This document shows, piece after piece, positions 1 through 64,000 of a stretch of 64,000 bases of DNA. The position numbers were made by a program, and so were the translations under genes. Where the stretch lies: positions 185,194,001 through 185,258,000 of the forward strand of contig NC_042998.1 in assembly GCF_006345805.1 (NCBI RefSeq). The letters are read 5' to 3'. Numbering within the stretch: position 1 is the stretch's first letter; each line of letters starts with the position of its first letter. The notes below the pieces were generated by a model, which had not been told where the DNA came from, made no database searches, and saw only the letters and a program-made list of their open reading frames with translations. Source of the stretch: Octopus sinensis (taxonomy: Eukaryota).

Positions 1-794
1 CCTCGTCTTATTCACTTTCTAGTACCTTCCTATATATCACTATCTCCCCTTCTGTTCTCTTTCCTCAAATCACCCAAAATGTTTCTCCTTTATTCTTATA
101 GCTTCTCTCTCCTCTCTCCCTCTCTCCATCTTCCTCTCTCCATCTTCTTCTCTCCCTCCTTTCCTCTCCCCCCCTCTCTCTCTTTCTCTTTTTTTCTCTC
201 TCTCGAGCTTGCGCACGCACATCTTCCCTTTGGAGAAAGAGCCTCCTGTGTCAATGCGATGCGGTTCTTTCGTTTGTCGTCATGAGAACATTTTCCGCGC
301 TAACATCGCGCTGCCGTACTCCGCCTCCGCCTCCACCGTTCATCACAAGATTCTGTTATTAAATTGCTTCTGACACAGATGCTGTCTGCTTGTGGTGACA
401 TCTGCCGGCTGTTGACTAGTGACAAGGGCGGTGAATTACGTGTTGACATCACATCCGTACCGCGACCGTCAGCTTGACGCGTATTGCTTGATCGACATTC
501 GTGTTTTTATTTATATTTTATTTTATTTTTATTTTAAATTCGATGTGAAAAAAGAAAAACAAAAACTACACATAAACAACATAAACAAATACTTAAAATA
601 TAAACAAAAACAACAAAAATGCAGAGAAAATATATAAAATTAAACGGAAAGGAAAAGTAAAACAATGTTTCCTGGATGGCAAGTTTTGTGCAGGGTCGAT
701 GCTTAACGATGAGGAGGGTGCGTGAAATCGGGCATGAAAAGGGGCTGTTAGGGTTGACGGTGGAATAAAATCGCGAAAAGCATACGTACAACAT

Positions 795-941
795 TCACCT
801 TAACACACACACACACACACACACACATACACACGCACACACACACACGCACGCAAAAACTGCACGCACGCACACACACACATATACACACACACTTGCA
901 AAATTGCACACATGCATACGCACTCTTGATACATTCTCCAT

Positions 942-990
<49 letters not shown>

Positions 991-1419
991 ATAAAATTGC
1001 ACGCACACACACAGACACATACTTGCAAAATTGTGCACATGCATACACTAGCTTGACACATTCTACTTTTCACGCATACACACACACACACATATACACA
1101 CATACTTGCAAAATTGTACACATCCATACGCACTCTTGATACATTCTCCAGAACACGCATACACACATATACACACACGCAAAATTGCACGCAAGCAAAC
1201 ACACGCAAAACTGCACGCACACACACAGACACATACTTGCAAAATTGTGCACATGCATATCCACGCTTGACACATTCTCCTTTTCACGCATACACACACA
1301 TATACACTCACACATATACACACACACTTGCAAAATTGCACACATGCATACGCACTCTTGATACATTCTCTATAACATGTATACACACACACACACACAC
1401 ACACACATACGCAAAATTG

Positions 1420-1456
<37 letters not shown>

Positions 1457-1845
1457 ATACTTGCAAAATTGTGCACATGCATATCCGCGTTTGACACAGT
1501 CTCCTTAACACGCATACACATACACACATTTACACATATACACACACACTTTCAAAATTGCACACATGCATACACACTCTTGATACATTCTCCATAACAC
1601 GCATACACACATACACACACACGCACAAAATTGCACGCACACACACACACACTCTCTTGCAAGATTGCTCAGATGCACACCCGCGCTTAACACATTCTCC
1701 TCATCATGCATACACACACACATACACATACTCACACATATACGCACACGCTTGCAAAATTGCACACATACATACGCACTCTTGATACATTCTCCATAAC
1801 ACGCATACATACATACACACACACACACAAAACTGCACGCACACG

Positions 1846-1882
<37 letters not shown>

Positions 1883-2570
1883 TTATACGCACTCTTGATA
1901 CATTCTCCATAACACGCATACACACATACACACACACGCTTGCAAAATTGCGCACATCCATACACTTCCTGACATATTCTCCTTAATACGCACACACGCA
2001 CACACACACACAAACACACTCGCACACATATACACACACATGCACACACACACATACACATACACATGCACACACGCACATATATTCACACACAAACAGA
2101 TACACACACACTTGCAAAATTGCACACATGCATACACACACTTGACACATTCTCCCTAACGCACACACACACACACATACACACACACACAAACACACTC
2201 GCACACATATACACACACATGCACACACACATACACATACACATGCACACACGCACATATATTCACACACAAACAGATACACACACACTTGCAAAATTGC
2301 ACACATGCATACACACACTTGACACATTCTCCCTAACGCACACACACACACACACATACACACACATACACAAACACACACAAACACACACGCATATATG
2401 CAAGATTGCGCACATGCATCCACGCGCTTGACAGAACATTCTCCTTAACGCGCATGCATTTACGCACACATGCACAGAAACACACATATACACATGCAAA
2501 AATGTAACACATACATACACACGCTTGACAACATTCTCGTTGATATACACACATACGAAAATACACACAC
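795..2570. repeat. Complex minisatellite: conserved core (cttgcaaaattgcacacatgcatacgcactcttgatacattctccataacacgca) interleaved with variable (CA)n tracts
   Basis: More than ten visible recurrences of the core separated by (CA)n of varying length; explains all CVCV/HTHT ORFs here. Confidence 0.95.
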
Positions 2571-3600
2571 ACGCATATACTCATTTGACACAACATTCTC
2601 CTGAACATATCCATACATATACACATACATACAAACATACACACATACATTCATAAAAATGCGCATGTATGCATTCACATGTTTGATAAAACGTTCACCG
2701 TAACACATATACATATATACATACACAAGCAGAGATGCACACATATACACAAGTCAATACACACACATACACACACACATACATATCTACATACATACAT
2801 ACATACATACATACATACACGTACGTACGTACATACATACATACATACACGTACGTACGTACATACATATCTACATACATACATACATACACGTACGTAC
2901 GTACATACATACACTACATACCGTACGTACGTACATACAATACATACATACATACATCATACATACATACATACACGTACGTACGTACATACATAATCCT
3001 ACATACATACATACATACATACTACATACATACATACATACACGTACGTACATACTAACATACATACACATACATACATACACTTACATACATACATACA
3101 TACATACATACAACATACATACATACTACGTACGTACATACATACATACATCATACATACATACATACACGTACATACATACATACATACATACATACAT
3201 ACATACTACATACATACATACGTACATACATCATACTACATACATAATACTACATAATACATACGTACTACATACATACATAATACCTACATACATACTA
3301 CATACTACGTACGTACATACACATACATACATACATACATACATCACGTACATACATACATACATACTACATACATACACATACATGCATACATATACAT
3401 AATACATACATACATACATACTACATACTACATAATACATACATACACGTACATACATACATACATCATAATATATCATACATACATACATACAATACAT
3501 ACATACACACATACATACATACATTACATACATACATACATACATACATACTACTACATACATACATACATACATACATACGTATGTATGCAACGTATAC
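2570..3600. repeat. Compound (CATA)n/(CGTA)n tetranucleotide microsatellite
   Basis: Directly visible acat/tacg repeats. Confidence 0.95.
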
Positions 3601-3731
3601 ATATAGACACATGAAGACCCAAACACATTAAGACGCAATTTCGAATACGCACGCCGTACACAATCTTACATATACTCATCAACAGCATGCATACAATCAC
3701 TCAAACTCGAACACAAATACAGACACACAAA

Positions 3732-3771
<40 letters not shown>

Positions 3772-4029
3772 CACACATATACACACATATATATATAAAC
3801 ACGCGTGCATTCATACGTACATTCTTGCATGTCAAAACCACATAAGCAAACTTAGATATGCACTCACACACACACACACACATACACACACATTATCACG
3901 CGTATGCACATACACACATACGTGCGCACACATACACACACACACAAATAAAATGTCAAACTAATGGGAGGAAAGAATAGTTTCTAAGATTAATTAAATC
4001 TGTAGAAGCAATCATTTTTATTTCGCCTA

Positions 4030-5650
4030 CCATCACCACCACCATCACCAGCAGTACACATATTGCCACCTTTACTACCACCACCACCACCGCCGCCGCC
4101 GCCAGCACTAACAACACCACCATCGCCATTATCACTACATTCATCGCCACCACCAACAGCACTACAACCAATACAATCATTACCACCACTACCTTTATAC
4201 TTACCGTGCCCACCCCCGTCAACACCACCACCAACAACAACAACACTTATTTCCAACACTGTCACCACCATACTTAATTACCACTACCACCACCATCACA
4301 CTTATTGACATCACCACTACACTTATTACCGCCACCAACACTACACTTATTTCTGACACTAACACCACCAACAATACACTTATTACTACCATCTCTAACA
4401 CACTTATAGTTACTACCATCACTATACTCATAATCATCAACACTGCCACTTATTATCACTGCAACCACCACTACACTTATTACTACAATCCTTACTATTA
4501 CACTCATTACCTTCACTACTACATTCATTACTACCGTCCTTCCTATTACACTTATTACCACCACCACTACATGTACTACTACCATCCTTACTATTACACT
4601 TGCACCTCCACTACTACGATTATTACTATAATTCGTACTATTACACTCATTACCATCACCACTACACTTATTACTACAATCCTTACTATTACACTTATTA
4701 CCTTCACCTTTACAATTATTACTACCGTCCTTATTATTACACTTATTACCATCATCACCACACTTATTACAATCCTTACAATTACACTCATTACCATCAC
4801 CACTACACTTATTACTACAATCCTTACTATTACACTTATTACCTTCACCTTTACAATTATTACTACCGTCCTTATTATTACACTTATTACCATCATCACC
4901 ACACTTATTACAATCCTTACAATTACACTCATTACCATCACCACTAGATTTATTACTACAATCCTTATTATTACACTTATTACCTTCACTATTACAATTA
5001 TTACTACCGTCCTTATTATTACGCTTATTACTGTCACTACCACACTTATTACTACAATCCTTACAATTACACTCATTACCCTCACCACCACACTTATTAC
5101 CACAATCCTTACTATTACACTTATTACCTTCACCATTACAATTATTACTACCGTCCTTATTATTACACTCATTACCATCACCACTACATTTATTACTACA
5201 ATCCTTACTATTACATTTATTTCCTTCACCATTACACTTATTACTACAATCCTTACTATTACCGTCACCACTACACATTGCTACAATCCTTACTATTGCA
5301 CTTATTACTACTAATAACACTTATTATCTTCACCACTACACTTTTTACTACAATCTTTACTGTTACACTTATTACCACTACGCTACACTTATTACTACTG
5401 TCCTTACTATTACACTTATTACCCTCCCTACTATGCCAATTAGAACAATCCTTACTATTATACTTATCACCACCACCACCACCACTACAGTTATTTCCAC
5501 CACCACCAACGCTGTGCTTAACCGTCACTACCTTTGAAACTATCACTATCATCATTATCATTATCATCCCATGACGACAATTACCACCATTGCTACCATT
5601 GCTACTATCAGCACTACTACCACCACTATTATTACCACCAGCATCACCAC
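4030..5650. repeat. ACC/ACT/ATT-derived minisatellite (~48-bp unit with a 141-bp higher-order duplication)
   Basis: Recurring ttattactacaatccttactattacacttattaccttcacc; the 47-codon block KCSGDGNEC...KDCSN occurs twice in the 4274..5320 ORF. Confidence 0.9.
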
Positions 5651-5998
5651 TGACGAAGCCTCTATGTGATTGCTTCACCTATTAGAAATAGCAATTAAAT
5701 TTCTCTTAAATCACGCCCGACAAGGAATGATAATGGTGGTGGTGGTGGTGGTGGTGGTGGCGGTGGTTGGATCGTAGTGATGGTGGTGGTGGTGGTAGTG
5801 GTGGTGGTGGTGGTGGTGGTGGTATCGGTCGTTGTGGTAGTGGTGGTAAGGATGGGACACAGACAATTTAGTTCTATATCTAAAATAAAGACGAGATGGT
5901 CGTGGTTGGTAAGCCTCTGATCATAAGTCTACTCACAGCAGCAGTAACAATATCACCAGCCAGATTAACCCATTAACTGCCAAATTCTTTTATTCATA

Positions 5999-6635
5999 AC
6001 TAGCAGTATCGCCCGGCGTTGCTCGGATTTGTAAGGGAAATAACTATATAAGCATTTTTAGAGAGTTATAGCCAAAAAAATAGCAAAAAATGCATTAAAA
6101 ATGGAAAAAATATGATGGTAAATTTTTTTTTAAATCGTTGACTCATCGTAGACATTTTTAGAGAGTTACTTCCCTTATATAATAGCGAAAAAATGCATTA
6201 AAATGGAAAAAAAACGATGGTAAATTTTTTTTTAAATCGTAGACTCATGTAGACGCTTTCTTAGCCATTCTGTTTTGGTGTCTTCAAGCCATGAAGTCGT
6301 TGTTCTAAAAGAACGCTGGTCTCCTTGACAACGCATTACGACGTTGATTTCCTTACACTCCCTTCCCCACAGGTGCAGGTGTGAGCGTGGACGCCAACTC
6401 CGCCGCCATCGACACACGAAAAATTATGCATTAAAATGGAATAAAAAAATGTTAAATTATTTTTAAAATCGTAGACTCATCGTAGACGCGCGCTAATACT
6501 CAGACGGGCTCGATATGAATCACGACTATAAGCTACCCGAATTTGGTTAAACTGCACCGCAAAATGTGGGAGTAGTTAGGAATCTAAATCGAAGGGCACA
6601 GACACTCACACAACTACAGTTTTATATATATAGAT
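5999..6635 (+). mobile_element. Non-autonomous Helitron/Helentron-like element (family H1)
   Basis: Starts actagcagtatcgcccggcgttgctcgg and ends ttttatatatatagat; no TIR or TSD seen; homologous to the inverted copies at 45711-46731; internal tandem duplication of aaatgcattaaaatgg...gactcatcgtagac. Superfamily inferred from terminal architecture. Confidence 0.7.
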
Positions 6636-6644
6636 ATACATAGC

Positions 6645-7200
6645 GCAGTAGTGGTGAGATGTGACAGCAAAGAAAAGCATACATTCACCCTCTGCATGGA
6701 ATTAGACTCGGAAAGTTCATGAGGAACCCATTGACCCAATTTGCTGACTTTTCCGATAGCACACAGGTCTCAATGAATGGTTGAATGACCAAATCCAAGC
6801 TTCTCTGCTAGTTCCTCAACAGTTACGATGAGATTTTGTTCCACCGGGGTTTTCAGGATGTCCTTGTCGAGTTCTACAGATCTTTCAGGATGAGGCTCGT
6901 CTTCTAGGCTGTAGTTTATAGCTCGGAATTTCTGGAACCACCATTGACACTGCCTTACGCTTATTGTCCATATACTGCATTAATATTTCTTGTACTTTCC
7001 GTTGCGTTGTTGTCTTTATTGAACTCATAAAGCAAAATATGCCAAATATGCTCCTTTGTTACTTCCAACATAGCTTTGAAAAAAAATAGCTGTTAAAATC
7101 GAAATGCACTCTTCAAAACTTGCACTATGAATAAGGACAAGATAAAATTACTACCTGCTTTTATAGCAAGTTAATATAAGTAGTTTATCCCATTCCCCTC
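6645..7200 (-). mobile_element. Degenerate mariner (Tc1/mariner) transposase fragment, N-terminal half
   Basis: Minus strand from ATG at 7071 reads MLEVTKEHIWHILLYEFNKDNNATES..., then after frameshifts ...VEQNLIVTVEELAEKLGFGHSTIH...IGKVSKLGQWVPHELSES; WVPHEL is the mariner linker motif. Stops and frameshifts present. Confidence 0.9.
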
Positions 7201-7239
7201 TGACTTTTAGTTCAAGCTGTTGAAAAAACCGCATTATTA

Positions 7240-7247
7240 TATATATA

Positions 7248-7279
<32 letters not shown>

Positions 7280-7780
7280 CACACACACTCTCTCTCTCAC
7301 ACACATGCACACATTTATATTCTGTTATTCTTTTATATGTTTCAGCCTTGAGGTTGTGGCCATGCTGGATCATGTGTGTGTGTGTGTGTGTGTGTGTGTC
7401 TATCTGTCTGTCTGTCTGTATGTATATATGTATATGTATGTGTGTGAACAATAATATTTTCAACAGATGTGTTGCAAATGTATCTGATTGTTCTCAAGCT
7501 TCAATACTGTGTGTGTGTATGTGTGTGTGTGTGTATGTATGTATGTATATGTATTTATGTATATATATGTATGTATGTATGTATTGTATGTAGTGTGGTG
7601 TGTATGTATGTGTGTGTGTATGTATGTATGTATATGTATGTATGTATATATGTATGTATGTATGTGTGTATGTATGTATGTGTGTGTGTATGTATGTATG
7701 TGTGTGTATGTGTGTGTGTGTATGTATGTATGTATGTATATGTATGTATGTATGTATGTATGTATGAGTGTATGTTTACT
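7240..7780. repeat. (TATG)n/(TG)n compound microsatellites
   Basis: Directly visible. Confidence 0.9.
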
Positions 7781-8419
7781 TATTACTAACAGAAGCCACT
7801 ACGGTTATTTAATGTAAAGTCTTCCTCAAATCACTCTGTCTCGCTATTTACTCTCTTCCAAGAACATTTTCACTCACTCTTATGTAGCTTCCCATACATT
7901 TTACTCATGTATCTATCAGCGTGATAGACAGAAACAAATATTACATCTAGTTTCACTTTATTCGTTACACAGTGTGTGTGTGCGTTTGCGTGTGCTGTAA
8001 ACCAGACTAAGAAAAGCATTTGACATACACACCAGAATGTGAGTTTTCTGTAAATTTTGCTTAATTGGAGTTTAAATTTTAAAAACTGGACCTGGCATGA
8101 CGCGATGCATTCTACTCTTAAAAATGCTAGGTAAATTGTAATTGAAGAAATCCTATATTGTAGATTTCTATAACTCCCAAAGGGAGGCAGATAAAATCTG
8201 CCTTTTATAATAAGAGATTTTTGGCTTTGCCAGGTGTCATAGGAGTTAAAATAATATATAGTATTTAAATTTTCTTCATATGTGAATTATTTTGGAAATT
8301 ATGATAAATTTCTCGAAAAGTCCCAAATGAGGATCGCTAAAAAAAACCTTATTTATCCTTTTCTAGTCAATTGCAATAATAAACATTTTTGTTTTGTTTT
8401 TTTTACTATAGTATCAAAT

Positions 8420-9567
8420 GCAAATGGGGGCTTTGAGGGGTGTCCCGCGTGATCTAGGATGTGGGAGAAGTGTGTCTGCTACGCTGACGATGTCACCGTC
8501 ATAGTGTCGAGCCGCAAGCATATAGGCCTGACTGGCGATACACTTACAGAATATAAAGCGATGACAGGAGTAAAAATTCACGCAGAAAAGTCAGTGGACT
8601 AGCAACTCAGCACCAGGAGAGGCAAGTCCATGCCGTCCAACAGCGTCGTTGGGCGCTAGACAGACGGTCCGGTTATATTGCTCGAGATCTGGTTCCGTCC
8701 AGACCTCCAGGTGGAGGAAAAAAGGGGCGCGTTCCACTGGTCAGGCGCTCCATCTGCTGTCAACAACCGCTGAATGGTGGCTTGGGAATGCCGTGGTTGC
8801 TGATGCGCAGACATGCGTTCAGGCTACGACATCTCCAGCGTTACCTTGATGGTAAGCAGGTGTGGTCGCTGTTTGTCAGACACACTTTTTCACAGCTCGT
8901 CTCTTAGACTGAGCTGCAATCCTGGATTAGGCCTAGACCGAAGATGGACGCTTGGCACCTCGAGTACCATCAAGCGCTCACAGCCCTCCGCTAGGTGGGC
9001 AATGTGGTCGGTGGTAGTTCCACTCTAGCATTCTATAGAGGGTTAGTGGAGAGAAAGTGCGACGACCTTCTCGGGGAAACTCTGGACGTCGACGAAGATC
9101 AACTGACTGGTTTGTTGCGGTGGACTTTCGGGCCGGGGCCTATGGATAACTTCCAGAAATCCTTTGCGTGGCAGTATTACCGCGGGGCACTACCAGTTCG
9201 TGATAAACTTCACAGGTACAGAAATGCCGTCAGCCATGTCTGCCCAAGGTGCGCGCAGAGTGACGAAACCGTTCTGCACGGCCTCGTCCACGCCCTCGTC
9301 CAATGCTAACATGTGGGTTTATGTCGGGCACCTGCTGTCGAGTGTACGACGGATCCGGCTATCAGCTGAAATCATAGTGAAAATTTCCCCGCCGTCCTCC
9401 TTTGGCCGAGAGGGGCGGGCAGTTTTTATTTGCCTCCCCTACTGGGAGTTTTACGTTGTTTAATCTTAACTGAAAACCCTTTGTATCGTCCGGTTTTTGT
9501 CTCTTAATGTTTTTGTATGTCCTTTAATGTTATTTTATGTAAGCCCTGTGGCTAATAAAAGAATAGA
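8420..9567 (+). mobile_element. 5'-truncated, degenerate L1/Tx1-clade LINE: ORF2 (RT + zf-RVT) and 3' UTR
   Basis: YADDVTVIVS at 8480-8509 followed by TGVKIHAEKS; downstream AWQYYRGALPVRDKL...CPRCAQSDETVLH...C zinc-binding module; T-rich 3' UTR ending gccctgtggctaataaa. Stops and frameshifts present. Confidence 0.9.
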
Positions 9568-9583
9568 TTATTTCTAATGACTG

Positions 9584-9867
9584 TTTTGAAGAATGGTCAG
9601 TGTGAAAGGATCAATTCTGAGTATACACCTGTAAAGATAAAAGAAGGGTTCTTGCCCTGTTCATCAGGCACCCGTGGCTTTTGCGGGTTTTTCCACGAGT
9701 AACCTTTAAAGCACCTCCCCCTATTGGGAGTTTTATTTTGTTTCATTTTTCATTGTTTTTTATTGTTTGCATACGGAGTACCGTTTGTATCGTCTTGTGT
9801 TGTCTTTTATCTTGTTGCATGTCCTTTTATGTATATTTATATTCGCCCTTGTGGCCAATAAATGAAA
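9584..9867 (+). mobile_element. Second, short 3'-end copy of a related Tx1-type LINE with a 16-bp TSD
   Basis: Short reading frame RMVSVKGSILSIHL* (9590-9634), taken as the ORF2 C-terminus, then a 3' UTR paralogous to 9436-9567; flanked by ttatttctaatgactg (9568-9583) and ttatttctaatgattg (9868-9883). Confidence 0.75.
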
Positions 9868-9979
9868 TTATTTCTAATGATTGAACAAGGCGCAGATCGT
9901 GGCGAATATAGTAGAAGCAGTAATGTCTGTCTTCGTGGTGATGATAGCGAAAGGAGGTTACGTTATAGAGGAAGGAAGG

Positions 9980-10195
9980 GTAATAGTTGGTGATGGTGGT
10001 GGTGGTGGTGGTGGTGGTGGTGGTAGTAGTGGTGGTCATAACAATTTTAGAAGGCAAATGTGGTGATGGTGACGATGGTAGTGGTGGAGCTGGTTGTGAT
10101 GAAGATGGTGATGAAGATGGTGATAGTTATTGATATCTCTGGTAATTTGCGATGATGATGATGAATACGTGTGTTGATAATACAAATAGTAGTAA

Positions 10196-10242
<47 letters not shown>

Positions 10243-10350
10243 TCAGCAGTAGCAGTAGTAGTAGTATCAGCAGTAGTAGTAGTAGCAGCAGCAGTAGTAG
10301 TAGTAGTAGCAGCAGTAGTAGTAGTAATGGTGGTGGTGGTGGTGGTGGTA
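9980..10350. repeat. (GGT)n/(AGT)n/(AGC)n trinucleotide repeats
   Basis: Directly visible. Confidence 0.95.
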
Positions 10351-10658
10351 AAAAAAAGAGCGGGAGAAGAGGCAAAGAAGAATCGAGAATTATCTAAAAC
10401 AAAAATAGAAGACGGCCATACAGACAGACATGAAGACAGACACACAGACAAACATCATGTTAAAGGTTAACAAAAGAGTGACACAAATAATAAAGTGGGT
10501 GTGAGGTTTCATGTAGTGGAGGTGGTGGTGGTGGTGGAGTCAGCTATACCCGATGTTACCACGTGTCTTTGTGGTATTGCAATGACACTAATGGTGATTT
10601 GTTTCTTCCTTGTTGCTATATTAGTGGTTATATTTATTGCTGTTGTTGTTGTTGTTGT

Positions 10659-10689
<31 letters not shown>

Positions 10690-11314
10690 AACTACGATGA
10701 CTACGATGATGATGATGTTCATACTGTTGTTACAGTTTAACTTGGGAAAAAATATTATGGAAATGAGAAGGGAAAATAAAAGAAGATAAAACATACAAAA
10801 AAGCAAAAAAAAAATGGTACAACAGCTGATGATTTCCTTGATCCTATTTCCAGCTTCCAATTAATATTAGGTCTTGTGCCTTACAATCGCTCCAGTAATT
10901 TGCATCAGACAGCGGTGTAGAGCAGGAGGTAGTCTTTTTTAACGGATGGACAACGCTTCGCAGTTTCGAATCTGTGTTGAAAGCCACCTCAGCACTTCAC
11001 TCACACTACCAATGTTCTTAGAAAATGGTATGAAAATCTAAATCTCCGGCCCTCCTACACATACTTGAAGAAGGTATTGTTACACGACTCCAAGACTTGT
11101 CAAAAATAAACGCCAAATGTCCTTCAGTGCATCTCGTACCACCTTTAATAAAAGATACAGTCTTGGACATATCGTTTGAAAAAAAATTGGAATGGTAAGA
11201 GCTGGAACACTTCTATTATATGTCTGCAAGAGCAGAGTTGAGCAGGAGCGATTGAACAACAGCTAGTATAGTATGGTATGATATCATTTTTGTATCAGTT
11301 AAGTTGGTGAGTTA

Positions 11315-11750
11315 GTAGAATCGTTTGCATATCGGACAGAATGCTTGGCGATATTTCGTTCGGCTTTTAATGCACTGAGTTCAAATTTTGTCAAGGTTAA
11401 CTTTGCCTTTTACCATTTGGAATCGATAAATAAGTAGTAGCCGAGCACTGAGGTCGATGTAATCGATAAGCTCTCTTTCCTAAATTTGCTGACCTTGTAC
11501 TAAATTTAGGGAGATTTAGTGTATTAGTTAAGGTGACAAACTGGCAGAAGCGTTTGCGCGTCGGACAAAATGCATAGCGGAATTTCTTCTGGGTCTCCAA
11601 GTTCTGACTTCAAATTCTGCTGAGGTCAACTTTGTCTTTCATCCTTTCGGAGTCGATTAAATAAGTACCGGTGAAGAACAGAGATCGATGTAATTGACTT
11701 GCCCCTCCTCCTAAAATTGCTGGCCTTGTACCAAAATTTGAAACCATTAT
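11315..11750 (+). mobile_element. Two degenerate copies of tRNA-derived SINE family B (old tail type)
   Basis: gagttcaaatt...gtcaactttg(c/t)ctttcatcctttcgg core and aaattgctggccttgtaccaaaatttgaaacc tail. Confidence 0.7.
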
Positions 11751-14070
11751 AGTGTCAAGTCAAAGACAGTAGAATTCTTAAGGCGTCGAGAAAAATGCGA
11801 TAAATAAATAGTAGTCGAAGACAGTAGAATTCTTAGAGCGTCGAGAAAAATGCTTTGCAATATTTCTTCCGGTTTTTTACGTTCTAACTTCAAATACCAC
11901 CGAGGTCAGCTTCGTCTTTCACTCTTGCTGGGCAAAAGAAATAAAGTTCCAGTCAAGTACTGGCTGATGTCGACGATATCGATTAACCTTCTGTTGGTCT
12001 TATACCTAATTCAGAAACCATTATTGTGTCAGTCCAAATTTACATTTCTAAAGAACAAAAGGCAAAAGCAAAAGATGCAATTTTTAAAAATTCTATATCC
12101 TATCATTCATATTTATCATGTATAACCATTTTCTTCGCATTTCGATTCCAAGTTCTTTTGGATGGTATTTTGGGCACCCCCTCGTACATAGTGAGGTTTG
12201 AATTCAGTGGTGTAAACAAATGAAACAAGTTTTACTTGTTTTACAACAGTCAACAGCATACGTGTTGCCTCCACATACGTGCTGTCTTCTTTATCTACTC
12301 TCTACTCACTACAGTGGCATTTTCTCTTCGGAGTAAGCTGGTCTCGAACCTATACACACGCACACGGGCTTGTCTCTTATCCTCTCGTAACCTATTTTGT
12401 GCCTACCACCCCGCTCGCCACTATGTTCAGTCCTTCCTTCACAAAACCTCAACTCTTTTGAATCCCTTCCAAACAGATGTTTTTTCCGGACTCTATCAGC
12501 TTGCAGTTGCTCCAGAGGAACGTCAAACTAGTTTTTCCAAGATTTCGAAGGTCGCAGGCAGAGCTCCTAACTCCAGACCAAATCAATAAATGAAAAAAGA
12601 CTGAAACTAACAATGATATTCATTTACAGTGTGAAGTAGACAGGACCTTAGGGAAAAGACAGAGAAAAGAGACAGTATGTATACGGACCAGAGAACTATT
12701 GGTGATTGTTATGATGCAACGAAGGTACTCCTCAATTAACAGGTGGTTCATTTACTTAAAGTACCGAGTTCAAAACCCGCGATGTGCAAGATCAATACAC
12801 CCCAGTATACTCTTTGAATTCCTGCATCAAAATGAAGTTTTCGTTAGTTCTTCGGTGAGCCAGTGGAATGCAGGACATTATATAGCTTTTTTATTTAAAT
12901 ATATAATACATTAGATGAAGGCATGTGATCCAGAGGTTAAGAATTTTCGCCAAGACATGCAACACAGCAGATGTAGCAAGATGCAAACCGATTATAATTT
13001 GGTTAAGTGGCCAAATTTTATCGATTTGGTCATTTAGGACACAGTTCTAATGACATGCCATCACGTATCCAAATACTCCCTAATTGCATGTATAGATAAA
13101 CCCGACAACAACTCCACACAAAAGAACTCCTTCGCAGCTCCTTATGCAAACATCGAAATCATCCTGTTGTGAAATCAAGTTACATCAGTTACGTTGGGTC
13201 TTTCACATACTTCGCTTTCATTGTAAATGTTTTTTTTTGAAAATGATTCCATTTCCAGTCTTCCAGAATATTTAGAGAAAAAAAAATAAGACAAAAAGAA
13301 AAAATGCTTAGAAAAAAATCAGAATACAAAAAACATACCCAAAGTGTTTCCGATCAATTTGTTGCTGGCACCATATGTCTGCCTTTCCAGATCAGGTTTT
13401 GAAACCATATCCTAATAAAACAAATATTATAAGTCATGATTCGTCTAAGACAAATTAAATGAATAAAAAAACAATGGAGATTCCGAATGAAACTCGATCG
13501 CTGTCGTCTGCTCCTTAGTTACACACAAATACTTCGATAGAAGTCCTCATTTTTTTCTCTCGTTTTTTTTTTCGACGCAGCCTTAAAGATGTTTTAAGTT
13601 TTACTGTTTACACAGTTACCTTCGGATTTTTTTTCTTCTTTCTCTGTTTTCGTCATTTAATATCCCCATCCTTTTTTTTTTTTTTCGTTGACTTTCTCCG
13701 ATTCAACTTCTCAATGGATTTCATCTTTTTTGCTCATCCTTTCACAAACACGCTCTCATACCCTTCCCTCTCTATTTCTCTTCCTATCTCTCTTTATTTC
13801 TTTTCTATTCAGTTTTATATTTATCTTCCCTTTGATTTTTCCCTTCCTTCCCAAGTCTGTCACGATATCTGCAGCATTTTTATCCAACTTATTTCTCCAT
13901 CTACCTCACCATCAAGCGTACTAACACACATAGAACTGCCAATGTTCTGTATCGACCACTAACATCCTTGTCTTGAGACAATTAAGAAAACTAGCCAATT
14001 CTTTTCTTTTCTTTCCTTTTTTTCCCCCACCCCAGTAACACCACAGAACATTCTATAGAAAATAACTCAC

Positions 14071-14637
14071 CTACCTACTCCAGTCATTTTTCTTTCTTAA
14101 CTAACGCTCAATGTCTGCTGACCCGAAGTGACCAGCAAGTTCTTTATTCTTGTAGTTATTTTTTCACTCAACCTGTTCACATATGTGCCGGAGCGTGTCA
14201 AGGACGTCAAAAGCAGAAAGCAATCGAATCAAAACATTTCCGGTAGCGTTCGTGTGATATTTGTCAAGTGGATAAACGACAAAGCTACACAGAATCCGAC
14301 CACTTCACTGCGATATCGTATTCGATATTCGTTGTAAGATGATCGGCCGTGAAGTTCCGGTGAAAAGAACTGCTGTTTGGTGGCGTTAGTGGTTGATGGA
14401 GCTAAACCCGTTTCGTTTCGCTACTACTCTCGTTTGTGCTTTAACAGAAAGGATGACATATGCTCTTCCGATCAGCAACATCGATACGAGTGTATGTTTG
14501 TGTAAATACATTCTGCCGCCTTCTGTTTTCTCATAAAATGATAATAACGCATATATATATGTATATAACTCCAGCTTTTATTCATTTTCACCGTCTGTTG
14601 CTGGTCTGAAATATTAAAGTTTTTGGCGTTTCCTATT
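14071..14637 (-). other. Candidate host-gene exon (long 5' UTR plus first codons M-T-G-V-G)
   Basis: Minus-strand acceptor gtctttccccCAG| at 14638-14650; AAAAATG at 14087; perfect donor AG|GTGAGT at 14071/14070; repeat-free, CpG-retaining sequence. Splice signals only, no homology evidence. Confidence 0.3.
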
Positions 14638-15099
14638 CTGGGGGAAAGACGCTTAATATAAAGTTTTGTATTGATATGAGAAATGAAAACGGGAGTTGAT
14701 ACATACATACATACATGCATACATACATACGTACATACATACAAATATGAATGCATGAATGTATGTATATGTATACACATACATACGCATATATATATAT
14801 ATTAGGGGAAAGAGTACACAAGCATACATACCGATATATATGTGTGTATGTGTGTGTAGAGAGAGAGAGAGAGAAAGAAAGACAGAGAGAATGAAGTTGT
14901 GTGTGTGTGTGTGTTGTGTGTGTGTGTGTGTGCGTGCGCACGCGCATGCTTGTGTACGTAAGTTGTTTAGATCTTTTGTTATTTTAAAATGTTGCAATTT
15001 TCGATACTCAAACACACACGTATTTATATATATATATATTAATATATATACAGTCATAGATTCATATATACACACGCACATACACACACATATATATAT

Positions 15100-15256
15100 G
15101 AGGCGGGATTCTTTCAGTTTCCGTCTCCCAAATTTTCACAAAGCTTTGGTCGGCCCGGGACTGTAATGGAAGACACTTACCCAAGATTCCAAGCAGTGGG
15201 ACTGAACCACTAACCATGTGAACCATTTGGTTTGGAAGTAAACTTCTTACTAACAG
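15100..15256 (-). mobile_element. Degenerate 5' fragment of SINE family A
   Basis: ctttcagtttccgtct...gacacttacccaag...cagtgggactgaacc matches family A. Confidence 0.75.
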
Positions 15257-15271
15257 ATTTATAGACATATA

Positions 15272-15990
15272 TTTATTTCCGTCATTGGTTTTAGTGGTGT
15301 TGATCCTAAAGCCAAATTCTCAAAGTATTCCATGTATATATTGGCTATTATCGGTGATAATGGCAAACCCAAAGCCAAACCCTCTTCTTGTCGATATATA
15401 TCAGTGTCCATACTGAATTAGGTAGTTTCTACACAGAAGTTCCACATTTCAATCAACTTTCTTATTGGTATACTAGTGCGTTCTTTTAGATGGGTGTATG
15501 TCATTAGTTTTTCTTGAATCACCGATAGTTCTTCACAAGTTGGGACTTATCACATCTAGAATCATCATCTGGTTGGATTCAATGGGGGTATCCTTGATGA
15601 ATTTTGTGAAGTGAGTGGAATTCTTCACGTACGATGTTGACTTTCCTGCTAATGGACTGATTATGTCCACAAGGAAGCGGCTCAGTGGATGACATGCTGA
15701 ACCTCTACAGCTTACTATAGGTCTTAATGGAATACCATCCTTGTGAATCTCAGGAAGACCGTACATGTGTGGTAGTTTACTGTAGTGTTGAATCAGTTGT
15801 CTGTACTTCATTGGTGTAAAGCGATCCTTGTTTTCAATTAAGATCTGTGACAGATTCCTCTCTGTTTTCAGAGTTGGGTCTTTCTTTTCTTCGCTGTAGC
15901 TACCATCACTTATAAGACTTGCCAATTTTTCAAAATAGTCAGACTTGTTCATTACCACTGTAGCATTTCCCTTGTCCACTGGAAGTATTA
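15272..15990 (-). mobile_element. Penelope-like element (PLE) reverse transcriptase fragment with an internal deletion
   Basis: ORF 15533..15979: DKGNATVVM, YGLPEIHKDGIPLRPIVS, YVKNSTHF; in another frame YRQEEGLALGLPLSPIIANIYMEYFE (about 15290-15395). These are characteristic PLE RT motifs. Confidence 0.92.
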
Positions 15991-16064
15991 TGATGGAATT
16001 ATCACTCTGTAGTCTAACTTTTCCAAAATTTCGGGCCTTGTGCCTAGAATAGAAAAGAATAAAT

Positions 16065-16840
16065 ATTTATTTCAAAGTTTGGCCCCAGGCCAGTAATTTT
16101 GGGGCAGTGGGCAAGTCGATTACACGACCTCAGCGTTCAACTGGTACTTATTTTATCGACCGCGAAAAAGATGAAGAGCAAAGTCGGATTTTAAACACAG
16201 AACGTGAAGACAGACTAAATTCCACTAAGCATTTTGCCAAGTGTGCAAAATATTCTGCCAGCTCGCTGCCCTGATACCGTTAATAAATATTATTTTTTTT
16301 ACTCTTTCCAGCTGCTAAAAGTTTTCTTTTTTCTTTCATTGGTCTTTTCCCAGTTTTTGAATGCACTGCGCGCGTGCACGCACACATCTTCACACGCGCG
16401 CGCGCACAAATATTCCAATATCACAGCATGATAATAAATGCAGTGAGCTGGCAGAATCGTTAGCACGCCGCGCGAAATGCTTATCGGTATTTCGTCTGCC
16501 GTTACGTTCTGAGTTCAAATTCCGACGAGATCGACTTTGCCTTTCATTCTTTTGGAGTCGATAAATTAAGTACCAGTTGCGTACTAGGGCCGGTCTAATC
16601 GACTGACCCTCTCCCCCAAAAGTTCGGGTCTTATGCCTTAGAGAAAAAAGAATCGTTAACACACCAGGCAAAATGCTTAGCAACATTTCTTCTATCTTTA
16701 AGTTCTGAGTTCAAATGCTGCCGGTATCGACTTTGCCTATCAATGTCGATAAAATAGGTACCAATTGAACACTGGGGTCGATGTAATCGACTCACTCCCT
16801 CCTCCGAAATTGCTGAACTTGTGCGAAAATTTGAAATCAA
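16065..16840. mobile_element. Cluster of three degenerate SINE B copies (about 16065-16270 minus, 16440-16640 plus, 16665-16840 plus)
   Basis: Recurrent agctggcagaatcgttagc head, gagttcaaat B box and cgactttgcctttc core. Confidence 0.75.
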
Positions 16841-17035
16841 TATCACAATATGATAATAATTGTAGAATATACTTTATAGTAAAAGCCAAACTCCGTCTAT
16901 TCTAGTTGGCCATCCTGTTTAAATTCCCGGTTGAATTTCGAAAATATCTTGAGAAGAAGCATGAAATTCACGGATTCCTATTAACATCCATTTAAAAATA
17001 CAGGACATTTGTATCAAGAGTAACATAGTCAATAA

Positions 17036-17414
17036 TTCTTTTTCTACTTTTGGCACAAGGCCCGGAATTTTGGGGGAGGGGTAAGTCGATTAGATCGACC
17101 CCAATACGTAAATGGTACTTAATTTATCGACCCCGAAAGGATGAAAGGCAAAGTCGACCTCAGCAGAATTTGAACTCAGAAAAGACAGATGAAATACCTA
17201 TTTCTTTACAACCCACAAGAGGCTAAACACAGAGAGGACAACAAGGCCAGACAAACGGATTAAGTCCAGTGCGTAACTAGTACTTATTTAATCGACCCCG
17301 AAAGGATGAAAGGCAAAGTCGACCTCGGTGGAATTTGAACTCAGAACGTAACGGCAGACGAAATACGGCTACGCAATTCGTCCCGCGTGCTAACGGTTCT
17401 GCCAGCTTGCCGCC
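17036..17414 (-). mobile_element. SINE B dimer (full unit with young tail plus head-truncated unit with old tail)
   Basis: Minus strand ggcggcaagctggcagaaccgttagcacg...cttgtgggttgtaaagaaatagg|tatttcatctg...; junction at 17191-17204. Confidence 0.85.
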
Positions 17415-18698
17415 TTAGTAACATAGTCACTAATTTTTGTACCATTAATAATAAACTTGGATGTGGTACTCACAAAATGGAACTAAAAAGAAAATGCGAT
17501 AACTACGGATAATAGATGGCTATTAAGAGAGAGTGTGTGTAAGAGAGAAAAAAAAAGAAAAACGATAAAAATTGATTTACGCTGCCTCCAACAGAGAAGG
17601 AGAGTAAAAGGGAGAAAAGGATGAGAAAACGTTGTTGAGAGAGGGATGAGAAAGCAAAAAAAAAAAAAAAAGAAAAGAAAAAAGATAGACAGCAGGAGGT
17701 AAGAACAGGTGCTATTGCCGGCAGTGTGGGGAAAATAAAAGGACAGAAGCTACTGCGGAAAGAGATACAATGAGCAGACAACAGTGCTGTCACGTGACCA
17801 GACGGAAAACGCAGGCGACATAGCACATGACCAACGGACAAAAGAAGGAAACAAAAAGTAATTTTATTAATATCATAGTCGTTAATTTTATTAATATCAT
17901 GGCCGTTAATTTGATTTTAATGTTAATGATATATTAAATAGATTTGAATATAAAATATATTGGGAATGAAGAAAACTACTGTTGCTTCATTGTTGACTGG
18001 GCTGCGTAATAATTCCCTAAATCCCTAAATTTAATTCACTATAATTATTGATATTTATTTTACTTGTCACAAAGACTTGTTTGTTAAGGAAAATATAAAG
18101 TTTGACATTTATGACTTTCATAATGTCATTTGCATCACTTATAAACAAATATTATTAACAAATATTATTTTAGATTGATTAAAAGTTGGCTACAAAGATG
18201 TAGGAAAAGGGTATAGTTAATTGATTGAAATCAATGCATATTTGATATATATTCTATTGACCCTTGATGTCAGTGGAAGGCAAGGCCCACCTCACTCAAA
18301 TTCGATCTCAGAATATGGGGAGACAAAACTTAATTCTATATTTTCCGCCAGTCCATCTTCACAAAGTCAGAAATTTGTAGAAGAGTAGTAGAGTCGATTT
18401 AATTTACTTCAGTATGTATCCGATACGTTTTAATTGAACATGAAGGGATGAAAGGTAAAATTTATTCCGGAAAGGATTGAACTCGAAAGACAAGGGACCA
18501 AACTAAATACCACAAGGTACCCTCCCACTGTCCCATTTCCACCAGCTTCCACCAGCTTATAGCTCCTTCAAATCTATGATACAAAATCAGAAACTCTTGG
18601 CCGAGTTCGGATCAGAATTGATAAAATCGATTCCAGTATTTCACTATTTCTAATCCAAAGATAAACAACTTATAAAAGTTAGTTTATAACCTTTCTGC

Positions 18699-19132
18699 GG
18701 ATCTTTTCGGTTTGAACGGCAGTTTTTTTCTAGCGGTGTCATATGAAATTGTCACCCATAATTATGTCCCTAGTATCGATCTATTGCATTTCAATCTGTT
18801 TTAGGGTTAGGGTTAGTTAGGGTTAGGGTTAGGGGTGGGGAGAAGGGTATCTTTTTTCTTCAGAAATGTAAATAAGCTCAATCTGTTTCTTAAACGAGGG
18901 ATATATTCATACGCCACAGAATGTTTTCACCTCAAATAGACGTCATTGATTGGTTGAAATTGCAGAAATTGAAGAAAAATAACAACAAATATCTTACAAA
19001 CTATAGAATTTTCTCAATAAAGCCAAGAGAAAAAGATGTTTTATAAACACATTCTACCAGTATACGAAGTTTAAAAGTGTTTAGTTACGTGGAAATTATT
19101 TTAAAAAACTGCCGTTCAAACCGAAAAGATCC
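18699..19132 (+). mobile_element. MITE family M copy 1 (29-bp TIRs, 8-bp TSD, internal TTAGGG repeats; Merlin-like)
   Basis: TIR ggatcttttcggtttgaacggcagttttt ... aaaaactgccgttcaaaccgaaaagatcc; TSD ctttctgc/ctttttgc; TTAGGG x5 at 18801-18835. Confidence 0.92.
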
Positions 19133-19755
19133 CTTTTTGCATTATGTAGCCACAGACCTCAAATTTACAGGCGTTTGATACAATCATTTAAATTGACTCC
19201 AGAACCTGAGTGTTACGTATTTCATCACCGCCTGAAAAACGAAAGACGAATTCAAATTCGATGTCATTCACATAGAGAACATAAAGGGAAATAACTAAAT
19301 ATAAAAGAAGCATTGCCGTTTTTGCCAATCCCCTGTCCTTCCTAAACCAAATATTAGCGCTTAAAATATAATACAATCAAAACAATTCGAAACAATTTGC
19401 TTTCCAAATATTCAATATTAACTTTACCCAAACAAACCGTTGCACTACAATAGTCAAGTTAACACCATTTTGGAATTAATATCGTGCAACTGTGAAACAC
19501 CATCACAAAAAAAAAAAAGAAGAAAAGAAAAATTAGAAGCTATTAATAACGTTATTCAGTTCCTTCAGCTCAATAAAGAAAATCGAAAAAAGAAATATAT
19601 GTAATAACTTGAAGTATTTGGCTGTTCGATGAAGGAGCTGTTCAAAATTTAGTCTCGAATTAATCTCATGACATAACTTCTCAGTTTTTATACTAAAATG
19701 TAAATGTAGTTTTACTCACTTAACAAGCAATGGTAGGAATACTTGTATATCTATC

Positions 19756-20202
19756 GGATATTTTCGGTTTGACCGGCAGTTTTTTCTAGCGGTGTCATAT
19801 GAAATTGTCACCCATAATTATGACCCTAGTATCGATCTATTGCATTTCAATCTGTTTTAGGGTTAGTGTTAGAGTTAGGGTTAGTTAGGGTTAGGGTTAG
19901 GGCTAGGGGTGGGGGAAGGGTATCTTTTTTTCTTCACAAATGTAAATAAACCCAATCTGTTTCTTAAACGAGGGAATATTAATACGACACAGAATGTTTT
20001 CACCTCAATAGACGTCATTGATTGGTTGAAATTACAGAAACTGAAGAAAAAAACCCAAATATCTTAGAAACTATAGAATTTTCTCAATAAAGCCAAGAGA
20101 AAAAGATGTTTTATAAACACATTCTACCAGTATACAAAGTTTAAAAGTGTTTAGATACGTGGAAATTATTTTTAAAAACTGCCGGTCAAACCGAAAAGAT
20201 CC
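19756..20202 (+). mobile_element. MITE family M copy 2
   Basis: Same TIRs (gacc variant on both ends); perfect TSD tatctatc at 19748-19755 and 20203-20210. Confidence 0.92.
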
Positions 20203-20930
20203 TATCTATCTTTCAACAATAACTCCACATCGGTCCGTCAGCCATAATTTTTGCAGGCTCTCCTGGCCTGCTGAACTTAAAAGGTTGATACTCAGTTTCT
20301 TAGATTAGTGCCTGAGGCCAAAATATTGTAAACAAGGTGAGAATTTGGAGGGTATAAGACAATGTAGAGATAATGAGAGGAACAGAGACGAATATATCTG
20401 AAGAGCTTGGAAGGTGGTGGTACACGGATTGCCAGTTCACAAGAAGCTACTATAGAGAAAATTGTGTCTGTAAGCTAAAGCCTAAATCTAAAGCTAAAGA
20501 AATATGCTTTAGCTAAAGCTAAAGCATATTTCAGAATAAGTTCTTCCCCATCCCTTTATCATTCTTGTAGGGGATGCACCAGGAATTCGATGCAACCGAA
20601 TCTTCGGTGATGAAACTGTGCAAATGCTTAAAAGTGACCTAAATAGTTTGTACTGTTCTTTAGCTAATTGTTTCAGATGCCTATGTAGTTGCCAGAAAAC
20701 ATATTCCCTCGGCCCTTCAACCCTTCATCCATCGAAGATGCGATAGCTGGAAGAAGAAGAGGAGGCGCTGCACCAGCACGCGGCTAATACTCGTTGTCAG
20801 TTAAGTACACCGGAACAACGTGAGGGGATATAATCGTTAGAGGGGGCCAACAGTGGGTTCATAAGAGAAGCAGACAAAATGTCATGCAATATTAAGTGAT
20901 ATTCCTTTACTTGTGATGTTTACTTTGCCT

Positions 20931-21378
20931 GGATCTTTTCGGTTTGAACGGCAGTTTTTAAAAATAATTTCCACGTAACTAAACACTTTTAAACTTCGTA
21001 TACTGGTAGAATGTGTTTATAAAACATCTTTTTTCTCTTGGCTTTATTGAGAAAACTCTATAGTTTGTAAGATATTTGTTGTTTTTCTTCAATTTCTGCA
21101 ATTTCAATCAATCAATGACGTCTATTGAGGTGAAAGCATTCTGTGGCGTATGAATATGTCCCTCGTTTAAGAAACAGATTGGGTTTATTTACATTTCTGA
21201 AGAAAAAAAGATACCCTTCCCCCCACCCCTAACCCTAACCAACCCTAACTAACCCTAACTATAACCCTAACCCTAAAATAGATTGAAATGCAATAGATCG
21301 ATACTAGGGTCATAAATTATGGGTAACAATTTCATATGACACTGCTAGAAAAAACTGCCGTTCAAACCGAAAAGATCC
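20931..21378 (-). mobile_element. MITE family M copy 3 (inverted)
   Basis: Same TIRs; perfect TSD ctttgcct at 20923-20930 and 21379-21386; (CCCTAA)n inside. Confidence 0.92.
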
Positions 21379-21715
21379 CTTTGCCTTTCATTCAATATTG
21401 GTCCAGTAAGCGAGTTGACTAAATTTAAAATACCCACCACCAAATGTAGTGCATTGTACCTATGTTAGAAATCTGTATAAGTCTATAAATAATGAACTAC
21501 TTCCTTGAACTAAGAGACAGGTTCAATATTTTGCGGGTAAGGTAAAATAGAATGAATTTAATGACATTTTTTATATTCTTTTATCGATCATTGAGGACTG
21601 GAATACTAAGTCGCTTTCGTTGGTACATAAAGTTTGCAGGAAAAGAGGTTTGAATTAAATAGTGTACGTATTGTGGTCTGGTGGTTTATCATTCTAACTC
21701 AGACCCTCTCATACT

Positions 21716-22064
21716 CATTTACTTGTTTCAGTCATTCGACCCCACGACTTATTCTTTGTAAGCCTAGTACTTAGTATATCGGACTCTTTTGTCGAACCGC
21801 TAAGTTACGGGGACGTAAACACACCAGCATCGGTTGTCAAGCGATGTTGGGGGGGATAAACACAACACACAAACATACACATATATATATATACATATAT
21901 ACGACGGGCTTCTTTCAGTTTCCGTCTACCAAATCCACTCACAAGGATTTGGTCGACCCGAGACTATAGTAGAAGACACTTGCCCAAGGTGACACGCAGT
22001 GGGACTGAACCCGGAACCATGTGGTTCGTAAGCAAGCTACTTACCACTCAACCACTCCTACGCA
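21716..22064 (-). mobile_element. tRNA-derived SINE family A (internally deleted near the tail)
   Basis: Matches the 22450-22836 copy along most of its length. Confidence 0.9.
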
Positions 22065-22105
22065 TCTATGTGTATAAATAATTTTAAATTCAGATTAACG
22101 TGTAA

Positions 22106-22325
22106 GGCGGCAAGCTGGTAGAGAGAATCCTTAGCACGGCGGACAAAATGCTTAGTAGCAACTTTTCCAGTATTTACGTTCTGAGTTCAAATTCGCCACA
22201 GTCAACTTTGCCTTTCGGGTCGATAAAATAAAGTACCAGTTAAGATCTGAGGCCGATGTAACCGACTTCCCCTCCCCCCCCCCCCCCACCAAAATTGCTG
22301 ATCTCATGCCAAAATTAGAAAGAAT
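22106..22325 (+). mobile_element. SINE B, old tail type, degenerate
   Basis: ggcggcaagctgg head, gagttcaaatt B box, ccccaccaaaattgctgatctcatgccaaaattagaa tail. Confidence 0.8.
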
Positions 22326-22449
22326 CTTAGATAAACGAGTAGCAGATATGTAAACTACTGTACAACGATAAACGAAAGTGCTTGAGAGATTTGACGCTAG
22401 CAGACTTATTCTGGTCGTAATTTATCAGTCTTTACTTTACTTTACTTTA

Positions 22450-22836
22450 CTTACTTGTTTCAGTCATTTGACTGCGGCCATGCTGGAGCACCGCCTTTAG
22501 TCGAGCAAATCAACCCCGGGACTTATTCTTTGTAAGCCCAGCACTTATTCTATCGGTCTCTTTTGCCGAACCGCTAAGTGACGGGGACGTAAACACACCA
22601 GCATCGGTTGTCAAGCAATGCTAGGGGGACAAACACAGACATACAAACACACACACATATATATATATATATACGACAGGCTTCTTTCAGTTTCCGTCTA
22701 CCAAATCCACTCACAAGGCATTGGTCGGCCCGGGGCTATAGTAGAAGACACTTGCCCAAGATGCCACGCAGTGGGACTGAACCCGGAACCATGTGGTTGG
22801 TTAGCAAGCTACTTACCACACAGCCACTCCTGCGCC
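22450..22836 (-). mobile_element. tRNA-derived SINE family A, full length
   Basis: Minus strand begins ggcgcaggagtggctgtgtggtaagtagc (A box) ... gggttcagtccc (B box), then ccttgggcaagtg-type core, an internal (TA/CA) microsatellite and a tail ending gactgaaacaagtaa. Confidence 0.93.
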
Positions 22837-23119
22837 TATAAACTTTGTCACAGTAAAAGTGTCTATCTTGCACCAATTCACTGAAGCTGTAAGCTCTTTG
22901 TTACTTCTGTTTCATCGTTCATTCTGGCGTCAAATCTACACAGCTTCATAACCATTAAAGTTAGCCGTCCTTTGTCAACCGGTTTCAGCTTAATCTTTTT
23001 AACGACACCCAAAGTTAGCTCATCCTTGAGACGGAGCAAAAAAAAGTCAACATCTCAAATTTTAACTATTTTCTACCCAGAAGACAAAACGGTTAGAGAA
23101 ACGATAGCGACGACATTGT

Positions 23120-23185
23120 TGTTGATGATAATAATGATAATGAGGAGGAGGAGGAGGAGGAGGAGGAGGAGGAACGATGGTGAAC

Positions 23186-23219
<34 letters not shown>

Positions 23220-23239
23220 GATGATGAACGATGATGAAC

Positions 23240-23270
<31 letters not shown>

Positions 23271-23560
23271 TTGATGATGATGAACGATGATGATGAACGA
23301 TGATGATGATGATGATTATGATGATGATGATGATGATGAACTATGATGATGATGAACGATGATGATGATGATGATGATGATAATGATGATGGTGATGATG
23401 ATGATGAACGATGATGATGATGATGAACGATGACGACGACGATGATGATGATGATGATGACGACGACGACGACGATGATGATGATGATGATGATTATGAT
23501 GATGACGACGACGACGACGATGATGATGATGATGATGATGATGACGACGACGAGGAGTTA
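23120..23560. repeat. (GAG)n/(GAT)n/(GAC)n trinucleotide array with a gaac variant
   Basis: Directly visible. Confidence 0.95.
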
Positions 23561-23884
23561 TGATGGTGTTAACGAGGAGGATTATCATCATTTCCAGTAG
23601 CGACAGTATCACCATCGTACTAGTCTTCCTTCTCCACCTCACCATCGTCATATTTGTTTGATTTTCATGGTTTTATATCAGGAGGCAAAGCCCCGGACCC
23701 TATACATTACACTCGTAGATCATTTGACTCTGTGATATTATTACTGCGGTGATGTTCAGATTGAACAACTGTAAGTTGGCGTTTGTATAAAAAAAAACGT
23801 GGGTGGGAAGAGGACTCTGGAAGGTTATGTCCTCTACAATGCGGCGCTGAGACGGGTCGTAGAATTCATTATCATAATTCTCGT

Positions 23885-24005
23885 CGTCGTCATCATCATC
23901 CTTGACACCATCATCATAAGCATCATCATAAACATCATCATAAACATCATGATAAACATCATCATAAACATCATCATAAACATCATCATAAACATCATCG
24001 TCACT
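23885..24005. repeat. 12-bp minisatellite (catcatcataaa)n
   Basis: Directly visible. Confidence 0.9.
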
Positions 24006-24089
24006 AACATATCCGTCACGATTGCTGCCATAGTTTCTCTCTTTAGTCATATTTTTAGCTTTGGTGTTTTACATTTTCTATTAATCTTT

Positions 24090-24233
24090 GTCTTCCTCCT
24101 TCCCTCTCCCTTCCTCTGCCTCTCTCTCTTTCTCTTTCTCTCTGTCTCTCTCTCTCAACGTTTCTGCCTTTCTTTCCCTTTCTCAATTCTTTCCTTCTTT
24201 ACGTTTCCCTCTCTTTCTCTTTGTCTGTCTGTT

Positions 24234-24272
<39 letters not shown>

Positions 24273-24470
24273 TTCTCTCTCTCTCACTCTCTCAACGTTT
24301 CTGCCTTTCTTTCCCTTTCTCAATTCTTTCCTTCTTTATGTTTCCCTCCCTTTCTCTCTGTCTGTCTGTTTCTTTCTCTCTCTCTCTCTCTCTCACTTTC
24401 TCTCTCTCTCCCTCTTTCTCTCTCTCCTCTCTCACTTTCTCTCTCTCTTCTCTCTCTCTCTCTTTCCCAT
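24090..24470. repeat. CT-rich tract with a ~140-bp tandem duplication
   Basis: ctctcaacgtttctgcctttctttccctttctcaattctttcc occurs at about 24150 and 24290. Confidence 0.85.
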
Positions 24471-24979
24471 ATTTTTGCTCCCACTCAATTACGGGCCCAT
24501 CACGTCTTTCTCAATGAAATCAAGCCATTTTTCGCTAACCAGAAACGTCTTTTTTTTTCTCTTTCTCTTTATATCCTTCTCTATTTCTCTTTACCACTAA
24601 CTAAATCTCCACCTACCTGTTTATCTCTCACTCTCTCCCCTTATACCTACCCATCTCTCCCTCTTTCTCTCTGTTTCCCTCCTTCTCTTCCTCACACTTT
24701 CGCCAACATACACTCAGCTCACCACCCATGCAACTAACTTTTGTTGGAGAAAGCTGGAAAGCAGGAAAACATAAGTACTCTGGTAACCAACGAGCAGGGT
24801 GAGATAGTGTAGAAAACAAACATAAAGAAGCGGGTGGGTGGTTTGAAAGGTCACAGGTTAGACATGAACAATGAATGGAGCGGAATAAATCATTTATCGA
24901 TGGTAAAACTAAACATTGCCTACTGAGGTGTGAAAACGATAGATGGCCATATGCAAAGGATGGAGAATCAACCGTTGAA

Positions 24980-24980
24980 A

Positions 24981-25061
<81 letters not shown>

Positions 25062-25164
25062 TATATACATGAATGAGTGTGTGCATATACGTGTGTACAT
25101 GTGTAAGTATATGTGTATATTATTCATATATATATGCGTGTATATATGTATATATAATATATGT

Positions 25165-25208
<44 letters not shown>

Positions 25209-25245
25209 ATATACATGTATTATGTGTGAATATATATATATATAG

Positions 25246-25307
<62 letters not shown>

Positions 25308-25348
25308 TATATATGTATGTATGTATGCATATATATATGTATTATGTG

Positions 25349-25396
<48 letters not shown>

Positions 25397-25459
25397 CACA
25401 CACACACGCGCGCATTTAGCGTGATAAACAGATGGCGATATGTGTGTGTGTGTGTGTAT

Positions 25460-25552
<93 letters not shown>

Positions 25553-25610
25553 CATATACATATATACATACACACATACTCACACATACATACATGCATA
25601 TATGTGTATG

Positions 25611-25647
<37 letters not shown>

Positions 25648-25664
25648 ATACATATATATATACG

Positions 25665-25744
<80 letters not shown>

Positions 25745-26290
25745 GTTTGCATATGTCTAAACATATATACACATGCACACATACACACATTGCACAGTTA
25801 CACACACACACAGACATTGCACAGTTATACACACACATAATGTTAATTATATGTATGGTTATGTATGGTGCATGCATACAATATGTATCTGTATGTATGT
25901 TTCCAGACATGCAAGCTGTGCGTGCATTTATGATTCTGCACATTTGCATGTATATGAGTGTTTATGTTATACGTGTGCGAGTGTATGTATGTATGTACGT
26001 ATGTATATATGTATGTATTGTATGTATGTATGTATGTATGTATGTATGTATGTACGTACGTATGTATGTATGTATGTATGTATGTACGTACGTATGTATG
26101 TATGTATGTATGTATGTATGTATGTATGTATGTATGTATGTATGTATGTATGTGTATGTACGTACGTATGTATGTATGTATGTATGTATGTATGTATGTA
26201 TGTATGTATGTATGTATGTATGTATGTATGTATGTATGTATGTATGTATGTATGTATGTATGTATGTATGTATGTATGTATGTATACGTG
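24980..26290. repeat. Long compound (TA)n/(TG)n/(TATG)n microsatellite block
   Basis: Directly visible. Confidence 0.95.
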
Positions 26291-26660
26291 TGCATGTATA
26301 AAGGATAGTGTTGAATTTAAACCCCTGCTCAACATGTAGGAGTCTTTCAATCGTTGCTTGGCAACGGTAATAAGTTATTACAATGAGGTTTGGAAGGTGT
26401 TTGGTTAGCGAAACTCCTAAAATACCCAACAAGCCAGTGACCATATCTTACTGTTGTTTGTTTTTATGACCCCCCCTCAATAAACGTTTACCGATCGATC
26501 CTTGTGAAACAGTAAACCTAAACTTAAGCATGCTGTTGTTTCTATTCCCTTAATTCCCCCCCCCTCACCGACGCATCTGGAAACACGAACGTTACAACTT
26601 GATCTGTGTGTGTGTGTGTGTGTGTTTTGCTAGTAAGAATCTATTATTTAGAATACACGA

Positions 26661-26860
26661 GGCGGTGAGTTGGCAGGATCATTAAACGCGTCGGACAAAA
26701 TGCTTAGCGGTATTTCGTCTGTCTTTGCCTTCTGAAGTCAAATTCCGCTGATGTCGATTTTGTCTTTCGTTTTTTTCTGGATCGATGAAATAAGTACCCA
26801 CTGAAAACTGAGGCCGATGTAATCGACTAGCCCCTACCCCTAAATTCCATGCATCGTACC
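26661..26860 (+). mobile_element. SINE B, old tail type, degenerate
   Basis: ggcggtgagttggcagga head and core motif. Confidence 0.75.
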
Positions 26861-28193
26861 TATAATAGAAAGGATTAGTTAAGACATTTATTGATGTAGC
26901 GTTGGGAAGAATATGAGCGAAGATAAAAGTATCTCATCTATAAAAATTACACCTTTACTGAAAAGTTTCAACATTGCAAATAATAAGTCTTGTGAAAAAA
27001 CATATGGTAGACACCTCCGAAATCCAAATTGATCAAAACTGAATGCAGAGAAATGAATTCAGAATGGCGCCTGGTATGTGGTAAATACAAAGATGTAACT
27101 GCGGTCGTTAGCTTTTTCACCCAAAGTCGCTAAATTGGATTTAATCTTCAAATAAGGAAGTCTACTTAGAATTTTACCTGCGATTGATTTTCACTTTCTC
27201 AATGGAGATTTATCACTCATCCTTTTTTACTCCATAAAACGGATTTTATATGTTGAAATTCATGGAACGTAGAAGGAATATATTTTATACATTTTATAAG
27301 TATCGATTGTTCTTATAAAGTTATCTACCTGAGCGGTAAATCCCAGGTAGATAGCTTTTGCGGATTAGCTCAACTCATGGTTGATGGTTGTTCTTTAATC
27401 TTCGCCGACAAACTGGAAAATATTTTTATGAAAGTTTTAAATGGCGGTGCCCCAGCATGGCCACAGCTCATGGGCTGAAACTAGAATCAATCAATCAATC
27501 AATATACGTATTTATATTTTGCGCAGAGATGCATTGAAATACCAAAGTTTGCCTTTAAATACGTAATAAAATCACTTGTTGATAAAATTAAAATCAACCT
27601 ACTTTTATGTAGGTATCTCTTATTGGGAAAGTCGAGAAGTAGATCCTCTGATACAAAAAAAAAACGCGATTCAAATAATTTCCGGTGATCTTACTGTTGC
27701 TTGTCAATGGTTATTTAACGAAGGATACTTAGTAAGTGGTATTTCACTATACACTAATGATGTGCAGCTGTCACATCAACACGAGTATTGAGACGGCTAT
27801 CAGCAGACAAGATGAAGCAATCCTCATATATGTATGTATGTACTCGTACGCGCACTCTCGTGTATGTGTGTGCATGAGTATGTGTAAGTTATGTAGGCTT
27901 CATTTTTCGAATTTCTCACCAATAGCGAAAGCGCCAGTTTTTAACCAGGCGACAAGATACCTGCATTGGAATTTAGACGACTCCAAACAGAGAAATCTTG
28001 TTATACATATGTTTGTATGTTTGTACGGATGTATCATAACTTTTTTTTCATACTTTCGTTCTTATATTTTTGTAGTTTGTTTGTAACTCTAAGGTACTAG
28101 GGTCGATATAATCGATTAATCTCGCCACAAACACCACCCCACACTTCAAAATTGTTGACCTTGTGCCTAAAGCAAAAATCTATCATTATTATG

Positions 28194-28225
<32 letters not shown>

Positions 28226-30930
28226 TACTCTTCTGGTAATTAATTTATGTTTTGAAAAAAAGTTGATAATTAAGAATACGTTTTCGCCATAATATGCAAA
28301 ATAGTATCTTAGTTCCAGTTTGTATGTGATCCAGTGACCCGACGAGATAATCTCATTATTGGAAATGACACTCTCCAACCATGAAATGAAAGAGTAGCCT
28401 TCTCTCAAGAACTATATTATTAAAGTTGTTTTGTTGATTATTTCCATAATAACGAACGGAATTTTCAGAGTTGCGTCTTCAGTACATTTTTTTACGACAA
28501 TTCTATGTAAGATATCTATCCTAATTACGGAATTCAAGATGTGTTCCCTGTGCGGTGGTCAAGTTACCTTAATTTCCATCGCTTATGCAGTGAGGGTGCT
28601 TTTCATATTTAGTAAATCAGAGGAAAGGGCACAGTAACTTTGCTGGTCCAATTCCATGACTAAGAGAGAGCGAAAACACTTGATGTTCAACTTAAATAGG
28701 TCGGCCCCTGAAGAATAGAAAAAAAATAAGGTGTTAGGAAACAATTTCAAAAGGCTGAAATTCTGTGGTGGAATGATTTGATAATGTGTTTTGAGTACAC
28801 TCTAGGCGTATGATAAGGCCAGGGGAACGGGTGTGGCTGATGAGCTTGGCTAGAGGGTGTATGCAGCTGATTTCAAGGATAAAACATCTAACCGAAATAA
28901 ACAAATGTGCATGAGACAGGAGAAAAGGTCTATGGTAGATCTGTCTTCAGCATTTATGCTGGTGGTAGATAAGGAAGATAAGAATTTGGGGACGAGGCGC
29001 GTTGTCATGTATTACATAAGTTTAGAGTAATCCCTGTCGACAGAAGAAGAAAGATCGAAAATTTAATGAAAATAACAGCCAAGTCACTGTTAAAGGTTAA
29101 TAAAATGAATATTCTCAAGTCTAGTCGTCATGATTAGGTTGACATGATTAGAGGGTTGTCAATATTTGGTGATTGTACTCACATAGAGAAGTAGAAAAGG
29201 CAAATTTAGGGGAGACATCTTATTGTCTGTACGTACATTGTGATGTTAGAACGGGCAGATCATGTAATGGCTCCATCAACAGAAGTCGATGAGAGAGGTG
29301 GGTCTTTTTGGCTGAGGAATATTACGTTGAAAGGTAATCCTACCAAGTTGACGTATATATATTTAGAAAGGAAGTCTTTGACAAGCATTATCTTTTTGTC
29401 AAGAATGAACCATATTTGTAATCAAGTGTAGTCCTTGTAGAACTAGTAAAGATTTTATCTACTATCTGACTTGAAATACCATAATGATGTATTGTAGGAA
29501 GATATGAATTAAGTTGCAGACAATAAAATTGCTACAGAAACGGTCTTAATTTAGTAAAGTTGCGTAAGAAAGATAAGAAAGATGTTTGTTAGTTTGTCAG
29601 TAAGATAGAAATATGAATAGATGAAGAGAGTAACTGCTGTAGATATTTCAGAATATTAAACATATGAAACAAATATGTTTCTGCACCAGTTTAGAAGAAT
29701 GAAAACAACATGAGATGTGTGCATCGAAGTTACCAGGGATGATGACATACTTGGAGTGTAAGTTGAGTTAGATGTGTTCAGTGTAAGACGAGGAACAATC
29801 GAAGAAATCTTGTTGCTTAGAAGAGTTCGGTGCAGCAGATGAATATAGAATAATAACGAATCCAGGTTTTGAACCAGGCTATCCAAATGGCACAGTTCCT
29901 GATATTTGGGTGACTGAGTAGAATAATTGGTTATATATTATTTTTGGTTTATGTAGGTGGTTTATTAGTGATATTTATATATGTTATTAGTCTTATTCCC
30001 AATTTAATTTTTTTTTTCTAATGGATTAATTATGTATATATTAATTGGGTTTTTTGGGGTTTTTTTATAAATATAATTTCTATATATTATTATTTAGATG
30101 TAAGCATAATAGATATGAAGATAATGGAGATTAAATTTGTGAGTTTAGGTATATCTATATTATGGTTAAAGAGTAAAATAGAAAGTTTGTAGAATCGTTA
30201 GAGCGTCGAACAAAATACTTAGCGGCATTTGCTTCTGCTATTCCCATTCGAAAACCAAATTTAACTGTAGTTAACTTACTCTGTCATCTACTGAGATCTA
30301 TAACAGTACCGGGAACTGATGATATCGACTAACCCTCCATCGCCTCAAAACAGCTGGCCTTGGATCTAACTTAGGAACAACTGCTATTCTAAAAGAGTTA
30401 CGGCCAGGCCTGTATATTTAGATGATGCAAGATCGCCTAACTCTCAATACTCAGTCCCCTATATTATAAAAAGAAGGTATCATAGAATGGTACCGTATAA
30501 TCTAACTTCTCTCTGAAAGGTGGTGTCTGCCAGCACGGAATCATACATTCCAGCGCGCCACCTTTGCAATAACAATAATAATAAGGAACTCTACAATGGT
30601 AGAGTAAGATAAAATGAAGCCGCTTGTGTGATAACAAGACGGGAGAGAAGACCTCGTTAGTGACTTCCTCATTCATCATTAGTGTTGTCACTAAAAGATA
30701 TCGTAGAATGTATTATAGAAGATATGGTTAGTGTTAAAAAATATAAAAGAGTGTGTGAAAAGCAAAACGAAAAGTTTGGACGGTATAAAGCTTGAAGAGA
30801 GAAATGTACGTGGGGCATGACTTTGAAGTCATGTCATACTGGTAGTAATGTGCCTTAGAGGCAATAACAACGAAAAGACATTGAATTACGAACTTTGGAA
30901 TTGAGATTTACTCTTTACTCTCTTTTACTC

Positions 30931-31311
30931 TTTTACTTGTTTCAGTCATTTGACTGCGGCCATACTGGAACACCGCCTTTAATCGAGCAACTCGACCCCG
31001 GACTTATTCTTTGTAAGCCCAGTACTTATTCTATCGGTCTCTTTTGGCGAACTGCTAAGTGACGGAGACATAAACACACCAGCATCGGTTGTCAAGCAAT
31101 GCTAGGGGGACAAACACGCACACATATATATACATATATATATATATACGACGGGCTTCTTTCAGTTTCCGTCAACCAAATCCACTCACAAGGCTTTGGT
31201 CGGCCCGAGGCTATAGTAGAAGATACTTGCCCAAGGTGCCACGCAGTGGGACTGAACCCGGAACCATGTGACTGGTAAACAAGCTACTTACCACACAGCC
31301 ACTCCTGCGCC
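30931..31311 (-). mobile_element. SINE family A, full length
   Basis: Near-identical to 22450-22836. Confidence 0.93.
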
Positions 31312-31489
31312 CAGAGAACTTCTTCAGAAGATTGTACTATTAAGAAGAAACAGCTCGGATTCTTGAGAAATTTTTTGCAATGCAAGAAAGGAAGAATATT
31401 TTAAAGGACATTTAATCATTTGTTATGGCTCATTTTGGCTTGTAGAAACGATGATACTAACAATTTGTAATATAGATTTAAAACCATAC

Positions 31490-31845
31490 ATTTTGTGGAA
31501 GTTGTTGATTTTACTTTTACGGATTTCATGGACAGCGAGGTTCACCAATGGAGAAGTTCTTAAGCAGATAAGGCCGAAAATGTCGCTAGAAGCTAGGATC
31601 ACCAAGCATAGATTGGCATACTCCGGTCATATTATGCGGAGAAAATCCCTGGAGGACATCATGCTCGGAATGGTCAGTGGCAAGAGAGGAAGAGGCCGAC
31701 CAAGAACCCGCTGGCTTGATACATCAAGAGTGATACCGGAATGGATATAGCCAATCTGAAAGAAGCGGCCCAGGATAGAACTGACTGGAGGACACTGATC
31801 CAACGAGTGACCGAGAGTCGACTTCGACTGAGCGGATAGAAAGAG
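31490..31845 (+). mobile_element. RTE-clade (BovB-like) LINE 3' end
   Basis: RISWTARFTNGEVL...RLAYSGHIMRRKSLEDIMLGMVSGKRGRGRPRTRWLD, then ...LKEAAQDRTDWRTLIQRVTESRLRLSG*; typical RTE ORF2 C-terminus. Confidence 0.9.
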
Positions 31846-32749
31846 AGAGAGAGAGAGTTGATTTTAAATGATCCCTAGTAATTGAATGGTGTTTGTTTTA
31901 TCAACACCGGAATGATGAAAGCTGCACTTAACCTAGGCGGGATTTGAACAAAGAACTTAGGGATGTATCTAAACACCGCACCGCCTTTAATCAGTTATTA
32001 CACCGCCGATTCCGCCATCCACCACCCTTAGAGTTAACAATATATTAAAACAAACAAGCAGCTAAAGTGTGATATTAAAGAATTATAGAAAAATACAAAC
32101 AAGAGGAGAGAGTTGTAAACATGATTTTATGTTCGCGTCATAAAATTAAGACATATCTAATGATTTGAATCAACTAACACATAATAAAGATAAATGAATA
32201 AAACTAAACATAAATGACGAAATGTGTTGAGATTTTTCACTCTCGTATACATAACAGACACACAAACACACACAAACAAACACACACGTATGTATATATG
32301 TATATACATACACACACATACATTCATGCATACGTACATTCAGCCACACACACATACGCACAGAGAGAAACGTATGTACGGTGGTCATTAGATGCGTCTT
32401 AATCAGAAAGTAAGACAACTTTATACAAATTAAATCATTCCAGGCAATTTCTCTGCTTGTTTAGTTCTGCATGAAAACAACAGTTAAGACAACAATGTCA
32501 TAACATCTCTATTGAATGGCTTAATTGTCCACCCTTCTACCCACCGCTTGTCTTTCTGTCACCCTTTCTTTTGTATTCCAACAAATATTGCGACCGTTAC
32601 TTCAGTTTCTGATCCGCCATTTCAGCCGTATATAATATTTTAGCGCACCTTTCCATGGCGTTATTATTGTCGCTATGACAACCGCTGTCATTTTATTACA
32701 GTCGCTACGATGAATGTCATCGCCGTTCTTGTACATTCACTTTTTCTTC

Positions 32750-33278
32750 TCGCCCCCATTTCACTCACTCCCTCTCTCTCTCTCTATCCCCCACTCTCTC
32801 TCTCTCTCTCTCTCCACCGTATTATCTCTTTCTGTCTCCCTCTGTAATTCCCCTTCACAAAAGCCGTTTTACTTTCACTTTCTCTCTGCCCCTCTTCCTC
32901 TCTCTCTCTCTCTGTCTCTGTCTCTCTGTCTCTCTCTCTCTCTCTCCACCGTCCTATCTCTTTCTGTCTCCCTCTTTAATTACCTTTCACAAAAGCCATT
33001 TTACTTTCACTTTCTCTCTCCCCCACTCTCTCTCTCCCTCTCTCCCTCTCTCTCTCTCTCTCTCCTCTCTCCCTCTCTCTCTCTCTCTCCACCGTCCTAT
33101 CTCTTTCTGTCTCCCTCTTTAATTCCCTTTCACAAAAGCCGTTTTACTTTCACTTTCTCTCTCCCCCACTCTCTCTCTCTCTCTCTCCACCGTCCTATCT
33201 CTTTCTGTCTCCCTCTTTAATTACCTTTCACAAAAGCCATTTTACTTTCACTTTCTCTCTCCCCCACTCTCTCTCTCC

Positions 33279-33318
<40 letters not shown>

Positions 33319-33730
33319 CCGTCCTATCTCTTTCTGTCTCCCTCTTTAATTCCCTTTCACAAAAGCCGTTTTACTTTCACTCTCTCTCTCCCCCACTCTC
33401 TCTCTCCCTCTCTCCCTCTCTCTCTCTCTCTCCACCGTCCTATCTCTTTCTGTCTCCCTCTTTAATTCCCTTTCCCAAAAGCCGTTTTACTTTCACTTTC
33501 TCTCACCCCCACCCCCTCTCTCTCCTCCGTATTATCTCTTTCTGTCTCCCTCTTTAATTCCCTTTCACAAAAGCCGTTTTACTTTCACTTTCTCTCTCCC
33601 TCACTCTCTCTCTCTCTCTCTCCCTCTCTCTCTCTCCACCGTCCTATCTCTTTCTGTCTCCCTCTTTAATTCCCTTTCACAAAAGCCATTTTACTTTCCC
33701 TTTCTCTCTCCCCACCCCCCACTCTCTCTT
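32750..33730. repeat. Polypyrimidine minisatellite, about 8 units of 95-140 bp
   Basis: Core tccaccgtcctatctctttctgtctccctctttaattccctttcacaaaagccgttttactttcac starts near 32814, 32946, 33088, 33186, 33316, 33431, 33526 and 33636, separated by (CT)n. Confidence 0.95.
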
Positions 33731-33959
33731 TCTCTTTCTCTCGCTTGCTCGCTCGCACTCTGTGTGTGTGTCGTGTCTTCCTAGCTCACAAACTGCTCTC
33801 TTTTCCTCTTGACCGTCTGCGATCGCTTTCAGCAACCTCTCCCACAATTTTCCTTCTGCTGTCCTACCCATACCACACACTCCCTACTTACTCCCAACTT
33901 CACCCACTTTTCAACCCTCCTGCCCTGTTTCTTTTCCTTCATTGTTTTTGTTATTCTAC

Positions 33960-33979
33960 ATTCTTTTTTTCTTCTTTCT

Positions 33980-34031
<52 letters not shown>

Positions 34032-34108
34032 ACTTCCTTTCTTTCTTTCTACCTATATGCATGCATATAGGTACAGATATACATATATACATATATATAT
34101 ATATATAC

Positions 34109-34194
<86 letters not shown>

Positions 34195-34399
34195 GATAGA
34201 TAGATAGATATAATTATACATATATATATGTGTATATACATATGTATGTATATATATATATATATATATATACATATATATACATATATTTGTGTGTATA
34301 TACACATATATGTGTATATGCATATATATGTGTATGTCTATATACATATACATGTGTATATGCATATATATATTTGTGTGCGTATATACATACGTGTAT

Positions 34400-34440
<41 letters not shown>
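33960..34440. repeat. (CTTT)n plus (TA)n/(TG)n/(CA)n microsatellites
   Basis: Directly visible. Confidence 0.9.
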
Positions 34441-35075
34441 CAGTTCTCCTCTCTTTCTCTGTCTCATTCTCCCAGTTACTCCAACATCACCGCTTACAAC
34501 CGCTAAATCACTCCTACTGCCTCTACACACAAACCTCTTACCATTACACTCTACCCCTCTACCCTCTACTCTTCGCTCTGCCCTTCAACCATTACACCCT
34601 TATCCTCTCCCTCTACCGCAGCAAACACCACCTCCCCCCAAAAAAACACACCGGCACCTCCCTTCCCTACACCCTCCTTCGACAACATAACAAGACGATT
34701 AACAATTCAACCCTGACTGTGATTGTTATCGTGACACTGCTGTTACTTTTATGGTCACACCTATTATTGAATGAACGGGTTCAGCCTAAACACGGCGGCG
34801 GTGGGGTTGGTGGTGGTGGTGGTGGTGGTGGTGGCGGCGGCGGAGGTCGTCGTCGTCGTTGTCGTTCGAGTTGACGGTGGCGAAGAGACAATGATAACAA
34901 TAAGACGATGCCTTGTTATTATTATTATTTAACCACGGTGAGTTCTGATCGGGAAGGCAGGCCTATGCTCAAAGCCAATCCAGCCGTACCCATCAAGTCA
35001 TTTCATAGGAGTATGTGGGACTATATTGACGGCGGGACTATATTGCTCACTCTATTCAACTATTTTTCAAGAAAT

Positions 35076-35287
35076 GGCGTAAGAGTGGCTGTGCAGTGGC
35101 TGTGGCGTAGGAGTAGCTGTGTGGTAAGTAGCTTGCTTATGAACCACATGGTTCCGAGTTCAGTCCCACTGCGTGGCACCTTGGGCAAGTGTTTCTACTA
35201 TAGGCTAGGGACGACCAAATCCTTGTGAGTGGATTTTGTAGACGAAAACTGAAAGAATCCCGTCGTATATATGTATATCTATCTATC

Positions 35288-35320
<33 letters not shown>

Positions 35321-35351
35321 GAGGGCATTATTACACATAAATGCCACACGC

Positions 35352-35408
<57 letters not shown>

Positions 35409-35625
35409 ATATATATATGTGTGTGTGTGTGTGTCTGTGTTTGTTCCCCCAACATCGCTTGACAACCGATGCTGGTGTGTTTACGTCCCCGTAACCTAGC
35501 GGTTCGGCAAAAGTGACCAATAGAATAAGTACTAGGCTTACAAAGAATAAGTCCTGGGGTCGATTTGCTCGACTAAATGCGTTGCTCCAGCATGGCCACA
35601 GTCAAATGACTGAAACAAGTAAATG
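35076..35625 (+). mobile_element. SINE family A with duplicated head and expanded internal microsatellite
   Basis: ggcgtaagagtggctgtg...ggcgtaggagtagctgtgtggtaagtagc head duplication; B box gagttcagtccc; tail gactgaaacaagtaaatgagtaaa. Confidence 0.92.
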
Positions 35626-35789
35626 AGTAAATGAATTGGGATGGTGGTTCGTAATGATAGTTTTGACAGCGGAGTAGAGGTGATAATAGATATGATGGTG
35701 TTTGATGGAAGCGTTGGAGGCGGCGGAGGCGTAAGTGGAGGCGGCAGTAGTGACGGCATCGATGGAGGTAGAGGTGGCGGCAGAGAAGG

Positions 35790-35849
35790 CAGCAACGGCA
35801 GCGGCGGCAGCGGGGGCAGCGGCGACGGCAAAAGCGGCGACGGCGGCGA

Positions 35850-35899
<50 letters not shown>

Positions 35900-35933
35900 G
35901 CGACGGCGACAACAGCGACGGCGGCGGCGGCGA

Positions 35934-35992
<59 letters not shown>

Positions 35993-36086
35993 GCGACGGT
36001 GGCGGTGGCGGAGATTGCGGCGACCGCGGTGGCAGAGAAGGCAGCAACGGCAGCGGCGACAGCGGTGACGGCGGCGACAACGGCGA

Positions 36087-36136
<50 letters not shown>

Positions 36137-36145
36137 GCGACGACG
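35790..36145. repeat. GC-rich 9-bp minisatellite (GGCGACAGC)n
   Basis: Directly visible; the unit has no stop codon in any frame on either strand. Confidence 0.95.
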
Positions 36146-36479
36146 GCTATGGTAGTGGCGATGATCATTTTAGGAATATATTGGACAATATTTATTGTCT
36201 CTAGTGAGGTCGATCATTTCCCAAGAGGATATGGTGCGATCTAAGGAAGGTTTGCTGCTATTTCTAGCTGGTCAAGTGACTGCGTAGACGTGGTAATGAT
36301 GTTTGGTAACGTCGGTAGTACTGGTGGTAGTGATGATGGTGGAGTTGGAGGGTTGAGACGGTGGAAGTTCGGAGTGAGGGTGCTAAAGGCGGGGTAGTAG
36401 TAGGTGGTATAATGGTGGTGGTTGGTAAGTTATGTCAGTGGTTGTGGCAATAGGGGTCGTAGTGGTGATTGGTGGAGGT

Positions 36480-36900
36480 AATGGCTGTGGTGGGGGAAGG
36501 CATGTGCATGGAAATAGTTGTGGTGAAAGTGGTGGTGGTGGTGGTGATGGTCGTTGTTGTTGTTATGGTAGTGGTGGTGGTGCTGGTGGTGGTGGTGGTG
36601 CTGGTGGTGGCGGTGCTGGTGGTGGTGCTGGTGGTGGTGGTGGTGATGGTTGTTGTGGTGGTGTTGGTTGTAGTGGTGATGGTTGTTGTGGTGGTGTTGG
36701 TTGTAGTGGTGATGGTGGTGGTGGTACTGCTGGTGGTGGTTGTGGTGGTGGTGATGGTTGTGGTGGTGGTGATAGTTGTGGTGGTGATGGTGGCGGTGGT
36801 GGTGGTGGTGCTTGTGGTTGGGATGGTGGTGGTGGTGGTGGTGGTGGTGGTGGTGGTGGTGGTGGTGGTGGTGGTGGTGGTGGTGGTAGCATCGGTGGAC
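36480..36900. repeat. (GGT)n-based trinucleotide array
   Basis: Directly visible. Confidence 0.95.
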
Positions 36901-37977
36901 GGTTGTAATAGGGCTGCAGGAGGTGGTAGCGTTAGTCTTGTTGATGCTGTTGTCGTCGTTGTGAGTTCTACATCTGACCTTTCTAAAGATGTTAGTCGTA
37001 ACCACGTCATTTTTTCCCCCTGCAACTACATTATTTCTCTCTTCGTGTTTGGTGATTTGAAAGAGATTTTTGGCTGTCATTTCTAGTATAGAATGTTGCT
37101 CGAAAGCAATTTGAATAACTGTGGGTCAGATAACCGTAGGTAGATGGGGTGGTTGCTGTTGTGTTTCTTAGTGGTGATGACGTCCATGATAGCGGATGGA
37201 AGGTAACATGATTGTGGTGGAGCGGATTTTTATGACTACAACACGTGCTGACATGTGGATGAGGGTAGGAGTAATATGTATGTGTGCGTATGTGTATGCA
37301 TGTGTGCGTGTACCTGTGTGTGTATGTGTCTAAGCGTGTGCGCATATGTGCTTGTGTGTATGTACATATATATGTGTGTGTTGTGTCGAAATTGCGGTGA
37401 AATCCATCCGACAGCTGACGAGGAAATTGTACGTTGTTAGTAACCGTTTGTGTTTCGTTTTTGATTTTGTTGTTTATCATTTTTTTTTGTTTTTGTCTAT
37501 TTTACTTGTGCCTTTGTTTCGTTTCTTTATAAAGACTTTTCTGTATATATGCATTTGTGTGTGAGTGTGGGTGTGTGTATACACACATACATTCTTACAT
37601 GTGTGCATACTTACATGTGTGCATACTTACATGTGTGTGTGTGATATCTTCGGATAGAACTCGTGTTTTTGGTTATCAGATTGATATGCTTGTCTAACAT
37701 CACATGACGTTTTCTTCAACATTACTACAATACATTGAAAACCATAAATATGTTTTGCTGATAAGCTAAACCACAGTAAAGAAGCTGATGATGTACAGAA
37801 ATGGCATTCGAAATTTGTCGTCAAGAATTAGAGTTGTGAATTACGGTCAGTGTTGCTTGTTGATAAGTTTTTGAATATTGTTATTGTGTGTGTTTAACGC
37901 ACCTTTGTTTTACTGCTTTGCGTCGGTCTTGTTATGGTTTTTCCCTTGTTTGAGGGGGGAAGCGCTTTTGGTATAAC

Positions 37978-38995
37978 ATGAATACTGTTGTAAAAGGTTA
38001 AGTCATTCTGACGTGGATTCGTCAGAGAGTGAATTGATGGAATTCTTGGAGAACATAGAGGAGGAGCTTTCAAGTGGAAAAAGTATAATCGATGTTGACA
38101 ACAGAGAAAATCAAAAGTTTTGCGGCCGCGGCCGAAATGCTAGATCTAAAGAAGTTCAAGGACCTGTTGAAAAAGGAAGAGCACGTAACTGAGCTGACCT
38201 CTCCAAGCAGAGTTACTCAAGATACATTGAAGAATACAATAATATTTAAAACGTTTATAGTCAAAGAGAAAAAAACAGATGTGGCAACAAGGGTCCAAAT
38301 CGAAAAGTGCTTGGGACCCAACTGGCTGGAAATTACGCATCTAGCCAAGGGTAACAAATATGCTTCATAGAAGTGCGGTTTCAAACAGAGGAAATGGCCA
38401 GGCAAAACTCCGTTACCCCCACCCCCGAAGACGGGTGAAATGATTCTTCTACCATCATGCGAACTTTCAGAGTAAGGATCGAAGAAATCCACTATAAATG
38501 GATGTTGCCTGGCTGGCAGCGGCGATAACATTAGGTTTGGTGGAGAGGATAACAATCCACCAAGCATCAAGAATACCAAAACAAAACTGGTTAGAGCAAC
38601 GGCTGGAGATGATCTTCCAGGTTGCCTCGGAGGACATAGAAAGTATAGTGGACACATTTTGGTGGGTGACAAGAGATTGAGAGTAGGGGTAGAGAGCAGG
38701 AAACCTCGATGCTTCAAGTGCGGCCAGAAAAAACAAATAAGAGTAGATTGCCCTCAACCTCCCGCAAAAGTACCGATGGTACCTCCAGTGGTGAAGGAAA
38801 CCGCACATCCACCTCATACGGCGACAAATATGGAGACGAAGGAGAAATGTGATGAGGAAGAGATAAAGACACCAGATGAGAAAAAAATTTACCAATGTCC
38901 CTAAGAGGAAAAGGAGAAAGAGAAGGAATAACCACTTCACAGATACTAGCCCCCACCCAACCACCATTGACACCAACCCATTTGACACTGACCCA
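37978..38995 (+). mobile_element. Degenerate L1/Tx1-clade LINE ORF1 (zinc-knuckle protein) remnant
   Basis: Frameshifted frames 38092..38370, 38498..38680 and 38659..38904 join into a LINE ORF1-like protein with KPRCFKCGQKKQIRVDCP (C-X2-C-X4-[H>Q]-X4-C at about 38710) followed by a K/R- and P/T-rich tail. Confidence 0.75.
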
Positions 38996-39005
38996 GAACC
39001 TGCAA

Positions 39006-39170
39006 ACACGACAGGCTTCTTTCAGTTACCGTCTTCCAAATCCACTCAGAACGCTTTGGTCGCACCGGGGCTACAGAAGAAAACAGTTGCCAAGGTGTTA
39101 TGTAGTGAGATTGAACCCGAAGTCATCTGGTAGGGAAGAAAGCTTCTGATCACACATCCATGCCTCTGTC
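39006..39170 (-). mobile_element. Degenerate SINE A 5' fragment
   Basis: acgacaggcttctttcagttaccgtc...ccaaggtg...gattgaacccg. Confidence 0.75.
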
Positions 39171-39572
39171 TATCCACAGCCATACCTCGTATACGTATGA
39201 AATATATGTGTACGATATGCGTATGTGTATCAGATAGCTAAATGCATCGTTCAGACTGATGCAGGCCAGCTTTAATATGCCATTGGATTGCCCATCGAGT
39301 GACAGGGAGATCAGTAAATGTCGATGTTAAATATACAATAAATTGTTTCTGAAAGTTTTCAAAATATATGGGATGAGTGTGAAACCTACGAGGATGATTC
39401 ACCATATTGCCGGCTATTAGAAACGTAGAAGGAATTGTCTGGTTTTTTTTATATGGTTTACGTTCTTTTCACGAAATGCACATTTTCACGACGTGCACTC
39501 ATTTTGTGCTCCTCATCGTATGTCTCAAAAGTACATATGAGGTCATGCGCGTAATATTATCTATGAAAGTAA

Positions 39573-39790
39573 GGCGGCAGGATGGCAGAATCGTTAGCAC
39601 ACCGGGCAAAAAGCTTAGCGGCATTTCGTCCGACTTTACGTTCTGGGTTCAAATTCCGCCGAGGTCGACTTTGCCTTTTATCCTTTTGGGGTCAATGAAA
39701 TAAGTACCAGTTGAACACTGGGGTCGGTGTAATTGACTTGGCTCTCCCCCGAAATTGCTGACTTTGTACCAAAATTTGAAACCAATATTA
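39573..39790 (+). mobile_element. SINE B, old tail type
   Basis: ggcggcaggatggcagaatcgttagcac...gggttcaaattccgccgaggtcgactttgcc...ctcccccgaaattgctgactttgtaccaaaatttgaaacc. Confidence 0.88.
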
Positions 39791-39794
39791 TTTA

Positions 39795-40265
39795 TGAGAG
39801 TGTTTATCCATCTAGCCAGGCGACTTGTCCGGATCAATGTAAATCCTCCATGCCAGATGTCCCGATCTTCCATAAGGATTTTCATATTTTCGACTTGATT
39901 TCCAGCGTCTTCCACAAGCCGATCGATATCTGTTCTTGTTGGTCTGCCGATACTTGTATGTCAATGCGTGGGATCTCAGAGAAAGAAATCGCTGAATATT
40001 TCATCTTTGCTTCTCCAGCAGTGTTCTGCATAACGTGTTTTTCCTTATCTGATTTCCGAAGCGTTTGTAGGAAGACTGCCATATAGTCGCTGACAAGAAG
40101 TAAAGAAATACATATAGTTGCTGACAAGAAAGATTGAGAAACGCATGGAGCATTCTCGAGTAATGTACCGTCAGCTTCTTTACAAGTCTCTTGTTTAGTA
40201 CCCAAGCTAAAGAACCATAGAGAAGTACTGATTGAACGACTATTTGAAGAAACCCGTCTGAGAGT
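39795..40265 (-). mobile_element. RTE/RTE-X-type LINE 3' end, degenerate
   Basis: FLQIVVQSVLLYGSLAWVLNKRLVKKL...YSRMLHAFLNLS, then HTSIGRPTRTDIDRLVEDAG...MEDRDIW; frameshifted. Confidence 0.82.
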
Positions 40266-40374
40266 GTAAGTATACATATATCGTTGGATATCATAGTTAT
40301 GTGCCTGTACACCGTACATATGTGTATTGTCCTCTGTGTGTTTGTGTGTGTGTGTGAGCGCGAGAGTGACATGC

Positions 40375-40426
<52 letters not shown>

Positions 40427-40589
40427 TGTAATGTATCTTAATGATATTGGTATTATTTGATAACTTGTCCCTTTCGTAGAATCACTCGAGTGTCATAGTC
40501 GGGTGCAGCTTCACAAAATGAACGATTGAAAACAGCTGCTGAAAAATGAAACTGAAACTCTTCTTAAGTTTATTGTATTTCATACGCTT

Positions 40590-40752
40590 AAAATGTTGGT
40601 TTCAAATTTTGGAACAAGGCCAGCAATTTCAAGGAGGAGGATAGTCGAAAGGATGAAAGACAAAGTCAGCCTCGGCGGAATCCGATCGCAGAGACGTCTG
40701 AAATGCCGTTAAGTATTCTACCTGACCTGCTAAAAATTCTGCAAGCTCGCCG
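40590..40752 (-). mobile_element. SINE B, degenerate and internally deleted
   Basis: ggatgaaagacaaagtcagcctcggcggaat...aaattctgcaagctcgcc. Confidence 0.7.
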
Positions 40753-41099
40753 TTTCCATTTGCTTATAAATATTAAGTAGAGAAGGAATTTAGTTTTGAC
40801 TATATAGTAATTACCAAGAAGTAACATTTAGCTTCGACCTTACACTAAAAAGCATTAAAATTGTATAAAAGTAGGCTTTGTTAGCATTTCACAAAGATCT
40901 CATTTTATGTCGAAGAAAATGTATCAAATCTACAAGAGGACTGAATACCATTTCTTTGAATTATGAAAACTTTTAATAAAATCATTTTGTTTTATTTCTC
41001 TTATCTTTTATTTTCTACTTAATTCATTCATTGGCCTTGCTAGTGCATCGCCTTCGAGGGTTTAATTGAAAACATGAGCCACAATATTAATTTTTTAAA

Positions 41100-41290
41100 G
41101 TCAAGTACTTATTATGTCGGTTTCTTTTGCTGAACCGCTAAGTTACCGGATCATAAACAAACCAACTCCAGTTGTCAGCACAAACGCGCGCGCGCGTATA
41201 CGACGGGTTTCTGCACAGTTTCCGTCTACCAAATTCACTTACGTCTATAGTAGATGAAATTCGCTCAAGATGCTGTGCAGTGGGACTGAA
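41100..41290 (-). mobile_element. Degenerate, deleted SINE A
   Basis: gaaccgctaagttac...acgacgggtttctgcacagtttccgtctaccaaat...cagtgggactgaac. Confidence 0.7.
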
Positions 41291-42058
41291 CTTGTTTAAT
41301 ATATTCATTCAATGTCTTTATAAAACTTTCCTTTGTGCCAATTTCCTCTTTCAAACTCCTACACTTCACCTCATAAACTAATTTTGATATTGGAGTTTAA
41401 ACATAGCTCTGTCAGATCTGTAATAATTGTAGCGGTACTATTAAATACTTCCAGAAAGTTCAAGGCTGCTAAAAAGATTCTCCGCTGAAATATAATTCAG
41501 ATTTGGTAAGCAATCGGTAAACCTAGACCGCAATACAATTCCAATGTTGGTTGAAACCATTTCATTTCACTTTCGCCAAGAATGCTCTGGAGAGAGGGCA
41601 GGAACACTATACTGCTAATTTTCTCTTCCTATACTTTACAGTGCCTTTGTGTCTAGACAAAAAGAAATCAATATTCTAAAAATATTTTCAAGAAAATAAT
41701 TTCCTGAAAACATTTTTTTTCTTCTTTCACTAATCTAGACCTGAACGAAGAATACGATGTTTATATTTTAAAACTGGGTAAATGCAGCCACAAAAGACAC
41801 GCATGACTGTTCCTTCTGTAAACATCTATGTTAGTTAAAATTATGAACCTGCATTTCTTGAATAATCGGTAAAAAGAATGTTTCTTAAAACATATTTGCC
41901 GATCATATTTTAAGGATATATCTTGATTTCTGCGCAGGATTTTTTTATATTCTTTTCTTAGTTTAGAAGATTGTCCTAGGAATGCATGCAGAAGTTTATT
42001 CTAAGCATACTTTTTATCAATACTCTTTTTAAGATTTCTAACAATGGAAATATTTTCT

Positions 42059-42473
42059 AGATCTTTTCGGTTTGACCGGCAGTTTTTAACATAATTTCCA
42101 CGTAACTAAACACTTTTAAACTTCGTATACTGGTAGAATGTGTTTATAAAACATCTTTTTCTCTTGGCTTTATTGAGAAAATTCTATAGTTTGTAAGATA
42201 TTTGTTGTTGTTTTTTCTTCAATTTCTGCAATTTCAACCAATCAATGACGTCTATTGAGGTGAAAACATTCTGTGCCGTATGAATATGTCCCTCGTTTAA
42301 GAAACAGATTGGGTTTATTTACATTTGTGAAGAAAAAAGATACCCTTCCCCCCACCCCTAACCTAACCCTAAAACAGATTGAAATGCAATAGATCGATAC
42401 TAGGGTTATAATTATGGGTGACAATTTCCTATGACACCGCTAGAAAAAACTGCCGTTAAAACCGAAAAGATCC
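42059..42473 (-). mobile_element. MITE family M copy 4 (inverted, shorter TTAGGG tract)
   Basis: TIRs with 1-2 substitutions; perfect TSD tattttct at 42051-42058 and 42474-42481. Confidence 0.92.
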
Positions 42474-42507
42474 TATTTTCTTGAAACATTTCTAAAATAT
42501 CTACTCT

Positions 42508-42910
42508 TTTAATTGTTCAGTCATTTGACTGTGGCCATGCTGGAGCGCCGCCTTTTTTTTTTAGTCGAGCAACTCGATCCCAGGACTTATTCCTTGTAAG
42601 CCTAGTACTTATTCTATCGGTGACTTTTGCCGAACCGTTACGTTATGGGGACGTAAACACACCAGCATCGGTTGTCTAGTGATTTTGGGGGGACAATCAC
42701 AAACACATAAACACACACACACATACATATATATATATACATATATACGACGGGCTTCTTTCAGTTTCCGGCTACCAAATCCATCCAGAAGGCTTTGGTT
42801 GGCCCGTGGCTATAGTAGAAGACACTTGCCCAAGGTGCCATACAGTGGGAATGGACCAGGAACCATGTGGTTGGTAAGCAAGCTACTTACCACACATCCA
42901 CTCCTGCGCC
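42508..42910 (-). mobile_element. SINE family A, full length
   Basis: Homologous to 22450-22836. Confidence 0.9.
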
Positions 42911-42939
42911 TGCTCGAAATATCATCTCATCGTATTTTC

Positions 42940-43130
42940 CTGTTGTTGTCGTTTAGCCCCAGGTCAGCCTTGAGTGAACAGACTCACTCAAATGCATTCT
43001 AGTCGTGACAATCTTGTCTCATTTGCATGGTATCTTGAATTTCATTATCCTATGTCTCCTTCCTTCTTTAAAGAAGAAAAATGTGACTGTTATTCCTAGC
43101 AGGCTGACACATAGAAACTCCCTTGTTAAC
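42940..43130. repeat. Old interspersed repeat family D (unclassified); relatives at about 34925-35000 and 49280-49495 (inverted)
   Basis: Shared gtttagccccaggtcagccttga...gcagac(c)tatgatcaaa...cc(a)gccgtgac(c)atc-like motif in the three places. Confidence 0.6.
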
Positions 43131-43207
43131 CCATATTCTGTAGAATTTTCGGAAGGCATTTCTGCAAACACTTCTGGTAGATATTTGTAGAATTTTAACA
43201 ACGAGAG

Positions 43208-43622
43208 GGCGGCGAGCTGGCAGAAATGTTAGCACGCCGGGCGAAATGCGTAGCCGTATTTCGTCTGCCGCTACGTTCTGAGTTCAAATTCCGCCGAGGT
43301 CGACTTTGCCTTTCATCCTTTCGGGGTCGATAACTTAAGTACCAGTTACGTACTGGGGTCAGTATAAACGACTTAATCCGTTTGTCTGTCCTTGTTTGTC
43401 CCCTCTGCGTTTAGCCCCTTGTGGGTAATAAAGAAATAGGTATTTCGTCTGCCGCTACATTCTGAGTTCAAATTTCGCCGAGGTAGACTTTTCCTTTCAT
43501 CCTTTCGGGGTCGATTAAATAAGTACCAGTTTCACACTGATGTCGATGTAATCGACTTAATCCCTTTGTCTGTCCTTGTTTGTCCCTTCTATGTTTAGCC
43601 CCTTGTGGGCAATAAAGAAATA
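43208..43622 (+). mobile_element. SINE B dimer (young tail on both units) with a single TSD
   Basis: Unit 1 is 43208-43440 and unit 2 is 43441-43622; TSD agaattttaacaacga (43189-43204) and agaatttttaacaacga (43623-43639). Confidence 0.92.
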
Positions 43623-43907
43623 AGAATTTTTAACAACGAAATATTCCTGAAATATTTTCTAAAATCTAATTTCGCATTAGTTTCTGAAAATAATTTTCTT
43701 AGAAACGGCCAGCTTCTTAGACAGATAAAATTCTAGGGACGTAATTCCCGATTGAAGCCGTTTCATTTACATCACTAAAGTAACTAATATTATTTGGAAA
43801 AAACATGGATATCACATTTTACGATTTTGACCATCACTGAAATATACGATAAATTTGCCGGATCAGGGCTGACTTAAGTCTTTTGTGGTCAAAATTTATC
43901 TTTTATC

Positions 43908-44109
43908 TTTTACTTGTTTCAGTCATTGGACTACAGCTATGCTGGAACACTGCCTTGAAGGTTAAGTCGGCCAAATCGACACCAGTAGGCCTGGTACGTA
44001 TTCCAGCGAACTGCTAGGTCACGAGGACGTAAACAAACCAGCATGTGTGTCGAATGGGAGGCGGGGGTAAAAACAAAGGCACACAGAAACACACATACTC
44101 ACATACATA

Positions 44110-44164
<55 letters not shown>

Positions 44165-44330
44165 GTGTACACGACGGGTTTCTTTCAGTTTCCGTCTATC
44201 AGATCTACTCACGAGGTTTTGATAGGCCCGGGGCGGTTATAGCTATAATAGAAGAAACTTACTGAAGATGTCGTGCAATGGAACTGAACCGAAGACCATA
44301 TGGTCGAGAAGAGGGCTTCTCAACAACACA
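43908..44330 (-). mobile_element. Degenerate SINE A
   Basis: tttacttgtttcagtcattggac tail and acgacgggtttctttcagtttccgtc core. Confidence 0.8.
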
Positions 44331-45120
44331 GTTACACTTCCGATCAATAGAACGGAATTAAGTTTTACATTAATTTGTGCAGGTATTTTCAAATAGTTCT
44401 GTGATAATACGATTTCTTTTAGCTTAGAAAAGACTACTTTAATTTATTTATTTCCATAAGCATGAGTTTTAATTTAAACTCAGTACCTGGTTTCAAAGGA
44501 ATGGAAATCAAGTACAACTTGAACTCTGAACAATAAATCACTGAACTAAAATTATTTAAACAATTGCAGCATCTAAAGGTTTGTCAGTGAACAAGTTGCG
44601 GTTTCAAAGCGACGAAAATATTTGACACAAATTAAATTTAAATGTTGAAGTGAAACTAACGGTTTTTGTGTATTCATAAATGGCTTGCAAACATCGTCCA
44701 CGCTGTTATTTGTTTTTGTTTCAGCGCGCGATCGCAGATCAAGTCACTTGCTACGCAAGTACATCTCCCTAAAATTATTTAGCAATGGATTTAAATACTT
44801 TGCGATACCTAGACTTCGTTACCTCGTTTATCGCATTTTGAAAATTTTTTCTTCCTTTAGTCTGCGGCCATGCTGGGGCCCCATCTTCAAGAATTTTAGT
44901 CGAATGAATCTACCCATTACTTATTATATTTTTGTAAAGCCTGGTACTTATTCTATCGGTCTCTTTGGCCGAACCGCTAGGTTACGGGGAAGTAAACACA
45001 CCAATAATGGTTGTCAACACAAAAGATCGAAGGTTTAAAATCAAATTAATCAAAATCCGATATATCCATTTTATATATATCTCTCTCCCTTCTCTCTTTC
45101 CCTCTATCTCCACACACACG

Positions 45121-45203
<83 letters not shown>

Positions 45204-45354
45204 TGTATAGAGGGCATTATTACACATAAATGCCACACGCTAGGAGGGACTTTCAAAGTCATTACTACCAAAAATAAACGAATCATACTGAATACAGCTC
45301 TCGAATTATTATTAAGATTTTATCCTTAATTGTTAAATATATATATATATATAT

Positions 45355-45409
<55 letters not shown>

Positions 45410-45426
45410 ATATATAATATATATAT

Positions 45427-45474
<48 letters not shown>

Positions 45475-45579
45475 TATATATATATTATATATATATACAT
45501 GTATACACATACGTATGTATTTACACCACACACACACACATATATATATATATACATGTATACACATACGTATGTATTT

Positions 45580-45610
<31 letters not shown>

Positions 45611-45635
45611 CATGTATACACATACGTATGTACTT

Positions 45636-45710
<75 letters not shown>

Positions 45711-45720
<10 letters not shown>

Positions 45721-46219
45721 TCTAGTTGTGTGAGTGTCTGTCTCCTACGATTTAGATTCCTAACTCCTCCCACATTTTGCGGTGCAGTTTAACCAATTCG
45801 GGTATCTATAGTCGTGATTCATATCGAGCCCGTCTGGCTATTAGCGCGCGTCTACGATGAGTCTACGATTTTAAAAATAATTTAACATAATTTTTTATTC
45901 CATTTTAATGCATAATTTTTCGTGTGTCGATGGCGGCGGAGTTGGCGTCCACGCTCAAACACCTGCACCTGTGTTGCTTCTCCCCCTTCTTCCCTCCCTC
46001 GTGAAGCTGTGGGGAAGGGAGTTTAAGGAAATCAACGTCGTAAAGCGTTGTCAAGGAGACCAGCGTTCTTTTAGAACAACGACTTCATGGCTTGAAGACA
46101 CCAAAACAGAAATGGCTAAGAAAGCCCGAATTGGCATCTATAAGGGAAGTAACTCTCTAAAAATGCTTATATAGTTATTTCCCTTACAAACCCGAGCAAC
46201 GCCGGGCGATACTGCTAGT
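45711..46219 (-). mobile_element. Helitron/Helentron-like family H1 copy (first of a tandem pair)
   Basis: Ends cccgagcaacgccgggcgatactgctagt (reverse complement of the H1 5' end); homologous to 5999-6635. Confidence 0.75.
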
Positions 46220-46731
46220 ATATATATAAAACTGTAGTTGTGTGAGTGTCTGTCCCCTTCGATTTAGATTCCTAACTACTCCCACATTTTGCGGTGCAGT
46301 TTAACCAAATTCGGGTATCTTATAGTCGTGATTCATATCGAGCCCGTCTGGCTATTAGCGCGCGTCTACGATGAGTCTACAATTTTAAAAATAATTTAAC
46401 ATCATTTTTTATTCCATTTTAATGCATAATTTTTCGTGTGCCGATGGCGGCGGAGTTGGCGTCCATGGTCACACCTGCACCTGTGTTGCTTCTCCCCCTT
46501 CTTCCATCCCTCGTGAAGCTGTGGGGAAGGGAGTGTAAGGAAATCAACGTCGTAAAGCATTGTCAAGGAGACCAGCGTTCTTTTAGAACAACGACTTCAT
46601 GGCTTGAAGACACCAAAACAGAAATGACTAAGAAAGCCCGAATTGGCATCTATAAGGGAAGTAACTCTCTAAAAATGTTTATATAGTTATTTCCCTTACA
46701 AACCCGAGCAACGCCGGGCGATACTGCTAGT
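46220..46731 (-). mobile_element. Helitron/Helentron-like family H1 copy (second of the tandem pair)
   Basis: Head-to-tail, highly similar repeat of 45711-46219. Confidence 0.75.
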
Positions 46732-46889
46732 ATATATATATATATATATATACTCATGCATACATACATACAAACATGCATACAAGCAAAAATACATTGC
46801 AGTTGATGTTGAAATTCCAATGAAGGAGTCTTTGATCCAGATTAGACAGCGGCTCTTTCTCTGTTGACAAGAAATCTCGAAATAAAATT

Positions 46890-47091
46890 GAACAATGACA
46901 TACATACATACATACATACATACATACATACATACATACATACATACATACATACATACATACATACATACATACATACATACATACATGCATACATACA
47001 TGCATACATAATATTGTCTTTAATCATTATCATTCATCAGCAACATCAACAACGATAAATGCTACCAAGCTGCAAAGCGAGAGAGGGTACA

Positions 47092-47131
<40 letters not shown>

Positions 47132-47135
47132 TGTT

Positions 47136-47168
<33 letters not shown>

Positions 47169-47190
47169 ATGTATGTATGTACGTATGTAT
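46890..47190. repeat. (TACA)n and (TG)n/(TATG)n microsatellites
   Basis: Directly visible. Confidence 0.9.
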
Positions 47191-47651
47191 GTATTGTGCT
47201 GAATGAGTACATATGTTGAATGAACTTTTCTTTGAAGTTATTGGTTGTTAGTAGTTCTTGGGTAATTCCATGTGATATCATCAGATTTACTGAGAGTCAT
47301 CTATAAGCCGCAATATTAGATCAGTCATGAATACTAGGAAATCACTCTTACTGCATGTTGACTCCTATTGGGTCAGAAAAGAAGGTACTCACTATTCGGT
47401 ATCCTCATGGGATATTGCGACTGAGTTGAGAGCTCGTGCGGTTATTAATCCTGGACATCTTCAAGAGTTGCCCGTCTCTTCTACTGCTCGAATTTTTACA
47501 GAGACAAAGGCCAGGCAATTTCAAGAAATGTTAATACTCACGCCATGAATGCATTTAGGAAGAACTTAGAGATCCAAGCACTTAATCTTAAATATCGCTA
47601 TCACCACCAACCTATTTTCGGTCTACGGGATTGTAACTGTTAATGGTCGTT

Positions 47652-47696
<45 letters not shown>

Positions 47697-49032
47697 CAGC
47701 AGCAGCAGCAATAATTGTAGTGATACTGAAGGATGGTGGTGATGCCAATGGGGACAGTGTTGGTGGTGGTGGTGGTGGTGTTTTAGAAGATGGTTTTGTG
47801 TTTTATCTTGAAAGTTCGCAACTGACGGTCATTTCACATAGAAAAAAGAGCAAAGAATGAAGAATATAAAAAGAAGAAAAGAAAGAAAAAGACAAAGGAA
47901 ATAAGAAGAAAAAAACAAAAAGAAAGGCAATATTACAGAAATTTTGAAAACGCGCAGCCGTCGTTACAGGAACCCCCACATTACCCACAACGTCACATGC
48001 CAAACTGCTGTGGCCGTCACAGCAGAGTTCCTCAGCTACCACCATCACAATCTCAACTTCCACCATCACTATCACCACCGTCACTACCACCACCGTCACT
48101 ACCACCACCATCAGCATCACCGTCATTACCACAATTACCAACAGCAACGCCGTCACGATCACAAATATAACTACCAACATCATCATCATCATAGTCATAA
48201 CTACTACGATTGATACCACCACCACCACCACCACCACCATCATCATCACGAGCACATTTGTAAGCACCATTACAATCATAACCACCACCGCCGCCGCCGC
48301 CGCTATCACCACCAACACCATTAGTACTTCCGTTCCCGACGAGCTGTGCTGTTATTATTATAAATAAATGTCTGTGTCAGCTTGTCTCATAGACATTTAT
48401 ACCGCTAGTAAATGTAGCCCTCGTTAAATTGTTATAGCATTCGATGTGGGTGTGTTTGCACTGATTTTCCATGGCCACACATGTCCGTTTGGTGATGACA
48501 GCATATTACCCCGGAATTGCATTCAATATTTACAGGATTCTTCTTTTTTTTTTTGCCAATAGTGAATGTCTTTTACCCTTTATCCACAAATTATAAACAG
48601 CGGACGACAAAAACCTTCTTTATAATGAATTCGTACGGAATATTTCATGCATTAACACACTGTTTATTCAAATTTGATTCCCTCTCCACTTTAGCTCCCA
48701 GCCGTCGCCTCACAAACTCTTCCTCTTCTCTTTTTTTTTTATCTCTGCTCCTTTCCTTTATGTTTTTATTTATTGTTGTTTTTATGTGCATGGGGTGTAT
48801 CGTTCAAAGGAATATTCAGAGTGTGAGTATTCTTCAGTGTGAGTATATAAGAGAACGAGAGAGATGAGAGAGTCGGGGAAAGCAGAAGAGAGTGAGATTT
48901 ACACGGACGGGGCACAGACAGAAAAGTTTAAGAAGTATTCGTACGAATTCACTGCAACAAAAAATGAGGGTGAACGTCTGCTTTCGTACAATCGGACTTT
49001 ATGTGGGATACTACCAGGCTGTCAATAATATT

Positions 49033-49260
49033 TATTTCTTTACTACCCACAAGGGGCTAAACACAGAGAGGACAAACAAGGACAGACAAACGGATTAAGT
49101 AGATTATATCGACCCCAGTGCGTAACTGGTACTTAATTTATCGACCCCGAAAGGATGAAAGGCAAAGTCGACCTCGGCGGAATTTGAACTCAGAACGTAA
49201 CGGCAGACGAAATACGGCTACGCATTTCGCCCGGCGTGCTAACGTTTCTGCCAGCTCGCC
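49033..49260 (-). mobile_element. SINE B, young tail type, full length
   Basis: Near-consensus; TSD ggctgtcaataatatt (49017-49032) and ggctgtcactaatatt (49261-49276). Confidence 0.93.
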
Positions 49261-50477
49261 GGCTGTCACTAATATTATTAATTAAACCAGCAGGGAGCTT
49301 TCTCTATGTGGTCACTCAAAATGGTAGCCAGATTTCCCTCGTATCTCATCATACTGTCTTTAAAAAAAGGGAGGACATGTTGGACAATTTAATTCATCTT
49401 AGAAAAAAAAGTAGGATGGTACAAGATGGAATGATTTTGATCGTAAGTTTGCTTGATCAAAGCTGACCTGGAGCGAAACAATAACAAGTAAACATTAAAT
49501 CGATATCATTACGATGTAATAGCTTCACACACCAACAAAAGAGCCCCGACATGATCTCTGGGCGGGCTTGAAATAGCAGCCATATCTCTCTCAAACGATT
49601 CCTCACATCTTTTAGAGAAGGTTACATTGGATAATGTGGTCCTAAATGCATTATACCTTGAAAATAAGATGGAGTGGCCATAACTGGATTACTTTCGTCA
49701 CAAGTTTGTTTCAAACAAAAACAATTGTTTGCACACGTCTTTGTCACACCAACGATTGGGTTACAATAGCTTAAAATATTTATAAACTATTTGCAAATAG
49801 TGATGCTTGTGGGGTGCTTCTGTAAATCTATTGAGTCGTTGATGTTTCACTGTTTACTGACTGAAGACAAAATACATTTGAATGGTTTCCCGTTGTTTTC
49901 TTGAAGCAGTTTTCAGTAAAACGTAAACTCCACAGTTAAAGCTAAAGAAATATTTGTCAGTGTCAACATGCAGCTTCTAGGTAATGTGGGAAAGAGATTA
50001 TACCGCTCTCTAATACATGTCAAGCCATCTATTTGGATGTTTGGCCTGCTAGAAATAATAACAAAATTTCCTTCAAACTACACCCTACCGTCTTCTTTAT
50101 AATGCAGGGGAGTCATTGGGAAAATGTAACGTCGTCCGGGGACAGTTATTTTGAAAAATATAAGATTGTTAGAGTTTTATAAGGATCCGTGATATGGTGG
50201 ATAACGCCGTAGTGATGAAAATAAACACCTCTATACATTAGTATTGTGCTATAATAAATAGTGAGAATAGCTGAGATAGGAAGTAGCAATCGCCGTAGTA
50301 GAAATACAGGGATGATGAAGGGATGTAAAAGTTGTAATAGTAGGAACTGGAGTTAGAAAAGATGAGTTATTCGCTTTAATTGTAAAGAAGGGTATGTAGT
50401 AAGAGTAATAGAAAGTGAGAGAGGGAGGTTAATTTTATATGATGTAGCGTGACTAATCAACAATGAGTATTATTAAT

Positions 50478-50851
50478 ACTAGCAGTATCGCCCGGCGTTG
50501 CTCGGGTTTGTTTCGACCCTTTAGAATTGGAATTTTTGAAAAGTAAAAATTTTGCATTATGTAGCTTGTGAACATTTTTCTGGTTGAAATACACTGAAAA
50601 ATGGCGACACAGCAGTAAAAAAATCGTATAAAAATAAGGATTTTCATAGAAAAAAAGCACCTTTTTGATGTAAATAATTTTTGGTGTTAACATGGTCCGA
50701 TTTGAATTTTTTCTTCTTCGGAAGGAAGAGCAAGCCTTCTATCATACTCTTAATTTTGGTCAACTTGCACCGCAGGCTCTCGGAGGAGATAGTGTTAGTT
50801 GAAGGCTACCAAACCTGCCATACACAGACAACGACAGCTTTAGAGAGAGAT
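50478..50851 (+). mobile_element. Helitron/Helentron-like family H2 (shares its 5' end with H1, different interior)
   Basis: Starts actagcagtatcgcccggcgttgctcgggtttgt; subterminal acttgcaccgcag resembles H1 aactgcaccgcaa; ends tttagagagagat. Confidence 0.65.
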
Positions 50852-51107
50852 AATATCAAAAATATTAGCTAATAAAACAAGAACTGAGATGTAACTCGAG
50901 AAAGATAGAGTACCCACAGCAGTAAGCAGTCGAACGTTAGCGCAAGTGTTCCAGCATTATTGTAATCAATTTATGCTGCTGTTGCTAGTACTGCAGCAGT
51001 TTTAATTGTCAATTGATTGTGATTAAAGGTAAAATAAATCGCAACATGATTCGAAATCAGGAATTGTAAAAGCTTCTACATGCATATATAAACATATACA
51101 CTCTTAG

Positions 51108-51338
51108 GGCGACGAGCTGACAGAATTGTTAGCACGCAGGGCGAAATGCTTTGCGGTATATCGTCTGCTTGTTACGTTCTGAGTTCAAATTCCGCCGAGG
51201 TCGACTTTGCCTTTCATCCTTTCGGGGTTGATAAATTAAGTACCAGTTTCGCACTGGGGTCGATGTAATCGACTTAATCCTTTTGTCTGTCCTTGATTGC
51301 CCCTCTATGTTTAGCCCCTTGTGGGTAGTAAAAAAATA
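51108..51338 (+). mobile_element. SINE B, young tail type
   Basis: Full head, core and tail; imperfect TSD atataaacata(ta)cactc on both sides. Confidence 0.92.
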
Positions 51339-52560
51339 TATATAAACATACACTCATATACGCACACATTAACACTCAGAAAAAAACCTACACATTCACC
51401 GACAAACACACACAAATACACAAACGTAGTAATATTTCATCGGCAAATGGATAGAATGGGAAAGTGTGTACCCAATACTTCCACAGAGGTTACAGCAACA
51501 ACACTTGATAACCAATAAATATTTACATAAATTATTACAAATCTACAGCGCATTTGTGAGATAATTTGGCATGTCACCTCCCACAATTACTTGCGCCATA
51601 AGATTACAGCTAGAACTGAAATTTTTTTTACACCACTGATAACACAAAAATACAAACACTTAAACATGTCCTACTTACAAATTAACAAGTAATATCTATT
51701 ATTAATTCCATCATTCATTGCTTCTTGAATTATAATCTCTTGTTTCTCCAAAGTGGTACTCTGCATTCACTCATTCACTCAATCGCTAAATGCAATTAAT
51801 AGTATTGCTCAATAATTATTATAGTAGGGGTCCTCAACAGTGGGGTCTTTAAAGTACTCTGTGGGTTATAGATCCTCTTTGAAAAAAATTCAAATCTAAA
51901 GCATTTGAGAGCCATTGAGTAATTATCGTCTTTTAGATAGTCTTTAGTGTCAGGATTTCATTAATTTATGCCTTCCTAAACATTGCCAGCGAGAGGAATA
52001 GAGGAGATACGCGGGGATATTTTTATATGTAAGGTTTTATGTATTATATCTGTAGAGTATACATGTGTAAAACATCAAATGTAGGCCATTACAAAATATA
52101 GTTTGGTCCCAGTATTATATAATGTTAAATGGGAATAACCTATTCTAAGAATCTCTAATTGTTTACACATATTGGTGTATTTAGTTGTCACGCTAAAGTT
52201 TTCTTTCATAATCTTTCGATCATTTAGCGAACCAATCACATCAATTGCTAATATCTAAGGCAAATTTATCTATGATTTAATTTTTCCTTTTATTGCTATT
52301 GTATGGGCTCACAATCACAATGGTTAGTTGCAGTAAATACAAGTGTTTCAAATATTTCGAGGAAATTGATTCTAGTTTGTTAAGTATGAAGAGAATAAGG
52401 TCAATGCTTTTCCTGACACGGAAACTATCCTCCCGGACGAGCTGATACCGACTTTCAAAAGCTAGTAGAACGTAACCATTAATGAATAAAGTACCCTTCC
52501 TAGAAATACAACAAAATGTCAACCGGGAATTTAAGCGCATATATATATATACATAATTAG

Positions 52561-52655
52561 GGGTCAGCTAATTGCTTCGCCACGCACCGAATTTAGAAAA
52601 GGAATTTTAGCTCCTATTTCTAAATTCGGTGCGTGGCGAAGCAATTAGCCGACCC
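52561..52655. mobile_element. 95-bp hairpin MITE (about 40-bp TIRs, TTAA-like TSD; Kolobok-like by termini)
   Basis: gggtcagctaattgcttcgccacgcaccgaatttagaaa ... tttctaaattcggtgcgtggcgaagcaattagccgaccc; 33 bp perfectly inverted; flanks ttag and ttaa. Confidence 0.75.
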
Positions 52656-53794
52656 TTAATTATAATTATGTTTATAATTATAGCATGTTTGTATAATTTT
52701 ACCTAAAACGGTTATTTTAACGTCCCGATCTACTTAGTAAAATTATTAATTATTAATTGATTAATTGATTAATTATCTAATTTGCCCTTTTATTATATAT
52801 ATATGAGTAGCTACTGCAGTATCGTTACTCAGTTGCTCATTTCGCTTTTAAATGAGTAGTCGTAGTGAGTTACAAAAAATATTAATACATCCAAGGAAGA
52901 AGAAATCAAGAAAAAGAATACTTCTGAAATATTTCTATATTTCTGTAGGTTTGATAGGGCTAATAAAACGAAACAGTGGCTCACTTTGCAGTCAATTTGT
53001 TTTTCAACTCATCGTCCTTCTGTTTTCCCTCTCGTATTTGGTTTCTCTCTCTCTGTCTCTTTCTCTCTCTATCTATCTATCGCTTCCTCTTACCTCTCCT
53101 TCTTCAACGGTTCCAAAACAAAGCTATCTCCGTGTTAAGTTGATTCAACATGAAAGATAATGTCAATAGAAGTTAGATATGCTAAGTTAATCAGAAAACC
53201 GTAAGTGGTTTAAAGTTAAATACGCTAAATGTCAATGTCAAAGTTAAGTCAATGTCAAAAGGAGTCAAGTGCAAAGACGTGACACTTAAATACCTTCCAG
53301 CAAATGTGAACGAAAATTGACAGAAGCCATTGTCTGAAGGTGACAATAAGAGACAGCATTTGAAGGGAGTCTTTTCACGCCATGAAAATAGCGAACACGC
53401 AGTGGTTTTTGCTTTGAGAGCAGCATTTCTCTACTACGAGAAATAATGACGACGGTAGCAAGTAGGATAGAATGACGAGATTAAATCTCGGGATCTTTCT
53501 TGCTAAGTTGCAACAAAATGTAAAAACTTAACCGATAATATAGCTTTCTTTTTCGTCTCCTGTTATTGACTCTGTGACATGGGTGAGATGCAGTATTCTG
53601 CCACTAGACAGAGACGAATAATTCAGTGACATCGTGTATTGAAGCAACTGGAAATTGGTGAGAAGTTTCAAGATTTTACTGTGGAGAGATGATAGTCTTC
53701 TGACGTAAGGCAGAATAAAAATAGGACTTGAAAGAAAATGAATAAATTATAGCGAAAAAGTAAAAAAAAAAGCATAGATTTTAAAATATTGGTA

Positions 53795-54004
53795 AAAAAA
53801 TTAGGCACAAGGCCAGCGAGTTTTGAGGGAGAAGCTAAGTCGATTAAATCGATCTGAATTTTCAACTGGTATTTATTTTATCGACCCTGAAAGAATGAAA
53901 GGCAAAGTCGATCTCGGTGGAATTTGAACAGCAAACATAAAGACGGACGAAACGCTGGTAAGCATTTTATCCGGCAAGCTAACGATTCTGCCAGCTCGCC
54001 GCCT
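53795..54004 (-). mobile_element. SINE B, old tail type
   Basis: ggcacaaggccagc...gaatgaaaggcaaagtcgatctcggtggaatttgaac...ctgccagctcgccgcc. Confidence 0.85.
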
Positions 54005-56459
54005 TATGATTTTAAAATATTAAAATTAACAAAGAAGTTTTAAATCAAACATTTGAAATCTTTAAATGTATCATTTTCTGTTTGGTTTAAGTACAGATTT
54101 CTGACAATCACAACCGACAGCTTAACGTGGAAGGATATAGTTAACTAGCTTGGCCCGTACCGTCAAACATGACGGTTAATTGTAGTATTCTATATATAAA
54201 AAGGTATAAAAAGGTGAAAATAAATCAAACAGTGCTTCAACTCTGTGCGTGCGGGCGTGTGTGTGTGCGTGCACGCGAGCATATGTATATATTTAAATGT
54301 ATGAGTAGCACAGTCTGTAGCGAACACGATTTTCTATACTTTGTCACAGCCCGCTCCCTTCCTTTTTAAGTGTGTCTATTTATAATATATATCTATGTAT
54401 GTATGTATGTATGTATGTATGTATGTATGTATGTATGTATGTATGTATGTGCAAATGCGCGTCTGTAATTCTATTTTCTATGTATCTTTCTAAATAAACA
54501 TACACAAACACATATAGACTCACTCAAATTTATAAATATATTTTACACAAACACACACACACACATACACATACACACACATTTACAGTCCTCTCTTTTA
54601 CACCCACACACATTTACTCATACAGAGTTGAAGCACTGTTTGATTTTTGTTTCACCGTTGACATTTCCCTATCCCACTTCCATCGGTGGATCACCCCTTC
54701 CTTTCTCATTGTGACGGAGAAATACACAAGAGTATTATTATAGTAGATTAATATAGTAGAAGATACACGACGATCTCTTTGACACTTCCTCTTACTCATT
54801 GCTATTACTGCCTCTCACTCCCTCTCAGTCATAGCTATTACTCTCACTACTTCTCCTTCACTGAATTACTATTTTCTCTCCTCTCCCTTCACCTTTCACT
54901 CCTACTGCGTGATTTTGGACATATATATATGTATATGTGTGTTTGTGTGCGCGCGCGTGTGTGTATGTATGTGTACAAGTATATAAAAACACTATGCCCA
55001 ATATTACATTAGGAGATTAAATCATCAGTTTAAGTTGCAATTTATTTTATTGACTCCCCTACCACCAAAAGGATGAAAAGTAATGTTGACCTTGACAATG
55101 ATTTGAACTCGATTAAAACACTAAAAGCATTGTTTAAAAGGCGCAGTACTACAAATTTGGTGATAGAACAATATCTATTAAAAGGTACCTATTTTAATAA
55201 TGTCGATGAGATATGGTCTTAGAACGTAGAAGAATGCAAAAAACATAGTAAGACGTCTTACCCACTACTCTACCGAGTCTGTCAATGCATTGATTTTTAA
55301 ATCTTATAATTCTGCTTGTCATTACGATACTTAGCCCGTCGGTAACGCTTTCGCGTGATTAGAGAGAGAGAGAAGGAGGAAGAAAAGAAAAGAGAGAGAA
55401 AAGAGGAAGGGAGAAAAAGAAAGAGAGAGAAGCTTCTATGACATGAGGTAGAGAGAATGTAATTGTAACGCTTTCAAAATTTACTGTAGCATAATAGTGT
55501 TTCATCACTGTCGTATGACGGATAATGTTGGGAATATTTTTACTACAACGAGTCATATCTTAAATGCTTAGGACCAAATTAAGTGATAACTAAATACATA
55601 TTAACTTCACAAGACATATCTTATTTCACTTAATCGAGGCATTTACTCATAGAGAGAGCTTTGCATTAAATAGAAATTTCAATCTGTGTACCACAGTAAA
55701 GCATAAGCGTCATTGAAAGCCTAATTAACTGCGGTATTCGTACTGAGATAGCAACTCAGAGACGTAAATTGTTAAAAACACACAAATATATCAGTAGCAG
55801 ACGGAAATGGTCCAACAGCGGTGGTGGTGGCATTGCTAAATGCGCAATGACCAATGTCTATACGAAATGAGTTAACGAAAAGAATACATCTCAACTATAC
55901 CCATGTATAGAAAGTGTACACATATTTACGTTACAATAAACTTCCGGGATATCTATATGCTTTCGCGACCACTAGCTTCTTCAGGTGCCGTAGGAAGATA
56001 CATTCCTGTGAATCTTTAATATAAATATCAGTCAATCACGAAGGATTGAATATAAAGTGACCAAAACGTACAAGAGAAACGAAGCGAGCACGTTTATATA
56101 CAACTGAAAAAAATACTGTCTTTCCAAGATGGAGAGAAAATATATATATTCGTCTAATTACGGCACTGTTTCCATCAAAGTTAAAGACATCGTAAAAATT
56201 TCAATTGATATTAAAATTTGCATTCAACCACAATGTTCATCTTTGTATATAATTACGAATGTGTGAAACGAATCGAAATGTGCATTGATATCTAGATATA
56301 TCGTTTGTAATTATTTATTGCTGTATTCATAGACTGAAGTCGTTCATTTGTGAATTTATAAAAATCTGCTATTACAACTGCCAATTAAATGAAATTAAAT
56401 TTAACCTTACTGTTAAATGAATTAAAAGTTTAATGGTGTATTACATAATTTTCCAAAGA

Positions 56460-56531
56460 CCTTAATGTATATGCATATATATATGTATGTATGCACGTAT
56501 GTATGTGTGTGTGCGTGTATCTATCTATATA

Positions 56532-56582
<51 letters not shown>

Positions 56583-56692
56583 TATACGTATATATATATA
56601 TACATATGTATATATTTCTCTTACATATATATATATATATACATATGCACCCTCAACCACACACGCACACACACACACACACCACACCACAC

Positions 56693-56774
<82 letters not shown>

Positions 56775-56815
56775 ACATATGTGTGTGTGTGGTGTGTGTA
56801 TGTGTATGAGAGAGA
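56460..56815. repeat. (TA)n/(GA)n/(CA)n compound microsatellite
   Basis: Directly visible. Confidence 0.9.
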
Positions 56816-57400
56816 GAGTAAATTTGGCCCGAGGCAATATTTTTTCTGCTTGTAAATAATACCAAGTGGTTATATAGTTAAATAGTTAAACACAAGTGAT
56901 TGTATACGTATTACGTCACACAACACCTTACTTTTTGAGGCTGGAACTGTCATAAATGCTTTGAATTGCGCTTGTTATTGCACCTAGACGAACTTAAAAG
57001 TAGAAAATAACACCCTAAATCTTTTTTCTTGCCACACTTAAAGCTATTTGGTTGCAATCGTCAAACGTGTTTTAGTTACTTTAGAAATAACAAGACAAAA
57101 CATTTCTTTTCAAATTGCTAGGTCTGTTTCCCATTTCGTATGAGTTAAGTTTCTGCCTGAATTTCGATCTATTAAGTGTATCACTGCAGAAGAACACCTG
57201 CATGTTGTGTAAACATACGATAGGTGCCAGCTTAAAGACAATGAATTTGTGAGTTTTCTTTTATTGCACATTCACAGCAGCGTCTGTGATTTTGGCGCAA
57301 TGCTTTCCGGTGTCTAATTTAACCCATTACCTATCCTATGTTTCACGTGTGATATACAGGACATATTTTCCGGGCATCCAGGCATCATATATGCATTATA

Positions 57401-57630
57401 GGCGGTGAACTGGTAGAAACGTTAGCACGCCGGGCGAAATTCGTAGCCGTATTTCGTCTGTCGTTACGTTCCGAGTTCAAATTCCGCCGAGGTCGACTTT
57501 GCCTTTCATCCTTTCGGGGTCGATAAATTAAGTACCAGTTACGCACTGGGGTCGATGTAGTCGACTTAATCCCTTTGTCTGTCCTTGTTTGTCCCCTCTG
57601 TATTTAGCCCCTTGTGGGTAGTAAAGAAAT
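57401..57630 (+). mobile_element. SINE B, young tail type
   Basis: Full length; TSD atatatgcattata (57387-57400) and atatatgaattata (57631-57644). Confidence 0.93.
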
Positions 57631-58096
57631 ATATATGAATTATATTCCCATTTTTTTGCAACCACCAGAGTAACTTCGGACTTTAGAGAGGAAAGCTCTG
57701 TAATACTCAGAACGTATGAAACAAGGGTCAACTAAATTTTGAAACCAAGCTTGGAAGTTTGCGACAGATTTATGGAAATGTTTTGGAGAGTTAATATATT
57801 TACTATCTATGCTTCCCTGGCAGTAGCACAACTAGTTAGTGGACAATAAGTCGAATATTTTAACATATAAGGCTTCCGTTTGTTATTGCTGACTATGTAT
57901 TTGCACCTATATGTACAGGCCTTGTCGGGGTTCAGTTTTGTGAAAGATTAGCTGTTTTCCATGCATGCAAGTCTCCTCTTTCAACGCTACCGATGTTGTC
58001 CAAAGGAAAGCAAGGCAAGACAAAGCGAATAAAGCTTGGCACTGGTGGTGTCCAGGCATTGCTACAATATCGCAAAGAGGTGGAACAGATACAGCA

Positions 58097-58466
58097 GAGG
58101 CGCAATGGCCCATTGGTTAGGGCAGCGGACTCGCGGTCGGAGGATCGCGGTTTCGATTCCCAGACCGGGCGTTGTGTGTGTTTATTGAGCGAAAACATCT
58201 AAAGCTCCATGAGACTCCGACAGGGGTGGTGGCGACCCCTGTTGTACTCTTTCGCCCCAACTTTCTCTCACTCTTTCTTCCTGTTTCTTGTCCCCGACTT
58301 CCTACGCAACCGCTGAGCCTGGGTGCGCATTCATCCATCCGTCGATGCTCTCGGTGTCGTGGGTTGACCTGATCTCTCTTCTGCAGGTCTTACGAATAGC
58401 AAAGGACCACGTTTCGGACTTCTCCCATCTTGAGATCTCTGGGATGAAGACCGTTCGCTCAACAGC
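58097..58466 (+). mobile_element. tRNA-derived SINE family C (single copy here)
   Basis: tRNA-like head ggcgcaatggcccattggttagggcagcggactc...ggtttcgattcccagaccggg (A and B boxes); perfect 13-bp TSD aacagatacagca at 58084-58096 and 58467-58479. Confidence 0.85.
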
Positions 58467-58513
58467 AACAGATACAGCAAGGCATCTTGTCCGACGATCA
58501 AACAGATCCACCA

Positions 58514-58570
58514 AATTCTAATTCTAAAGGGTCGAAACAAACCCGAGCAACGCCAGGCGATACTGCTAGT
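58514..58570 (-). mobile_element. 5' terminus of a family H2 Helitron-like element
   Basis: Reverse complement actagcagtatcgcctggcgttgctcgggtttgtttcgaccctttagaatt matches 50478 onward. Confidence 0.75.
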
Positions 58571-59598
58571 TATTTACTAAAATTATCTAACATAGCTACA
58601 AGAGCAGATATTTTGGAAGAGGTAACAGTCGATTAATTCAACTTCTATACATGGATGATTCTTATTTAATCGGTTCTCTGAAGAGTGGCAGAGTGAACCA
58701 CAGCGAGATTTGAACTCAGCACGTATTTGTATAACACAAGGCATTTCATCCGTGGCACTTCAGATTCTGCTATTCTTCCGCACTTAACCAATCCGCTGTT
58801 TTATTAATAATGGGGAATAGAAACCGAGAGAAAAGGGGAAGGAAGGGAGAAAGAGAAGCAGAAGACGAGAAAGAAAGAAATAGAAAACAATAAAAGACTA
58901 GTATTTGTGATTGAGTCCAAACGAGTTGTAAAACGTATAAGTGAATGATCATCTTTTGCAACGGTCAGTTTACAAAAGATTCAGCGAAGCGTTACGCTCT
59001 CGCTCTCTCTCTCTCTCTCTCTCACCTCTTCTATCTCTCTCACTCTCTCTCTCTCTCTCCTCTCTCTCTCTCCCATTCTCTCTCTTTTTCTTTCTCACTC
59101 TCTCTCTCTCCCTCTCTCTCTTCCTCCCTCTCTCTTTCTCTCGGCATATATATATATATATATAATGCTGGACTTCTCGAAGTCGGTGAATGGTTGGCGA
59201 AGGCGGGAATCGCCGAACGATGATTAACAGACGTGATTGATGAATATCAAAAGAATTCTGCTGGCACTAAAACTAGAAATGGTTCTCGTTTTGATCTGTT
59301 TTTCTTGTATTTTTGTTTTTGCTTTCTTTTTTTTTCTCTATAGCTAGCAGCATTCGAATTGGTGTTAAGAGTGGTATCCTCGTAGTTATCACTGGTGGTG
59401 GTGGTTGTGGTGGTGGTGGTGGTGGTGGTTTTGGTGGTGGTGGCGGCGCTGGTGCTGGTGGTGGCGATGGCGATGGAGAGGCGATGTTTTTGTTGTCTTG
59501 GGTTGATGTGAGAAATTTTGTCTCTTAATATTCCAATAATCAATCGCTTTTAAGTTCTTAACAATTTGTAAAGTATCCGAAGATAGAAAGAGACTCAC

Positions 59599-59760
59599 CT
59601 ACATATGTGCGTTCCATTAACCTAACGTGGACTTCGGCGTTCCTGTCTGTCTGTCTTCTTTTTCCCCTTTTCCCTTTTATTTTTCTTTTATTTCGTGTGT
59701 TTGTGTGTGTTTTCGCCTGAAGATCGCAATGGCGTGAAACTCGAGTCGCGAGATAAAATT
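59599..59760 (-). other. Candidate non-coding (5' UTR) exon ending at a perfect splice donor
   Basis: Minus strand ...catatgtAG|GTGAGTct at 59599/59598; CpG-retaining unique sequence. The 5' boundary is a guess. Confidence 0.25.
59711..59753 (+). ncRNA. Minimal type-I hammerhead ribozyme-like motif
   Basis: Stem I tttcgc/gcgaga; core CTGAAGA (59717-23); stem II cgc-aatg-gcg; GAAA (59736-39); stem III A-T, C-G with a palindromic TCGA loop; cleavage triplet GTC (59745-47). Confidence 0.7.
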
Positions 59761-59802
59761 TCTTTTCATTAAACTTTATGGGTGTGTATGTATATATGCA
59801 TG

Positions 59803-59840
<38 letters not shown>

Positions 59841-60043
59841 ATATATATATAGATATATATTATATATATATATCTTAAAGCTCATCGTATATATTCATTA
59901 ATGCATGCATGAATGTGCGTGTGCGTGTGTATGTATGTGTATGCATATATGTATTGTTTTGGTTTATCACCTTGCATTACAAAATGTATATATGTATACA
60001 AAAATGTATGTGCTTATGCGTGTATATATATATATACTATTAC

Positions 60044-60099
<56 letters not shown>

Positions 60100-60827
60100 G
60101 TCTATATACATATATTTCATATACACACGCACACACACACATACTCACATATGCTTGTGAAAATGTATATATGAATTATATTTAGAAATGTATGTATGTA
60201 CGTATTTATGCATATGTTTGTATATATTTAGTATATATGCATGCGTGAATATCTAGGTATTGTGTGTGTTTGCGGTGTATTGCGATGGTTAGTGTGATGT
60301 GGTGTCTGGTGTACAGTGAATGGAATAGAGGGTAGAATAAAGGTGGATACGAGGTGTGGAAGGACAGTCTGTGTTAATGGTTTGTGTGTTTAAGCGTAAG
60401 GACGTTATAGATAAATTTTGGTTGAGTTGTATTTTTATTGTACTGTTGTTTGTTTGTTTTTTTATTTCTTCGTTATTATTGTTATAGTTGTTCTTTTTGG
60501 CAGCCGTTTTCTTTTTTCTTTTTTTTCTTTTTTCTCCTTTTTTTTCTCCTCTTGGAATCCCCGGATATTAGTCCCGTGGTCAGCGGTTGCCAGGCAACAT
60601 TTTTCGCACACACATTTCTTCGATTCTTGTTACGCATCACATACAGCAGAAGAGCAACGCGCCATTCTTGTGGAACCTAAACACTCACAAAGTCTTCAAC
60701 TAAGCATCATCTACTATCGTATTCTTTCGTATTCTTTCGTATTCTTTCGTTTTTCTTTGCTTTTCTCTTCGTTTTATTTCATTCTTCTTTTCACTTTGCC
60801 TTTTCTATTTCTTATTTATTTAAATAT

Positions 60828-60858
<31 letters not shown>

Positions 60859-61014
60859 TTCATTCATTCATCTACTTATGTTTGTATATATTTTTATTTA
60901 TTTATTGTTGATATTTTGGTAACGGAGTCTGCAGACGACATTGGATAGCGGCTGTTGCAATGAATTGAAAGAGCGACAAAATGGGAAATACAAAATTCTA
61001 TGTCAAGAGAATTC

Positions 61015-61032
61015 GGATTATTATTATTATCA

Positions 61033-61077
<45 letters not shown>

Positions 61078-61099
61078 TATTATTATTATATCATTATTA

Positions 61100-61145
<46 letters not shown>

Positions 61146-61156
61146 CATCATTATTA

Positions 61157-61190
<34 letters not shown>

Positions 61191-61899
61191 ATTATTATTA
61201 TTATCATTATTATCATTATTATATTATTATTATTATTATAATTATTATTATTATTGTTATTATTATTATTATTTTGTTATTATTATTATTATTATTGTTA
61301 TTATCATTATTATTGTTATCATTATTATTATTTTCTTTCATTTCCTTTTTTTCTTCTTTTACTTGTTTATTATTTATTAACTGTGTTATTTTTATTGTTT
61401 TTTGCTTTTGGTAGGGGGGGGAGATATTTTTCATATTTTATTTTTACTGAAAAAATATTAGCTGTTTCAATAGAAGCAAAAAAAAATATGATTCTAGAAT
61501 TTCAAAAAAAAAAAACTTGTCAAACGGAAACGGTTAAGAAATTCTTTAAAACAAACAACATAAATGTATTTTTTTAAATAGAGATGTTGACATGTTAACA
61601 ATCAAGCAGATTTCTTTAAGTTTCTTTGAAGTGTTCTACATCAATTTCTCACTTCTCTTCACTACTCGCTACTCGTACATAGTCTGCACTCTCCCCCTTA
61701 CTCTCTTTTTAGTGTCTCTTTCAACTTTTTCTAAAAACTCTTCTTTTTCGAACATTTTATTTATTTATGTATTTAAATCATCATCATCTTCATCATCATC
61801 ATCATCATCATCATTATTATTATCATTTTTATTATTATTATTATCATTATTATTATCATTGTTATTATTACTATTATTATTATTTTACTATTATTATTA

Positions 61900-61934
<35 letters not shown>

Positions 61935-61954
61935 TACTATTATTATTATTTTAC

Positions 61955-61991
<37 letters not shown>

Positions 61992-62007
61992 GTTATTATT
62001 ATTATTA

Positions 62008-62054
<47 letters not shown>

Positions 62055-62142
62055 TTACTATTATTATTATATTATTATTATTTATTATTATTATTATTAT
62101 TATGTATTATTATTATTATCATTATTTTATTATTTATTATTA

Positions 62143-62178
<36 letters not shown>

Positions 62179-62275
62179 TCATTATTTATTATCATTTTTA
62201 TTATTATTATTATATTATTATCATCATTATTATTATTTTATTATCATCATTATATTATTATTATTATTATTATTA

Positions 62276-62310
<35 letters not shown>
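61015..62310. repeat. Two long (ATT)n/(ATC)n arrays (about 61015-61340 and 61775-62310)
   Basis: Directly visible; source of the poly-I/Y/L ORFs. Confidence 0.95.
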
Positions 62311-62771
62311 CCTCTCTCTCTCTCTTTCTCGCCCGTGCGCGCACGTTATTCCAATGAAGCGTTAATTTTCGATTTTTCTCATTCTCAAAACCATTTCTCT
62401 AAATTTCGTTTCTTATCTATTAATATTCAATGAAAATATATCTACTTACTTTTATTCTTGTTTCCTTTACTTATATTTTTTCTTATTGTTTTTGTCGTGG
62501 CCTTGTGCCAATCTAAGAAATCACATTCATTGTTATAGTTTTTTTTGTGCTTATTATTCAGTCCCAGTAATACTTATTACATTGTTGTTGTTGTTGTTCC
62601 TCCTCTTCTTCTTCTTGTTCTCCTTCTCTTCCTTCTTCATAATAATCCTCCCCCTTCTCCCCTCATCAGCTTTAAAACTATCATCGTCAAGCATCGGGGA
62701 TAATTTTCTCCGAATATGACAATGTGACACGCATAAATAACTGCTATTATTTATGTAGATAGATGTTGTTA

Positions 62772-62832
<61 letters not shown>
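62772..62832. repeat. (GT)n microsatellite
   Basis: Directly visible. Confidence 0.95.
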
Positions 62833-62834
<2 letters not shown>

Positions 62835-64000
62835 CGTCTGTGAGAGAGAGACAGAAAGAGAGAGGGGGAGAAAGACACTTACATAAATGTGAATGTATGG
62901 GGTCTGATATGCTAAAAGAAAAGGTATTACAATGAAATGCCACTTAAAGAGGCAATATAAGCAATGTGTGTGTGTGTGTGTGTGTGAGCGTACGTGAATG
63001 TATAAAAATATAAAACATACACACACACGTGTCAGGACATATAAATTTAAAGGTGTAAATATATATATATACATATGCATACGTGTATGTGTATGTGTGT
63101 GTGCGTGCGTGCGTATGTGTGCCATTGTAACTTGGCAGCCATGTTCTACAAAGAGGAAACATGAAATCAAAAGCGTATGCTATATGTATTGCTTTCAGTT
63201 AACGCTGTAAAAATGTTTTGAAGATTCATTTAAAATAGTTAATTTAAAAATTAATGTCTTATGTATTATGAATGCTTTACGTAGAAAAATGTTAGATCAT
63301 TACCAGAATGATAATTATCCTTACAATCAAAGCAGTATTTCTCTACAAGTATCCATCTGGTGTTTGGGGTAATCATCTTAATGTTTAATATAATGATGCG
63401 TATAATTAATAATTGGATAGAAACACATATAATTTATTTCAGAGGATGTTATTGCAAATTACAGAACATTACAAGCAGATATTATTTTAAATACATCTGT
63501 TTGTACCACAGTGAATACGAGCAGAACATTCCGAGCGTTTAGGGAGCTAAATCTAAGATAAAACGAGTTCATCATATATTGGACAGTTACCTAATGAGGC
63601 GTGAGTATAAATACATTGTATTTTTGAGCGGAAGATGTAATTCGGCACAGCTTTAAATCTTCAGAATTTTCTTCGGGGAAAGTTAGCACCGTTACACTAT
63701 CTTCCTAGTCAGTGGAGATATTCACATCTCATTTGCTTAAGTTATGTATTTGAGAACGAGTTCTGTGGTTCGAGATTGAAGTAAACCAACTGACTCTTAC
63801 ATCAAATTTGCGTATTACAGTTAATTGCTTAATGAAATTTTCGACTCGTCTAATTATTGGGTAAGTGGTTGAATATTCTATAGACACTCGTACTCTTGTA
63901 ATTTTCATGCAGAATCAGTATGAAAAAAATTGGGCTCTCAAATCTCAAATTCAGTCCATATGACATCCTTCCCTATATGACCGATAGATGCCCTCTTTCT

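Follow-up and report, generated by a model that had tools for sequence, protein, structure and literature searches.

An octopus MITE family with an internal TTAGGG-like array and ends akin to those of Merlin transposons

Merlin transposons (Feschotte 2004, via PMC8101967), which are akin to bacterial IS1016/IS1595, are defined in the part of that source used here by GG termini, a TSD of 8–9 bp, TIRs of 24–462 bp and a DDE_Tnp_IS1595 transposase; the same part gives 191 Merlin proteins for Octopus bimaculoides (PMC8101967). The mollusc tandem-repeat MITEs (DTC84 of Donax trunculus and the oyster pearl-related elements) are non-autonomous; their inverted-repeat flanks serve as a cassette around an internal tandem or microsatellite array whose copy number varies, and variation in array length renders each copy unique (PMC3879986). 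Short (TTAGGG)n arrays at internal chromosomal sites are also known as interstitial telomeric sequences (ITS) derived from double-strand-break repair, as set out in the portion of PMC7215372 used here.

The octopus MITE family described here shares with Merlin the GG ends, the TIR length and the 8-bp TSD; its 3' terminus, together with the subterminal block, looks like the end of a sequence with an octopus DDE_Tnp_IS1595 gene, and Merlin transposase genes are plentiful in its host lineage, Octopus. Unlike autonomous Merlin elements, it has no transposase of its own, and it differs from Merlin as described in holding an internal telomere-type array, a feature not mentioned in the part of PMC8101967 used here. 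DTC84 and the pearl-related elements combine short inverted repeats and a putative AA target duplication with ~160-bp core repeats and a microsatellite (PMC3879986), whereas the octopus MITE has an 8-bp TSD, GG-starting TIRs of 29–30 bp and an array of a 6-bp telomere motif; the transposition machinery of the two is evidently different. Unlike repair-type ITS, the octopus arrays share interruptions and have been copied with the transposon rather than inserted independently at breaks, and they are degenerate and abut a non-telomeric G-run. Literature searches returned no described case of a MITE carrying telomeric repeats.

The window, a 64,000-nucleotide stretch of Octopus sinensis DNA (NC_042998.1, positions 185,194,001 to 185,258,000), contains four copies of the element, 415–448 bp in size and 94–97% alike outside the TTAGGG tract (pairwise divergence 3–6%). 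BLAST of each copy against the window returned exactly these four, where an earlier note on this DNA had placed them, and no further fragments of the element. Copy 1 (18699-19132, + strand, 434 bp; TIRs at 18699-18728 and 19103-19132) is flanked by CTTTCTGC at 18691-18698 and CTTTTTGC at 19133-19140, which are 7/8 identical. Copy 2 (19756-20202, + strand, 447 bp), the most divergent, has a perfect TSD, TATCTATC, at 19748-19755 and 20203-20210. Copy 3 (20931-21378, − strand, 448 bp) is inverted relative to copies 1 and 2 and lies between perfect duplications of CTTTGCCT (20923-20930 and 21379-21386), and copy 4 (42059-42473, − strand, 415 bp), in which the tract is shortened, lies between perfect duplications of TATTTTCT (42051-42058 and 42474-42481). 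The TSDs are those read in the earlier note: 8 bp in all four copies, perfect in three and matching at 7/8 positions in one.

The TIR of the element is 29–30 bp long, begins GGATCTTTTCGGTTTGA(A/C)CGGCAG..., and is perfect in copies 1 and 3; the 29-nt TIR has 8 matches in the window at ≤3 mismatches, against none in 100 dinucleotide shuffles. GGAT stands at the start of 7/8 termini, the exception being the left end of copy 4, where a single substitution gives AGAT (AGATC...) with A in place of the first G. As previously noticed, GAAC occupies both TIRs of copies 1 and 3 and GACC both TIRs of copy 2. The division into subfamilies drawn from these variants agrees with copies 1–3, but only one divergent copy stands behind it and the TIRs of copy 4 are mixed, with GACC at one end and TAAC at the other.

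The TIRs, the 8-bp TSDs, the lack of coding capacity and independent insertions into unique DNA support the classification as a MITE. The longest ORF in the copies is ≤65 aa, and a pseudo-protein search of the translated MITE frames against a 5.8-billion protein set returned no relatives. Among the 74 ORFs of ≥75 aa that remained in the window after complexity filtering, a query from which several microsatellite-derived ORFs were left out, Pfam returned no DDE domain and no hAT domain, and the sole result was a weak zf-RVT match from a LINE fragment; Rfam gave no match in the window. The 21-nt TIR core had five matches in JGI metagenome, IMG/VR and GTDB contigs, all bacterial and exactly 21 nt long, and these were set aside as chance.

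Four units could also be produced by segmental or tandem duplication of a local repeat, without transposon insertion, and copies 1–3 do all lie within 2.7 kb. Against such an origin, the flanks differ for each copy, each with its own 8-bp direct duplication, the orientations differ, the spacers between copies are unique sequence without similarity to one another, copy 4 is 21 kb off, and a homologous element with its own TSD occurs in another species. Because the flanks and TSDs differ, segmental duplication is rejected as the source of the cluster, and we leave it practically no chance of being correct. The homologous element is a related 710-bp MITE on an O. bimaculoides contig (L009, 5575-6284), with a perfect 8-bp TSD, TAACGTTG, and the TIR GGATCTTTGGGGTTTGACGGGCAAC, and internally it runs colinear with the window MITE (E 8e-29 over 167 bp).

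All four copies carry a TTAGGG-like tract of variable length that runs into GGGGTGGGG(GG)(A)GAAGGG, as the earlier note had described; the number of units rises from about 2 in copy 4 through about 5 in copy 1 to about 8 in copies 2 and 3. In copy 1 the tract and G-run (18801-18847, + strand) read (TTAGGG)2 TTAG (TTAGGG)3 GTGGGGAGAAGGG; in copy 2 (19857-19920, + strand) several of the about 8 units are degenerate; in copy 3 (21214-21276) the G-rich strand is the minus strand; and in copy 4 a residual tract, TTAGGGTTAGGTTAGGGGTGGGGGGAAGGG, remains (42343-42372, − strand). Except for one degenerate match at 26832, all TTAGGG dimers in the window lie inside the four copies, and the proposal that the element spreads interstitial telomeric sequence holds as a description. 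The suggested potential to form G-quadruplexes (G4) is borne out at motif level for copies 1–3, each of which has a strict motif, (G3+N1-7)x4, i.e., four G3+ runs with loops of 1–7 nt; copy 4 has a relaxed motif only and would need an 8-nt loop. Three of the four strict motifs in the whole window fall within MITE copies.

A truncated unit, TTAG-TTAGGG, is common to copies 1–3, and a variant third unit is common to copies 2 and 3. Because these interruptions are shared between copies, the array was inherited from a master copy and not added at each insertion. Insertion of each array by telomerase at its own break site does not agree with the shared interruptions and the fixed position inside the element; in the O. 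bimaculoides relative a telomere-like array lies about 105 nt from the GGATCTTTTC start, compared with 102 nt in the window MITE. Variation of the array between copies is microsatellite-like.

The earlier note had further implied a function for the tract, through potential telomere-protein binding sites or a G-quadruplex, and had held that TTAGGG conserved no better than the rest of the element would argue against a function. Among the window copies no segment is conserved less well than the tract (substitutions 7.3% and gapped positions 37%, vs. 4.6% and 2.3% in the rest of the element), and the functional proposal is left unsupported. In the deeper comparison with the O. bimaculoides relative, conservation of the tract is middling and another block is kept best: AATAGACGTCATTGATTGGTTGAAATT, at 18935-18961 (+), 20007-20033 (+), 21100-21126 (−) and 42230-42256 (−), which comprises an ACGTCA half-CRE and an ATTGG/CCAAT box and is 26/27 identical in the relative.

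A selected role for the TTAGGG/G-run might nevertheless be argued, as a telomere-protein platform, as a G4 acting on replication, chromatin or transposition, or as transposase-binding subterminal repeats. The array is old, being found at the same offset in a ~66% identical relative from another octopus species, and strict G4 motifs are present in 3/4 copies out of only four window-wide. Moreover, an unrelated inverted-repeat element of O. sinensis (L010, 7149-7601) has an internal TTAGGG-like array followed by GGGGTGGGGG, and in the non-coding ends of a metagenome Merlin element (L019) TTAGGG occurs five times on the same strand, where about 0.7 would be expected. Set against this, the tract is mostly lost in copy 4, which yet retains both TIRs and its TSD; in the deep comparison it is the ACGTCA/CCAAT block and the 3' subterminal region that are kept best; and TTAGGG enrichment is absent at other Merlin loci. 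On sequence grounds we regard selection on the tract as very unlikely. Similarly improbable is the broader proposal that octopus inverted-repeat elements and a Merlin clade carry TTAGGG-like arrays as a module that recurs and is retained, and not as accidental cargo. Such arrays might act as subterminal repeats bound by the transposase, or as a G4 or telomere-protein platform that would aid persistence of the element or shape chromatin, and Merlin MITEs would then be a main source of the interstitial telomeric sites of cephalopod genomes.

Kinship of the MITE with a terminus beside a Merlin gene is seen on the same O. bimaculoides contig, L009, where a Merlin ORF (P0004, 3223-4056; PF12762, DDE_Tnp_IS1595) is followed at 4602 by a terminus ending ...AAAAAAGATCC. 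The last 133 nt of this terminus match the 3' end of the window MITE at 26/30 positions and at a similar offset (score 40, against a shuffle mean of 18 and maximum of 38; z 7.7), and the window MITE ends in the same AAAAGATCC. The direct similarity between Merlin and the window MITE is short, at 30 nt and a further 9 nt at the terminus, and 1/500 shuffles came close. Alignment of these 133 nt with the 710-bp MITE nearby covers 59 nt at 88% (z 23). The 3' subterminal block of the window MITE, AAACACTTTTAAACTTCGTATAC, read from the terminus inward (19060-19082, −; 20130-20152, −; 20981-21003, +; 42108-42130, +), is matched at 21/23 positions beside the terminus downstream of the O. bimaculoides Merlin gene. 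Furthermore, inverted copies of the sequence just inside the L009 terminus lie upstream of the Merlin ORFs in L009, L010 and L017, and therefore this sequence belongs to the inverted ends of the Merlin element.

As a control, transposases 60% identical to the octopus one reside in intact elements (L020, L022, and L023) whose TIRs start with GG and whose 8-bp TSDs are perfect. The octopus loci inspected yielded no complete autonomous Merlin element that matches GGATCTTTTCGGTTTGA... in both TIRs, and no GG...CC TIR pairs with TSDs were found around five octopus Merlin genes (L006-L010); candidate TIR matches in L010 proved to be inverted SINE pairs. In L009 the 5' end of the Merlin copy disappears into a microsatellite, and in L010 and L017 this end is interrupted or decayed. 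Merlin contigs from Logan / ENA (L011-L016, L018) have different TIRs or none, and have no nucleotide similarity to the MITE. The Merlin call made in the earlier note gains from the likeness to a terminus beside an octopus Merlin gene, but the loci inspected yielded no intact autonomous element bearing this TIR pair, so the assignment is supported rather than proven.

Elements of the hAT superfamily have 8-bp TSDs and short TIRs starting CAG/TAG (YARNG); those of the P superfamily have 7–8-bp TSDs and TIRs starting CA (CANRG); and Mutator-like elements (MULEs) usually have TSDs of 9–11 bp (sometimes 8–9), often with long TIRs and a MULE transposase partner. The octopus MITE has terminal 5'-GG at 7/8 termini, TSDs of 8 bp in 4/4 copies and in the O. 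bimaculoides relative, and TIRs of 29–30 bp, all as in Merlin. The hAT superfamily fits in TSD length but not in its ends, since the termini read GGATC, and the P superfamily likewise does not fit in its CA start; for MULEs, an 8-bp TSD, as seen both here and in the relative, lies at the limit of their range, and structure alone is compatible.

Assignment to another superfamily with TSDs of ~8 bp (hAT, P, a short-TSD MULE, Zisupton, or Novosib) would make the likeness to Merlin-side sequence either coincidental or due to a MITE fragment sitting there. An 8-bp TSD does not by itself discriminate, the similarity to the Merlin-adjacent terminus is short, no intact autonomous partner was found among the loci inspected, and a solo MITE fragment that happened to insert next to a transposase gene might in principle account for the L009 terminus. 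However, that terminus is contiguous with sequence inverted on both sides of Merlin ORFs at three loci, the GGATC ends are unlike those of hAT or P, GG TIRs with 8-bp TSDs are demonstrated for related Merlin transposases, and Merlin is unusually abundant in octopus. We therefore consider a different superfamily unlikely.

We favor, with a probability of roughly three in four, a non-autonomous cut-and-paste MITE of octopus, most likely mobilized in trans by Merlin, with the TTAGGG array as inherited cargo. By this account, a Merlin (DDE_Tnp_IS1595) transposase would recognize the 29–30 bp GG-starting TIRs and adjacent subterminal motifs, and the element would be excised and reinserted at a staggered 8-bp cut, generating the 8-bp TSDs. 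The four copies are independent, moderately old insertions (judging from the 3–6% divergence), and the array and G-run were already present in the family ancestor and have been passed on by descent with each copy, array length being altered by slippage or deletion, as in any microsatellite. The array may have originated in the progenitor, for example, as telomerase-type filler at a repair or deletion junction, a plausible source, or by expansion of a TTAGGG-like motif. As a by-product, each insertion seeds a short interstitial telomere-like, G4-prone sequence.

The element is a real but fairly ordinary mobile element that most likely belongs with Merlin transposons, and the finding alone does not reveal a new mechanism. 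It links a cephalopod MITE family concretely, with sequence support, to the Merlin transposases that are unusually abundant in Octopus, and indicates one route by which short ITS-like, G4-prone sequence is scattered in the octopus genome, namely as transposon passengers. This is of use for repeat annotation and for reading ITS or G4 maps in cephalopods, and such arrays in the octopus genome should not be taken for relics of chromosome fusion or for independent telomerase insertions. Beyond the four copies in the window, one related element and two fragments were found in about 112 kb of other octopus DNA, and about 104 kb of further O. sinensis and O. vulgaris sequence contained no copies of the window MITE. 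SINE-type repeats are common to the window and the O. sinensis and O. vulgaris loci, at 84–95% identity.

Four full-length MITE copies are present in the window, copies 1 and 2 in one orientation (18699–19132 and 19756–20202, forward strand) and copies 3 and 4 in the opposite one (20931–21378 and 42059–42473, reverse strand). Allowing up to 3 mismatches, the window has eight occurrences of the 29-nt terminal sequence GGATCTTTTCGGTTTGAACGGCAGTTTTT, arranged as four inverted pairs, where 100 dinucleotide shuffles predict none; a BLAST search of the window with each copy returned the four full-length units and their TIRs alone, and no MITE fragments. The copies are 415–448 bp long, differ pairwise by 2.9–6.3% (repeat tract left out), and are flanked by 8-bp direct duplications (CTTTCTGC/CTTTTTGC, TATCTATC, CTTTGCCT, and TATTTTCT). 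By the TIR matches, BLAST, and duplications, the four units are exactly as described in an earlier note made from the sequence alone. That note also assigned one TIR variant to both ends of copy 2 and another to both ends of copies 1 and 3, which is the pattern seen, but in copy 4 both variants occur together and the first base is mutated. Three of the four copies lie inside 2.7 kb (18699–21378), in mixed orientation and with unique sequence between them; the clustering of three starts within 2.2 kb (p ~0.014 for uniform placement of four insertions in 64 kb) would fit local hopping or a site prone to insertion. Taken as a group, the clustered copies are not each other's nearest relatives.

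We place this MITE family in Merlin, with a probability of about 0.75–0.8. Merlin elements have GG termini, TIRs of 24–462 bp, TSDs of 8–9 bp, and a DDE_Tnp_IS1595 transposase, and 191 Merlin proteins are given for O. bimaculoides (PMC8101967). One octopus Merlin protein from the supplement of that paper was used to collect relatives, and their loci were retrieved. One of these, an O. bimaculoides contig (L009; LGKD02092233.1), carries a Merlin ORF (3223–4056), a terminus ending in AAATGTGGCCCCCGTTTTAAAAAAGATCC 546 bp downstream of this ORF (at position 4602), and a 710-bp MITE (5575–6284) with a perfect TSD (TAACGTTG) and the TIR GGATCTTTGGGGTTTGACGGGCAAC. This MITE is a composite, in which an inverted partial copy of the 3′ half (5575–5791) is joined to a complete element (5792–6284); it moved as a single unit, with the TSD TAACGTTG, and has the central telomere-like array in both orientations. 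Over its inner 493 bp it is colinear with the window MITE (E 8e-29 over 167 bp): besides the GGATCTTTTC start and the terminus, both have a telomere-like array ~105 nt from that start, the block AATAGACGTCAKTGATTGGTTGAAATT (26/27), and the 3′ subterminal region. The 133 nt immediately preceding position 4602 align with the left end of the 710-bp MITE (88% over 59 nt; z 23) and, at a similar distance to the terminus, with the 3′ end of the window MITE (26/30; score 40, shuffles averaging 18 and reaching 38 at most), and the final AAAAGATCC is identical in the contig terminus and the window MITE 3′ end.

The sequence just inside the terminus at 4602, ACTTTCACTTCTGACAGCTAATAGCATGATAGTGCCC, is found inverted upstream of the Merlin ORFs at two further octopus loci (L017 and L010), partially so upstream of the L009 ORF, and, on the downstream side of the L017 ORF, in direct orientation. 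Because ACTTTCACTTCTGACAGCTAATAGCATGATAGTGCCC recurs in this way around Merlin ORFs, it is part of the Merlin element's inverted ends, and the terminus is thus most likely a true Merlin end, not a stray MITE fragment. As a control, three intact elements of 2.3–3.0 kb from another eukaryote assembly (ENA ERZ26052287; L020 4348–6871, L022 3875–6910, and L023 4544–6871), whose transposases share 60% identity with the octopus protein, have TIRs that begin with GG and are flanked by perfect 8-bp TSDs. Their TIRs are long and start with GGAACTTCTTCGCAATTTCCCCGGT, their TSDs are CAATTTTA, GGGAATTT, and AATGTTAT, and they look recently active. Among the loci retrieved, no octopus Merlin was found that is intact and carries both TIRs of the window MITE; at L009, L010, and L017 the 5′ ends have been lost to a microsatellite, interrupted by another MITE, or have decayed. 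Other palindromic MITE-like insertions (such as AGAAGAGTGGTCCCGGTGCGCGCAC...GCTAGCTAGTCGTGACTAGTCGATCC) lie within the non-coding ends of octopus Merlin elements (L017 11200–11590 and 11640–11880; L010 9420–9570).

All four copies contain a TTAGGG-like array followed by GGGGTGGGG(GG)(A)GAAGGG; TTAGGG is the sole experimentally determined telomere motif of cephalopods (PMC13218726). The truncated unit TTAG-TTAGGG is common to copies 1–3 and a variant third unit to copies 2 and 3; these common interruptions indicate that the array descends from a master copy rather than having been acquired anew with every insertion, and that it was shortened later in copies 1 and 4. A degenerate, partly palindromic telomere-like array at the same offset in the O. 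bimaculoides relative indicates that the array is old. All perfect TTAGGG dimers of the window are inside the MITE copies, and copies 1–3 hold three of its four strict G4 motifs, so that the element does disperse short ITS-like, G4-prone sequence, as had been proposed. A function for the telomere/G4 module is not supported. Across the four copies only, conservation is lowest in the tract (7.3% substitutions, with 37% of positions gapped, vs. 4.6% and 2.3% outside it), and the earlier note had itself named such variability as an argument against function. In the comparison with the O. bimaculoides relative (66% identity) the tract is middling in conservation, the best-kept parts being the ACGTCA/CCAAT block and the 3′ subterminal region.

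Alternatively, TTAGGG-like arrays could be a recurrent, retained module of octopus inverted-repeat elements and of a Merlin clade, which we consider unlikely. This reading draws on two cases. One is an inverted-repeat element unrelated to the window MITE (L010 7149–7601; O. sinensis VCDQ01004827.1), with arms ~75–80% complementary and a degenerate internal array of ~90 bp followed by GAAGGGGTGGGGGC (also given as GGGGTGGGGG); it is a second kind of octopus inverted-repeat element with telomere-like repeats. The other is a metagenomic Merlin transposase gene (L019; ENA ERZ23499006 scaffold_47366), the non-coding ends of which (1–337 and 1289–1378) hold five same-strand TTAGGG against ~0.7 expected. 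These ends also contain TCTAGGG variants and a TGATTGG...CGTCA pair; the protein is 52% identical to the octopus protein.

As we envisage it, the window MITE is a non-autonomous and most likely Merlin-type transposon mobilised in trans, by a transposase that would bind the TIR and subterminal motifs and perform cut-and-paste transposition with a staggered 8-bp target cut. The TTAGGG array is most likely passenger microsatellite DNA. The progenitor may have gained it through telomerase-type filling of a repair or deletion junction, a route described for mammalian ITSs (PMC7215372), or by expansion of a pre-existing TTAGGG-like motif.

The best-conserved internal block, AATAGACGTCAKTGATTGGTTGAAATT (18935–18961, 20007–20033, 21100–21126, and 42230–42256; related blocks at L009 5730–5756 and 6095–6121, and L017 11981–12046), combines ACGTCA (a CRE half-site) with an ATTGG/CCAAT box, and could be promoter-like or a putative transposase-binding motif. 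At L017 and L010, the stretch upstream of the Merlin ORF is likewise filled with ACGTCA-containing repeats (TTTACGTCA and TGACGTCAGACGTCA).

The literature searched yielded no report of a MITE that carries a telomere array inside it. The nearest functional analogues are molluscan tandem-repeat-containing MITEs such as DTC84 and pearl, which differ in their ends and target duplication (PMC3879986). In a 2026 annotation of O. vulgaris repeats, 65 MITE and 2 Merlin families are counted as recently active, with no details given, and thus the window family may already be in a repeat library, unnamed.

We saw no intact gene in the window. Its ORFs (at least 75 aa and past a complexity filter) are LINE and RT debris alone, with a weak zf-RVT match and no DDE transposase, and any autonomous partner would therefore be located elsewhere. 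The decayed retrotransposon coding fragments (8995–9306, 15536–16066, 31367–31747, and 38200–40500) include an RT N-terminal ORF, the zf-RVT match, RTE-like C-terminal motifs, and a CCHC knuckle. Microsatellites and SINE-like repeats are extremely abundant in the window, and many of its repeats are common to O. sinensis and O. vulgaris assembly loci at 84–95% identity, which marks it as octopus DNA; among them are SINE-like repeats of ~235 and ~400 bp (21736–22073, 22429–22840, 30911–31311, 42502–42912, and 43256–43629). One of these is a 184-bp ×2 tandem (43256–43629), and one directly adjoins MITE copy 4. Very long, extremely strand-skewed tracts of compound microsatellites and minisatellites (1–5400, 32700–33750, 35800–36900, and 61000–62300) comprise AC-rich 222-bp units, CT-rich units of ~129–245 bp, GTG and ATT runs, and a 48/141-bp array at 4466–5423.
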